This document shows, piece after piece, positions 1-64,000 of a DNA stretch of 64,000 nucleotides. The notes beneath the pieces are model-generated. The model worked only from the letters and a program-made list of their open reading frames with translations, was not told where the DNA came from and ran no database searches. Position 1 is the stretch's first letter. Each line of letters starts with the position of its first letter. The stretch comes from Cyanophora paradoxa CCMP329 (taxonomy: Eukaryota; Plantae; Glaucophyta), in NCBI GenBank assembly GCA_004431415.1, contig QPMI01000056.1:1-64000 (forward strand). The letters are read 5' to 3'. A program made the position numbers and the translations under genes.

Positions 1-54
1 ATCCAGAGCCTCGGTCGTGAGGGCCCGGCGGGGCATACCTCGGGGGCAGCGCGG

Positions 55-1700
55 ACCGTGGGACGGAGCGCCGCCTCCCTCGTCGGGCCGCCCACCGCAT
101 ACCACGCTCTCAGAACGGCCTGCAAAACGGAAGTTTGCGAGCGGAGGGCCTACCTTGCCGGCTGCTAGTGGACGTTTACTCCCTAGCCCGTTTCCGGACG
201 GCAGTATACGCACAGGTCGCAAGGGCGCTGCGGACGAGTGCCCGGCCCGCCCAGCCCCCTAGCGCCGTTCCTCCTCCGGGACAGCGCGCCGCCGCCCTCG
301 CCGGGCTGCCCACCGTATACCACGCTCTCAGAACGGCCTGCGCCGCGACATTTTACTTCCCGATCGTGGCGGCGCGGCGGCGGGGGCGAGCGGGGCGCCT
401 ACCTCACCGGCTGCTAGTGGACGTTTACTTCCCAGGTCGTTTCCGGACGGCGGTATACGCACAGGTCGCAAGGGCGCTGCGGACGAGTGCCCGGCCCGCC
501 CAGCCCCCTAGCGCCGTTCCTCCTCCGGGACAGCGCGCCGCCGCCCTCGCCGGGCTGCCCACCGTATACCACGCTCTCGGAACGGCCCGCGCCACGATAT
601 TTTACTTTCCGATCGTGGCGGCGCGGCGTCGGGGGGCGAGCGGGGCGACCTCGCCGGCTGCCAGTGGACGTTTACTTCCCAGCCCGTTTCCGGACGTTGG
701 TATACGCACAGGTCGCAAGGGCGCTGCGGACGAGTGCCCGGCCCGCCCCGCCCCCTAGCGCCGTTCCGCCTCCGGGACAGCGCGCCGCCGCCCTCGCCGG
801 GCTGCCCACCGTATACCACGCTCTCAGAACGGCCCGCGCCACGACATTTTACTTTCCGATCGCGGCGGCGCGGCGGCGGGGGGGCGAGCGGGGCGACCTC
901 GCCGGCTGCCAGTGGACGTTTACTTCCCAGGTCGTTTCCGGACGGCGGTATACGCACAGGTCGCAAGGGCGCTGCGGACGAGTGCCCGGTCCGCCCCGCC
1001 CCCTAGCGCCGTTCCTCCTGCGGGACAGCGCGCCGCCGCCCTCGCCGGGCTGCCCACCGTATACCACGCTCTCAGAACGGCCTGCGCCGCGACATTTTAC
1101 TTCCCGATCGTGGCGGCGCGGCGGCGGGGGCGAGCGGGGCGCCTACCTCACCGGCTGCTAGTGGACGTTTACTTCCCAGGTCGTTTCCGGACGGCGGTAT
1201 ACGCACAGGTCGCAAGGGCGCTGCGGACGAGTGCCCGGTCCGCCCCGCCCCCTAGCGCCGTTCCTCCTCCGGGACAGCGCGCCGCCGCCCTCGCCGGGCT
1301 GCCCGCCGTATACCACGCTCTCAGAACGGCCTGCGCCGCGACATTTTACTTTCCGATCGCGGCGGCGCGGCGGCGGGGGCGAGCGGGGCGCCTACCTCAC
1401 CGGCTGCTAGTGGACGTTTACTTCCCAGCCCGTTTCCGGACGTTGGTATACGCACAGGTCGCAAGGGCGCTGCGGACGAGTGCCCGGTCCGCCCAGCCCC
1501 CTAGCGCCGTTCCTCCTCCGGGACAGCGCGCCGCCGCCCTCGCCGGGCTGCCCACCGTATACAACGCTCTCAGAACGGCCTGCGCCGCGACATTTTACTT
1601 TCCGATCGCGGCGGCGCGGCGGCGGGGGGCGAGCGGGGCGACCTCGCCGGCTGCTAGTGGACGTTTACTTCCCAGGTCGTTTCCGGACGGCGTTTTACGC
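55..1700. repeat. Tandem repeat array, ~248-bp unit, ~6.3 near-identical copies plus a degenerate partial copy at the left
   Basis: The anchor GTGGACGTTTACT recurs at 168, 417, 664, 912, 1161, 1410 and 1657 (spacings 249, 247, 248, 249, 249, 247). Bases 55-150 match part of the unit (…ATACCACGCTCTCAGAACGGCC…). Confidence 0.97.
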
Positions 1701-1840
1701 ACCGCTATCTGATCCGCACCCGCGCGGATGAAACTAAATCCATAAATTGAACCGCTTGAATCGTCGAGCGCTCCTACAACTGCTCCGTCCCTCCCGCAAA
1801 CCCTCCCCCGCCATCCCCTCGCTCCACCACGGGGCTCGGC

Positions 1841-3899
1841 ATGGCCGGCCCCGCCCCCGCCCCCTCGGCGGCCGGCCCGTCGAGCGGGGCGGCCGGGGCG
1901 GACGATGCGGGGGCCGTCAGCCTGCCCAGCGAGGGCGCCCCCAACAACGACGAGGCCGTCCCGCCGCCCGAGCTCGAGTCGAGGCCCGCGCGCCTCGTCC
2001 TCCCCGTCTACTTTTCCGTCTGGAGGGACCCGGACGTCCGCTTCTGCCCCCCGTGCGCCCGCTGCTCGCGCGAGCGGTGCACGGCACCGTCCTTTGTCCT
2101 ACCGTGCGCGGCGCGCGCCCTTCTCGAGCGGACGGTCCAGACGAGCCTCGCCGCCGCCATCGACCAGCACCCGCGGGTCGCCGCGTCGGGCCTCGCCCGA
2201 GGGATCGTCTGCGCGACCTGCGCAATTGCGCTGGCGAGCCGGGGCGCCATCGAGGCGGGGCCGCCGCCCGCGCCGGCGCGCTGTGCGAGGGCGGGGACGA
2301 CTGCGACCACTCGAGCGGCCTCGTGCCGTGCAGCCGGATCGACGCATTCCTGTCCTACATGGGGTCCATCGTCGACGGCGGCGAGCCGAGATTCTGGACC
2401 GAGAGCCAGGCGTCGGCCCGCGGCGTGCTCGTCGCGGCGCAAAGGGCGCTGGACCGCGTCGCCGTTGCGCCGGCACCGGCGCTGCCGGCTCCCGCGGCGG
2501 AGGCCCCCGCCCCCGCGCCGCCTCCGCCACCGCCACCGCCGCCGCCGGCGGCCCCCCAGCCGCCCGCGCCCGAGGCCGTCCCCGTGGCCGGCCCGTCCGA
2601 GCCCCGCGCCGGACCGTCGACTCCCAGAAGGATGGCCCCCAAGAAGCGCGGTCGGGCGGCCGAGGCCGAGGAGCGCGACGAGCTCGAGGACGAGAAAGAG
2701 CCGGCGCCGGCGTCCAAGCGTCCCGCACGGGCCTGCGCGGCGCGAGACGGCGCGCAAAAGGACGAAGACGGTCGGGACGAGCCCGAGGCGCCCGAGACGG
2801 CCCCCAAGCGGCGCCGTAGCAAGTGGAAGTCCCCTTCGGACGAGCGGAAACCGTGGAAGTCGGACAAGCTCATTCGGGTTTGAACCCCCCAGCACCCCAA
2901 CCCCCGCCCCGCCCCGCCCCGCCCCCTCACCCGTCCCCAGGTCCTCTACGGAGCCTATGCGCGGAGGCTTCCCGACGACGAGGGCGGCTCGGTGGGCTCG
3001 GGGAGCGACGAGGACGGCGCGCCAGACGGCGAGTGGCTGGTCGCGCAGAGAAACGCCTGGGTCGAAGCGTTTGGGCACGTTCTCGAAGAGGAGGTGGAGG
3101 CCGAGGCCGCCGGAAACAAGGGAAAAGAGGCCGCCCACGCGCCCGACCCCGCCCAGAGCCACTGCCTGGAGGCGTACGAGCGCGGCCTTTGCAGCGGCCT
3201 CGACCCCGTCCTCGTCGGTGCGATCCCCTGCACGCCCCCACCCCGCCCTTCCCCTCCGGCGGCGAGCCGCCCGCGCAGGCCTCCGCCTCGACGCCGACGC
3301 GGCGGCGCGGGACGATCTCCTCGACCGAGCGATGGAGACGGGCCAGGCGCGGGCCCAGGTCGTGCTCCTGGTCGCGAGCGCCGTCCTCGCCGCCCACGAG
3401 CGGTACTCGCGCATCACGAAATCGAGGAGGTCGTGGGGCTACTACAGGGCCACAAACGTCGACCCCAAGTACGACTGCATCCTCGAAGGTGCGCGCGCCC
3501 CAACCGCCCCCGGCCCCGCCGACGCCGACGGCCCGCGGCGGGCGCGTTCCCGCGCGCGCAGCCGCCGGGATCCGGGTGGAAGACTCGAACGCCAAGGCGG
3601 CGGCCTACCTCCGGCTACGGAACCTGGGCCTCACCGTCCGGCGGTTTCCCGGCCTCGCCCGGGTGCAGGGCCACTGCGTGCACATTGGCGACTTTATCTC
3701 GTTCGTCCCGCTGCTGCTCAAGGCGGACGCCGAGGGCCTGGAGGAGATCCGGGAGCGGCTCGCCGCCGAGATCGAGGCGGTCGAGGGGTTCGAGATCGAG
3801 GAGGACCTGCTGGAGGAAAAGGCCGGAGCAGACGCGCGCGCCTCGGACGAGGGCGAGCTCGAGGAGGAGGAACAGGATGTGGAAGACGGCGGCGCATGA
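1841..3899 (+). CDS. Multi-exon hypothetical protein (paralog A): N-terminal Cys/His cluster, Pro-rich and charged linker, C-terminal helical domain, acidic tail
   Basis: ATG 1841. Manually joined exons: FCPPCARC…SFVLPC…SGLARGIVCATC…CDHSSGLVPCSRIDAFL…KLIR|VLYGAY…|GLRLDADAAARDD…|AAGIRVEDSNAKAAAYLRLRNLGLTVRRFPGLARV…GGA, TGA 3897-3899. Three GT-AG introns and one apparent frameshift near 2280. Confidence 0.7.
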
Positions 3900-4278
3900 G
3901 CTATCCGGCGCTAGCATGCGCTAAACCCCGCCCGGTGGATGGCCGGCTGCGGAGGATCGCGCATTGTAGACCGTCTCAACGCTCGGATAACACTGCAAAC
4001 AACGTATATGATGCGAATGAAACACGTGAAAGTGCCGCGGGCGACCGCCCGGGCCCGCGGCGCGCGGATCGAATCCGGAGACGGTCCCGTTTCCGGCTGC
4101 GCAGCGGCAAACGGACTTTGCTCTACGGAATATGTACTTGTGAGCGCGTATAACCCGTATTCCGTTGCGGTCGGTCGCGCCGCGCGCCGCGGCATCGGGA
4201 TCCTTAATCGTCGCGCCGAACGACTAAACGTTGGGGGGGTACGCTCTCGTCATTCGGGGACCTCGCCGCACGGCCGCG

Positions 4279-6693
4279 ATGCCTCTGGAGAGCAACTCGT
4301 TCGGCGAAAAGGTGTTTCCCGTTGCCGAAGCGCTCGATGAGGCCGGGTGGATGGCCAGCTGCATCAACTGCGGCTTCGGGGCGGCGACGCTGCTCGTCTT
4401 GCCGTGCCCGTCCGAGAGACTGGACGATATGGAGCCCTCGCCGGCGAGGACGACAACGATGGCGAGGACGAGGCGACCGGCAGGTCGGCGCTGGATAGGT
4501 ACATTGGCAAGGCAAAGTTCCTCGACGGCTGCGGCGGAGCACTTCCGAGGACGGTAAGGGCCTCGGCGAGGAGTTTCGGGAGATCAGCAAAGCTCTGAAC
4601 TCCGGCCTCGCCGTGCGCTGCGCCTCTGTGCGTCGCCGAGGAGACGGGCAAAGGTGCGCAATCACAAAGGCCGGGTCGCGCGGCGAGGCCCCCCGCACGC
4701 TGCCGTCGCCGCCGATAGATGCTAGACGATGCCGCCGCGCTCCGAGCCCGCACGCGCGCGCCGACCTCGTGCCCCCGCATGCGCAGCAGGATCCTCGGAC
4801 GCGCCCGACGGTGCGGCAGCGCGCGCCCGCGCCACGCGCGCCGCCCACGCGCTTCATCCGCAGGTTACGTCAAGTGCAAGTATTGCCCCGACCACACGAC
4901 GTGGACGTCCGGACGCTCCAGCCCTCGGAGCGCCTGGAGGCGTTCTTGTGGGCGCGGCGCTCACCAGCAAGAGGCGCGAGAACGACTCAGGGAGAGCATC
5001 AAGAAGGTCGAAGAGGCGGAGAAAAAGACCAAGTTCGTGAGAGCGTTCACCGGCTTCTGCTTCAACGCGAGGTCGAGGTCCGGCGAGGTCCGCGCCCCAC
5101 CGGCGAGGCCGGACTTCGCCCGCCCCGCACCTCTGCGCGCCCTGATGGACCTCCTGGATCGCAGAGCGCCCGCGAACCAGCCTCGCGAAGAAGGGTGCGG
5201 CCCTCGCGGCGCGCTCCGATCGCAGCCATCCCGCCGCTCGATGATCCTTTCGATCCCGTCTGACCGCACCGCGTCAGGCAACAATAACGCAAAGGAGAGC
5301 AGCGCCGCGTTGGAGGCGGACAAGGCAAGCCGCTCCCAAGGACAAGGGCAGGGAGGTTTGAGATGCCCCGCGCCATCGATCGGGCGCCGCCCGAGCTCAC
5401 CGGCGGACAATCGCAGCGGCGGAGGCGAACAATGCGGAGGCGCAGAAGATACGCCGGCAACGGGACGCGGCTTGCGCACGCAGGAGCAGCGCAAACAGCC
5501 CGATCGGCTGAAGATGGACGAACAGCTGCCCCGTGGCAAGACCAGCAAATCCAAGAAGCGCTCCGGGCCCGGGGATGAGGCGACGGGCGACGAGTCCGGC
5601 GGGTCACCGCCCCCCAAGCGGGGCCGCGCCCCCGGCAAGGAGCACCCGCGCAGCGCCGATTCCGGCGACGAGGAGGGGGCGGGCGTCGCCTCCGCCGACC
5701 TTGGCCCGCCGGAGCTCGGCGACGACTCTGTCCTCGACGGGACGGACAAGAGCGAGGAGCGCCGGCGTGCCCTGCTGGACGACGCCCGCCTCCACAAGGT
5801 CCTCAAGTCGGCGTACACCCAGCCCGCCCCCGGCAGCGGAGCTCGGGGCCTCGAGCGCGAAGAAGAAGACGAAGAAGAATCCGGCGACGGGTCGCAGGGC
5901 GCGGAGGCGGGGCAGAGGGCGGCGGCCGGCGCACGAGGAGCTGCAGAAGTGCACCGATGACCTCCGAGCGGCGGGGACATCGCCGAGGTCGGCGCGCGCA
6001 TCGACGGCGCCGTTCTGCAGGCGCTGGAGGCCAGCTTCGCAAAGGCGGAGGACCAGCGAGTGCAGGCGTGCTTTCTCGTCTCGGCGGGCATCCTGCACCT
6101 CTGCGAGAGCCGCGCAAGGGCAGTACCTACAACCGGCGGACGGACACGCGCGGGAAGGCTTTGCCGCGTTCCAGTGGCCCAACGTGGAGAAGGAGGTGGA
6201 GGACAAGTTCGGCGCGGTGATGCGGGCGGGCCACTTCCCGGTCAACCAGCGGACGTTCAAGGTGTTCCTGAACGTCGGCGCCCTCGTCCGCGAGTTCCGC
6301 GGCTACGCCAACGTCGTCGGCCCCGCCCGCGCCCTGGAGCTCTTCCGCGCCCTCGCGCCGTCGCCAAGGCCACGGACGACGAGCTGCGCGCCCTCCACGA
6401 GAAGCTCGGGGCCGACGTGCCCGAGAACCTCTTCCCGTGTAGAGCGGACCCCCCGACCTCTTTCTCGACGCCCTGCCGCGTCTCCCCCATCCCCTCCATC
6501 GCCCTCGCGCCCCCTCGGCGCGGCGCCCCGCCGCATTCGTCTCGCTCCGAGCGCTAGCCCGAGCATCATTTTGCGCGCCGCTGCGGATGTAGAACGCCTC
6601 GGCGGCCGAGCGGCGCGTGTACAGTACATAATGAATATTGCAAAAATGCTTTCCGATGTCTCCGACATACGACGTCTAGATCTCTCTACGTAA
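4279..6693 (+). CDS. Multi-exon hypothetical protein (paralog B of 1841-3899); several frameshifts; 3' end uncertain (~6442 or 6693)
   Basis: ATG 4279 (MPLESNSF). Contains SCINC…LLVLPC…SGLAVRCA…CKYCPDH…ERLEAFL…RLHKVLKSAY…FKVFLNVGALVREFRGYANV…KATDDELRALHEKLG, collinear with paralog A. Confidence 0.6.
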
Positions 6694-7154
6694 GGGCGGG
6701 TCGGGAAGGGGCGCCGTGTATCATGGCCCAGGAGGAAGTGGTCGGGATCGGTAGGGCACGGCGAGCGGCGCAAAATGATGCTTATGCGCAAGGGCACTAC
6801 TCGTGCGAGGACCGACCCTTTGGCGGGGTCCGCGTCGGCGCGCCGGTCCCCGCCGGCCCGCGACGTTCGCCCGCATCCCCCTGGGTGCAAACACTCGGTG
6901 ATCAATGGCACAGTATACGTAGCTACCGACAATAGGGGCGCACCTCGGCCTCCCCCTTTAACTCGACGACGTTTCTCGCAGGGGGGAGCTCGGGGCGGTG
7001 CGACAAAAACGCCGCAGCACCGCCACCCGTGCGCCCGGCCTGGGAATAGGTTAGTTGGCGGATGAACCGAGAAAACAAGCGCGAGGCGCTGCGTTGCGCA
7101 CCGCCTGCCGGCCCCGAGAAATCCACTCCTCGGCCGCACTAGTAATAGTGCTGA

Positions 7155-10100
7155 TTATCGTTCCGGCTCGAGAGTTTCGAAGAGCGTGTGCATACTGAGG
7201 ATCTTATTCTCGACCTCCGCAATTGTGCATCCGAAGCCGCGCTTCGGCATCCATACGCCGCTCCATCGCCTCCAACGTGGGATATTCTGCTGGTCGCCGA
7301 TGTTCATCTGTTCGAGGCGCTTCACGACGCCTTTCATCGCCCTGTTGACTCCACGAACGCCGCCTCCGAGCCGATCACCTTTTTCGAGAGGGCTCCTGTT
7401 CGCTCCCGACCGACGCCCACGCCAGGCCCTTCTTGCGCGATTTCTCGTCCTCCTTTTTGCTCCGCGGAAGAGTCTCAGGGCCTCCGCGAGGTGTCTCGCC
7501 GCAGCTTGGGCGCGCGCGCTCCGCGGAGCTCCGCCGCCGTTCGAGGCGTCCGCGCCTCCGCCCCGGTCGCGCCGTCGGCGGGGCTTCACCAGCCGACGGC
7601 GGCGAGCCCGCGGGGGATCCACCTCCATTCGTTCCGCACCTCCGCCCGCGGTCGCGCCGGCCGGCGGGGCTCCACCGACGACGGCGAGCCGCCCGGCGGA
7701 TCCGCCGCATTCCTACGGCGGCCGTTTTGGCGGCTCCTCCTCCTCCTCTCCTCCTCCTCCTCGCACAGGTCGGCGGCCTTTTCGATGATCGAGTTCACGG
7801 TGCGGTAAGAACACCTGGTCCCTCGCCAAGTCCTCGGCAAATGACTTGATCTCGGCGTCGGAGCAGTCCCAACGTACGCGTAGTCGCCCGAGGCGACTCG
7901 GCCATGTCCACGCCGAACGACGCGTTCAACATCCTTCTCCGTGGGGTAGCCGAGCTCGATGCTGCGATCACGTTGAGCACCCGAGGTCGTCGCGCAATTG
8001 GGCTCGGGTTTGGAGGGCGCACTGCCGCGAGAATCGATCCACATGGCGCGGTCAAAAAGTCCTTGTTGTTCGTCCCGGCAGGACGAGAATTGGTTCTGAT
8101 TCCTCTTACGAACCCGTCATCTGCTGGAGAATGCTGCTCGCGGGTGTTTAGACGCTTCAAGATCGCCATTGGCGAGCGTGATGGCGAAAGAAGCGACCCG
8201 TTCTTGAGGACCGCGCGCGTCGTTGGAGCCCTGCTCGCGCCTCCGCGCCATGCTGTCGAGTTCGCTGGGAAAAGGGGCACCGACGAGCAGGGCCGAGTTC
8301 GGACGCCGGCATAATCTCGCGGGGCGCACTCGAAGAACACAATCGACGGGCCATGTTTCGCGCAGCGCAGAACATCGTCTTTGCCGTCGCCTCGGCGACG
8401 CCCGTCTGCGAGATTTTATCGACGGTTTGCGGCACGTCCGGCGAGTCCTGCAGCACCCATTGCTGAGGATGGTCCGCGCCGACACCAGGAAAAAGGTAGC
8501 TTGCACTCGGAGGCAATCGCCCGAGCGATCTCCGTTTTTCCAACGCCCTAAACGGGGGGCGGTTCGAGCGGATCACCGAGACATAAACCTCCCCCGGGGA
8601 GACGCACGGCGGTCCGTACAGCAAAATTCCCTTGCTCCCTCGCGCGTGCAGCCGCGGCAGTACTTCGTGCCCGGATCCATGAGTCGCTTGATTGCCTTTT
8701 GGCAAAAAGAACCTTGCTTTTTGTCACCTGCGGGGCGTTGGTGCACATGGTTATTTCGTTCGTGCACGAACGAGGTCGTCGATCTTCAGCTGATCGTATG
8801 TGCTCGGTCCTGTATCGTCTGTAGACGGCGGAAAGAACGGCTTGCGCGTCCTCGGTCCGCCCGCCGGCCTCCTTGATGACCTCGTCGTTGGAAGGCCCAC
8901 CCGCTTCCAGTACGCATCGTCAAAGTCTCCATGCTGCCCGCCCGACGCCTTTGCCGTGCCGGTGCCGCCGCCTCCCTGGTTGCGCGGGTTCCTGTACGAG
9001 CCGTCGGGGCGCCTGCTTCGCCCGCGTGCTCTTGCGCGCCCCCTCCTTGGTCGGGCCCCCGACCAGCTCGAGCCACGACTCGGGCTCGGTCTTCTGCTTC
9101 TCAGCGAGCTTTCGCTCGACCGCCCCACTGCGTCGCGAGCTACCGCCCTCCGTCTCGATGCCGAACTGAATTCCGTCCTTGGAGGATCTCGACGCGCGTT
9201 CTCGCTTTCGGGGTCTCGACTTTGATCCGGCTTCGTAGTGCTCCTCTGCGCGAGTCGAGGCGTTTGTTAATTCTTGCTACGCGCAGCAACCGCCCAAAGG
9301 CGCATGGTAAAGGCCCAGATGCTCGTTTTCTCGTCGAGCAGCTCCTCCGCGGGATCGTGGTGAACTCGTTGACAAAGAGGGCGCGGCGCGGCATCAGGCG
9401 GATGGTCTCCTCGTCGTCCTCGCGGAACCCGCGTTGGGATTGCGTGCTCGGCATTCTTGAGCAGGATGAGGACGATGGCGTCCGGCAACGGTTTCTTCGA
9501 GGTGCCCGACGCGGACCCGGGGAGCACTTTGTGCATAATCCCACGCGCCTTGAACACCCCACCAACGCCCGGCCCACCACAAAAGTAGGTCTGGTGGAGC
9601 ATGGTGTACTTGTTGCGGGGACCGGGTCCCTGGTAGAGAACGCAGATATTCTCGCGATGTCTCTGCGATCGAACGGGCGCGCAAATCGGCGCGTTGGCGC
9701 GCGGGCACGGTACCGGCGGGAACGCGGGCATTACTCACGAAAATTCTTTCGCTCGGGATCGTCGGATCGGGCTCCGTTGGTGGGGCGAGTTCGACCCAGT
9801 TCCCGCCGTCCTCCAAGATGCACGTCCTCGACACCGGGTCGTGCGTGTCCCACTTGTCCACATCTAAAAAGGTGTAGTGTTTGTCCACTTGGAACTGCCG
9901 GCGGAACTTTGCGTCCCGCTGACCCGCCTTAAGCTGTCCCGGCAGCTCCCCTTTTTCGCGGCCGCGCGATCGCGACTGCGCTCTTTCTGGAGGTCGGTGC
10001 GTAGTTATCCAATTCGCCGTGGAGATGCTCGAGGTAGCTCTCCAGCGCGAACGAGGCTTGAGTTCTGCACCGGCAAGGGGGGTAAAAATGCATTTCTTGA

Positions 10101-13100
10101 GCAAGTTCGCGCGCGTGCACGTATACGTATACGTAAAGACATAGAGCATGCTAGAGTGTACTCTCTCGATTCAGAGGGCGTCGAGACGCGCACGTCACGC
10201 ACCCATGAAGAACACTCCGTACGAGAAGTTTTTGCCAGCGCGTGCAACGATCTGGTCGGCAACGGTTTGCTTGGCGGTCTCGATCGAGTCGACCGTGTGC
10301 TCGAAATGGTCGGCCCCACAAAGACGGGGCGTTCGGAAGAATCGCCATCGAAAATCGTGCTCCAGCATTCGGACTGCGCAACGTTAAATTCGTTAATAAG
10401 AGCCGGTTTTGGAGAGTAACTCAATCTGGCGCACCAGCTTCTTCCTGTTGGAGCTCCCGCCCTCGAACGGGAGGAGCACTGCCCGCATGGGGGTCGACTT
10501 TGGAGCGGCGGCATCCGGCGACGTCGACGCCGCCGGCGCCCAGCCAAGCTTCGAAGTGATGTGCTCATGTACGTCTTCCCCGCGTTGCGGCTAATTCGAT
10601 GTTTCCGGAGAGTGAATTTCCGTCGAGCTCCTCAAAGGTGTAGAACGACTGGAAATCGCCCTGTATATTGGACGGCGCGCATCACCTACGGTGAGGCCCG
10701 GGGGCGCCGAAAATACAACGGAGCAAGCACGTACGAGAGAGCTCAATCTCGCCGGCCTCGCCCGATCGATGTTGATGATGTACTGGGTGTCCAGGCCTTT
10801 ATGTGCTTTTCTGCGCGGCCCGAGGCTCCTCAATCGTCTGCTGGAATGCGAGCATTTCCCCCATCCAAGAGAGATCGTACCTGGACGGGCGGCGCCCGCG
10901 CTCTCGTCGGGGCCGGCCGCTGCGCTCTCGTCGCGCGGACGCCGGCTCCCGACCGGGGCGACGCTCGACGACGACGCGTCCGTGCCGGAAGCCGATTCAA
11001 CGGTCTTGCCAACGTCGTGTAGGTTCCTCACGTTTTTACGGTAGATGTCGTATTTTTGGACGTCGACTTTGTCCGACCTCACGTCGAGGAAGCTCTTTTG
11101 GAGACCCTGTTTGGCCAAGGCCCTACTATCTTTGCTCACGCCGATGGATGTTTCCACGCGCGTCTCGAAAATTTCGCGAGGCTTCCGTCTCGAAGGGAAG
11201 TCTCGATGATGGTCTTGAGCGCGTGCGCCTCGTTCTTATTGAAGAGAAAGAGCCGAAGCATGATGATGACGGAGCCCTTTGCGCATCCCAGCAGCGCGAC
11301 ATCTTCCACCTTCAATCCGGATCGGCGAGCGGCGTCCTCGACGGCCGCGCGCATGCGACGCTCGATCTGCGAAAAAGGAACCTTAGAGATCTAGGGACAC
11401 ACAGAATGATTCTTGAGAGGTTGCCGTTGATGAATAAGAGGGAATCTATAGGATCGATTGGAACGCACCTGCTGGTGCACACTCGGTATTTCGATAAAGC
11501 GAGAAAAGCATCGCACATAACCTCCGGCGCACCCTCCCCATCACCAGCTTGTACACGACTCCATACCGCCCTGCAGCCGATTCATCTACGGCAGTATTCC
11601 GGTCAGGGCAGCGCGGCGCCACCACGGATCAAGATCCTTGGCCCGTACCCTCGATTTTCAACTCCTCCACCTCGACCCTGTTGAATTCGAATTCAAAATC
11701 AATACTTTTGCCGAGCTCCTCGGACAGCGCCTCCGGTTCGATCAACGGCTCGCATCTGCGCGGCGGTAAAGCCACATGAGGGCAGCGCTTCGGACTAAAT
11801 TCCGCAGGATCGCGCACCGCACTTCTCCCCCGCCCTCGCCGGGGGTCGGATCGGGGGCGGCCTCCGGAGTACCCGGCAGGCTCTCGACCACCCCGCTCGC
11901 GGTGTCGATCGGGTTGCCGGGCTCGCCCCCGTCGGCGGCCGCCGGCGATCGCTCGATCACGGGCACGACATCCGCCTTTTGCGGGATTTCCAATCCTGTG
12001 GTCGAGAATCCGTGTAGAAATAAGCACGAGGTAGCGGAACCGGACACGAAATAGTAATGTAATGGCGAGATCGCACGTGCGCAGGCCCTTTCCGGGTCGG
12101 CGTCGACGTCCAGCAGTCCCTTTTTGTTAGAAGTACCTGCAGAAGTGACCCAATTCACGCGTTTAATTTGTATGCGAGATCGCCGCAGAATGTATTTGAA
12201 ATGAATATAAGAGTGCTTACTGGCGGCCTCGGCCAGCTCCCACTCGGGGCGCTGCCGCAAAAGTTAACCACGGGAGCCCAGTTAGTTTTGGTGGCCCTCA
12301 GGCGCGTATTATCGACAGCTGTCGAAAGCACTCACCCATGGGCCGCGGTAGAGAATCATGGGGCCGTCGATCGCGGGCTGGAGCGCGCGGCCGCGGCTGA
12401 ACCGCGGGAGAAAAGCATGGTGTCGCCTGTGCTCGACTGGAGCGCGCGGGCGAGCAACCCGTGGAATCGAACGACTGGGTAAGATTCCAGATTGTGCTTG
12501 TCCACGTATTCGGACAGAATCTCATCCAGCTCCTTGGCGAATTGTGGAGTGAATCTGAAAGCGGGGACCGCCCCTTCCGGCCACGGCTCCTCGAGGGCGA
12601 CATTCTGCATAATGAACGGGTGAAAGTCGATCTCCTGCACCGGCAGTTCTCGAAAGATCTCTGCGGGGCGCTGAGAATCAGTTTGCAGGTTGATAAAAGA
12701 ATATCTGCACATGTACACGGGCGCACTTATCAATTTCCGGATCAGCAAATACGACAATGTAGGCGTCCGCCGCGGCGCCTTCTGGTCGACGTGACCAGGA
12801 AGCTCTCGCTCAATAATAGGGATCGCCAGCCTGACACGTTTGATTCCGGACACCGCGGGCTCGTTGATGGATTTGAGGACGTCAAGGGCACCGAGGATTG
12901 TGGAAATTCGGGACTCGTAACCGCTCAGATACTCCAAGGCCGTACCGGATGGTTCCATGTCGAGGCTTTCCCAGTGGAGCTTGCCAATTAATGATAACAA
13001 GCGCTTTGACACGGCGAAAATTCGGGACGCAAAGGCGTCCTCCAGCCCGAGGTGCTGGAGGATCTTCTCGATTAGCTCGTACGGCAGCCGCGGCCTGTCG

Positions 13101-13138
13101 ATGTGGAGGTCTTTGAACTCGTCGGCGGCTTCCTGCAC
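7155..13138 (-). CDS. Large multi-exon protein (possibly two genes) with an N-terminal F-box-like domain; remainder unrecognised; frameshifted
   Basis: The N-terminus RLPYELIEKILQHLGLEDAFASRIFAVSKRLLSLIGKLHW is F-box-like. Protein-like exons bounded by GT..AG continue down-strand (RPEWELAEAA, EPLIEPEALSEELGK, VEDVALLGCAKGSVIIMLRL, RQFQVDKHYTFLDVDKWD, NKILSMHTLFETLEPER*). Continuity as one gene is not proven. Confidence 0.5.
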
Positions 13139-14015
13139 GCCGTGCAGGTGAAATTCCGTCAGGTTTTCAACCTTTCACGGGCGCATGCGCAAGTTCGACC
13201 GGCGCGCACGCGTTCTGCATTCAGCGCAACCGCCGGCGAATCCTCCGCAGCGGTCGACATCGAAGCTCAATTGCAAGGTCTGTGGTACGGGCGCACGTCG
13301 ACGTCACGGTACTGATATCGATTCCGCCGCGGCCGGGCCGGGCTATCGGACGCGTGGGGGCGGTAACGTACTACTGCAAATAGATCGCGTGCGTATGCGT
13401 ATGCAACAAGATCCACGTCGCCGCACGTCGCGGAGGCGGGCAAGTCCGATGTTGGCCCACCGTGGCACCTCGGGCTCGAGCTCCTGGGCTCGCTATAGCC
13501 GAGGAATCGCGCGGCTGCGCTTTGCTCTAGCTATAGGTCTATCGGCCGTTGGACGCTTGCGCTATGTGCCGGCGGGCCGGGCATGCGCACCGGTCCGCAC
13601 CACCGGCCTCGTGCGCGAGTCCCCGAATCGAAACGCCAGAGCCGGGAGGGCCTGCGATCCGGTGTATTGCTAAATTTCGTGCTAGAATCGCCCACGAAAC
13701 TTCGGCTGTGAGGCAAACACGCACTGCGGCGCGTGTTGCAATTGGCGGGGATGGGGTACACACACACACACAGCTCTTTGGCCCAGTGGAAGTTACCGTG
13801 CACCGTACATGGACGCTTGTCGCACGTGCATATGCATGCAGCCTAAAACTACGAGTACGATATAGTCGAAGCGCGCGCGAGTAGAGCGGGCCCGCAGCCG
13901 GAGACCAGGACGCGCCCGCCCGATCGACGAGCCATGCCACCGCGGACAAGGTACTCGCCAACTCGTGTAAGGCTTTGAGACATAAGAAAGTCGACAAATA
14001 AAAGGAAAAAGCTAA

Positions 14016-15766
14016 CTATGCTTCTAACTCAGTAAGGCCGCCTAGACTACCTGCTCCCCAGCGAAAGAAAGGCCGAGGCGCTCGGCGAGGGAAACGCCGC
14101 CCCTCACAATCCACCGCCTCGTCTCCGGCGGCAAGAGAACGTCGGCCTCGGGCGGCCACCCCGCCGCCGCCGCCGCCGCCGCCGCCGTGGGGACGCCAAG
14201 CCGCTCGGCGAGCGGAATCCCGCCCCGAACGAGGCGCGGCGCCTCCGGCGACGAGCGAGGGTCGTCCTCGGACGCCGCCTCCGAGAAGCAGGTCTCCGCC
14301 TCGACGGCCGCGGGCCCAGGGTCGGCGGATCGCCGGCGGGGACGTCGATCTCCACGGGCTCCGCGGCCGGCCGGCGCCCGCCCGACTTCGTCGTTTTCTT
14401 CTTCTTCTTCTTGCTCTTCTTCTTGCCATTCTTCTTCCTCCTCCTCGTGTTAAAGAGGGCGTCGCTGCGGCGGCGGCGGCGGATTCTGGGTGGCTTCAGC
14501 CACCACGCGCCGCCGGGGCCCGGCTCGAACGGCTCGAGCACGGCGTCCGGATGCGCATCCGCCGCCCCCGTCCGCGAGCCGGGCTCGCGCATGACCCAGA
14601 CCTGGGGCCGCTTGAGCTCCCGGGCCTCCACCCGCTTCGTGTGCGCCGACTTCGGGACCAGCTCGCGCGTCGGGAACTGGCAGAGCGTGTAGCTCTCGAG
14701 CTGGCGCAAGAGCTCGGGGAAGAAGCCATGTCCTGCGAGAGAAAGGTAAGATGAGGCCAAAAGGCGCCGGGCGCGCGGGCACACCGTAGCTGGAGACGAT
14801 GACCTGCGCGGGGGCGGGAACGGGGCGCACGTCCGCGGTCAGCGGCGGATGGCGCACGAGCGCGGCGGGACGGCGCCTGCAGAGCGCGAGACCGCGCACC
14901 TCCTGCTCGTGGTAGATCGCCACCGAGGCGCAGCAGCTGACGGTCTTCTTCGTGGTGTTGGCCGAGAAGTACGCATTCGCCCGCGATGGATCGGGATGCG
15001 CTGCGTTTATGAACCGGCCCAGAAAGTTCTCCAGCGCGCCGTGGACGTACGTGTCCTTGTCGATCATGTAGCAGTACCTGCAGGCCGGCGCGTCAGCGCC
15101 GGCGCCGGCGCGGCGAGGCGCTCCAACGCACAGCCATTCGCCCGTTTTCTGTATCTGCTCGATCTCGTACGGCTCAGGACTCCTCATCAAGATCCTGCGG
15201 GGGCGGCGGTCGGCGAGCAGCGCGCGACGGGCGGCGGACCGGCGCCGGCGCGCTGGGCACCCGTCGTAGAAAGTGATAAAGACCCGGGTGTTCGGGCCGA
15301 AGACCTCGACTTCTTCGGGGAGCTTCCCGAGCTCGGCGGCGGCCGCCAGCGCCTCGGGCTGCGCCACCGCGAACAGCCCCTCGCCTTTGCAGACGGTGGA
15401 CGGGCCGATGCGGAACTGATCGAACGTTAGAAGAAGGAAAACGAGGGGAAACCGTCGCGAGAACGGCCCCGACGCGCACCCCAGCCTCCGCAGGTGCTCC
15501 ACGCAGAACGGTGTCTTCCTCGTGGAGGCCAAGCACCCATCCCACCGGCACCGGCGCGGGCGCGTCGCGCGGGCTAGCCGCCTCCGGAGCGTTTCGAGCT
15601 GGCCGCGGTCGGCCTTCCGGAGGCGCTGAAGAAAGAGCTCGGTGGCCGTCCTAGGGTCCTGGGGCTCTTCGGCGGCCGCGGAATCCGCATCGAGAGGATG
15701 CGGACCGCAGCCGATCATCCACGGCGTCACTCGGTCCCATCCCTCGCCCTGCGGCTGCGTTGGCAT
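14016..15766 (-). CDS. SET-domain protein lysine methyltransferase with an N-terminal Cys/His finger and a Lys-rich C-terminal tail
   Basis: Spliced reading gives CRWDGC…FCVEHL, then RIGPSTVCKGEGLFA (SET motif I), F..NTRVFITFYDG, YCYMID…LGRFINAAHP…ANAYF, and IYHEQE|VIVSSYG (SET C-terminal motif). The tail contains RRRKKNGKKKSKKKKKK. Confidence 0.85.
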
Positions 15767-15845
15767 CGCCGACGGCGCCGTACCCTTCCGACCCGTACCC
15801 GGTGAGCACCGGAAGCGTCGCCCGGCGCGTCTATCGAACGCGGCT

Positions 15846-18450
15846 ATGGCATTTGACTACTGGGGAATCAACTTGGGCGTCCCAACGTCCGTTCTGGGCA
15901 TCTCGACGCCCATCGCCGATCTGACCGATGACGAAGTCGAGGATGCATTCCGGCGAACGATGAGCAGCCTCAAAGACCCTGCCGCGCTTCAGGTGCGCCC
16001 CCCGCGCGTCGCCCGCGCGCCCTCCGCGGTCACCTGCGCATGCGCCCGGCCTGACCGCGCGCCGCTGGCCACGGGCCGACTTGCGCAGGGCCCAAACTTC
16101 CGCCCGGATCCGCAGCAGCTGAATGAATGGTTTTCGACGCTTCGGCAAGCCGCCACGTTCGGTGCGGGCCCGGCCCGCCCCCGCGCTCCCGCCGGCGCCT
16201 CGGCGGATCCCGCGGCTCAATCGTGCTCGCGCCGCCGCGCGCAGCATACCGGGTGCTGATATCGCCGGCCGTTCGCGCCGAGATGGCCAAGCACGGCCCG
16301 CGCACGCGCCTCGTCGCGGACATCAACCACCTGGCCGCCGAGACGCCCGAAGCCGTTTGCGAGGGCTGCGGCGTCGACGAGAGGACGAGCGAGCCCCGGC
16401 ACGTCTTCCGGAGACGGCGTACATCCAGAGATGCCGGAAGAGCGACGCGACCGTGTTGACGGCCACCGTGCTGGGGAACGCCGGCCCGCTGTGCGTTCCG
16501 CGCGCCGCTCTCGGGCCGACCGGCGTCCACCTGGAGAACGCGCCCTCGAGGCAAGCGGTCCGCCTCCGTCGCCCCGCCGCGACGCCCCCCGCCGCCGCCG
16601 ACCGCGAGCCTCGTCCCATCGTCCCGCCGCCTGCTGCGGCCCTCGCCTCGCCATCCGAGCCCCCCGCCGCGGCCTCTGGCGCCGCCGCCGCCGCACCCCG
16701 CACCCGCCGCTCGGCCTCCGCCGCCGCCGACCCAAAGAACCCGCCGTCACCTCCCTCGGGCGAAGAGGCGGAGCCCCCCGCACTCGCCCACGCCGAGCCG
16801 TCCGGGTGCGGACTCTTCCTTTGCGCCTACTTATACCTCGTTCCGAGGCGCGCGCAGCGAGATCAAAGTCGGGAAGACCGCGTTCCGCGAACGCACGAGC
16901 CTCAACCAGCTGCGCTCCAAGCTGGGCCTCCCGCAGGTGCCGCCGCGCGTGGCGCTCGCCGAATTTCAGCTGGAGACGGCTCGCGAGTGCGCGAAACGGG
17001 GCATCGACATCTCGCACTGGTCCGCGGCCCCGCCGGCCCCTTGTCCTTTTGCAAATCACGACCGTGCCCGCGCGCAGCCAAAACGCTCCGAAACTGCTGC
17101 CCGAAGGCGAGACGGCGCCGCCGGCAGAGGGCGACGGGTCTCCGAACTCGAAGCCGCCGGCGCCCGACAACGCTTCCAAACGGCCCAAGTGCGTGGGGGG
17201 CGGTTGCATCCTCTGCGCGAGTCCGCCGTGATCGCTACCGCAGGCGAAAGGCCGCCGAAATCGGCGCTTCGAGCAGCTCGTCGCCCGAGGAAGCCCCCGC
17301 GCCGTGCGCCCGCCCTTTTTCCGGACCGCCGCGCCGCCGGAGCTCGCGCTGACGTATCGTCCGAGCAGGAAACCGCTCGAGGACCGCAAGGAGTCCGATG
17401 AGACCGAGTCGCTCTGGACGTCGATCAAGGAGGAGGACGTCGTCGACCCGGCCGCCGCGTGCGAGATCTTTCGAACGAAACCTCGCCCAATATAGATGCT
17501 CGGCGCTGATGCGGGCTTTTTCAGGAAGACGGAGTGGGAGTCTTCGTCGTTCTTCCAGAAGAGCAGAGCGGCGCTGATCAAGTTCCTCCGGAAGCACTTT
17601 CCCACAACGGAACGACTCGCGGTGCTCAACCAGCTCTCCCTCGAAGGGATCAGGGCCCTCGTCGTTCTTCTGGCCCGCCGGCTTGGCTTCCCCGAGATCG
17701 ATGCGTGCGTCTCGGGGGCTTTGGGATCTCCCCCCGGGCGCCGCCGACGCATAGTCCGCAGCGAAAATCAAGTCGGGTCGAAGTTCTGGACGACTTCGGA
17801 AAGGACCGACGACGTCCTCGCCGATATGATGTGCGTTTTAGCTCCGCTGTGCCGGAACGTTCTCACGGGCCTCGTTTTGCATATATTCGCAGAAAGAATG
17901 CCATCGCGAAAGCGCAGGAGCAGGCGGTGGCCAGCATCAAGAAGGAACCCGGCATCACGCAGCCGGCGGAGCCGGGGCCCGGCGAGGAGCGCAAGGAGGA
18001 CGGCCCGCCCGCAACACCCGCGGCGTCCACATCTCCGCCAAAAGCTGCAGCGTGAGCGCGCCGTGCGGGGCTCTCCCACTCCGCCGCTTTCCGTCCAACC
18101 CGCGTTTCTTTGCGCGGCAGGTCCACGCCGAAGAGCAACGCCGGCGCCGGCGCCTCGGGCGAGAAGGATGAACAAGGCCCCCCGGGTCCGCAGCGCCCTT
18201 CCCTCTCCCGACCCTCCCGCTGCCCCAGGCGCCACCTGGCGATCCTTTGTGCCGACAGAGCGCCCCTCGAAACGCGTGGTTTCTGAGGTGGAGGAGGCCC
18301 TGCTGCGGAGAATTGAGGTCGGCGTTTCCCCGGCCCCACCGTTTTAACGTCATTTTAACGTGAATCCAGGCGGAGACAAACCCGGAGAAGAAGCGGAAAC
18401 TCGAGACCTTGCTCGAACAGACGCGAGAGATGGAGACAGGCAAGGAATAG
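15846..18450 (+). CDS. Multi-exon protein with an N-terminal J-domain-like (DnaJ-like) region carrying RPD in place of HPD
   Basis: ATG 15846. Spliced N-terminus SVLGISTPIADLTDDEVEDAFRRTMSSLKDPAALQ|GPNFRPDPQQLNEWFSTLRQAATF|AYRVLISPAVRAEM follows the J-domain pattern (VLG…E…AF/YR…xPD…F..L..AY.VL..P..R). Last exon AETNPEKKRKLE…GKE, TAG 18448-18450. Could be two genes. Confidence 0.55.
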
Positions 18451-18592
18451 ACCCCGCTCGCGGGCGTATCCGCCGCGGAAGCAGAATAGAGCGCGCGCGC
18501 GCTCGCGTGGCGGGGGGCGGACTGGATGCGGATGCTCTAGATCCGGTCCGCCTCCCCGCGCCCCAGCCACATTCGAGCTGTCGTAATTATTA

Positions 18593-20809
18593 ATGATGAC
18601 CGCCAGCCGACCGCTCGGGCCGAAAGCTGCTTGGGGGGGGGGTGGGGGTCGCGAGGGGCGCCGGCGGGGGACTGGGGGCTACGGGCGGGGCCGAGGCCGC
18701 CTTGTGCACGCCATATTCGCGACCGCTGAGGGCTCTGGACGGATTCCGAACCGAACTTTCTCCTCGCGATCGCTCGAGCGCGCAGATCGTCTGGTGTCCT
18801 CGGCGTCCGGGGCAAGGTCCGAGTACTGCTTCGGACGGCCCGGCCGGTCCGTGTACTCGACCGGTCCGCACCCTCGCCCCCTCCCCCTCGCGCCCGGGCC
18901 CCTGACGGGCGCCCGCAGAACCCTTCAGGTGCGCCGAGCTCGTCGCGACGAGGCGGTACGGTTACCGTTCCTACGGTCCCGTCCGCTGGAGGGGTCAGAT
19001 CCTGCACGTGCGCTCCGGGCCCGCGCGGGGCGCCCTCCTCCATGCGCGCCCGCCCCGACGGCCCCGCCCGCAGCTCCCGTTCGGCATCGTCCCCGAGGGC
19101 ATGACGGGCCCGCCGGGCCGGATGGCGGAGCACTTTGGCTCGAAGCTGGGGCTGAGCCCGCCGCCCGTTGACCTGCTCGCCCTCCGCGCGATCGAGGGGG
19201 CCCTGCTCGGGCGCCCGCACGGCCCGCCGCACGCCTCGGCGCTGGCGGCGTGGGCCACGTCCCCCGAGCGGCACGTCGCGCTCCCCTGCAACCTCCTCGG
19301 GGGCGGCGTCGACTCGCGTTACATCCGGAGGCAGCGGGCCGAGGTGCCGCCGCCGCCCCCGCCCCGCGCCGCCCTCTCACGCGCGCGCCGCAGGGCAAGT
19401 TCGCCGCCTACGTCGCGCCGCTCCCGCCGGGCTGCTCCACGGAGGACGAGGCGCGGCACGACTACGTCCTGGACCGCGGGGCGCAGACGTGCATCTCCCT
19501 GAGCGGCGTCCTCGCCGCCGTCCACCTTCCCGGCCTCTTCCGCGAGGGCGCCGGGATCGAGCGGGTCGCCGCCGCCGTCGCCTGCGCCTCCACGGCCTTC
19601 AACTTTTCCGTCCGCCGCAGCACCATGTACAGCGAGGCCCGGGTGCGGGCCGCCGTCCTCTTTCCGCCCGCGGCCGCGACGTGAACGCCGAGGCAGGACA
19701 AGAAGCTGCTCGACGAGGCGCGCGCGGCGGCCGAGGCGGCGCTCCGGACGGGACGGCTCGACGTGATGCGGGAGAAGCTCGCCGGGCGACCCGGGGGCAA
19801 GAGGAAGGCGCCCGCGCCGCCCCCGCGCCTCGCAGCGGCGCGCCCGCCGCGGAGGGCTGCCGCGGGCAAGGCCGATAAATCGAAAAAGCGCGGGCCGCGG
19901 ATCGCCACCGGCTTCCAACGAACCCAGGGCGCGTCTGTCCCGATTCCGGTCCGCGGCCCGCGCCCCGCCCCGGCCGCCCGCGCGGGCGAGCCGACCCGCT
20001 CTCCCGCGCGCAGATCTCTCTCAACCCGCAGTACGGCTCGGACACGAACGCGAACCGGCGGCTGCACCTCGCGAACGGGTACTTTGCCGGTGTGCTCGAG
20101 TACCTGTTCCCGGCCCTCTGCGCCTTTGACGTCAAGGCCGGCTGCGACATGGCGGAGATCGCGCTTCGCCTTCTCGATCGGCAACCGTACAATTACGGTC
20201 CGCCATCGCGCGCCGTCCCGCCCTCTCGGGCCCGACGCGGGTTGCGGGCGCGCAGGGTTCTGGTCGATGCAATGGATGAATCCGCCGGAAACGCGAGCTC
20301 GTTTTAAAAATAACCCACCTTTGGATGCCGACACTTTTTCTCCAGGATCGCGACGTCCCACCGGGACAAGAACGACGCGCAAGAGGCCTACGCCGCTCTC
20401 GTCTACTTTCACCCCGACGGCGCCCGGGACCGGCGGCTGCATCGTCTCCGTTTCCCCACCCTCGGCATCTCGCTCGACGTGCGACACGGGGACGTCGTCT
20501 TTATCCGGGTGAGCGCCCCGGGGCCCCCGCCGGCTCTCTGCCCCCGTCTTCCCGGCCGACGACGACCCGATGCGCCTCCAGGGGCACCTGCTCGAGCACG
20601 AGGTCGTGGTGGACGGGGAGACGGATCCCAGGTTCGATGCTTTGGCGGGCGCCCCCCCCCGGCCGCCCTGATCCCGCTACCGCACGCGCAGGTATTGCAT
20701 CGTGTTTACCCTCGGCAAGGACCTCAAAGTCGACGCCGATCCCGCCGGCGAGGCGAGAAAGGGTGTGTCTGCCTCGTCCGACAGCGACTCTTCGAATTCG
20801 GAAGGCTAG
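18593..20809 (+). CDS. TET/JBP-family 2-oxoglutarate/Fe(II)-dependent dioxygenase (predicted nucleic-acid base oxidase)
   Basis: Spliced C-terminus: FWSMQWMNPPET|IATSHRDKNDAQEAYAALVYF…LRFPTLGISLDVRHGDVVFIR|GHLLEHEV…DP R|YCIVF…*. HxD starts at 20359, the distal His is at 20597, the 2OG-binding Arg spans a splice junction, and the stop is 20807-20809. Start position is approximate. Confidence 0.85.
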
Positions 20810-20889
20810 CTCCGCTGTGTAGTTTGACTTTTAAAAATGCAATAACATCAAAAATAATTAGCTTCAAGGATGGGAAGCTTGTGGCATGT

Positions 20890-21675
20890 CACTGATCATG
20901 ATCATGAGTCACTTTAACGTTTATAGCACGTATACTAGTTAAAATAATCATATCGATATCAACATGGCATGTCAATGAGTCACTAATTAATATAAGTAAT
21001 GATCGGATCATGATCGCTTGAGCTCGGCTGCATACAGCTGCAGCTGCAGCGTAGTATCATGATCATAATTATATAATCATGACTCAGTGAATTCGAAAGC
21101 CTTCAATTGAAGGCTTTATAAATAACTTAGTAAGGCATATAGATATCATAGTATCATGATCATAATCATGATACTATTAAAGCCTTCAAGGCTTCAAGGC
21201 CTTACTCAAATCATAGTATCATGATCATGATCATAATCATGAATCATGAAAGCCTTCAAGGCTTCAAGGCCTCAGTCATGTATATATTATGATAGATATC
21301 ATGCATGATCATAGTATCATGATCATGATCACGAAAATCTTCATGATCAAGGCCGGGCTAGAACTTTTGGAAGGCATTTTGTCATATAGGCAGACTTTTG
21401 GATATAGCTATCATAGTATCATGATCATGATAATCATCATGAATTCGAAAGCCTTCAAGGCTCCAAGACCTTGGGCCTAGCTATAGTACCTTATCATGAA
21501 AGCCTAATTATATATAAGTATACGCGTGCCGCAGTGCGTATGCAACCTATCATAGTATAAGCTTCAAAATTCGAATTCATGATACGTTACATGTACATGT
21601 ACATATCCGCGGCCGATGATCCGATGATCGATATCATGATATCGGTCATGATCATCAAAGTACTAGTACTAGTAC
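20890..21675. repeat. AT-rich low-complexity spacer built from ATCATGAT palindromes and AAGCCTTCAAGGC repeats
   Basis: Repeated TATCATAGTATCATGATCAT and GAAAGCCTTCAAGGCTTCAAGGCC blocks, with a sharp GC drop relative to both flanks. Confidence 0.85.
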
Positions 21676-21677
21676 TA

Positions 21678-22037
21678 CCCCGCACTAGGCCCGTAGTAGG
21701 TCCTTTGCGAGCGAGCTGTGGTGCAAACGTTTATTTCGACAGACGGAGAGGGTTGGGAACTTAGCCCGCCCCCGCCGCCGCGCCCCGCCCTCGAGGTAAG
21801 ATTGCGCTCTTCGGCTCGTTCGAAAAGTGTCTTAGGCGGACGGTCCCGACGGACGGGCCGGCGGGAGCGCAGTGCCGCCGGGCCGCAGCGCTCGTCTGCC
21901 GCCCCCCTCCCCCGCGCCCGAAGGCCCCGCACTAGGTCCTTTGCGAGCGAGCTGTGGTGCAAACGTTTATTTCGACAGACGGAGAGGGTTGGGAACTTAG
22001 CCCGGCCCCCGCCGCCGCGCCCAGCCCTTGAGGTACG
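21678..22037. repeat. Direct repeat, ~236-bp period (~1.5 copies)
   Basis: TCCTTTGCGAGCGAGCTGTGGTGCAAACGTTTATTTCGACAGACGGAGAGGGTTGGGAACTTAGCCC occurs at 21701 and 21937. Confidence 0.9.
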
Positions 22038-23510
22038 AGGTGATCGTAGCCGGCGGCGATGAAAGACTCGTGCACCAGGGCCCTGCGAGGGCCCGGGCGC
22101 GGGCTGGGGGCCCCGGATCCGCGGGACCGCCCGGCGGCGCGAGGCAGGAGGCGCACCTGTACGCGAGACGGGCCCCGCGGGTGCCGGGCGTCCCTCTAGC
22201 GGCCCGCGGGAGCGCTGCGCGCGGGGCACTCGTTAGCTCGGGCGGATTCCGGGAGGGCGGGCGGGCCCGCCGTCGGCCGACGGTACAGCTTTGCACCTGG
22301 GGTCGGCACGTCGCACTCTTGCGCAGCGCTGCTCGTCGGCGGCGACATCCTGCAGCCGGGCGCGGCGCGGGCCGGGGATGCCGCGCGCGCGAGGCGGACT
22401 AGGCGCCGCGGACGACGGCGATGGCCAGCGATCCCTCCGTGCAATCTCTGCCCCAAGAGAGCATAGCTAAGCATCTACGGGGCGCGCGGCGGGGCGGGGG
22501 CGGGAGCGCACCACTTGCGCGGGGCCGGGTCTCGGCCTAGGCCCGCCGGACCGCGACCACGGGCGTGAAAGAGGTTCCCGGGCCCCACCACGACCCGCGG
22601 GAGGCCTCCTTGCACGCCGCCGGGCCGGCCACGCCGCTCGATCGATCCGAGCAGAGACGGGCGGCCCACCGGCACCGCCCCCGACTCGGGAGGGAGCTAA
22701 AGAGCGCGGAGCCGCACGGGCGGCGCGGCAGACGGCGCGCGCGGGTCGCGAGGTCCTGGGGCGCCCTGCGGACGGGTGAGCGACGGCAGACGCTTAGAAC
22801 CGATTGCCGTACGAACCCCGGTTGCATTGGGCGCAAACTTAACGAGAATTTACGCGGCGCCGCTCGCCCCGCAGAGTTTAGTATGTACCCCCTCGACGGA
22901 GGCTGCCGCGGAGCGAGGCGAGCGGCGCTCGGATGCGGCCCCCGCGCGGCGTCGAGGGACTAGAAATCGTGCGCTACGCCGTACTTGCGAGCGCTGGAGC
23001 GCTCCGCGCGCGCGTTTCGGTGCGCGAGGGGCGCGGATCAAATTGCTCTCTTCCGCGGACGGCGCGACGTAGCGCGAGCCCGTGCAGCCGGAGAGGTCCA
23101 AAACCGGGATCCATACCGTGGGATCACTAGCAGCTCGTCGCCCACGCGCGCGCGGGGCCGCGCCGGGCGACCAGGCGCACTCCACCACGGGACCCTCTGA
23201 GAGGCCGAGACGCCCGATCGCGGGCCGACGAGCGGCTCCATAAGGTGGGGCGTGCACTACGATACCGCACGCCGCCGCGCCGGGCCGGACGGCGCCGGGT
23301 CGGTCCGCACTAGGTCCCGGGCCCCGGGTTCGGGGCATCGGCCTGACGGTGCCGCGCGGTACCGGCCCACGAATACGATAGCGTGCACTCTACACGAGAG
23401 ATTCCGGGAGCGGGTACCGAGCCGAGCGCGTTTTCCTTCTAGCCAGGAGTCATTTTACCAGAGTATAACGCGATCGAGCTATATTGTTAGCCTAAGTACT
23501 TAGAGGCTAG

Positions 23511-25374
23511 TTAGAGCATCATGTTGTTGACTCGGAAGGAGACGGGAAGCCCCCTGAGCCCCTGCCCGCGAACCAGCCGCCGAGGATCGAGCGCGCGCGC
23601 TTTGCGAGCGCCTCCTCGACCTGGGCGCACTCCGGAAATCTGAAAATCTGGAAGCGGAGGCCAGTTCGACGGTCACGCCCCTCAGGTTACACGCGGACGC
23701 GGACGCAGAGGAGGAGGAAGAAGAAGAAGGGACGGGAGGGCCAGAAGCTCGCGGAAGGAGCCGAGCTTCCCTTCCCGGCGCCCGGGGCCCCCTCGTCCTC
23801 CGCGATGGAGTCGGCGTAGGATCTCAGGACGACGCGCTCGAGCCTGGGGCCGCCCCGCGCGACCTCCTGGGAGTGAAATGAGTTCAAGGGGCGGGGCAGA
23901 CGTGCAAAAGGGGTACGTATACGGACCCGCAGGACCTCAGCGGAGGCCGGTCCGCCCTCGATCACGAACTCGCGGAGGACGGGGCGCGCGGCGTGGATCA
24001 GGGGTACGAGGCCGGCGACCTCTGCCGCCGACTCGGACTCGGGACGGCCGTGCACATGTACCCCCAGGGAGAGCCGCTCGAGGTGCAGGGACCGAACCCG
24101 AAGACCTCAGGCCAGGAGGGGGGGCGACTCAGGCCAGGAGGGGTATGGGGAGGGGGAAGAAGAAGAAGAGGATGTCGTACCCGGACCTCGAGCTCCTCCA
24201 AGAAGCGCAGGCGAACGACAGAGGCGAGCTCCAATGCGCCGACGCCGGCGGGCGGGAGGCGCGGGGCCCGGACGCAGTCGGGTTGGAGCGCGTCGAGTGC
24301 CCCCGCCAGGCCCTCCGAAGAGGCGACAGCGACCCGGAGCTCCTCCAGCTGGAACAGGCCCGCGAGCTGGCGGAGGGCGGCGCCGTCCCGCACCCGTCAC
24401 GAGAGCTTCGTCAGGCCCGGCCAGACCCGCGCCAGCATCGACTGCGGTGTCCAGAGTCAGACGCGTGCGCGCGCTTCGAATCGGAGGATCCGGAAGGGCG
24501 GCGAACCGTGTGCTCTGCCGAGAGTGCGACAGCATCGTGCGCGGACGAGGGGGACGGGGGAGCGAGCGGACGGGGAGCGGGCGGAGCGCTGCCAGCAGGC
24601 CGCGAACGACGGCCTCGGGGGGCGGTACCGCGGCGTGCTCGCGTGCCACAGGACCGAGCCAGTGCTCCAGCTGCCATCGATGCGGACGGACTCCGGCGGC
24701 GCGGGCACCGCCGACAGGGCCTCCAGTATTTCTGCGAAAGGCGCGCGCCGAGCGAGCGTCAGATCACGGCCTGCGGTCGAGAATGGCACGCGCACGTCCG
24801 AGAGCGCACCTGTGAGGGCAATGGCGGCGTGGACGCTCGCTCCCTTGAACTCCGTCGCGCGAGATCCAATTGCAGCCCGGGTTCTCTCCATCTTAGGTGT
24901 GCGAAATCTGTAGCACGCTGCGCCGACGACGAGCATGCGGCAGCCCCGCATCGCTCCGCTCCGCGCGCGATCCGTGACCCGATCCAAAAGCTCCTCGTAC
25001 TCGCTGATGCGCTCTTGCAGGCTGCCCTCCTCACTGGGCTCGACCCGCAGCTGCTCCCAGTGCACGCCGCGCACGAGCTGGCGGAACCGCCTGTCCACCG
25101 CCCACAGCCGGCACTCCTCGTCGCCTCCGTCGCCTCCAGCTCGCTGAAGATACGCTGCACGAGCTCGTCGGGCAGCCGCGCGAAGTGAGTGACTGCGTCC
25201 GCGTTCCCCTTGCCACTCGCCTCCGGCTCCGCTGTTGAGGGAGGGTTCGTCGTGCACGTGGCATCCTGCCATTCGTACTCGCTTGCTGAGAATGGCGGAC
25301 CTGCGAGGCAGTGCGAGCTCCTCCTCGCGATAGCGAGCGCGCTTCTCGTGCCGCTGATCGGCCATGAGGGCCAT
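23511..25374 (-). CDS. F-box protein (host family, LRR-like C-terminal region); contains frameshift(s)
   Basis: HFARLPDELVQRIFSELEATEA/EECRLWAVDRRFRQLVRGVHWEQLRVEP is nearly identical to the 48307 gene. The C-terminus SILGGWF…PVSFRVNNMML* (TAA 23513-23511) matches that paralog's IIRGWF…PISFKVN. Confidence 0.75.
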
Positions 25375-25779
25375 GACTGAGACTAGCCGGTCCAGGCGAG
25401 ACTGCCGGCGCGGGCTGCAGCCGAATGCCAAGCCATCGCCGACCGGGCGGCGAGGGCTGCTGGCGTTCGCAGAAGAGGAAGTGCTTTCCGAAGTTCGAAT
25501 TCCCTAGTATCCCTACGTTTTGTAATTCTACCCGACCGAGCAGATGCCATGATGGTCAGGTGAAACCACCGGGGTGATCTGCCCGGCTCTTTCAGCTCGA
25601 TGTTAGCTGCACAGGAAGCGTCGGAGGCGCGAAGTGGATTCTATAGCTGCTATTAGCTCGACGGAGGAGATTGATCGTCTATGGCCGCTTCGCGGCGTCG
25701 TCGCGGTATCCCCCGCTTGTCCCGTCCCCCCGACCCTAGCTAACGTTCGCTTTCGAATTCGAAATTCGAATTTCCCGCG

Positions 25780-26310
25780 GCCGGGGGGATCGATCGCTCA
25801 CTGAGTCAGATTTGCTCTCTATATATCTAGATGTCTATCCGACTCTATCGCTTGGACGGTATCCCTTGCGACGGACCGACGCCGCGGTCCGACGGCCGCC
25901 GGGCATCCCTTGCCAAGTTGCGATATCGATCGCTCCGACTTGGCGAGACTCCGAGGCTCTCTAGATATCGATCGCGATCAGATTAATATTGGATCTCCAG
26001 CCGCTGAGCTGCGCGCAGCAGCAGGCTCCAGCTTCGACAGCTATCCCTTAAAAAGCTTAAAAGCTTGCGAGCGGGGGATCGATCGCTCTCTAGAGTCGAG
26101 ACTAGTTCTCCGGATCCCGGCCAGCTGCAGGCTCCTGCTTCGACGTCGACGGCTATCCGATCCCTTGCGATCGCGAGCGGGGGATCGATCGATATCGCTC
26201 CCTAGAATCCCCTAGATCTAGAATCAAGATCTCCAGCTTCGACGGCGCCGGCTGTCCCTTGCGATATCGATCGCGAGCGGGGGATCGATCGCGATCGATC
26301 GATCGATGCG
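25780..26310. repeat. Degenerate GATC-rich repeat region
   Basis: Recurrent GCGAGCGGGGGATCGATCG, TCCCTTGCGA and CTCCAGCTTCGAC motifs. Confidence 0.6.
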
Positions 26311-27185
26311 CTAGCGCTTGCCCCGCCGCCCCGCCGATCGCGACGCGCCCGCCGACGCGCCGCGCAGGCTGTGTTGCTGTACTACGGTACAGCAACTCGA
26401 GGTGCGCGCGGGGCGCCGCGTGGGCGGCGGCGGGATCGCCACTCACGCCGCTGTCCCGCGCGCGCGCGCGCAGCTCCGGATCCGTCTCTGCGGTGGCGGG
26501 GGCGGCGGCCGTGCCACGGTGGGCGGGGCGGGCCCCGGGGCCGCGGCCCGGCGACGTCGACGTCATCGCCGTGCGGCTCGACGCGCGCGGCGCCGTCGAG
26601 ACGAGTCCCGTGCGCCCCCCGCCCGCCCCCGCCCCCGCCCCGCCCCCGCCGACCGCTCTCGTGCCTCTCAGGCGCCCTTCCGCCCGAGCCGCCGGCCCTC
26701 CTCCTCTCGCCCCAGCTTTGCCCGCCCGCCGCCCGCCGCCCGCCGCTCCGTAGTGGCTCGCGATCGAGGCCCAGCGCTGGCTCTCGTCCCGCCGCGCCCC
26801 TCTGCCCCTCGAGCTCCCCCCCCCTCCCCCCCCCCCCCCCCCCCGCTTCCCCCTTCTTCCCGCCCCCGTCACCCCCCGGCCCCTGGATTTAAATCTAGAT
26901 CTGATCTAGATCTGGCTCCCCCGAATTCTCTTCCCCCCGCCTCCCCCCCCCCCCCTTCCCCCCTGCCCCTTGAAGCTGTTCGCGGGAATGCGAGGAAGTT
27001 CGATGTTCAACCTGGCAACGTTCAACGGTTCAGCCCGCCATCGCAAGGGGCCATACACCAACAGACATATCAACTTCAGTTCTGCATGCGCAGGGCAGCG
27101 ACCTCGATCTAGATCTACAGTTGCGAGGGAGGCTGCCGCCGGGCGCTATAGATAGCTATGGCCGCTCAGCTGCGGGGGGCGTGAG

Positions 27186-29400
27186 CTAGAGTCGGCCCCT
27201 GCGCGTGGTCGACACGTTTCTGCCGTTGATGCGGACCGAGACGGGACCCCGGGCCCGGAGTGCCCGGGGGTAGCCAGTCTCAGAAGAGGGCGCGGGCCTG
27301 CTCGTAGTAGCATTCCGGAAGCCAGAGCTCGAGATCGAGCTTAAGTGCAGCGGCTTGAGCTCGAGCTCGAGCCGCTTCTTCTGCGACGACTCCGGCACCG
27401 GCGCCGCGCTCGCGCGGCACGCTCAGGTGAGCGAGAAGATCCCGAAAGGGGCTCAGCCTGACCGGCCCTCCGGATCCGAACCGGTTCGGATCCGAGGCCG
27501 TCCGGATCCGCTTGGCTCCTCAGATCGAAGGCGAGGGACGCCCGCTCGAGCCTCGGGCAGGCCCCCCGCGACCTCCTGCGGGGCGTGAGTCACGCTCATG
27601 ATCAGGTGAGCTCAGATCTGATCTGATCTGATCTGACCCGAAGGACGTGCGGGGGGGGGGGGGGGGGGGGGGGGGGACGTTGAGGAAGCGGAGGGAGGGG
27701 CGGGCGGCGCGGAGGATCGCGAGGGACGCCAGGGCCCCGTCGGGGAGGTACGGGGTCCGACTCGGGAGGGAGATGTCCAGGGCGAGCGTCCGGAGGGGCG
27801 GGAGGGCCGCGAGGCCCTCCGTCGCCGCGCGCTCCGCCGCCGCCTGCAGCGCGCTCGCCCCGCCGTCCGCTTCGTCTGAGGCCTGAGGGAGGTCTAAATA
27901 AGCGGGAGAAGGGAAGGGGGAGGGGGGGAGGGAAGGGGGTACGTACGTCGAGGACGAGCCAGAGGCGGCGAGCTTCGGGAGGCCCGCGAGGCCTCCTAGG
28001 AGGGCCCCGGCCTCGTGGTCGACCTGGCGGGAACGAAGTCGGGTTGGATCTGATCTGATCTGATCTGATCTGATCGGCGCTGATGCATGAATGCTTCGCT
28101 ATGCACTCTCGAAGCGCGCGCGCTTAAAGGGAGCGTCGAGCGAGCGGGCGGACCGACACTCTGAGCTCCTCCACGAGGCGGCAGGAGGGGCCGCCGAGGA
28201 GGCGGGAGGGGGAGGAGGGGCCCGAGGGGCGGCACCGGCAGCAGCCCTCTATAGCTAAGGCTGCCCGCCCCCCCGAGGGGCTTCCAAGGCCTCTTCCAGG
28301 CCCTCGGACGAGGCCAGCAAAGGGACGCGGAGCTCCTCCAGCTGGTGCAGGCCCGCGAGCTGGCGGAGCGCAGCGCCGTCCCGCATGCCGCACGAGAGCC
28401 TCCTCATGATCAGGCCCGGCCAGACCCGCGCCAGCCTCGCCTGCGGCCGAAGCGAAGAAGAAGAAGAAGATCGAGATCAGAACGAGCGCGTGAGCTCAGG
28501 GTCGGGCACAGCTGGGCGCACCGCCTGCTCGAGACCCAGGCACTCGCGAGTCGCCTCGCACGGGAGCCGGAGCTCGCGCAACCGCAGCCGGCCGCGCCGG
28601 CGCCGCATGTCGGGACCGTCGTCGTCTTCGGAGTCCGCGCGCGGCCGCGACGATAAAGGCTTAAGCTTCGGCAATTGCAAGAGCGCCGTCGTCCCGAGTC
28701 CAGCTCCAGCGATCGGAGGGGCGCCGCCGGGCCCGGAGACTCCATGAAGCAGTGAGCTCGAGCGACGTCCGCCAGATTTAGAGACAGCGTGTCCTCCGGA
28801 TCGATCCGCGCCGAGCCGGCGCCGGGTCGCGGCGCTCGGCCATTGGCGCCAGTTTCGAATTCCAGCGAAGTGCACACGTACGCACTCTCTGGCGGCACGG
28901 GCGCCTTCGCCAGGGCTCTCAGCAGCTCTGCGCATCGCGGGCGCAGATCTGAAGCTTAAGTGAGTGCGTAGAGTCGGACGAGACGCCGAGGAGCTCGAAA
29001 AAAGCACCTATTATGGCGACGGCGGCGTGGAAGCAAGCTTGGACGCCGTCCCCCGTGTGCAAAACCGACTCCAATCCGCGGCGCGGCCGCACTCTGCCAG
29101 GCTGGACCGCGGCCGACGATGAGCCGCCTGCAGCTGCAGCCGCTTTCTGTACTTCCTATTGCTCCTCAGAGGATTGCCTTGCAGCGGTCAGCTTCGAACG
29201 CGTGCGGCTCGACCGTACCCGGAGCTGCCGCCAGTGCACGCCGCGCACGAACCGCGCGCCTGTCCGCCGCCCACATGTCACAGTGTACAGCCGGTCGCAT
29301 ACGAGCTGGCCACGCATACGCTTCATTCGAGTCGACGTCGGCCGCGGGGCGCTCCGGATCCATGCAAACGCGTACGCCTCGGCCCGCGCCGGCGAGGATG
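27186..29400 (-). pseudogene. Decayed paralog of the F-box family at 23511-25374 and 48307-50683
   Basis: Retains GTGCGCGGCGTGCACTGGCGGCAGCT (VRGVHWRQL), the KLARVWPGL-type exon (28330-28440, matching 24340-24440) and the C-terminal PVSVRING. The F-box exon is disrupted by insertions and stops. Confidence 0.7.
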
Positions 29401-30629
29401 CTCTGACTGCTGGCGCCGGCAGTTGCGGCAGTTGCGGTAGTTGCGGCAGTTGCGGCAGTTGCGGCAGTTGCGGCAGTTAGGGCAGTTGCCTGAGGAGAAG
29501 GTCAGCTGCGGCACTCGTGCGCGCGCTGTACCCGGCCCGGTCTCAACCTGGAGTCAACCAGCACAGCGCAACTTCAAAGGCTTGCCACCAGTGCCAGCTC
29601 AAGAACCAGCGCTCACCTGAGCGTTTGTGCGTGCGCGGCATCGCCTGCCGCGTATAAATCCTAGGATCCGCAACCTTCTCGCACGCAGCGATGCACGATG
29701 AGAGCGGCGCCAGAGTACGCATTCGCTGCGTTCTCTCCCAGCCTGCGTGCTCGCATCGGCTCGCGGTCTCATATGCTGTCGCGGTCCGGTGAGGCTTAGT
29801 CGGCGCTGACGTCGGTAGCTGCTGCAGCGGGCCGGTCCGCGCTTCGTAGTTCGCCGGCCCAAAGTTGCCCCAAACCTACGCCTACTTGCGCGGTGTGCAT
29901 TTGCGCCCCCGCCGGCCGAACTCGAACTCGCTCATGATAGCGTGTGCGCAGGGTTCGGGGTCGCAGCGACGCTGGCGCTTTCGCGTAGACTTCAAGCTTA
30001 AGCTTGATTCCTGTTCGATTCTACGCTCCGTTCTGGTGTGTCAGCGTCCGGAGGACGAAACTCGAGCCCCGCGCGCGGCCGCGGGCCGCGGGCCGGGCCG
30101 CCTTAAAGCTTCTCGCTCGGCGGACGTCGGTGTCGACGCCCGCGAGTGCCGCGACACACTGTGATGTGTTCCGGTGCGCTTTCCCCGCCCCGCCGCCCAG
30201 TGGCGCCGGTCGGCCCGGACGTGTACAGTAGCAAGGTCTGAAAACCGCGGGCCGCCGGGCCTGCGCAGGTTTCGACCTGTGCCCCCGCACCCCGCGCGAC
30301 TTGGAAGCGTCCTCTGTCGCTTGGTGACTGCCTGCATTCGAACGCTCGAGCGAGCTGCGGCACCCCCCTCCGCCCGCAACGGGGGTCGCTCCAACGCGGG
30401 CGGCGCGCTCCGTGCGATTCAGATCTGATCTGAGGCCCGTGCAGATCGATATCGTCGGCCATCGTCGGGGGAATGGAGGGGCATCGTCGGCCGGTGCGAA
30501 TTCTGTACCCCCCCATCTCCCTCCGCCGCGAACATCTCCGCCGCGAACATCCGCAAGGGCTGTGCAAATCTGACGTTGTGGCAGTTCCACCGGCGCCGGA
30601 TGCAGCCACCGGCGCGCTGCAGTCAGGCC

Positions 30630-31850
30630 CCTGCAGAGCAGCGGCCGGTTCTCCTCTTCCTCGCGACCCTCCGACCCTCCGCCCCCTTCGTCTACCTCCT
30701 CGGAGCCGCCTCTTCGCCCCCCCTACTCGCCGTCGTTCTGGGGCGGCCGCCGTCGGGCCCCTCCGAGCCTGCGAGCGCCCCCTCGTCCGCGCCGGACGGC
30801 CCGCCCGTCGCGGCCTACCGGCTGCGCGTCTACCACTCCGAACTGGGGACCTGGTCCGGTGCGGCGTACCCCATTCCCCGACCCCCAGCGGCCCGGCCGA
30901 TCGTGTTAATGCCGTACCCCCAGACGCGCTGGACTCGCCCGAGGAGATGCACCTGTACGCCCCCCAGGGCGGCTCGGTCCTACTCTGGCAGGTCCGACCC
31001 GCCCGCCCCCGCCGCCCCGCCGCTGTACCCCGCCATTCCGCGCGCGTGAAGCTGACGTCCGCGCGCCCGGCAGCGGACGCCGGCGGGCGGGTGGCGGCTG
31101 CTGCTGTACCGCAGCGAGGGCCCCGCGGGGGCCCCGCTCTTCCACAGCGTCTGCGTCGCCGCGGCGCCGGCGCCCGGTACCCCCCTCCCCCTCGCCTCCA
31201 TCTACCGCGACCAGCTCGTCTGGGCCGCCCCGGTACCCCTCCCGCCCCTTCCGCCCGCTCGCGGGCAGGCGCCCCTGACTGCTGCGAGAGTACAGGCGCC
31301 CGCTGGGGGCCGGAGGCGAACGCTCCTCCGCCTGGACCTGGACAAGGACGACGACGGCGTCTTCGGTACGGTTACCCCTCCCTCGGAATCCATGTACCCC
31401 CTCACGCGGGGTACAGACGGCCACGACGCCTTCCCGCTGGACCCCGAGGGCACGTGGGACTCGGACAACGACGGGATCGCCGGTACCCCCCGCGCCCCCG
31501 CAACCGCGTACCCCCTCGAGCCCAACGGCGGCGCCCCGGGGCAGACGAGGTGGACGTGATCGCCGCGACGGGCGCCTGCGTGACGAGCGGCGTGCGGGAA
31601 GCCTGCATGGGGGACAACGCGATCCTCTGTGCGCTCCCTCCCTCTAAGCGAGCGAGCTGTCTTCCAACTCTTAACGTATCTACGCCCCTCCGTTTCGGCA
31701 TCAGACACCGTTTGGGCGTGCTTCTTCGTCGCGATGTGCGCGGTAGCGGCGGTCTACGCCGTCGTCGTCCGCCGCGCCTCCGAGCGCCACCGCGCCGCCT
31801 CGGTGCGCGCGCGCCTCGGATGACTCACCTGAGCAGCCTCCTCGCCTGAG
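30630..31850 (+). CDS. Partial gene for a membrane protein with thrombospondin type-3-like Ca-binding repeats and a C-terminal TM helix; 5' end not found
   Basis: Spliced LDLDKDDDGVF|DGHDAFPLDPEGTWDSDNDGIA|DEVD, followed by the hydrophobic VWACFFVAMCAVAAVYAVVVRR. Confidence 0.6.
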
Positions 31851-32043
31851 CCTCTCCTGAGCGCTCAGATCGCAGGTACGCCTCTCTACCGCTCCGCTTC
31901 CTCCCTCCTCCGATCCCTCGCCCCCGGCTCAGCCCCATGGAGTACATATTCTTATCCCTGGGGGACATGTTCTTATCCCCCAACCCCCTGCCAGGCTGGG
32001 GTACATGTTCTTATCCTGGGGGTAGCCCCCCGCCCGCCCTGGG

Positions 32044-32045
<2 letters not shown>

Positions 32046-32080
<35 letters not shown>
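32046..32080. repeat. (CA)n microsatellite
   Basis: Directly visible. Confidence 0.95.
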
Positions 32081-32082
<2 letters not shown>

Positions 32083-33897
32083 GCCTCCACCCCCCGGGGC
32101 CCCCACCTCGAGCCTCGAGCTCGCCTCCCTCCCGTCACCCGGGACTCACCCCTAGCCTCGTCCCGGGCCCTGTATGCGCCGGGCCCTTCTAGATCCTCAG
32201 GCCCGACCTACCAGGGTAACCAGGTACCACAGTATACGTAGGCCTCGATTCCGGGAGTCCGGATGGGCCCGGCCTGGCGGCCGCGGGCCAGCCTGGAAAG
32301 GGGCCCGCTCGCGAGTCGCGGCCGGCGGCCTTAAGCTTAGGCCTATAGCTACTAGCTACTATATAGCTAGGCTATGGCTATAGGCTAACTTCAGGCTTGC
32401 GGGCCCGCCGGCGCCGCGGCCGGGCCCGGTCAGGGGCCCAACTTGGCAAGCCTTGAAGGCCCATGGCCCAGGGGCCAGCGGCCAAGCCGTCCTTCAGTAG
32501 TATGGCATTCGCGATCGACAACTTGACGAGTCAATGACGACAAGCTTAAGATCGATCACGACGGCCGCTTACCGCGGCTTACTAGTACTTATACCGTGAT
32601 ACGCCGCTTACCATCGAAGATTCGAACTTCGAAGTTAGCCGCGTAAGCCTGAGCTCAGCGTAAGCTCAGTTAGCCGCTTACCATCATGGCATGGGCTGAA
32701 GCCGCTGAACTCGCGTCAGCGGCGAGTCGGCGACGACGGCGAGTCGACGGCGACTCACTGAGTCAGCGCGGTCGTCGGGCCGCGGCCGCGGCCCGCGGGC
32801 AGCCTCGAGCTCGGGCCCCGGGGCCCGGCCGCCCGAGCAGCAGCCTGCCAGCAGGGCCGGGCTGCGCCAGGCTCGCCGCCATCTGCAGCCTGCAGGCTGC
32901 AGCCTGCAGCCTGCAGGCTAGCGCTAGCGCTGCACTGGCAGCGCTAGCCTAGTAGCCGCCGCGGACGTCGACCGAGTCCAAAACCACATGAATGGATTTA
33001 GGGGAATTTCAGGTGTTTCTGCGTGCATGTCGGACCTTGTCGGTCCACTGTCGGACCACTGTCGGACCAGTGTCGGTTATGCGGCGTTTCGACTCGGCGA
33101 AGCTCGTTTCGCGACCGGTTCGATTTTCAGGTCGACGTCACTTTTTCTGGGCAACTCGCAACCTTTTCGGCTAGGTTTAAGAACGATTCGAAGTAAGCTT
33201 GGGGAATGAACGATTGAGCGGCAATCGGTAAGTTACGCCGCCTTACGCCGGGCTTACGGGGTGATACTCGGGCAAGTTACGGCGGTCTTACGTATACAGG
33301 GCCATTACAGGCTACAGCCTACAGCAGCCTGGCAGAGCAGCAGCCGCAGTCTCAGTCTGCCCGCAGACTGCCAGCCTGGCAGCAGTGCGCATGCAGAGTG
33401 CTACTAGGCTACGTGCAAAGACAGAACAGCTAGCTATAGTTGGCTTAGAGAAGCTCACGCACCACCGCGCACCTGCGAAACCAACTCCGGAAGCCTTACG
33501 AAGGAGCAGAGCAGCCTGGCAGAGACCCAAGCTTTCCTAATAGGCTAGGATCTGGGATCTGGAAGAGTCGCTCGAGCTCCCCGAGTCCAGCAGCAGCCTG
33601 GCAGCTTCTCCTGGCGCCGCGCACAGGCGTAGGATGCTTCACGAGTTCCCACGGACTAGTACTCCCAACCTTTGATAGCTAGACATAGCTGGCCGCGTTC
33701 TTGAGGTTCGCTGCTTACGCGCCGTACGCGTGCGCATATGCATGCGCGCGCGCCGAGAGGGCGAGTCATTGACGAGCGTGCATATGCCGTGCTGGCCCCG
33801 GCCCGGCCCGCAGCGTGCACAGATTCAGATCTCTCCGACCCCCTTCGGGTCGACCGCGCGCGGCCTTCAGCTCGTCCCGTTCCCGCCCTGATTTAGC

Positions 33898-36800
33898 ATG
33901 GATAAGCGGGTCCACGAGGAGGGAGGCGTGGGGAAGGTTCGCTTCTACATGCCCTTAAGATCACATGATCCGATGATCACGCGCACGGGCTTCGCTCATT
34001 GCGAAATCGCTTGCAATCGCTCCGCAGAATGAAGACAGGGTAAGCGCGCCGGCCCGGCACCCTAGGCCTAGGCCCAGGCTTTAAATTTGCGGAACCTGGA
34101 GCTGCGCCGGCATCCGCCGCGCGGCCTTGGCGCAGCCCGCCCTCACTGACTTCTTCGGATTCAGCTATGGCGCGCGATGTATGCGGTGCAAGACCACCTG
34201 GTGCCTCGGCCCGCAATGCCTTAGCCCGGCCGCTACGCATGCATAGGCCATAGCGGTTTCTCGGGCTCTTTAATTTACTATATCTAGATCTCTGCGCATG
34301 AGTAAATTTTTTAGGGCGGGGCTCGTCCGCGATCCTAGGTCTAGACTAATCCTCGCGGGGCCCCCCAGACGGAGATCAGCGACAGGAGGTACAAGAACCG
34401 GGTCCGCGCGCTCGAGCTCCCCGCGATCCCCGCCCTAGGCCTCGCGATCGGCCTCGGCCGGCGCCGCGGCCGCCCGAGCTCACGAGGGCCGTTGGACCGT
34501 CGGACGCACGCGCGCGCGCCCCAAGCTCACGAGGGCGCACGCGCTCTAAATCCTTACGTCCTCTTTAAACCTTCTCTCTTAATTACTTCTCTCTTACTTT
34601 CTGTTTAACGAACCTAACAAGACGAGGGCGGCCGCGGGCGCGCAGAGGGAACAGGTCCTCTCCGTCCTCTTCAGCTTCATCGACGGCATCCAGCTCCTCG
34701 CGCTCTGCATAGGGAGGCACTCCTGTGCGTGCTTCTAGATCTACTTTTTACTTAGGAAGCTTGTGATTAGATCTCGCGTGGCCGCGGCGCCGGCTGCTGT
34801 GCCCCTCCCCTCTTTTCCCGACATGTACACGGGCCCACGATCGCGATCGGCCGCGCAGCATTCGACTCCGGAGTGTACCGGCCCATCATCCGCTATGTAG
34901 ACCTCCACATCGTGCGCCTCGGGCCCGCTTTGAACTTCTCCCTCCCGCGACGTCGACGAGCACCCAATATTAATCAAATTTAACGCTCGATTCCCGTTTC
35001 ACGCTTGAATTGATTCGTTTCGGTCCGGCCGGGCCCGCCGCAGCTCTTCACGCAGCACAACTACGACAAGTTCACGAACGTCCTCTGGGCCTACTTCATC
35101 GCTTTTCTCGTAGCCATCCTCGCCTTTCTCTATCGCCTCGTCCGGCAATCCGTGCGTAAATAAATCGGGCGGCGGCGCACCTGTCGAGCTCGAGATCGAC
35201 CGCCCACGCCCCGCCTCAGAAGGGCAAGCCGGCGCGGACGGTCCAAATCTACAGCGTTATGCTCATGCGGGTATGCAGCTCATGATGATGATAATATATA
35301 CAGCCCGGTTGATGCAAATTAAATGTCTCGGCCCAGGCGATCCTCTTCGCCCTCTTCATCCCCTTCGTGAAGCTATTCGTCACGATCTTCGCGTGCGGGC
35401 GGGACGACTGGTCGGGCGAGGCGGCCCCGCCCCTCGTGCAGTGCCTCTCCCTCACGTGGACCGTGTATGCCGCCATCGCGGGGGGCGTGCTCGGCGTCTT
35501 CGTGGTGAGCGCCGGCAATAAATTAGAGCGCGGTGATGATGTATTTTGATTCCGGCTGATTTCGCGCAGCCCTTTGCCGTCGGGTACTTCTTCCTGTTCC
35601 GGCACAACCACATCGGCTGCCCCGACTTCGAGTCCCGCCCGCACGGCCGCTTCCACGCGCCCTACGCCGTCGCCCGCCTCGCGATGATCGCCGCGACGGC
35701 CGCCACGCCCGGCGAGTCGACCCTCGTCCAGATCGTGTACCTCGCCTGCACGGGCCTGCCCCTCGTCGCGCTGCTGAAGACGCTGCCGAGCTACCGCCGC
35801 TTCATGAACTACGTCAGGGGCGGCTTCCTCGCCGCCGCCTTCCACCTCAGCGTCGCCTCCCTCATCATGTCCGGCATCGGCGTCCAGGTTCGTTAGCTTC
35901 AGCTCTGATTTAATCTCTTTAATTTAGCCGTCTAGCTTTATAAAGAGCGCTTAAAGTCCAAGCTAAACTCAGCTCCTGATTTTACAATTTGATCGCGCAG
36001 GGCGACCCGAAGCGCGTGCTCGGCTCCTCGGTGCTGATCGCCCTCGCCGGCCTCGCCTACGCGGCCGGGGTCACCGCCGTCTGGGTCGCCTACTGGCGCG
36101 TCGAAGCGCTCGCGAACCGCGAAGCACCGGTCAGTCCGTCCGCAAAAGCTTATAATCAAGCTTGTATATAATTAGCTTGATTATAAGTGTGCAATTGCAA
36201 GTCTAGATCTCGCGTACTAGTCAGTACTAGTCCTCAAAAGCTTAAGTGTGCAAGTCTCGCGTTCGGTCGCTCGCTCACACTCGCTTTCATTTCTTACGAT
36301 TAGGAATTCGAGTCGCCGTACATCGCGGAGCTCTGCTCGCGGACGATCCTGCAGCGGGAGGCGCACCCCGGCGACGAGTCGAAGCAGAAGGCGGAGGCCC
36401 TCCTCCGGGCGGGCATCGAGCAGTTCCCCACCAGCGCCTACATCCAGGCGCGCCTTATTGGCTTAGCTTACATCGTATTAGCTTCTGGGCCTTCAACTTC
36501 GCGCAGCTCCAGTACGCGCACTTCCTGAAGGCGTTCGCGAACAACGCCAACGCCGCCGCGCAAGAAGTCCGCAACTGGTGCGCCGCAAACTATAAAGTGA
36601 ACTGAATGCGCCTCCAATTTCGATCAAATACTAATCCGACAACTCGGCAGCTGGCGGAAGGAGCCGGCGATCGATTTCCGGTACGAGGCGCACTCGACGC
36701 GGCTCTTCTGGGAGCGCCAGTCGCAGCTGCACGGGGGCGACAAGGCCGGCGCCGCCGCGGCCGACCTCTTCAGCAGCGTCGACAACAAGCGCATGTACGA

Positions 36801-39800
36801 CAAGGCCCGCCAAGGACGTGCGTCGGCGTCTCGATCACCACTGCGCGCGCGCCGACGCCGAGTCGAACGGCTGCTGACGTCGACGCAGACACGAGGACGC
36901 TGAAGCTGATCCGGGCCTTCTGGGTCTCCCTCGCCAGGAAGAACCTGCACGTGGCCGGCGCCCTCGACGACGTGCCGCGCCGCCTCGCGGACATCGATTC
37001 GCACGTCAAGGACGCCGAGGTCGCCTACACGTCCCTCCTCAAGCGTGCGCCCGCGCGCGCGGCTTTACATTTGTGCACGTGCACGTTTCTCAAGCGCGCC
37101 GACGTCCAGACCTGAACAAATCTGCAGCTGACAGTCAACGTTGGTTCGTGCAGGGTTCTCGAGCAGCAAGATCCTCCTTCGGGCGTACGCTTCGTTCCTG
37201 GATCAGTGTATGGTGCGCAGTATATATGTAGCACATGTGCAAGTACAGTCGCCCCATGGCCATGGATTGCAATTGCAATGGCGAGGTTCATGCACGCCGT
37301 CTAATTTCGAGCCTGACACGCGCGCCTTCGCCAGAACGACAAGGCGAGGTCGCAGCTCTACTTCATGAAGGCGGACGAGGTGGAGGAGAACGAGTCCAAG
37401 ACGGCGTCGCTCTCGGCGTCGCAGTCGCAGAGCCAGTCGCAGAGCCAGTCGGCCGGCGGCGGCGGCGGCGCCGGCGCCCAGTCGGCCTCCGAGTCGCAGT
37501 CGCAGTCGGCCTCGTCGGGGGCCTCGTCGTCGGCCGCCGCCAAGAAGCGCGCCATCGCGAAGGAGCTCAAGCTGCGCTCCAACGAGACGCGGGCCGTCAC
37601 GAAGCTCTTCTGGGGCGTCGTCCTCGGCCTCCTCTTCCTGGGAGCCGTCTCCTGCTCCATGTTCATCGGCGCGCTTCAAAGCTTATATTTAACGGATGCT
37701 TAAAGCTTATAAAGCGAATGCTTCAAAGCTTAGCTATAACGAATGCTTCAACGCTTAGCGACAAGCTTATATATATTAAAGCTTAACGAATGCTTTCCAT
37801 TCTCGACGTTGTGCTTATAGTTGTTTCGTTCAATTTCGCAGTGGTGAAGATCATGTTCGTGCAGTACGACCAGGCCCTCTCACGCCTCCGGATCATGTCC
37901 TTCCAGCGCCGCCGCGTCGTGGTGCGCTGGCGCCGGCGCCCTCCTTCGAATTCGAATTCGTGACCGCCGAACACGCCCCAAGTGCTCAATATCTTATCTA
38001 GATGCTTCGCCGTCATGATCATCGAAATCGCGATCGCCCCAATTGCCTGTGCTTCAAGATCTAGATGCTTCGCGTCATCTAGATCTGCTTTCTCCGAGAT
38101 CTAGATCTAGATGCTTCAACATTGGATTACGGTGCTGACGGCGAGCTCGAACAGGCGGTGAACAACATGGTGCGGTGGATGAACCTCGGGGCCATGCGGA
38201 ACGACTCGGCCCTCTTCAAGCACTGGGCGACCGAGGTCGGCATCCGCTCCAAGGACTTCTCCCACGACCACCACGGCCTCTAGTGCGCGTTGCTGTTAAT
38301 TGTAATGTTTTAAGCCCTCCAGTACTAGTTTAGGTGCATCGAAAGATCAATTAATGTTGCGATTGGGCGCGCAGCTTCGGGTTTCCGGATACGGGCATCC
38401 CCGCGAGCTCGGACGCGAAGATCAAGGAGTTCTGGGGCAAGCCCACGGTCCACACCGTCAAGCACTACCCGGGCCCGCCCGTGTACGAGACGCAGAACAA
38501 CGAGCCGATCTGGGACGCCGGCAACGAAATGTGAGCGCCGCTGCGTTTCGCGTCGAATTCCCCGGCCCATTGCAACCTTCGCGATTATTTGCGCTGACGT
38601 TCGGGCTCACTTCAGCATGATCGCGTGCCGGCGCATCAGTCTCATGACCGAACATCAGTTCAAGGGTCTGCGCGCCCTCTGTCCACGCCGCTCTCGCCCC
38701 GCCGTTCGTGTTAATTCTAATCTGGTCAAATTCGCAGACATTCACATCGTCAAGGAGGCCAAATTCGTCTTCCAGAACGCATTATTCGGCGTGCGCACAC
38801 GCTTGCTGCGAGTTAACGGCGCAAAACTTCCATGCTGATCTCGCCGCGCGGCGCAGATTCTGGATGGGTTCAATGAATTCACCGTACTCTTCGAGGAAGA
38901 GGCGCGCGCGCTCGCTCGCGGCCCCGCTCCCTTTCGAAATATATTAGCACATATTCAATTCCCGGCAATATTTCTAACGAGCCGCCGTGCGCCTCCGCTC
39001 GCGCAGCTTATGGCGACGATCGAGAAGGCGAAGTGGATCATCCTCGCCGTCTGCCTCGTCGCCCAGCTCCTCCTCATCGGAGAGGCCCTCTTCGTCTTCC
39101 GGTGCGCAGATCGAAAGCATTTCCCCAAAGAAAGCCAGCTGATCATGACAGAAACCTGATGCGATTTATTTCATTGCAGGCCGAGCTTCAAGGCGGTGCG
39201 GCTGACGATGCGCGGCGTGTCGGACATCCTCATCGGAATGCCCCGCGCCCGTGCGCATTTCCGAAGTTCCACATTTCCACTCATTAAAATGTTCGATTCG
39301 CGGTCTCACGTCGGGTCTCCGCAGTGGTGAAGCAAGTCGCTAAGCACTACAGCAAGGCGCAAAAACGCGAAAGGGAGAAGTGCGCTCTTAAGCTTACGCT
39401 GCCTTCTGTCTGTCTGTCTGTCTGTCTGTCTTCTAAATTGACGTTTCTTCTTGTTTCCGCGCAGCGAGGGCGGCTCCGACAGCGAGGATTCGCAGTCGCG
39501 CTCGGGAAGCAGCGACGAGGAGCGGGGCTCCGGCTCCAACTCGTCGGACGGCGACCGCGAGAAGCGCAGCGAGGCAGGCGAGGAGGAGGAGGAAGGGCGC
39601 CGACGCCATGGCGGCGGCAGCAGCAAGCGGCGCGTCACCCGCGGGAAGAACGCCCGCTCCGATCGCGACGACGACGAGGACGCGGAGACGGAGAAGGCCG
39701 AGACGTCCGCCGGGGAGGAGGAGGGCGAGGAGGACGCGAAGAAGAAGAAGCGGAAGCACCGGAGGGCGTCCATCGCGAAGGACGAGAAGCGGAAGGGCAA

Positions 39801-42800
39801 GGACCGCAAGAGGGGCGGCAAGGGCCGCGGCCGCTCGGACTCGGAGGACGCGACGGCAACGGCGACAGAGGCCGAGCCGGAGAAGGCGAGCGAATTCGAA
39901 CTAGAAATTTCCTTGATTTCGGGGTCGGCTGAGAAATGTGTTCGACGTCGACAGGTCCCCGTCAAGGCAGAGCCTGCGCTGGACCCGGTCGCCGAGGAGC
40001 GCCCGCGGTCTGCCCTGTCCGCCGGCAGCGCCGGCGCCGCCGCCGCCGCCGACGCCGCGAATTCGAAGAAGAGTTCGAGCTTGCAGCTCGTGCCGGTGCG
40101 CTCGAGCTCGGCCACTGAAGCTTAAGCGGAATGAACGCGGCTGAACGCGGCTTTAGAATTTATATAATATCTATCTATCTATCTATCTATCTAATAATAC
40201 CTAATACCTAAAGCCACTGAAGCGGAATGGAAGGCGGACTCACTGAAGCGGAATGGAAGGCGGACTCGCTGAAGCGGCTGAACGCGGCTTTAGAATAATA
40301 TCTATCTGTCTATCTATCTATCTACTGATAATACCTAATACCTAAAGTACCGTAAGCAGGTTCCGGAGCAGGTGCCGGCCGTGCTGATGAAGCTGCACGC
40401 GAAGCTCGACGACGAGGGCTTCGGATCCGGAGAGCTCCTCGCGATCGAGGGCGAGGGCGACTGCAACGGGGCGACGCGCGAGACGTACGCTCCAGCCCGG
40501 CCCGCGGCCCGGCGGCCGGGCCAGATCTCACAGGCTAGGACGCGCGTCTGTTTGCGCGTGCGTGCGCAGGACGCCGAGCTTCCAGCACCTGGCGCTGGCG
40601 TCGTCCGGCAGCCGCGGCGAGCTCGACCACGAGTCGCCGAAGGCCATGGCCGGCCCCGCCTCGGACCGGTCGACCGGCAGCGCCGTGGTGAGCTCGCACA
40701 TGCAAAAGGCGCTTCGCTTTATTTGATTTCTCATGCAATCGAATCGACGGCAGCTCCTGCACACGCTGAACGTCGAGCACGACGTAGACCCGAGCGCGGG
40801 CGAGGTGAAAATCGTGACCTCGAGCTCTACGGGCGATCGCGAGCTCGAGACGACGGGCCGCAAGGCGAATTCGAAGAGCGGCACCCTCAAAGAACTCGGT
40901 GCTCCGGATCCGTTTGCGTTCTAAACATTTCTAGTAAGCTTCTATCTGAGCGTCAGCGTTTTCGTAATCTAGGACTCAACGATCTGGACGACCTCTTCGA
41001 CAAGATACGGGAGGGGAAGGACGACGGGAAGCCGCTCCGCAAGGGCGACCCCGACGCCAAGACCGCGCCCAAGAAGAAGGCGCGCTTGGCAATCCAACTT
41101 GGAAACCTGTTTGCACAGTATACTTTTTCATGTCTGATCCTCAGCAGGGCAAGAAGTACGAGGCGGAGTCGGACGGGAGCAGCGACGCCTCCTCGCAGCG
41201 CGGCCGCGGGGGGCGCGCCGGCGCAGGCGCCGGGCGCAGCTCGAACAGCCTCGGCCTCGGCCTCCAGATGCAGCTGCGGCCGCCCCGCAGGCGCTCGTCG
41301 GTCGAGACGGGCGCCGTGCAAGGCGCCGCGGCGACGGGAATCCTGCGGAAGCAGATGTCTCTTGAGGAGTCGAAGATGCTGGATCCGGAGGCGACAAAGG
41401 GCGCGGCGGCCGCGGAGGCGGACGCCGAGGAGTCGAAGAAAGAAGCCGCCGCCAAGGCCGAGAAGGAGGCGGCCGACAGAAAGGCACGCTCTCTCTCTCT
41501 GGGCTTGCCGGTCTAGAATTCGAAGCAGGCAGGCTCATTATAAATAATTAACGCCCCCCTCGCACGGATACCACAGAAGGAGGAAGAGGAGAGGAAGAGC
41601 AAGAAGAAGAAGGGCAAGGCGGAGGAGGGGGAGAGCCGCGGGCCCGACGTCCTCGACCTCCTCACCCGCAAGTGTAAGCGAGCTGAAGCTTATATAATTA
41701 AGCCCTAGTCATTAGTCACTAGATAGATATATAGGTGCGCATTCGGCCCTTCGATTTAACTTTGATTTCCGTTCCAGATATGCTCTCGTTCATTTTGATC
41801 GGGGGCATCTTCATCGCCAACTTCCTCATCTGCTACTTCATCCTGGACGCCGGCAAGAACTTCGCCTTCGAGATCAACCTCGCCGGCCGCGTGCGCCCCC
41901 GCCCGGAAATCTAGATCTAATTATAAAAGATCTTCTAATTGCCCCGCGTGCGAAGATCTAATTATAAAAGATCTAGTAGAAAAATCGGTCAACGTCCAAT
42001 AGAAGATCTCGCGACAGCTCGCCGTGCACGTGTCTTTGTCGAATGTTTGTTTCTGCAGCGGCGCTCGATCGCGCGCGAGGTGGCCTTCTACACGCGCGAG
42101 CTCTACATCAACGACGGCATCTTCCTGCCCCGCGCCGAGATCTTCCACCGACTCGTCCAGAAGGCGCGCGCGCCCATGTTCACGCAACTTGTGTATATCA
42201 AGCTTCGTCCACACCGTTACCTAACTTGGCTCCACGTTGCATTAATCAACAGGTGGCGCTCTTCAAGGAGATCCACCAGGGCCTCAAGTCGGGCGACCCG
42301 GCGCACAACGTCTACGGCGCGGACGGCCGCAACAAGGCGAGTGCAAGAGAGAAAGAGCTTGACGCTCTGAAACATATACGACGGATCGCGTCCTGAATCG
42401 CGCGCGCGCGCGCCACAGGAGCTGGACCGGATCATGTACGACGCGCCGCAGTGCCTTCGCCTCGCGGCGGACAAGTGCAACAGGGACCGCGTCCACGACA
42501 TCGAGCTCGTCGACAAGTGCGCTCTCGCAGCTGCTCGCGCTAATCCGGAGAAGAAGAACTCCGATTTCATCAACGTTTCACACTTTTTCTCACGCGCGCG
42601 CGCGCGCATGCGCAGCGGGCTGGACGCGCTGGTGATGGGCGTGCTGGACCTCGTGATCGCGATCATGCAGGAGACCACGCCCGACCTGCTGCTGACGGGC
42701 AAGGAGGACGAGTCCATCGTCGTGGTGATTTGATTTCGGTTTCTTCGCGTTATATATAGTTCTATTTCGTGGGGCTCTTATATCATATATAATTGGCTTC

Positions 42801-43842
42801 TTATGTGTAATTAGTGGGAACTCTTATATCGTTTCTTATATTTCGTGGGGGCAGCACGACAACTACTTCCATATCAACTCGAACAACCTCAACCTCATGA
42901 TGGAGGTGTGCAGAGTCATATAACTTTTGTTGATGAGCCCCGCACGATCGCGATCCAAATCGCCCCAGATTGATGACGGTGACCTGGACGACGGGCTCAA
43001 CCGCGCGGCGGCGGCCCTCGTTACGGAGGCCATCAACTCGATGTCCATCATCGAGCTCATCGAGGTCCGCTCAAGCCGCCCAAATAAATCTCTTTCGTTC
43101 GATCTAGATCTGTGCTTAAGCCTGTCAAATAAATCTTAAGCTTAAGCTTCGTTCGATTTGTGCGGCGATCGCGATCGGCAGCTGACGGAAGCGCGCGCGC
43201 CCCTGCGAGCAGGCTCTTATCCTATCCTTCAACATCGTCTTCCTCGGCTTTCTCTACAGTGCGTTCGGGCGGCTATATTGAGATCTGGAGCCTATGATCT
43301 GCTTGACATTAGAGCGGGCTAAAGCTTACACGCTGCTCGGAATATATATATGCTCGGAATTTTGCCCGTGATATTCCTCCGTGCACGTGCAGCACTATAG
43401 CTAGCTAGTACTGTTCGTCTTTCTCATATTTCTAACCGCCCATGCCTCGGCCCTGCATAGAGCTTGGCAGCTTGGCATAGAGCCAGCTAGAGCTCACACG
43501 CTGCTCGGGTAACGGGCTAAAGCTTATTCGCTGAGCGATCTAGATCTAGAGCTCGGATCCGGAATATATGCTCGGAATTTCGCCTGCGATATCCCTCTCC
43601 GAAATTTAACCGCCCCTGCCCCGCAGTCTATCTCTTCGCGCCGATGCTCTCGCGGCTGCGGGAGGAGTCAGGCCGCACGGGCCAAATCCTTCGTATGCTC
43701 CCCAAGGACGTCGTCATCAAGGTCCGCCAAAGATTAATGCCATTCCGAAGTAAACGTTCCTTTGAACTCATCGCCGGATTCGCAGTGCCCGCACCTCCAT
43801 ATGTACTTTGTCGGCATTCGCGGCGACATGGACGACGAGTAG
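33898..43842 (+). CDS. TmcB/TmcC-like (tiny macrocysts) multi-pass membrane protein with TPR-like region; dozens of short exons
   Basis: N-terminal TM block (VLSVLFSFIDGIQLLAL; F..RPHGRF); TPR-like region (AEALLRAGIEQFPTSAYIQLQYAHFL; IRAFWVSL; AYTSLLK; KILLRAYASFLDQCMND…YFMKADEVEE); later TM blocks; C-terminal APMLSRLREESGRTGQILRMLPKDVV. TAG 43840-43842. ATG 33898 is tentative. Confidence 0.8.
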
Positions 43843-44522
43843 CCTCGCCCATGTCGACCCCGGCCCTGGCCGGCCCGCGGTCGGGCGGTGGCGGCGCCGG
43901 CGCCCCAGGCTTCCGGCTTATAAATAACTACTTAACGTTAACTACTATCGCTTAGCTATATATAGCAACGATATGAGCATTACCGAACGACGTGCCCTTA
44001 AAAAAGCAACAGCGTAGTTTGAAGAGTTCCATGTATGTAAAAGGATCGATATCACCTTTTAGATCTAAAACTTCGGATCCGGAAAAAGTATACATCGAAT
44101 GCCATTGATGTGTGATGATGCACTGTGATCATGCATGTGTGTCGTGATTAACAATGATCGATCATGAATATTAATGGCATGCATGCGCATGCGGGAGCTG
44201 CCGCAGTGCATGCGCAACCTACGTATACAGGCGGCCGCGGGGCCGGCGCGGGCCCGCGGCCGCCGCCGGCGCAGCCCGCCGGCACCGGGCGAGTCCGGGG
44301 CGACTCCGAGTCTCCGAGGCCCCCCGGCGAGGGGGCGAGTAAAACTTACCAGGCTAATAGGCCGCGGCCGGCTTCCCGAGTCCGCGAATTGAATCATTGA
44401 ATATTCGAAATTCGAATTCGAAATTCGAATTTGCCGGAAATTGAGCTGAACATTCACTACGTAGTTACGTCGTAGTACCGTAGTACGTATACCTACTACC
44501 TACTACCTAGAGGCACTGAGGT

Positions 44523-45005
44523 TAGGGTTGCCGCTTACACTTACAAACGACTTACGTAAGTGACTTAACTTACACTCTACTTACACTTACGGCCCCCAAA
44601 AACCGACTTACGGCCGTAAGTCGTAAGTCGCCCCCCAGGATACCCCCTTCGACCAGCGAAAATCGACCTAATTCGGACCCAAAACGATCTAGAAACACTG
44701 TAAAAGCGTGTTTCTCGCTTGTTCAGCGGTCAGTGCGCCTGGAATCGAGGTACAAGCAGCCCTTCAGGGGGTTACAAGGGTCTGGAAGTCATGCTCTTGA
44801 GGGTCTTCAAGTGCTTAAACACGGAGCCAACCTTGTTTAATGTTCAAGCTTAGATCATAACCAATCTTTACGACAGATTCCGAGCGTTTTCGCCTCGCTT
44901 CTACCCCACTTACAGCCGACTTACGGATCGACTTACACTTACACTCCACTTACACTCCCACTTACGGCGGCTCCAGGCTGACTTACGCCGTAAGTGGCAA
45001 CCCTA
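44523..45005. mobile_element. Non-autonomous hAT-type MITE (483 bp)
   Basis: Terminal inverted repeats TAGGGTTGCCGCTTAC … GTAAGTGGCAACCCTA (1 mismatch); perfect 8-bp target duplication ACTGAGGT at 44515-44522 and 45006-45013; subterminal (A)CTTAC repeats at both ends; no ORF. Confidence 0.93.
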
Positions 45006-45653
45006 ACTGAGGTAGGCCGGCTAGGAGGCCAAGAAGGTTTTTGTGTCCCCCCCGGCGGCCGCCGGGCTCTTGTTTTTTTTGTCACTTCTGTGAAAGAGCC
45101 TGCAGCTCGTTAACGTTGTACCGTCACGGCGTCACCAGTGTGACTCACCACCGGTACCGTCACCACCGCCCGGCCAGCCCCGGCCCGGCCCCCGGCTGGC
45201 CCAGCTCAGTGCAGCCTGCGCATGCAGGCTGCAGCCTACCGCCGGCGCGCGGTACTACGGTACCGGTACCGGTAGCTGGCCCCAGCCTGGCCGTCGTGCG
45301 TCCGAGACTCCGAGGCTGAGTCCGAGCCCGGCCTGGCCCGGCTAAGAGCCTTGGGAGGCTGCCAGGCTGGCATGCGCAGCGTGCTCACTGGCAGAGTCAC
45401 TGCGCTAGCGGAGCCTAGCTATAGCGCCGCCTAGGCGGCCTAGCGTACTACGGTAGTGTAGCGGCCAGTAGTAGCGGCGCCTATCGCTAGCCTCTGAGCG
45501 CTCCATCGATACGTATCTGGTATACGTCGTGCGCACCGCGGCCGTGGCACTGCGCAGCCATCTCAAGCTTAAGCTATCCGAGCATCATCGCCGGCGCTCA
45601 CAGCTGCAGCTGCAGCCCCGCCTCGTTCGACAGAAGCGAATATCGATTTTGCA

Positions 45654-46541
45654 ATGGCGCTAGCCTGGGAGGAGTGCGGCCCGTCCGCCCCCACCTTCGC
45701 GTCCACCTTCCTTAAGCTGCTGGGCGAGCCCGGCGACGCCAGCCTGCGGGACGAGATCCAGGTTGCGCACGAGAAGGAGGACCATGCCCGCCTCATCCAG
45801 CTGCTCCACGAAACCATCACCAGCGCCGAGGTACGCATAGTATATGTGCACGCGCGCGCGCAATCGCCCGATCCCCGATCGCACCTCGATTGGCGAGGCC
45901 CGAATAAACATGAGACATTTCGAGTTCCCGCCGCAACTGATATCGATCATCGATTCTTCCGCGTGTGTGTGCGCGCGCGCAGACTCACTGCATGATGGAT
46001 TCGGAAGACTACTCCTACTGCGCCTCGAACCAGCCCGACGTCGAGAGCCCGGGCGACGTCCAGATGACCATCCAGACCGAGATGTGGGAGAAGTGCAAGC
46101 CCGACTACGAGTTTGTTCACGAGACCACGCGCCCGAGCTCGAGCTCGGACCAGCTCGACGCCGACGCGCAGGCCGCGGCCGACGCCGACGCCGAGTTCGA
46201 GGCCGACCTCCTTGCCGTGAGTCAACGCGTTCGCCCCGCGGCCGCACGCCCTGGCCGCGGGCCGGGCCCCGCCGCTCTAAATCTTCGAATCGGTCGCACA
46301 ATTAGAGCATGCGCACTATCGCCCCTCCGATCTAGATCTCAATCTTCGCGCAATGATTAGAGCACTTTCTTTACTATGATAGTGCTTTGACTTTGCAAAT
46401 TGCTTTGGCCGTGATTTGAAAAGCTCACTGTGGAACCATCGCCCTTGCGTTCGCGATCGTTCGCAGGAGGAAGACTTCGCCGAGGCGACAGCGGAGGCCG
46501 AAGCCGACTTCGCCGCCGCCGACCTCGCCGCCGCCTTCTGA
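45654..46541 (+). CDS. Three-exon acidic hypothetical protein
   Basis: MALAWEECG…TSAE|THCMMDSED…ADLLA|EEDFAEA…AAAF, TGA 46539-46541, with in-frame GT-AG junctions. Confidence 0.6.
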
Positions 46542-47518
46542 TCGGGATCGAAATCTTCGACGTCGGATCGTCGATTGCGAGGCGAATTCGGGACATCGGT
46601 AGCGATCGCGTAGCAGTGCCGCAGTGCCTCGCAATCGCGCGCGTTCTGCTGTGCGAGTCAATGAGTGTCCCCGAGGCTCTAGATCTACGCGTCTTCGAAT
46701 CGATGTTATGTTGTCTTAATTACAAGCTTGTTGGCGTCCTCGAACTTCTGATCGATCGCGAATGCAGAGGTCCGATGGTACGTCGGCGTCGGCATCTATA
46801 GCTAGATTAAGCTATAGCTCTCGCGCTCTGAGGCGAGTCGGGGCGGGGGGGGGGGGGGGGGGGAGGTGGGGGGGGGGGGGGGCGGGGCGGGGCGGGAGAG
46901 GTAGGGGGGGAGGGCAGCGTAGCGCGCGGCCGGGCAACGTAATTGTAACGTCCTTCTGGGCCCGCCAGCCTGGCAGGCCAGCTGCAGCATACGAATCATG
47001 AATACCTTATCGTGATCATGACCCTCGAAGAGGCCGACCTCCACGCGGTCGACACCGCCCCCAGTTCCTGGCTCCAGCGGCCACTGCAGCTGCAGCTGCA
47101 CTCGCCTGCCCGCAGAGGCGCACCCCGGCTGGGCGCCCGCCACCCAGCCCTTTACCGAATGCGTACGCCCTCCACGTGCACGTGCCCCACGTCGAATTGT
47201 TTAGCGCCCCGCGCCCATTCCTCCCCGCCCCCCCCCCCCCCCCCACCCTCCCCCCCCCCACCCTCCCCCGCCTCCCCCACCCCAGCCCACCCCACCCCAA
47301 CCCCCACCCCCACCCCTCCTTCTTCAGAGCCTATCTAGGCGGACTGGGCCCGACTCCGAGGGCTGCCACCGGTCCGGCTGCCCCCGGGCCCCACTGCCCC
47401 ACGCTCCCGCCTCCACTGGGCCAGTCGCCCTCCGGTCCGGCGCCCCACTGCCCTCCGCTCCCCGCCCCCAGCCGCGCTCCGGCGCCCCACGCTCGAGCTC
47501 CCCGCCCCAAGCTGCGGC

Positions 47519-47561
<43 letters not shown>

Positions 47562-48306
47562 CGGGGGCAGAACGAACCGTGCCGCTTGCACCCTAAGTTG
47601 CAGGGGCGCGGAATTCGAACGGAGGGCTCGAGCTTGCCGATCAGCTGCTGAACAGCGCTCTTATGACGAGGAGGGACGAGGCCGGGGCTGCTGAGGCCAG
47701 GCGCCGGCTGGGATCGGAGGTCTGCAGCGGCTCTGTAGCTGTCAGAAGCGCATGCACAGAGCTGCGCCGCGGGCGGCGAGGCGGCGAGGGCCGGGGCCCG
47801 GCCCCGGGGACACGACTGCTCAGCATGTGGAGCTCGAGGTGCCGCGCGCCAGTGCCGCGGGGGCGGCGCAGCACGTGCACGCGCTCTGCCCGGTCAGAAG
47901 CGCTGCAGCTGGCGCTCCCCCAGGGGCCGGGCGGGCGCCGGCGCACCGTGGCACGCGCGCGCTGCGCGGCCGCTGGCGGGCAGATCGCAGCTGCGGGAGC
48001 GCGCTAGCTCGAGCCGGAAGCCGGAGCCGGAGCCGCGGAAAAGTAGGCAATGTCAAGCACGATGCCTTCATTGCTTAGCACTGCGGCAACACAGTACTGC
48101 GCGCGTGACAGTAGTGCTCGCGCGCGAAATTGCTGGAATCAGCTGGATCGACGTCTGGGTACAGCGCTAAAGCAGCTCCCCGCCACACCGCCGTGTAACT
48201 GCCGCGCGCGCAACTGCCGTAACTGCCGTAACTGCCGTATAACTGCCGCACATCAGCGCATCGGTCGAAGCGAGCAGAAGCGGCTTTCGGCGTGCGCCAG
48301 AAACCA

Positions 48307-50683
48307 ATGGCCAAGCGAGCAGCGAAGCGCGCCCGCGCGGGGGATCCGGAGCCCTCAAGCTCAGCGCTAGCGGGCTCGTCTAACGCACCAGGCCCTTCGT
48401 CGGCAGCGGCAGCGGAGGTGAGCGGCAGCTGCAGCGGCGGCGAGGGCAGCGCGGGAACCAACCACTTCGAGCGGCTGCCCGACGAGCTCGTGCAGCGCAT
48501 CTTTAGCGAGCTGGAAACGACCGAGGCGTACGAGGAGTGCCGGCTGTGGGCGGTGGATCGGCGGTTCCGCCAGCTCGTGCGCGGCGTGCACTGGCGGCAG
48601 CTGCGGGTCGAGCCATTGCCAGCGACGGCAGGCGGCCCACTCGTGCGAATGGAAGAGTACAGAAAGCGGCTGGATCGGATCACGGCGCGCGTTCGCAGCG
48701 GCGCGCTGGCGGGCTGTCTGCGCCTCGAAGTGGGCCCGGCGTGCGTCGTCCGGAGTCGTCGAGGCGCCGGAGGCTGCAAAGGGGACATCGAGGCAAGCAT
48801 CAAGGCCGCTGCAGCCATTACGGGTGTGCCTGCGCCCTCGTTCGCACCGGCGCCAGCGCAGCGCAGCGCGCCCCCGAGCCATGCTGGGCCCGGCCCGCAG
48901 CTGATGCTGCGCCCTCGGCGCGCGCGCTCTTTTCGCAGAGATGCTGGCGGCCCTGTCGACCGCGCCCGCCCCGCTGGAACACGTGCGCTTCACGTCGCCG
49001 AGAGGGACGGGGTGGGACTACTGGCCCGAGGACGAGCTGCAGCGCGAGCTCGGCATCGCGGCCCCGCAGCCCCTCGAGACGGCCGCGAGCGCCTTCCTGA
49101 CGGCCCTGCACCCGGCGCCCCTCCAGGCGCTGTGGCTGCAGGACGAGTCGATCTCGTCGGCGGTCATCGCGGCCGCAGCCCCCGGCTGTCTCCCGCGTCT
49201 CCAGGAGCTCAACATCCAGTCTTACTCCGACGATTCGATTTGTGCCGAAGAGATGGTGCGCTTCCTCTTCCCCCCCCGGCCGACGCCGATCTCTGCCCTC
49301 AGCTTACATACATTTCATGTGCGTACGTACGCAGGCGAAGCTGGCCCGGATCTGGCCCGGCGTCAAGAGGGTCCACTGCCACCTTGCCGACGGGACGGCC
49401 CTCAAGGAGCTCTCGAAGCTGAAGCTGGAGGAGCTCAGCGCCGTCGTCGAGTCGCCGGAGGGCCTGGACGAGGCGCTCGAGGCCTTCGATCCCGGCTGCG
49501 TGACGGAACTGGCCCTGCCCCCCTCCTCCGTCGGCCCCCGCGGCCTCGCCGCCATCCTCCGCCTTCGCAACCTGAATGGGCTCGCGTGCACGGTCAGTTC
49601 GACCCGCGCACACTTCCAACGTTAACCCCTCTGCTCTGCTCTAGATCTCTGCTCTTCTTCTCCCCCGCCTCTGCCCTCTAGATCTTCTCCTCCGCCTCTG
49701 CTCTGATCATGACACTCTAGATCTAGATCTTAGATATGACTCTAGCTCTAGAGCTTGCTCCTTCTCTCCTAGATCTGCTCTGACTCTCGATCTTCGGCAG
49801 GTCGGAGACGACACCGGCGACGCCCTCGCGGGCCTTGGAGCCCTCGCGAAGCTGCGCTGGCTCGACCTCTCCCTGACCGTGCGTGCGCCCATACGTATAA
49901 GTACAAGTATAAGTAAACGTATAAGGATATCGATGTATATATATAAGTATAGTATAAACGTTGAAGTATAAGTATATATATACGTACAGGGGGCACCCTG
50001 TGCGCCCCTACACGCCCTCATAGTATCTCGCCTCGAGCTCCGGATCCGTATAAGTATGCATCCGCCTCGCACGCTCCGCCTCCAGCCGACTCAGCTGACT
50101 TCGTTCGCGTGAACAGTTCTCCGACGCCTCCGACGGAGGCTTGAGCTCCCTCCTGCTCAAGGCGGCGACGGCGGGGCTGGCGGCCGCGGCGCAGCTCAAG
50201 CTGAGGGCGCTCTCCCTTGAGGTGGACTACAGCGCGGACCCCGCCAGCCTCGTCTCCCTCGTCCGAGCCTCCCGTCCATGCCTGAACCAGCTGAATATAA
50301 GCTGCGGGCCGCCATCAGCGGAGCTGCTTCAGGTCGGCTCCCGCATGCGAAGTGTTTATCCCAACGGCGAAGCTTAAGCTGCTGCGTCTGACAGCCCTCG
50401 CTTGCGCTCGCGATCGCAGGAAGTCGTGCAGTCTCCGAGGCTGAATTGGGCGGCCGTCGACCACAAGCTGGAGAGCAGCGACGGCCTCGACAGGCTGAGC
50501 CCCCTCTGCGAGCTGCTGCGCGCCCCCATAGCCATGCACACGTTTTTCGTCTGCATCCGCCTCCCCGATACTCTCTACGAACAGGCGTGCGCGATTATCC
50601 GCGGCTGGTTTAAAGGAAAGAGAGTGCCCATCTCTTTTAAAGTAAACGATTTTTTTGTGACCGACAAAGGCATCGACTATTGA
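48307..50683 (+). CDS. F-box protein with LRR-like C-terminal region (apparently intact family member)
   Basis: ATG 48307; HFERLPDELVQRIFSELETTEAYEECRLWAVDRRFRQLVRGVHW (F-box); Leu-rich repeats (LPRLQELNI, LAKLRWLDLSL, LRALSLEV); TGA 50681-50683. Confidence 0.85.
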
Positions 50684-50790
50684 TTTTTCTCAGAGTCTTT
50701 TAGTCAGTCAATTACTGTATTTTCACTAGTTTCTTCCATCAGATTGTTTTTTGTGAATCGAAAACCGCTAAACCTTCGATCCACTTTTTA

Positions 50791-52919
50791 GAGTGCCTCT
50801 GTGCCCAGCGTACCCCTTTTTCGCAGCGTCCCGCGTCCTCGCCCTGTCCAACACGGGTACCCTTGCCCCGCTCGGCCTCGTCGCCCGCCTCTCCTCCGTG
50901 CGCCCGTACCCCCACTCCCGCCTCCTCCCCCCCTCCCCCACCCCGCCCTAACCGCGTACCCCCAGAGCCTCGCGTCGACGCTGCAGCTCGGCGTGGCGCC
51001 CCAGTCCCTCACCCTCGGCGACGGCCAGGCGCAGAACGTCACCGTTTCGTTCGCGGGCACCGGCGACAGCCTCCTTCGCAACGGCACTCTGGTACCCCCG
51101 CTCTGCCCTCCCGCCATCCCCGCTGTACTGAGAATCCTGTACCCCAGGACGCGGAGTTCCCCGGCGACGGGATTTCCCCCGCCGTCGTCCGCTCGTTCCC
51201 CGTCTCTGTCCGCGTCCGGGGTATGCGCTCTTGCCTGAGCGACCTCCCCCCCCCCCCACGCCACGGCTAACGCGTACCCCCCAGGCGCCGAGTTCTTCCC
51301 CGCCTCCCTCTTCTTCAACGTGACGATGAACACGCGGACGAACGGCGCCCCGCAGGGTCCGGAGGCGCCGTACCCTCCGAGCACCGCGTACCCCTCACTT
51401 CCGCCGCAGTTACGAACAGGCAGCGGACGCGACCGCTCAAGTTCAGCCTCGGCTCGTCGGTCTGCTGGATCAGGGGCCTCAACGTCACCAATCAGACCAT
51501 CGCGGTACCCCCCTGTCCCCTTCTCCCCGCCCTCGCACTATCTTCCCGGTTCTCTTTCGACCGTACCCCCGCAGCCCGGGGCCACGGCGACGGTATCGTT
51601 CGTGGTGGACAACTTCTGCCTGGGGCCGGGTACCCCCCTCCCTCGCCGCACCCCCTCGTCCCCCCCTAACGCGCCCCCCCAGGCCCCGTGCAGGTCTCCA
51701 CGGTCATCCTCGTCACGACGGACGCTGAGGGCAGCGCTAGCGTACCCCTCCCTGCCACCATCTCCGTCGCCGGTGCGGCCGTACCCCCCCAGAGCGAGGT
51801 CGAAGGCCCGTGCCGAGTGGGGCTCCGCAGACGGGCGGCCGCCCATCGCCTCGGCGACGGTCGAGGGCGCCAGCGTGTACTACGCCACCGCGCCCCTCCG
51901 GGGCCTCCGCCTGCTCGGTGCGCGTACCCCCGGCGGGCCCCTCTCTTTCGCCGAGGCGCGTCGCAGGCGCCGCGTCGCAGGGCGTCGACGCGCCCATCGT
52001 CTCGTACCGCTGGAGCCAAGTCAACGTGCGCCTAGGCTCGGGCCTCTGATCCGCGCCGCGCCTCTGACGCGCGGCAGGTCTTCCTCACGCCCGTCGTCGA
52101 CCTGTTCAACACGACGATGCCAACCGCCCGCATCGGCCTCCTATCCGACTCGGGTACGCCATTCCTCCCGGCCCTCGACCGCTTGTTCCGAGCGTGGGCC
52201 GCGCAGGGTACTACCAGTTCCAGCTGGCTGTGGTCGACGCCCTCAACAAGACGTCCTCCCAAATCGCCGTCTGCGTCGTATTAATCCTGGGTACGCCCTC
52301 CGACTCCCGTCTTCCTGTACCCCCTGATTCCTCCCCCAGTCGTGCAGGCGAACCTTCGCCTGAACAACGACTTCGCGCCCTTCGACGTCAGCTACCGGAC
52401 GAACGAGGGCTTCCGTGCCAACTTCATCTCCCGCGTACCCCTCCCCCACCCTCCCGCGCGCCGTACCCCTCTCCGATTCTCGCCCCCTCCCCGCAGCTCT
52501 CCCTGGTGCTGCGCGTCGCCCGCAACGCGCTGGTGAACGTTCTCCTCTCCCCCGGCTCCGTCGACGTCCAGGTGCCGGGTCGATTCCGCCCGGGGCCCTT
52601 TTCCGTCCCTTACGCCTTCTCCGCAGATGTACGTCGTTCCTGGGCCCAGCGACACGCCCAGCAGCATTGCGAGCCGGATGGGCGCCCTGACTCAACCCGA
52701 GGCGAGCGAGGCCCCGCCCCGTCCCGTCAGCCCCCACGGGCCGCTGAGCCGCTGCCGGCTCGCAGATCGAGACCGGCCTGGGGTACCGGTTCATCATCCA
52801 GAACAAAGGCTTCACATCGATTCGCATCACGAACGTTTCCGGTGCGGAGCGGCGCGGCTCCCCGGATCCCTTCCGCGCCTCTGAAGGGCGTACCTCTCCC
52901 GGCAGGCCCGAACGTTTAA
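50791..52919 (+). CDS. 5'-truncated gene for a beta-sandwich (Ig/PKD-like) repeat surface protein
   Basis: Short exons such as QSLTLGDGQAQNVTVSF, QTIA|PGATATVSFVVD, PIVSYRWSQV and GYYQFQLAVVDALN (PKD-like); TAA 52917-52919. It begins inside intron-like sequence with no start codon. Confidence 0.6.
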
Positions 52920-53063
52920 AGACATAAAAAACCTGGCGCCGGCCTCATCCCTGCCAGGCTGCTTTAAATGCTTCAGCTTTATTAAAGATTTCGTTTTTGT
53001 TGCTCTAGATTTAAATATACACAGCTGCAGCTTGCCCGGCCCAGCTCCAAGTTAAAACACGGC

Positions 53064-53905
53064 TCAGCGGCTGTTGTATTTACAGAATACAGCCTCGGAC
53101 GAGCATTGCAGTTCAACGGTTGCAATTGCAACGTTAGCGTTGACACGGATAGAGGAGCGGATGCACTCGCAGTTGGGCGATATTAATCGCTTGTGGTCGC
53201 GACCGCGGCGCGTGGGCCCTGAGTGACATTTAGCGCCCGGGGTCATAGCCGAGGACCCGGCCAGCGTTGAAGACTGCGCAGGCATCATTCGGCGTCCCGC
53301 AGCCGCTCAGTGTAAGGAAGCTGTTGCCGGGGCCCGGGCGGGTGATAAGGCAGCAGTCTGCGCCAGAATCAAACAATCAAACAAATCACATGTACAATCT
53401 GCGCCAAATGCATTCGCACAGGCTTCGCGCGGGCAGCAGGTGCGACCGTTTGCGGCCACCCAGGGGCAGCATCTGTAGTCCGGGCCTGCACGTGCGAAAT
53501 TCCTTTCAATACAGCGAATGGATCCATCTCGATTGTAAGCGCTATATCACAGCTAGCGCTGTTCAAAAGTAGCCAATTTGTAAGCTTATAAATATGTAAT
53601 TTAATTAGGACGCTACGGCGCGCGGGCACGCGCATGCGGAGCGCATGCGCGAAGGCTGGGATTTTGGTGCGCACTGCCAGGTCCTCCACCTGGCGATCGC
53701 AAAGCCCGAATCAAGTAAGAGCGTTCGCGCGCGCTTCGATTAATTTAAAATTGACGCGGAGCTCGAAAACGAGGAGAAACTTGGACGCACAGTCGTCGTC
53801 CGAGTTGCAGGCCTGGCCCTGCCCTACCGTCGGGGCGGCGCAGGCGGCGAACGCGAGGGCGAGGGCCACGGCGACGAGGAGGGCGTTCTTGGCGAAGGCG
53901 TTCAT
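53064..53905 (-). CDS. Small secreted cysteine-rich protein (3' end uncertain: 53229 or 53064)
   Basis: Signal peptide MNAFAKNALLVAVALALAFAACAA; spliced mature part QACNSDDDC…YRCCPW…TCCPREAYCC…GCG…AC. Confidence 0.65.
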
Positions 53906-54397
53906 TTTGCAGGCGATCGTGTGCTGCGCATGCGCATGCCCGGGAATCGGGCGATCATGAGAAAGGTCGAATTTGAGCTCGCAAGGGCGGGAAACTTCGA
54001 TCGCGCAAAATTCGCGCCTGGCGCATGGCGAATTAATTCGATCAATATCGATATCGCGATTTCGGCTCTCGAAGAAAAGCTCTAATTTCGGCTGGCGCCC
54101 TCGAAGTTCGTAGAGAGATCTAAGAGATCTGGAGCGTATTGCGTACGCTTGCACGCGTACGGCGCGCGCGCGTGACGTGCTAGCTAGGCATAGGGCGCGG
54201 AGCGAATTAAGTTCGAAGTTCGAAGAGCGCCGTATACGTACGCGCACGCGCGTCGGGTCTTCTTCGATCCTTCTGCGGATCCGGAATTGGGGCGAACCTT
54301 TCGGAAGAATGAAGAATACTGCAGAATGAAGAAGACCTAGAGGAATTATGAAGGGGAATTCGAAGAGGATCTACCAATTAGGGGGGGGGCGCGCATG

Positions 54398-54420
54398 CAT
54401 ATATATATATATATATATAT
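54398..54420. repeat. (AT)n microsatellite
   Basis: Directly visible. Confidence 0.9.
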
Positions 54421-54550
54421 GTGGGGCTGGTGGTAGCTGCGCTGGATCGAGGATCGACTCTATAGCTGTACCATGGTGTTACCAAATTAAATAATACGAG
54501 CTCGAGGGATTATACCAAATTAACAAAGTGAGGCCAGGGGGTGTGGCATG

Positions 54551-57500
54551 CTCCCGGCCCTAGTCGTGGAACCCCTCCCCCCGACGCCTTTGAGTTGATC
54601 CGAGCTCGTTATGGCCTTTTCGATGCCGGGCCTCACACTAGAGCGTGCTTTAAAACCTGGAGCCGGCCGCGGCCGGCGGGCGGGACGATTGAGTCCCGGC
54701 TCGATTATTTTTTCCTCTCGTCCTCCCTCCGCGATTGGGCCGTCTCGCTTCGGCCGTGGACGGCTTACTCTGCAGTCGGCGAGCCACGCAATTCTGATCA
54801 TATAGGCATCTATCTCACACTTAAAGCCCCCGGAATCTCTCGCCGTGGCCCCGGTCGCTGGCGCATGAACTGGGCGGCGTATGGCACATGCCCGGAATAT
54901 TCTGGTTTCATTTCTACTATAATTCGTGACTGGCGCGCCGCGTGGCCATTAGTTACAGATCGCGTCCGTCGGTGGGACGCCCTCAAATCCGAGCTCCAGC
55001 GTCGTGTTCGGGCCTGGGAGCTTGATGAGAAGCGCAGGCGGAAGGACGCTTACATCTCCGCTGTTCGAGCTCTCGAGGCTCTCATCCGTCGCCACGCCGC
55101 TGGCTCTATTGATGATGTCGCTTTCCGTACACTGCGCACTTCTATGATGCGCAGCTTGAATTCGCTTGTGTCTGACTATGCCAGACAGCATTCACGCAAA
55201 GAAATTCGTTTTGCCGCAACTCAAGATGGACGGTCTAGTAAAGCTTTTTTTGAGCATTATTTACCGGATTCTCATGCTCAGTTCACGGAGGGGCTTCGGG
55301 CCCTCGACACCGAAGGCCCAGAGGCCGCGTCGGACGACCCCCGCACTTTGCTCGAGCTTTCTTCCGCCTATTACGCTCAACTATATGACGGCGCTGCAGC
55401 TCAGGCCGTGGTTGATCGGTCGCTAGCTGAGCGGTCTGGCGTTGCCTCTCTCTATTCCCCTCACCGCCTGCTCCCTACTGAGTCTGCTGATCTTGACTCT
55501 GACTTATCGTCTGGAGAACTATTTCGTGCTTTTAAGGAGATGTCTGGCGGAGCCAAGTCTCCTGGCATCGATGGTCTCCCTGCTGAATTCTACGTTCACT
55601 TTTTGATGAGATTGGCCCCGATTTCTGTGCTTACATCGCTGCTATGTATGAGTCTGGGCAGCCGTCCGAGTCTTTGCGGCACGTCCTCATTACTCCTATT
55701 ACTAAACCGGCAACGGACCCTACTTTGATTGCAAATCGCCGCCCAATTTCTCTCTCTAATGTCGAAGAGCGTGCAGTCGAGCGCGCCCTCTCCAACCGCT
55801 TAACGCCACTCATGTCTGGTCTTGTATCCGCTTTCAGTCTGGCTTTATTCATCGTCGGTCCGCAGTGCACCAGGTTATGCTTGTTTATCTTCTCATGCAT
55901 TACGAGGGCGGTAATCCTGCACTCGAACAGCTGTGCTTCGGATTTCTTGATTTTTCAAAAGCCTATGACCGCGTTAACTGGAGCTTCCTTTTCTGGTCGC
56001 TCGAACAGTTCGGTTTCGGTCCCAATTTATCAAGTGGGTCCGCCTGCTCTACTCTGATCTGCAGGGTTCTGTTCACATTAACGGCTGGACCTCCGCCCCT
56101 TTCCCCATTCGATGCGGTGTACGTCAGGGTGGCCCCCTTTCGCCCTATCTATATAATTTGTGCACACACCTTTTAGCCCTTTTGATTAATGCTGATGCTC
56201 GTATACGAGGTGTCCGCTTGTCCTCTAGCTCTCTTTGCAAGGTGCTCCAGTTTGCAGACGACACTGTTCCTTTAATCTCGTCTTTTACCGAATTGCCTTT
56301 CTGGAAAGAGTGCTTTGATAAATACTGCCGGCTCTCTGGAGCTCTTATTAATCTCGAGAAATCTAGCCTTCTTCCACTCCGCGATATCCCGCACATGCCT
56401 GGCCTAGCGTCGAGGACTGCCCTGGCGGCGTCTTCAGGTGACGGATCTCCCTCCCGCTGAAAAAATTCGAAAATACCTGGGCTTTCCACTAGAGCCCGAT
56501 CTGTCTCGGTTCTGGCGGAAAAAGAACGCTGCTCTTGATATCCGTGTCCAGCAAGCGAAGACTTATCGCATGCCGATGCGTTCCGGCGTTCTCCTTGCCT
56601 GGGCTGTATTTATTGGGTCCCTACATTATGCTCTATATTTGCTTGACCCCCTGATGCTCAGTATTCGACATGGCAAGAGAAGCTTCGCGCTTTTGCTGGC
56701 GTGAGCGGGCAGCTTTCGAAGTATATTTCTCCTCTGCCGTGGCGTCAAGGTGGTCTCAACTGCCCGGATATTCGAGCTTTTTCGTTATCGCTGAAAATGA
56801 AGTGGGTGGCCTTGCTCGCTGACCCCTCTTGTTCGGCTCCTTGGAAGGAGTACCTCTTGAGCAAACTGGACGCTCAGCTGGCACCTTTTTCCTATGGCCC
56901 CGCCCTTGTCTCGCTCCGCCTCCCACTTGACAGACTTGACTTGCCTCCTATTTGGAAGCAGACTCTCTCCGAGTGGGCTCAGCGCCAGGGCGTGTGTCAA
57001 CCTCGTAACTCTCCCGAAGTGTTATCCCAACCTCTTTTCTTCAATCCTCTGTTCAGTACTCCCGGCGACGAGGTCGACTGGAGTCGCTGTGCACGGTCCG
57101 GCTTGCTGCGGGTCTGCGATATCTGGGATTGTGCTGCCCGGGGTTCCGGGCTCCAGCAGCTGCCTCCTCCGCCCTCCACTCCTTTTTCCCTAGTCTGTGC
57201 TCTGCGCTCCCGGCTACTTGGCGCCAGGTTCTCGAGGCCCTGCACCGCCGCCTCAGCATCTCTGGTGGTCCGGACCGGACGCCTCGTTTGCTCTCCTTCG
57301 AGGCCCAAGTGGTACTTTTGTTGCCTTCCCGTTCGCGATAACCAGATAATTCCACGGGTGCTGGACTACGTACCGCGCGTTCCTTGCCGCCCTGCGGCTT
57401 CCCACCCTGTGGGCCTATCCTCGAGCTCCAATTCAATTCTGTCCCGTTTGCTCCCGCTGCATGTTTGCTTCAGCGCTGTCTTCCTCTCTTTTCGTCGCGG

Positions 57501-58100
57501 GACCCTGCCTGGCCTTTTTGTTCTTGGCGCAGGTCCTTCGGCCTTTCTTTCTCTTGATAATCTTGCGTTCACTTTCGCTCGTATGCTCCCTCTCCGCCTC
57601 TCCTCTGTTCGTCGCTTCTACTGCCTTGAGGTCCAGCGGCTTCGCGATGTGTCTAGCCACGCTCAGATGCCCGATGCTAAGTGGGGGTTTCCCGGCGCCT
57701 TGTCTCCGTCCCGTCTTCCTAATCTTGTCGTCCTTCAGTGTTTCCCGATGCTTTGGATCGATGCTCTTTACCGTTTGCATTTCAAATTGTATCGTTTGGG
57801 CGAGCAACAGTCGCCCCGCCGTCGTTTCTGTCGGGTTTGTAATGACGGATCTGCTCGCTCTCACGCGCACGTTTTCTCTGAGTGCCCGCTTTCTCGTTCG
57901 TTCTGGGATTTCATTCGTGAGCGCCTGAATTTCTGGGCTTCTACTCTTCCACCGGATGAGCGTGAAGAGGTCGCAGTGCCTGACCTCTCTCTCTTCCACA
58001 TCCTCTCGGTTCCGGATTTATCTGGACCCATTTTGCGCAGTAAAGTTAACCCGCCTTCTGCCTTCGCTCACTTGGAGCGATCCTTGCTGGCGTATTTTCC
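54551..58100 (+). pseudogene. LINE ORF2 (C-terminal half of AP endonuclease, reverse transcriptase, zinc knuckle), frameshifted
   Basis: SRLDYFF…SDH (APE); KSPGIDGLPAEFY; RPISLSN; LDFSKAYDRVNWSFL; GVRQG…PLSP; QFADD; KYLG; QGGL; CRVC…HVFSECP. Confidence 0.9.
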
Positions 58101-60478
58101 ATCCAACAGGTTGCTCGCGCTCGGTGCGATCTTGAGGAGGCTGACATTGATGCACCTTCTTACAACCGCGCCGCGCTTGTTGCCGCCTGGGACAGAAATA
58201 TGTCGTACCTCGAGTTCACCCTTCCGCAGGCTTCGGCCTTGTTGGAGGAGCGGCGCGCTCGCTTGGCTGCTGCTGACGCTGATGATCAGGCTGCCTCGGA
58301 TGATGACGCACATGATTCAGAGTCTGGTACCGGTTCTCATCGTTCTAGTTCAAGCTCTGATTCTGACTCGTCCGGCGCTCCTTCTTCGGGCGGTGCTGAC
58401 AACCTCGTCTCTTCGCGTGACATCGATTCTGTCCTCCGGAATCCTGCGGAGTTTGCCGTTCGTGGGAATGTCCCGTTGGGGATCCCTGGTGGTCGCCCGC
58501 CTCCTGCGCCGTCCCCTCCTGCTCTGGCCCCTGTAGTGACCCTTGGGCCATTCCTATTCCTGCTCTCGCTGCCCTCTCGACGCTCCTTTCCCCCATTCCT
58601 GCGGTCCCGATCCCTGTGCTCCTTGGCCCTCTGGCCCCGCCTCTGCCTCCTCCCTCCTTACAACTTGCTGTCACGGGGCCTCTTCACTTGCCTGTTCCCC
58701 GGCAGGTCCTGGTCATCTTGCAGCTCCATACCCCTTCTTACCTCTTCCCTTGCTCCTCCACTTCCGCCCTGCGAGGCCCTCTTCTGACGTCCTCCTGGTT
58801 CAGCCCCTCTTCAGCCCATCCTTCTTGCCCCGCTTCTGCAACTGTGACGCTGGGCGGCACTATCTTTTTGCATGCCCTCCCGCCTCTACGTCCCCGGTCT
58901 CTTTGCATCTGCATCCACTTTCCCGGATCCGCTTGCAGGCCCCTCGCCTCCAGAGCTCGCCATCACTTCGGCCTCCCTCGCCTCCGCTCTCGATTCTCCA
59001 TACCTTCGAATAGCCGCCTTCTCTCTCCTCCTCCGCCCTCCCTCCCCCTCGAGCTCCGGGTCCTCGGCCTCTGCCCGCTTCCGAGTGTTGGCGAGACTGT
59101 CCTCTTTTCGGTCTCCCGTCATTCCGGCTCCCTGCTCCCCTTCGGCGCCTCGGGTCCCATATGCGGGTCCTATCCCGCTTCCTGGCGCTCGTGAGATTCG
59201 CCGCCGGCGCCCTCGTCGGCCCTTGCGCCCTCGAGCTCGTCTCTCTCTGCGCCGCCCATGGCCATGACCTCCGTGTCATCTGATCCGGCGCCACCCGACC
59301 TTTCTCCAGCTTCGCTGCCTCTCTTCGGCGCCGGCAGCGATCCCCGTCACCTGCTCGCGGCCCTTCCCCTGCCTCCGACCTTCCTCGGCCCCTCCTCGCC
59401 TAGGCCTCTTCCGTCTCGTCGGCCCCGCCGCATTCCCGTCGGCGGATCTCTCGATCGACCCTGGACTCTCCGCCTGCACTGTCTGCGGGGTACCTCCGCC
59501 GCCGTGTTCGGCGCCGGCTGTCAGTACTTTGCTCGGTAGCTCCCCGTCGTGGCTCCTCGGGGCCTCTTCGTCGTCGTCGTTCGCTGGGTTCCGGCTCCGG
59601 GTCAGATTTCTCGCCGGGCTTACCTTCTCCTGGCTCTGCTCCTGGGCCCTCAGCTCCGGGACCGGCTTCCCCGATCTCCTCCGGACTCGTGGTCGTACCG
59701 TCGCCGGCTTGCCGAGCCTGCGGCTCCTTCTACTTCCCCCGGCGGTTTGCCGGGCCGGACCCTCCGGCCTTTGTTCTTGATACCGGACTGCCGCCTTTGC
59801 CTTCGTCTTCTGCTTCGCTGGTCGCGATCGTATCCCGCCGGCGCCGGCGTACTTCTTCGTCTTCTAGTTTAGTTCGGTCTGGTTCGGATTCTGATCGTAG
59901 TGTTGATGCTAGAGTTAGTTTCAATACTAGCTATAGTCCTCGTGCTCGACCTGTTGTTCGCCGTCGTTTGCAGTTCGATTGCCCGCCTCGACCCTGGCCG
60001 GCTTTAGTGATTCCTTTGACTGTCCTTTTGCCTGCTCTTGATCCGCCTGCTCCGCCTCCTGTGTCCTCCTCGACCTCGTGCCGTAGCTCTGCCTTTCGCA
60101 TCGTCCTGCTTCGCCTCCGCCTCCATGTCGTCTTGTTGTTCCTCTTACTTGTCTTCTTCCTGTTATTTATCTTTCTCAATTTTGTCCCCGCTTCTTAGTG
60201 ATGTAATTCCTTCTGATATTGATGGTATCTCTAGCTCTGGCTCTTCTTCGTGTCAGTTATCCTCTGTCCCTAGATCTGCTCGATTTATCGTCTCTTCTCG
60301 CTATCGATCTGTCTCGAGCTCTGTGTCTTTCCTTTTTTATTGTCGATTTTGGCTCTTTGTCTTATCTTTCTTCGTGCTCTTGTCTTAGTTATTTTGCTTT
60401 TTTGTCTTTATGCCCCCTGGGCAGCCCCCGCAGTGCTGGTGTCTAGAGACTGTGGCCGGTAATTCACCAAAAAAAAAA
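54551..60478 (+). mobile_element. 5'-truncated non-LTR retrotransposon (L1/Tx1-like LINE)
   Basis: Intronless APE-RT-CCHC coding region; poly(A) ending 60478; 8-bp TSD GTGGCATG at 54543-54550 and 60479-60486. Confidence 0.92.
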
Positions 60479-61686
60479 GTGGCATGGGGCGAGTGGGGGC
60501 GCGGACGCACACGTACGCGTCGACCCCCCCGGCCCGCCCGCGGCCAGGCCGCAACCGGGCCCGGCCTCCGGGCGGGCTGCTCTCTCTTAATATGATATAA
60601 TGATTCGCCGATCATCGGATGCGCGTTGCAGGCGTGTGCCGCGCGCGTGGAAAGCGCTGCCCGCGCCGCGCCTCTGACGCGCGCCGGCGGCGCGCGCGGC
60701 GCCGGCAGGTCCAGATCTAGATTTTCGACCTGTTCACGGAAGGTCCGACGGTCGAGCTCACACCCGGGACACGCACGCGTACACGTGCAAAATCGAAATC
60801 GATTTAATTTCGAACAGCTGCAGCCACGGCCACCGGGCCGGGCAGCTGCAGGTCAGCGCTATGGCTAGCCTATTTCAGTACTTCAGGCTAGCGCTACTAC
60901 TGCTGCGCTACTGCTAGCGCTAGCGCTAGCGCTAGCGCTGCCGCAGTGCCACGGTGCAGGGGCGGCCGATCGCGAGGCGCGCGCCGCGCCGCGGCCGCGC
61001 GCGCGCGCGCGGCCAGCCTGGCAGCGCTAGCCGCTGAGTTGCGCCGTGACGGGAAATAGCCTATATATAGGCTACTTGCATCTGGCGCGGCCGACATCCG
61101 ACAGTCAGTGGTCCGTCACTCGGTTTGGCGGCGAATCGCGCCGGCGATAATCATTGAATGGCGCATTATATGCCGCGCATAGCGCTGCAGCCCTTGGCCT
61201 GGTGCCGGCCGCGGGCACTGCTGCCAGGCTGGCCACTGTGGCCAGTCACTGTCACTCACTGAGTGCTGGGGCAGCTGGGCACTGGCAGTGGGCACTGGGC
61301 AGTGCTGGCCCTCGATGCATATGCATATCCATATGATGGAATTCGAAGAGCCTCGGAGGGGGAGAGCGGGGGCGGGGGTACAGCCAAGCTGGAGCGAGCT
61401 CGCGAGCTCGGGGAACAGAGACTGTGGAAGGCGAGGACCGCAGTCCTAGGCCTTGTCGAGCTCATCCCCGTACAAGATCGGCGCAAGCAGCTGCAGCGAC
61501 CGGCTTGCAGCCTCTCACTCGGTCCCTTCAGCGTGCTACTTGCACGCGGCCGCGGGCCGGGCGGTGAGCAGCGGCACCGCGTCCTCGTGAAGCGTTCCGC
61601 GCTTGGAGGCGCAAAAAACGCTCAATACGCGTTTTCCGTCGCCTGCTCACGACCGGCGGCATCTGCTGCAGAAAGCGGCCGCGGCA

Positions 61687-64000
61687 TGGAGCTGCGCGAG
61701 GCACGCGCGGCGGCGCTGGTGGCCGCCCGTGGCGACGAGGATGCAGCGGACGCTTTACCAGTCTCAAAGCGAGCCAGGAGAGATAAGGGCGAGGCCGAAG
61801 AGAAGGCAGCGTCGACGTCGATCCAAGAGGAAGTGAGTCCGCGTTACTTCTGCCGCGGCCGCAAAGCCGCGCGGCGGAAGCGCACGCTCACGGCATCCGC
61901 CTTCTCACTCTGACCCTCAGATCGTGGGAGCCGGAGAGCCCGCTGGGCGCCCGGAGCCGCCTCGGCTCGCGCTGCGGCTGGCGCCTCTGGTTGTGATCGA
62001 CCTGGAAGAAGATCTGGATGCATGTGCGGATGACGCGGTTCGTGCACGAAGCGTTCTTTCTGCGTGAACGTGCGTCTTTGACGCTGTCGGGGCAGGCGGG
62101 CGCCGTGGGCCGCGAGGTGACGGCCCCGGGGCCGCCCGGCACCGCGGCCGGAGGCCTAGGCCGCGAGAGGGCCAAGCTTAAGGGCGCGGAGGAGGCCGAG
62201 GAGGAACGCGGGGGGAAGCGGGTGCGGAAGCGCGATCGCGAGCGGACAGCACGCGCGCCGGCGAGCTCGCACGGGGCGCCGCCCGAGGCGCGCCGCATGC
62301 TGGAGCTCGAGGTGCCCGTCTCCCCTCCCTTCGCCGCCCGCGCGCGCCGGCACCGCCGGCGCCAGCGCCGGCTCCCGAGGCCGCGCTCAAGCCCGAGGCG
62401 CGCGCGCGCAGGCGGCGCAGGCGATGCAGGCGGCGGCCGCGCGCGGGAGCCCGACCGTGGACGAGCGGGGGGAGCGCCTGCCGTCCTCCCTCTTCTGCAG
62501 GGGGTGTCAGTACTTCTTCCAGCACAAGTGGTGGGGCCTCGGCGTGCGCACCGCCCCGCCCCGCCCCGCCCCGCCCTCCCCCGCATCGCGCACCCCGCCC
62601 GTCCCGACTGCGCCCCGCCCCGCCCCGCCCCTCCCTCCGCGCGCATCGCGCACCGCGCCCGACCCGACTGCGCAGTTCACCGTCAAGCTCGAGTGCACAG
62701 CAGAGGCACGCGCCGCGCCGCGCCGCGCCGCGCCGCGCCGCGCCGCGCCGCGCGGGCGGGCCGTGACGAGGCGGGCGGCCCGCGCCGCACCGCAGGGCGC
62801 GCGGCGGGAGCGGGATCGACTCCTCCTCAGCCTCCACGGCCCCGACGGGGCGGCCGGCGAGCTCGCCCACCCCCAAAACGGTCCGCCCCGCTCCCAAGGA
62901 GGTTCTAGAGCTCTTGCATTGCATTTAGAAACGATATCCACCAAGCATGCATAACCGCTCGCCGATCCGATCCGATCCGATCCGATCCGATCCGATTCGA
63001 TCCGATTCGATCTGATTTGATCCGCGCCGGGCCGGGCCGGTCCGGCCCGCGCAGAGTACGCGGCCGAGCGGTTCTACCAGGAGCTATTCGCCTCGGCGGA
63101 CCCGCCAAAGGTGCGCGCGCCCGCCCGCCCGGGGCCGGGCCGGGCAGGGCCGGCCCGCCCGCCCGCTCCAGATCCGAGTGGGGCCGCACGCGCGCGCGCA
63201 GGTCGGAGTACACGACCTCTGTCCGGGGACGGCCCCAGCGTGCGGGCGGCTGGTGGGGTACCTCCGCCTCGCGGGCGCCCTCGGCGCCGGGGCCGAGCTC
63301 GAGCTCTGGTCTTCGAGCCCTGAGCCGCGGCCGATCCCGGAGGCCTCGAGATCTGGATCGGGATCGGAGGGGGAGGGCGCGGAGGGCTGGCGGCGGGGGC
63401 CCCAGCCCTACTGGGCGGTCTCGCCCGCCGGCGTCGACCTCCTGGACCTCGAGTGGGGCGGCGCGCCCTTCCGCGCCGCCCTCGGCTGCGGCACCGAACC
63501 GGAGGTCCGTCCGTCCGTCCGCGCGCCAAGCCTAGGCCCAGGCCTAGCTAGGCCCAGGCCTCCCCTCCGCCTCTGACGCTCGCTTGCTTACGTTCACGCC
63601 ATCCCTCCCCGCGCGCGCCGCAGGTCATCATGCGGTGCCGGGATCGAGCGCTGCTGGCCATGCACGGCGTGACCGCCGCGCAGCGGCTCGGCCTCTCGTT
63701 CCCGTTCCCGGAGTACGTCAACGAGCCTTTCTTCCGCGCCCTCTTCGGCTCCGCCTCGCGCCCCCGGGTCGGCTTGCTCGATCCGGAGCCGGGCAGCCCC
63801 GCCGCCCGCCGCCTCCTCCGCGCCTTCCTCCGATCCTCCGGCGCCCTCCCGCCCCTCGCCCGCCCGGGGGCGCCGGCGCCGCCACGACGCGAGGCGGCGG
63901 CGGCCGCGGCCGCGGCGGCGCCGCCCCCGCCACCGCCGCCCCCGGCCGGCGCATCGACGTCAGCAGCGGCCCCCCCGACGCGAGGCAGCGGCTGCGACCG
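61687..64000 (+). CDS. Multi-exon hypothetical protein, runs off the window end
   Basis: MELREARAAA…; exons LFCRGCQYFFQHKWWGLG, EYAAERFYQELFASADPPK and VIMRCRDRALLAMHG…FPEYVNEPFF are bounded by GT/AG. Confidence 0.5.

Follow-up and report, generated by a model that had tools for sequence, protein, structure and literature searches.

A duplicated multigene block with a TET/JBP-type dioxygenase in Cyanophora paradoxa as a candidate large DNA transposon

The left part of a 64,000-nucleotide stretch of Cyanophora paradoxa CCMP329 DNA (QPMI01000056.1:1-64000, hereafter the window) raises the question of whether a group of six unusual genes, among them a TET/JBP-type dioxygenase and a SET-like gene, moves through the genome as a unit. 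A first-pass annotation had proposed a giant mobile element bounded by positions 55 and 22037. The evidence points instead to a block of at least 1703-23462, which is probably a large, recently duplicated, low-copy DNA transposon with predicted anti-silencing cargo. Two near-identical copies of this block of at least 22 kb with its six genes, and relatives spread over about a dozen contigs, are the reason to regard it as a likely jumping element.

Extent and copies of the block

In contigs from two short-read DNA runs, X1 and X2, positions 1703-23462 have about twice the depth of single-copy contigs, with a sharp branch at 23462/3. Taking contig depth as a proxy and not as a copy number, single contigs along the block gave 126.4, 150.2, 126.8, 144.3 and 113 in X1 and 58.4, 71.5, 56.7, 89.4 and 56.6 in X2, against 63.4 and 35.1, respectively, just past 23462; the drop falls between the contig covering 21975-23462 (113/56.6) and the one starting at 23433 (63.4/35.1). 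The X1 background has a median depth of 61.7 (n=39 other X1 contigs in the same tables), and four short GC-rich pieces within the block show low X2 depth (37.4, 23.8, 41.9 and 42.7). Each long short-read piece over the block carries only 0-4 other letters, indicating that two near-identical copies merge into single contigs. Gene models g15670/g15671/g15673 (tig00000042) and g18529/g18531 (tig00000215) match the exons of gene C, the SET-like gene and the TET gene of the window in the same order. In word-limited searches the SET-like and F-box-AAA genes were found at the two near-identical loci only, while the diverged loci hold the TET gene, accompanied in two of them by the J-like gene. Repeated copies, collinear at the second locus, thus exist as the first-pass annotation had anticipated, and no ordinary host orthologues turned up for TET or SET.

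A sharp repeated boundary also exists, but it lies at 23462, 1.4 kb past the end first proposed. An F-box/LRR-like gene flanks the block, and the break comes about 55 bp beyond its stop codon; the paralogues of that gene within the window include no empty-site version spanning 23462. On the left side, short-read contigs reach only 37-38 nt left of 1703, the tandem array being what breaks them. This array, described earlier as a 248-bp repeat, was recovered at 137-1702 with units 92-99% alike, preceded, from about 60 on, by an incomplete and diverged unit, and the AT-rich spacer was likewise found (Table 1). As for the 236-bp repeat, the repetition is real, but it consists of a ~113-bp sequence present twice at that spacing, with no full 236-bp units; a shorter motif of this repeat occurs again at 23305. 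The genes do lie between the array and the right repeat, but these arrays need not be the ends of the element: the block runs on to 23462 at the right, and no sequence is common to the two repeat zones. Considered as TIRs or LTRs, the left array and the right repeats were rejected because they share only GC-rich chance matches. No Rfam family was found within 1-25000, and the block shows no CpG depletion (o/e 1.2-1.3).

Table 1. Features of the block, with positions counted from the first letter of the window
Feature	Position	Strand	Description
Tandem array	60..1702	.	247-249-bp units, 6.3 copies plus diverged partial unit; within or at left edge of block
Gene A	1841..3899	+	~620 aa; N-terminal Cys cluster, Pro-rich linker, C-terminal region akin to gene B; 3 GT-AG introns
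Gene B	4279..6442	+	Protein of no assigned family; paralogue of A via C-terminal half
Gene C	7155..13260	-	F-box, long uncharacterised middle, CDC48/p97-like AAA ATPase; C-terminus approximate
SET-like gene	14042..15767	-	Cys/His cluster, then GEGLFA, YDG, RFINAAH, VSSYG; basic C-terminal tail; spliced RNA-type contigs
Gene D	15846..18450	+	J-like helical N-terminus without HPD, CxxC region, C-terminal helical part of no known family
TET/JBP-type 2OG-Fe(II) dioxygenase	18596..20809	+	H407 codon 20359, D409, H462 codon 20597, R473 at last intron; start codon tentative
AT-rich spacer	20875..21680	.	Short palindromic words and imperfect 70-100-bp repeats; GC 0.37
Two ~113-bp direct repeats 236 bp apart	21690..22037	.	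Copies 21690-21801 and 21926-22037, 95% identity
Right subterminal region	22038..23462	.	From contig depth table; block end 23462, true end there or a few bases inside

Gene content and predicted functions

The six genes are genuine and intact, and the many frameshifts in the window are assembly errors. In this part the long-read assembly has many errors, 138 gaps in 11.6 kb, which contigs of the two short-read DNA runs reveal (57 and 81 (X1) against 1703-13300), and RNA-type contigs share most of the listed indels. The term RNA-type denotes runs guessed to be RNA, none of which is on record as such; spliced contigs of this kind are listed for four of the six genes. Introns and assembly indels also account for a Pfam scan of the raw window ORFs in which, among the expected domains, the F-box alone was recovered. 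The genes are as tightly packed as first described (gaps of 78-781 bp), the starts of the SET-like and TET genes lie 2.8 kb apart, in line with the 3 kb noted earlier, and short host-type introns interrupt genes A, B, C, SET and TET.

The TET/JBP assignment made for the last gene is firm at the level of sequence. The HxD-H-R residues (H407, D409, H462 and R473) are present in 9 of 9 complete family models, and are missing or cut off in five partial or degenerate ones. Pfam Tet_JBP (PF12851) is matched by 8 of 8 family models with scores below the gathering value of 34.9 bits (13.8 for the window copy and 20.6 for the best paralogue), which suggests a divergent TET/JBP branch. Among 1.84 billion proteins only three non-family matches were obtained, all of them Tet_JBP and one a Dichomitus JBP1/TET protein, and the hhalign comparison of the family with these three gave 98.8%. 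The atlas supports the same assignment (0.96; 211/256 features), two of its three top clusters being partly viral, where atlas taxa are, according to the tool's own note, no sign of gene transfer. Of two predicted structures of low confidence (pLDDT 34 and 40), the second suggests a DSBH at residues ~395-483; its best Foldseek rows are FTO and prolyl hydroxylases (E 0.006-0.02; VIA Z up to 6.4), and the lack of a TET entry among the matches listed is no evidence against TET. A PDB sequence search with the TET alignment gave no useful match and no sequence link to CMD1. N-terminal to the oxygenase part, the Cyanophora family has an extra conserved region of ~130 aa that matches nothing in Pfam.

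Models of this family lie on 12 contigs, the complete ones being 48-100% identical to the window copy; P0005 and P0006 form another near-identical pair, and the paralogue contigs show about twice the background depth (X1 101-126). Of the listed paralogue substitutions in TET exons, 19/39 are synonymous and none is a stop. RNA-type contigs over the gene carry mostly paralogue letters, and the window copy itself gives a weak signal: at 18962 it accounts for ~3 out of a depth of 24-32, and at 20422 for 5.8 out of 25.9 and 0 out of 17.6. In a tree of 14 TET rows, 8 of the 10 inner branches were unresolved.

SET domains are marked by the motifs GxGLFA, YxG, RFINHxCxPN and a C-terminal Tyr. The SET-like protein has GEGLFA at position 80, YDG at 119, RFINAAHPDP..AN at 163 and VSSYG at 204, with NA in the place where canonical SETs have NH, and its nearest atlas clusters are viral (0.93, 163 features; clusters 96-100% viruses). 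From motifs and atlas, a SET identity of an atypical kind is likely. The methyltransferase first proposed is upheld to that extent, but the NH is replaced, and the protein has no match in Pfam at E<=10 and none in the PDB sequence search.

Gene C does have the N-terminal F-box claimed for it (PF00646, E 0.0015, under the gathering score), but the AAA part had been overlooked: the gene encodes a fusion of ~1,600 aa that joins the F-box to a CDC48-like AAA ATPase (PF00004, E 3.6e-33 in the model of the second copy) with Walker A, Walker B and the SRH region. An RNA-type contig of 4,000 nt skips its introns, and its F-box region shows weak kinship (E 1e-5) with the expanded F-box family of the host in the window.

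The HPD motif is the mark of J-domain proteins. At this position the gene D homologues read FRPD, LGSP and LGSS, so that HPD is absent in 3 of 3, and none matches DnaJ in Pfam. In the two fused models P0004 and P0008, TET is immediately preceded by a gene D homologue (31-47% identical), and the D-TET pair is kept at 60-85% TET identity; RNA-type contigs of ~2.0 kb cover gene D.

Genes A and B, described at first as Cys-cluster paralogues, are indeed paralogous through their C-terminal halves (score 83, reached by 0/1000 shuffles, the best of which scored 60), but the N-terminal Cys clusters lend no support, as 299/500 shuffles reach their score. Gene B has a spliced transcript of ~2.0 kb (4246-6656) with five joints in two RNA-type runs, three of them as GT..AG. 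No long RNA piece appears for gene A among the matches listed; the protein matches nothing in Pfam or NCBIfam, and one PHROG match is weak (E 0.04).

Proposed transposition and its rivals

The idea of a giant mobile element gains from the multiple copies, their collinearity and the sharp right end, but the window offers neither a transposase among its ORFs nor a TIR partner. Transposase, integrase, Rep/helicase and capsid domains, as well as the KDZ transposase and CxC domains, were absent from 125 window ORFs and from full-length models of gene C and the gene D homologues, genes A and B being scanned in pieces and the window starting at the left side of the block. Nowhere in the window does an inverted partner of the right-end 20-mer occur at <=3 mismatches. 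Helitrons end at the 3' side in CTRR with a hairpin. A Helitron was discarded, given no RepHel match and, for the right end only, folding of the last 100 nt no better than that of shuffles (z 0.55). CMCT elements (EnSpm, Plavaka and ESTA) have 5'-CA..TG-3' or TGT..ACA termini according to the available text of PMC12730594, whereas the shared sequence ends ...TTTTACCAGA at 23462 with neither TG nor ACA in its last bases, a comparison that takes the branch point to differ from the true end by a few bases at most. With no transposase, TIR, TSD or empty site seen, we infer transposition indirectly, and segmental duplication remains a rival.

Such a recent duplication, for example a subtelomeric one, would have copied a lineage-specific cluster that is immobile as a unit, the TET genes being ordinary paralogues or remnants of old elements. 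It would fit the missing hallmarks of transposition, the limit of two near-identical copies, the weak kinship of the gene C F-box with host genes and the ~35 Mb of this assembly that are duplicate features relative to an older one (PMC6704402, in its accessible part). Nevertheless, near-identical copies lie on different contigs in several TET subfamilies, the D-TET pair persists in diverged loci, the nearest outside relatives include a fungal TET/JBP protein of the transposon-linked kind, and the break just beyond the flanking stop codon is insertion-like, which together make this explanation unlikely.

Alternatively, the block might form the right-hand terminus of a larger endogenous element of viral type (a giant virus, or a Polinton-like or otherwise recombinase-driven element) with its core genes left of the window. 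The viral atlas neighbours of SET and, in part, of TET, the left end lying outside the view, and the giant-virus insertions in C. paradoxa found in the available text of PMC12344493 agree with this origin. It is nonetheless improbable: capsid, PolB, packaging ATPase and integrase are absent from the six genes, five of which have host-type introns, with several transcribed in the guessed-RNA runs, whereas the viral inserts of C. paradoxa are described there as methylated and rarely expressed. No relative was found in IMG/VR (scanned with TET, SET and an array word) or in phage records (SET), nor in JGI metagenomes (TET and a right-end word), and atlas taxa do not indicate gene transfer. Finally, that the two annotated copies are a single locus assembled twice could draw on the error-rich assembly and on protein sets identical save for model errors, but is very hard to sustain when short-read contigs from two runs, each from a separate study, independently show both the halved depth and the branch at precisely 23462/3, diverged paralogues are impossible as assembly doubles, and the organism is more likely haploid (PMC6704402, accessible part).

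The cargo of the DNA transposon favoured here would shield it from silencing by the CpG methylation of the host, which affects 32% of CpG, with a preference for repeats and silent genes (PMC12344493, available text; the block contigs are not named in its supplement text). The TET/JBP enzyme would oxidise 5-methylcytosine or another base on the element, keeping it transcribed; the SET-like protein may methylate a lysine, probably on chromatin; and the F-box-AAA fusion could recruit an SCF ligase and pull a ubiquitinated target, perhaps a repressor, off DNA in a p97-like manner. One of the genes A, B and D might confer sequence specificity, for which the tandem array is a conceivable target, like VANC in VANDAL elements, a step not favoured by the lack of enrichment of array words elsewhere in the block. 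The mover would be a transposase left of the window, one supplied in trans, or one too diverged to be recognised, as with DNA-1_cRei of Chlamydomonas. A bolder and rather doubtful proposal is a giant eukaryotic DNA element of a new class, in which a transposase of unrecognised type (A, B, D or left of the window) would be combined with a three-layer anti-silencing kit (DNA-base oxidase, lysine methyltransferase, and an F-box-AAA protein tagging and extracting host repressors) aimed at its own tandem array.

Relation to known elements

TET-carrying fungal DNA transposons were reportedly described by Iyer et al. in 2014. In the available text of PMC12730594, TET is found on 11 lineages of such transposons, of the KDZ (Kyakuja, Dileera, Zisupton), Plavaka, EnSpm, ESTA, hAT7, IS3EU, Harbinger and Helitron kinds. 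Like them, the Cyanophora block has multi-copy TET/JBP genes with HxD-H-R alongside other genes, and a Dichomitus TET/JBP is among its nearest outside matches; unlike them, it shows in the window no DDE transposase, RepHel or defined ends. KDZ transposons make a 7-8-bp target-site duplication. The same text records SET as cargo of Phytophthora HarbingerS and MuDR, with no TET partner described in that part, while the Cyanophora SET resembles small viral-type SET proteins. An F-box within a DNA transposon is likewise present in a Zisupton isoform (PMC12062965, available text), where it accompanies transposon domains such as CxC7; in gene C its fusion partner is a CDC48-like AAA ATPase. The VANDAL elements of Arabidopsis counter silencing through a factor of their own, VANC, whose targets often lie in tandem repeats (PMC5735166, in its accessible part), and can serve as a model for the array and for genes A, B and D; VANDALs, however, are Mu-like with a transposase, and the array words of Cyanophora are not enriched elsewhere in the block. 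Hence, TET- and SET-carrying transposons are each known, but the Cyanophora combination was not found in the openly accessible literature searched, which contained no paper on JBP/TET in Cyanophora nor one joining JBP, TET, SET domain, F-box and transposase.

The closest described case is DNA-1_cRei of Chlamydomonas reinhardtii, which carries CMD1 (10.1101/2022.06.16.496473, available text). Both are algal and large (18.4 kb there), with two copies, several expressed genes including TET/JBP, and no recognisable transposase. DNA-1_cRei has shown 67-bp TIRs, 8-bp TSDs and insertion polymorphism, and its named second domain is a kinase, against six genes in the Cyanophora block with SET-like, F-box-AAA and J-like members and a paralogue pair. 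If the reading as a transposon is true, TET cargo would extend from fungi and Chlamydomonas to glaucophytes, with a cargo richer than in described cases (DNA-base oxidase, SET-like enzyme and F-box-AAA fusion side by side). Because the alga is cultured and its repressive CpG methylome has been measured, existing methylome data should tell whether the element escapes methylation. This would be a second large algal TET block without recognisable transposase, whose dozen related loci offer by comparison a route to the mover enzyme of such elements, and the divergent Cyanophora TET family, like CMD1 before it, is a candidate for new base chemistry.

A duplicated block and its right end

The six tightly packed genes announced by the first-pass annotation indeed follow the tandem array, with intergenic gaps of 78-781 bp, in GC-rich, eukaryotic DNA with short introns whose exons match annotated Cyanophora paradoxa proteins letter for letter. 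The AT-rich spacer 3' of the TET gene was likewise recovered (GC 0.37), and the supposed 236-bp repeat proved to be two copies of a 113-bp repeat spaced 236 bp apart. Short palindromic words are also abundant in intergenic DNA outside the block (25600-26300, 32300-33000 and 44000-45600), so that the AT-rich spacer is not necessarily a hallmark of the element.

Features of the block and of the rest of the window
Feature	Position	Strand	Remarks
Tandem array	137-1702		period 247-249
Gene A	1841-3899	+
Gene B	4279-6442	+
Gene C	13260-7155	-
SET-like gene	15767-14042	-
Gene D	15846-18450	+
TET gene	about 18596-20809	+
Host F-box/LRR-like family	23517-25380	-
Host F-box/LRR-like family	28300-29400	-	degenerate
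Host F-box/LRR-like family	48308-50682	+
Large multi-exon membrane-protein gene	33950-43842	+	TmcB type; PF25474 E 5.7e-4
Degenerate LINE-like retroelement	54400-60480	+	long pyrimidine-rich tail, short A-run near 60468
Its reverse transcriptase	55760-56457		PF00078 E 6.5e-12

Short-read contigs assembled from two public DNA runs (X1 and X2), together with annotated proteins, served to establish how the block is copied. Along 1703-23462, single X1 contigs have depths of 113-150, the median of 39 other X1 contigs being 61.7 (35 of them below 85), and long X2 pieces have depths of 57-89; the contig leading from 23433 into the flank has 63.4 in X1 and 35.1 in X2. Four short GC-rich X2 pieces inside the block are lower (24-43), and contig depth is not a strict copy number. 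The block and flank contigs overlap by exactly 30 bases, that is, at a branch of the assembly graph, and therefore two sequences have everything in common as far as 23462 but diverge over at least the next 1.6 kb. Of the expected collinear copies with sharp ends, both the second collinear locus and a sharp right end at 23462 were found, but this end has neither an inverted partner in the window nor a hairpin. The annotation is in line with the duplication: tig00000042 carries C, SET and TET as neighbouring genes (g15670, g15671 and g15673) and tig00000215 carries SET and TET (g18529 and g18531). The break lies about 55 bp beyond the stop of the flanking F-box/LRR-like gene, whose RNA-type contigs extend 20-40 nt into the block. 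The CA..TG or TGT..ACA signature of CMCT elements (EnSpm, Plavaka, ESTA) is not present at this right end.

Raw reading frames look decayed, above all in genes B and C; this apparent decay is assembly error. Over 1703-13300 there are 57 and 81 gaps (X1; two DNA runs compared), with at most four other letters per piece, and RNA-type contigs have in common with DNA-run contigs 6 of the 12 indels listed for this stretch, as well as those at 14311 and 16407. Assembly indels amount to about 1.2 per 100 bp in 1703-13300, a density that makes gene models on the left of the contig unreliable, and are about tenfold fewer in 14454-23462. The RNA-type runs, which are RNA by guess only though their contigs skip introns, include listed spliced contigs over four genes (B, C, SET and D), and no long piece for gene A is among those listed. 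Over the TET gene they bear mostly paralogue letters, with a weak signal from the window copy.

The TET gene and its family

The assignment of a TET/JBP-type gene is firm at the sequence level, from its residues, protein-feature comparison (atlas) and profile matches. H407, D409, H462 and R473 are conserved in all nine complete family models, and the atlas score is 0.96, with 211 features in common. Pfam Tet_JBP is matched weakly by 8/8 scanned models (E 2.7e-4 to 0.1, under gathering score). Against 1.84 billion proteins, the family profile found 12 matches: seven Cyanophora models, two pieces of one contig and three outside proteins, all three Tet_JBP and one from Dichomitus squalens. Fold models are weak, the DSBH core alone being visible. 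A conserved extra region without Pfam match precedes the oxygenase part (18919-19343; residues ~35-160 of model P0003).

TET models lie on 12 contigs, three of them partial or degenerate, and complete models share 48-100% identity with the window TET. Two of the complete models, P0004 and P0008, are fused and have N-terminal halves matching gene D at 31-47%; the pairing of D with TET has therefore outlasted the divergence of TET to 85% and 60% identity. P0005 and P0006 form a further near-identical pair, and paralogue contigs have similarly raised X1 depths (101-126). Among the 40 paralogue substitutions listed, beyond which stand 108 further entries, 39 were classified: 19 synonymous, 20 not and none a stop, with 7/9 of those listed in the two oxygenase exons synonymous. 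In P0013 (tig00021434) the HxD motif is entirely absent, possibly because the copy is dead or the gene model faulty. SET and C were detected by word-limited searches only at the two near-identical loci, so that a family-wide kit is not implied.

The other five genes

The proposed SET methyltransferase retains four motifs in correct order, but has NA instead of NH and no match in Pfam or PDB; its atlas clusters are mostly viral SET (score 0.93), and its sequence likely encodes a SET fold. At 15310-15586, one contig reaches roughly double the background depth in each of the two DNA runs and also occurs in both RNA-type runs; it matches both sides, the shorter by only 23 letters, and is possibly a diverged SET paralogue. 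The predicted F-box stands at the N-terminus of gene C, which also bears a CDC48-like AAA domain; the model from the second copy (P0012, 1,647 aa) has AAA PF00004 at E 3.6e-33 and p97 as top PDB sequences. Its F-box region is weakly related to the host F-box/LRR-like members of the window. Its GSVIIML segment (~420-500, window ~11390-11140), without match in the Pfam scan of P0012, may resemble SEA or TRADD-N-like modules. Gene D has the J-like helices but lacks the HPD motif. Paralogy of A and B holds through their C-terminal halves (0/1000 shuffles reach the score), and neither has a convincing family match.

Nature of the element and known systems

The block is a real, intact, recently duplicated multi-gene unit with a firm TET/JBP gene, and is likely a mobile element. 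The pattern, in which several subfamilies have near-identical copies of recent origin, the cargo is conserved and one end is sharp, fits a low-copy DNA transposon family. A plain segmental duplication is improbable; that the block ends a larger virus-like element is slightly less likely again, and doubling by the assembly is scarcely credible. Domain scans found no transposase, integrase, Rep or capsid domain in the six genes. From its right end and the domains found in its genes, the block cannot be placed among KDZ (Kyakuja/Dileera/Zisupton), CMCT or Helitron elements. As a mobile element, it would use its TET enzyme to remove or alter the CpG methyl mark on itself; more tentatively, SET might write a lysine mark, the F-box-AAA protein might tag and extract a chromatin protein, and A, B or D might direct these activities, perhaps to the tandem array.

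In C. paradoxa, 32% of CpG is methylated, chiefly in repeats and silent genes (PMC12344493). TET/JBP genes occur on fungal DNA transposons belonging to 11 lineages; Phytophthora HarbingerS and MuDR carry SET genes (PMC12730594). Related literature includes PMC6704402, PMC10288648, PMC9940879, PMC8226300, PMC12062965, PMC5735166 and 10.64898/2026.08.24.746577. A search without most subscription papers and Repbase found no paper on TET/JBP in Cyanophora, nor any joining JBP, TET, SET domain, F-box and transposase. The cargo is unusual, and the engine of movement is unrecognised among the six genes. The closest known case is Chlamydomonas DNA-1_cRei, an 18.4-kb element in two copies, with four expressed genes including CMD1 and no recognisable transposase (bioRxiv 10.1101/2022.06.16.496473); TIRs and TSDs were demonstrated there, whereas the block is known here without its left end. 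In its mode of working, the block would resemble TET- or SET-carrying transposons.

Follow-up and report, generated by a model that had tools for sequence, protein, structure and literature searches.

A candidate TET/JBP-like dioxygenase gene, with a GC-AG intron ahead of its catalytic motif, in the glaucophyte Cyanophora paradoxa

The locus and the extent of the gene

The gene considered here lies on the forward strand of the window, by which we mean the whole stretch of 64,000 nucleotides of Cyanophora paradoxa DNA that was analysed, and is probably a nuclear gene of this glaucophyte alga of which the public model covers only the 3' half. That model, the EukProt Cyanophora paradoxa protein tig00000215_g18531.t1 (P0013, 511 aa), maps with 100% identity onto 11 exons at 18596-20809 (+), the GC-AG junction discussed below included, and all of the exons are 100% identical to it. 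The gene is already annotated, albeit without a name and without a precomputed Pfam domain; what is new here is its assignment to a family, the number of family members in Cyanophora and a gene that probably extends further at its 5' end. The original prediction, which had described the enzyme as hidden from the open reading frame track, holds in the sense that no ORF with an HxD motif appears in the mechanical ORF list, but not for the public annotation, where the gene was present all along.

The first two exons of P0013 (18596-18641, beginning with the ATG at 18596, and 18786-18863) were placed by exact mapping. Exon 3 (18919-19007), with a conserved YGY.S.GPVRW block, and exon 4 (19074-19343), which encodes a conserved N-terminal module, are supported both by the mapping of P0013 and by paralogs. 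After exon 5 (19394-19642, from the P0013 mapping) comes exon 6 (19697-19948), in which a helix is followed by a Lys/Arg/Pro-rich linker. Its donor is that of the public model, at 19949, to which the paralogs also point; a donor at 19937 is ruled out. The catalytic domain starts in exon 7 (20014-20197), which carries invariant Asn residues and an LEYL block in a region predicted, at low confidence, to be helical, and continues in exon 8 (20256-20292), which encodes GFWSMQWMNPPE plus two nucleotides of a Thr codon and ends with CCG GAA AC. It is completed by exon 9 (20346-20508), exon 10 (20582-20631) and exon 11 (20692-20809), the last of these encoding YCIVF and then an acidic Ser-rich tail that ends at the TAG stop codon at 20807-20809. 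GC3 is 0.73-0.98 across all exons, well above GC2, and intron lengths in the gene are 50-77 nt. The G+C content of the contig is 60-74%, and scanning the window for tRNAs and Rfam families returned no matches.

The N-terminal start of the public model at 18596 is doubtful, and the gene probably extends over about twice the length first proposed for it. The start given in the original prediction, 18593, is indeed the first of two tandem ATGs, of which the public model uses the second, but it is probably not the true N-terminus. In alignments, the opening residues of P0013 fall on internal segments of longer paralogs, and a twin model on another contig (P0017), which is identical to P0013 except in the first two exons (to about residue 25 of P0013), disagrees with it at this same place. 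In tblastn searches, P0005 and P0012, long paralogs of 923 and 1010 aa, match approximately 15,831-17,924 plus the annotated exons co-linearly: residues 1-80 of P0005 match 15831-16160, residues 37-91 of P0012 match 16244-16408 with 47% identity, and residues 306-489 of P0005 match 17337-17924. A coding-type GC3 signature is also seen upstream of the public model, at 16247-17660. These upstream exons (15831-17924, +), homologous to the N-terminal half of P0005 and P0012 and lying outside the 511-aa model, would be the probable 5' half of the gene; the 17.9-18.6 kb stretch that separates them from the public model is low-complexity and has weak similarity to the paralogs. On the strength of these alignments, it appears reasonably likely that we are dealing with a single gene of about 5 kb that starts near 15.8 kb. 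An ATG at 19101, suggested as a start by the paralog model P0001, is ruled out by the conserved upstream exons in the longer paralogs.

The GC-AG intron and the route to the catalytic exon

The catalytic exon appears to be reached only through the splicing of a 53-nt GC-AG intron at 20293-20345 (+), whose use in RNA we infer from the genomic sequence and the gene models. As originally proposed, removal of 20293-20345 joins WMNPPET to IATSHRDKND in frame, the first G of exon 9 completing the Thr codon ahead of ATC GCG ACG TCC CAC CGG GAC (IATSHRD), and P0013 has the same junction. The prediction that two further introns would yield the rest of the motif set was also borne out: both are GT-AG introns (20509-20581, 73 nt, and 20632-20691, 60 nt; +), the first joining FIR to GHLLEH and the second DP(R) to YCIVF. 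The GC-AG interval has the features of a U2-type GC-AG intron, with a GC donor (it begins with GCGAGC), an AG acceptor preceded by a pyrimidine tract (a pyrimidine run and a terminal CAG), and restoration of the frame upon removal.

The choice of junction was examined by enumerating every GT, GC or AT donor with every AG or AC acceptor in the interval from the Asn codon in WMN to the His codon in HRD. The full enumeration contained no GT-AG pair that bridges the two frames and two GC-AG solutions that do, of which 20292/20346 alone gives an Asn-to-His spacing of eight residues, the spacing found in nine of nine complete paralogs. This junction is present in two public models with an identical downstream protein (P0013 and P0017), an equivalent one occurs in seven further paralog models, and the alignment of the nine complete paralog models spans all three junctions without a gap.

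It could nevertheless be argued that the window copy is non-functional, either because the GC donor blocks splicing, which would cause a frameshift before the HxD motif, or because this copy, one of many in its family, is in decay. The sequence around the donor makes a weak context (AAC/GCGAGC, with the slash marking the exon boundary), and the intron is oddly AT-rich, at 45% G+C as opposed to 77-90% in six neighbouring introns that were measured. The read-through of P0002 is Asn-Val-Ser in place of the Asn-Ala-Ser of the window, and that of P0007 is Glu-Trp-Cys-Val; these codons imply a GT in both relatives, so that the donor site would be conserved and the GC of the window would be a T-to-C variant. 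Degenerate members do exist in the family: the P0008 lineage lacks the HxD motif, and P0001 and P0002, both of them truncated or frameshifted models, read on into the equivalent intron and soon terminate, just before the catalytic motif. On the other hand, all 11 exons of the window gene are open and have strong GC3, its core is 95% identical to that of P0012 with all catalytic residues intact, and a minority of U2 introns normally have GC-AG ends. Moreover, the public C. paradoxa models, produced with BRAKER1/Augustus trained on RNA-seq (PMC6704402), picked this junction at two loci, which is indirect evidence for its use in RNA. We regard a non-functional copy as quite unlikely.

Family assignment and a proposed reaction

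Exon 9 encodes H407 (20359-20361), D409 (20365-20367) and D412 (20374-20376), the last positioned three residues after the Asp of HxD, and then the GDVVF block. The distal His, H462 (20597-20599), is in exon 10, and R473, whose split codon is formed by 20630-20631 and 20692 of exons 10 and 11, lies 11 residues after H462 and is followed by an invariant Tyr-Cys. All of these residues, together with N398, are invariant in the nine complete paralogs, the cores of which are 64-95% identical.

Among the Pfam families of 2-oxoglutarate (2OG) enzymes, only Tet_JBP (PF12851; profile length 164, curated gathering cut-off 34.9 bits) is matched by the family, and it is matched in all nine complete members. 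When the exons of the window gene were scanned one by one, the catalytic exon was the sole exon with a Pfam match, to Tet_JBP positions 87-133 of 164 (E 0.2). At the level of whole proteins, Tet_JBP is the best or near-best Pfam match in 10 of 12 family members, with E values of 2.3e-4 to 0.1, and is absent in the truncated P0007 and the HxD-less P0008; with the domain alone, 9 of 11 sequences match (best E 2.6e-5; the window gene's domain, E 0.007). All scores, which for whole proteins are 12-21 bits, are under the cut-off of 34.9, an operational and not a biochemical boundary: P0013 reaches 13.8 bits over its entire length and 16.1 bits with the domain alone, and the best whole-protein score of a paralog is 20.9 bits. 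The match is confined to the C-terminal half of the profile (approximately 84-160), several paralogs extending to 159-160. As the paralogs are not independent of one another, their repeated matches to Tet_JBP cannot be multiplied.

Searches against structures of known proteins point in the same direction. A gap-free core alignment of the nine paralogs, 99 columns in length (A4), was compared with 177,635 PDB sequences, and its top match, at a borderline E value of 0.047, is Naegleria Tet1 (NgTet1; 4lt5_A), with HRD placed opposite HKD, D412 opposite D234, GDVVF opposite GDVLF and H462 opposite the distal His. Thus H407, D409 and H462 form an HxD...H triad in register with that of a solved TET; the alignment ends before R473. 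A PDB search with a single paralog recovers the same alignment to NgTet1, whereas phmmer found no PDB match for the window gene's own core used as a single sequence, or for exons 7 and 9 alone. Two broader profiles that include the helical N-terminal part and the tails (A1 and A3) gave only chance matches to p97-N, and NgTet1 became the leading match once the alignment was trimmed to A4. With the catalytic exon as query, a word search gave no matches in the range of 106-338 aa, PHROGs returned only phrog_24024, of unknown function (E 0.018-0.6), and NCBIfam gave no matches. The original prediction had presented the entire motif series as typical of TET/JBP enzymes; this stands for HxD, D412, GDV.F and the distal His, which line up with their counterparts in NgTet1, but the L.FP.LG motif, which has no counterpart in NgTet1, the sole solved TET aligned, is unconfirmed as a TET/JBP feature.

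The AlphaFold2 models are of low confidence, with a mean pLDDT of 40.5 for the full-length protein and 52.1 for the domain, the latter consisting of two helices and then seven predicted strands. When the low-confidence model was submitted to Foldseek, the best 50 matches listed were mostly cupin/double-stranded beta-helix (DSBH) folds, none of which reaches an E value of 0.001; the fungal TET CcTet leads them both in probability (0.98-0.99) and in identity (27-29% across 72-74 columns), at E values of 0.04-0.08. Since both models are low-confidence, the Foldseek result counts only as a weak hint of the putative double-stranded beta-helix fold.

The same data bear on the question of whether the protein might instead be a 2OG/Fe(II) DSBH dioxygenase outside the TET/JBP branch, be it AlkB-like, prolyl-hydroxylase-like or from an undescribed clade, whose substrate would be a protein, a small molecule or an alkylated base. 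Bacterial prolyl 4-hydroxylases and FTO appear in the Foldseek results at E values of 0.03-0.09, similar to that of CcTet, and such an assignment would also accommodate Pfam scores that lie under the Tet_JBP cut-off. However, no AlkB, 2OG-FeII_Oxy or P4H family was listed for the 11 domain sequences at E values up to 10, in a list that is incomplete for weak matches as the HMMER filters drop most of those above about 0.1, whereas Tet_JBP was listed for nine; the comparison of Tet_JBP with AlkB and prolyl hydroxylase profiles that had been suggested as a check therefore favors Tet_JBP. In addition, the top sequence-profile match in the PDB is a TET whose base-contacting Asp is in register, and it is CcTet that leads Foldseek in probability and identity. 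A dioxygenase from outside the TET/JBP branch thus seems unlikely to us.

A more radical suggestion is that the motifs are coincidental, the C-terminal region being a small non-catalytic beta-barrel (p97-N-like or SH3-like) in which HxD, H and R have no role in metal binding. The profiles do give chance-level matches to the p97/Cdc48 N domain (E 0.03-0.8), and eight members match MLVIN_C (best E 0.0015) through the segment GDVVFIRG...YCIV, but the matches to both span only about 30 residues and exclude the HxD motif. This suggestion would also leave unexplained the invariance of H407, D409, D412, H462 and R473 across proteins of 64-95% identity and their register with NgTet1, and we consider it highly improbable.

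Three different methods, none of which is decisive singly, agree on TET/JBP, and we consider homology to these enzymes quite likely; the original reading is in this respect supported, although at modest significance, by Tet_JBP as the sole 2OG family and NgTet1 as the top PDB match. Neither of the two outcomes named in advance as refuting that reading was encountered, the junction having been judged on the public gene models and the family on profile and structure searches. That the encoded protein is an Fe(II)/2-oxoglutarate dioxygenase that falls within the TET/JBP branch as a divergent, lineage-specific representative, and that it works by the mechanism proposed here, is in our judgment likely. 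In this mechanism, as modeled on its homologs, H407, D409 and H462 would hold Fe(II) as a facial triad, R473 would anchor the distal carboxylate of 2-oxoglutarate, the cosubstrate that the invariant Arg suggests, and D412, as the counterpart of NgTet1 Asp234, would read a flipped-out 5-methylpyrimidine in nucleic acid, the methyl group of which would then be hydroxylated. The metal and cosubstrate binding, the activity and the substrate ascribed to the window protein are all drawn from such comparisons.

The likeliest substrate would be 5mC, with thymine as the alternative. NgTet1 D234, the equivalent of TET2 N1387, forms a hydrogen bond to N4 of the flipped 5mC (PMC4678852), and JBP1 D213 is conserved with NgTet1 D234 (PMC11804724). 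As an Asp is found at the site of D412 in both a 5mC-preferring enzyme and a thymine hydroxylase, this residue does not decide the substrate. It is the presence in C. paradoxa of DNMT1 and DNMT3 and of 32% CpG methylation, with repeats and silent genes as its main sites (PMC12344493), that makes 5mC more likely. CpG depletion, looked for as a trace of methylation, was not seen (observed/expected 1.1-1.3).

The Cyanophora family and its relation to known TET/JBP systems

The window gene is one of about 14 gene models, spread over 14 contigs, that make up the family in C. paradoxa. At least seven sequence lineages can be told apart among them, with core identities of 64-95%. A word search with the linker exon first led to EukProt proteins of the tig..._g....t1 series, and a later search added further members to those described next. 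An exhaustive HMMER search of 1.84 billion proteins with the catalytic exon retrieved six family representatives at E values of 2.2e-8 or lower, five of them Cyanophora paradoxa proteins and the sixth a run-assembly protein, and two further weak matches that are unrelated repeat proteins. Apart from that run-assembly protein, no relatives outside Cyanophora were found in the 1.84 billion proteins or in the IMG/VR viral and JGI metagenome contigs, so that the family stands isolated and its alignment is shallow. The large conserved N-terminal region of the family proteins has no Pfam match, and in the public databases these proteins bear no domain label. Within the window, no convincing terminal inverted repeats flank the gene, and the neighbouring exons that were sampled with Pfam yielded only F-box matches, and no transposase, reverse transcriptase or integrase.

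A full-text literature search returned no paper in which TET/JBP enzymes are connected with Cyanophora or with glaucophytes. Should the family be active, the Archaeplastida would gain a second algal lineage, besides Chlamydomonas, with expanded 5-methylpyrimidine oxidases. EM-seq and bisulfite sequencing merge 5mC and 5hmC, so that methylome maps would, again if the family is active, need to be re-read. This is of some consequence, as Cyanophora paradoxa is the reference glaucophyte and its genome is heavily CpG-methylated (PMC12344493). The family also exposes two weaknesses of annotation in this genome, with P0001 and P0002 stopping at an intron ahead of the catalytic motif and a 511-aa model of the window gene that probably lacks its 5' half.

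The Cyanophora TET/JBP-like enzymes could convert 5mC into an oxidised or some other derivatised form, the product being perhaps other than 5hmC, and, by analogy with what has been proposed for TET/JBP genes carried by transposons in Chlamydomonas and fungi, they could have an anti-silencing role for mobile or virus-derived DNA. It is tempting to combine these ideas into the picture of an expanded TET/JBP-like clade peculiar to glaucophytes, fused to an N-terminal module, that makes derivatised 5mC and counters the silencing of mobile DNA, a clade that domain annotation would have missed because its scores lie under the Pfam cut-off; taken as a whole, we offer this picture tentatively and think it rather doubtful.

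Among characterized enzymes, one close comparison is with NgTet1 (PDB 4LT5, 5CG8), to which the Cyanophora family aligns along some 70 residues with H-x-D-x-x-D, the GDV.F..G strand and the distal His in register. The Cyanophora core also seems to be compact, in that no Pfam match was found for a Cys-rich region or large insert like those of metazoan TETs. The two differ in size, as NgTet1 has 321 aa whereas the Cyanophora proteins have 500-1000 aa and a large conserved N-terminal region. The relation to PF12851 is similarly mixed: the matched coordinates, 84-160 of 164, are consistent, but scores remain below the cut-off and the first half of the profile is unmatched. For CcTet of Coprinopsis cinerea (PDB 7VPN, 8JKK), the likeness consists only of the Foldseek match to a low-confidence model.

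The Chlamydomonas enzyme CMD1 uses vitamin C, and its product is 5-glyceryl-methylcytosine. No direct sequence match of the Cyanophora family to CMD1 was obtained, and the resemblance to the TET/JBP genes of Chlamydomonas lies rather in an algal, multi-copy, lineage-specific expansion. In Chlamydomonas there are at least 12 TET/JBP copies, most of which lie within transposons (bioRxiv 10.1101/2022.06.16.496473), whereas the vicinity of the window copy shows no transposon hallmark. Similarly, the fungal TET/JBP genes are, according to work cited in that preprint (bioRxiv 10.1101/2022.06.16.496473), linked to KDZ transposons, a link that is not seen here for the window copy. In its multiplicity and confinement to one lineage, the Cyanophora expansion nonetheless recalls, by analogy, the transposon-linked TET/JBP expansions of Chlamydomonas and of basidiomycetes.

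Splice sites and start of the dioxygenase gene

The GC-AG intron at 20293-20345 of the divergent TET/JBP-like dioxygenase gene has a G+C content of 45%, as against 77-90% in six further introns measured in this gene. At 18440-18450, before the annotated start, a conserved-looking exon ends in ...ACAG, after which come GCAAGG and a stop codon in the same frame. As GCAAGG is similar to the consensus GC donor, it is conceivable from the sequence that a second GC-AG intron, with its donor near 18440-18450, might connect the gene's 5' half to the remainder; among the phases tried for such an intron, none closed.

The two public models of this protein, P0013 for the gene in the window and its twin P0017 on another contig, are identical in their downstream sequence and diverge in frame immediately after a run of ten G residues at ~18633-18642 (exon 18596-18641). 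The position of the split just past this run suggests either that the homopolymer differs in length between the contigs or that there is an error in the assembly.

Degenerate copies and gene models in the family

Other members of this protein family are variously altered. P0008 has a Gly/Ala-rich stretch in place of the segment carrying HxD, the predicted iron-binding motif. P0001 and P0002 have models that are either truncated or frameshifted, and in P0007, a protein from run assembly ERR10034898, two introns are read through without loss of frame. Degenerate copies and mis-modelled genes are thus both present in the family.

Neighboring repeats and genes

Directly after the dioxygenase stop codon lies a 0.9-kb island (20810-21700) of 37% G+C in surroundings of roughly 70%. 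It is composed of degenerate ATCATGATCATGA-type units: a 35-nt family is present in eight copies, and there are a tandem period of 70 nt and several short palindromes. The island may be an intergenic or a terminator region, or what is left of a repeat. Just past it is a pair of direct repeats of ~110 nt each (21690-21801 and 21926-22038; 89-96% identity, spacing 236 nt), for which Rfam gave no match.

Farther downstream, a long multi-exon gene on the plus strand (34600-42730) has many hydrophobic, membrane-like exons and acidic or lysine-rich linkers; the one exon scanned had no Pfam match. F-box-type exons are found at 12995-13174 (minus strand; Pfam F-box, E 9e-4), 24919-25143 (minus strand) and 48412-48621 (plus strand; Pfam F-box-like, E 5.5e-6). 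The latter two share a 30-residue stretch that is almost identical, which, as judged by sequence likeness, marks the presence of paralogous F-box genes in the window.
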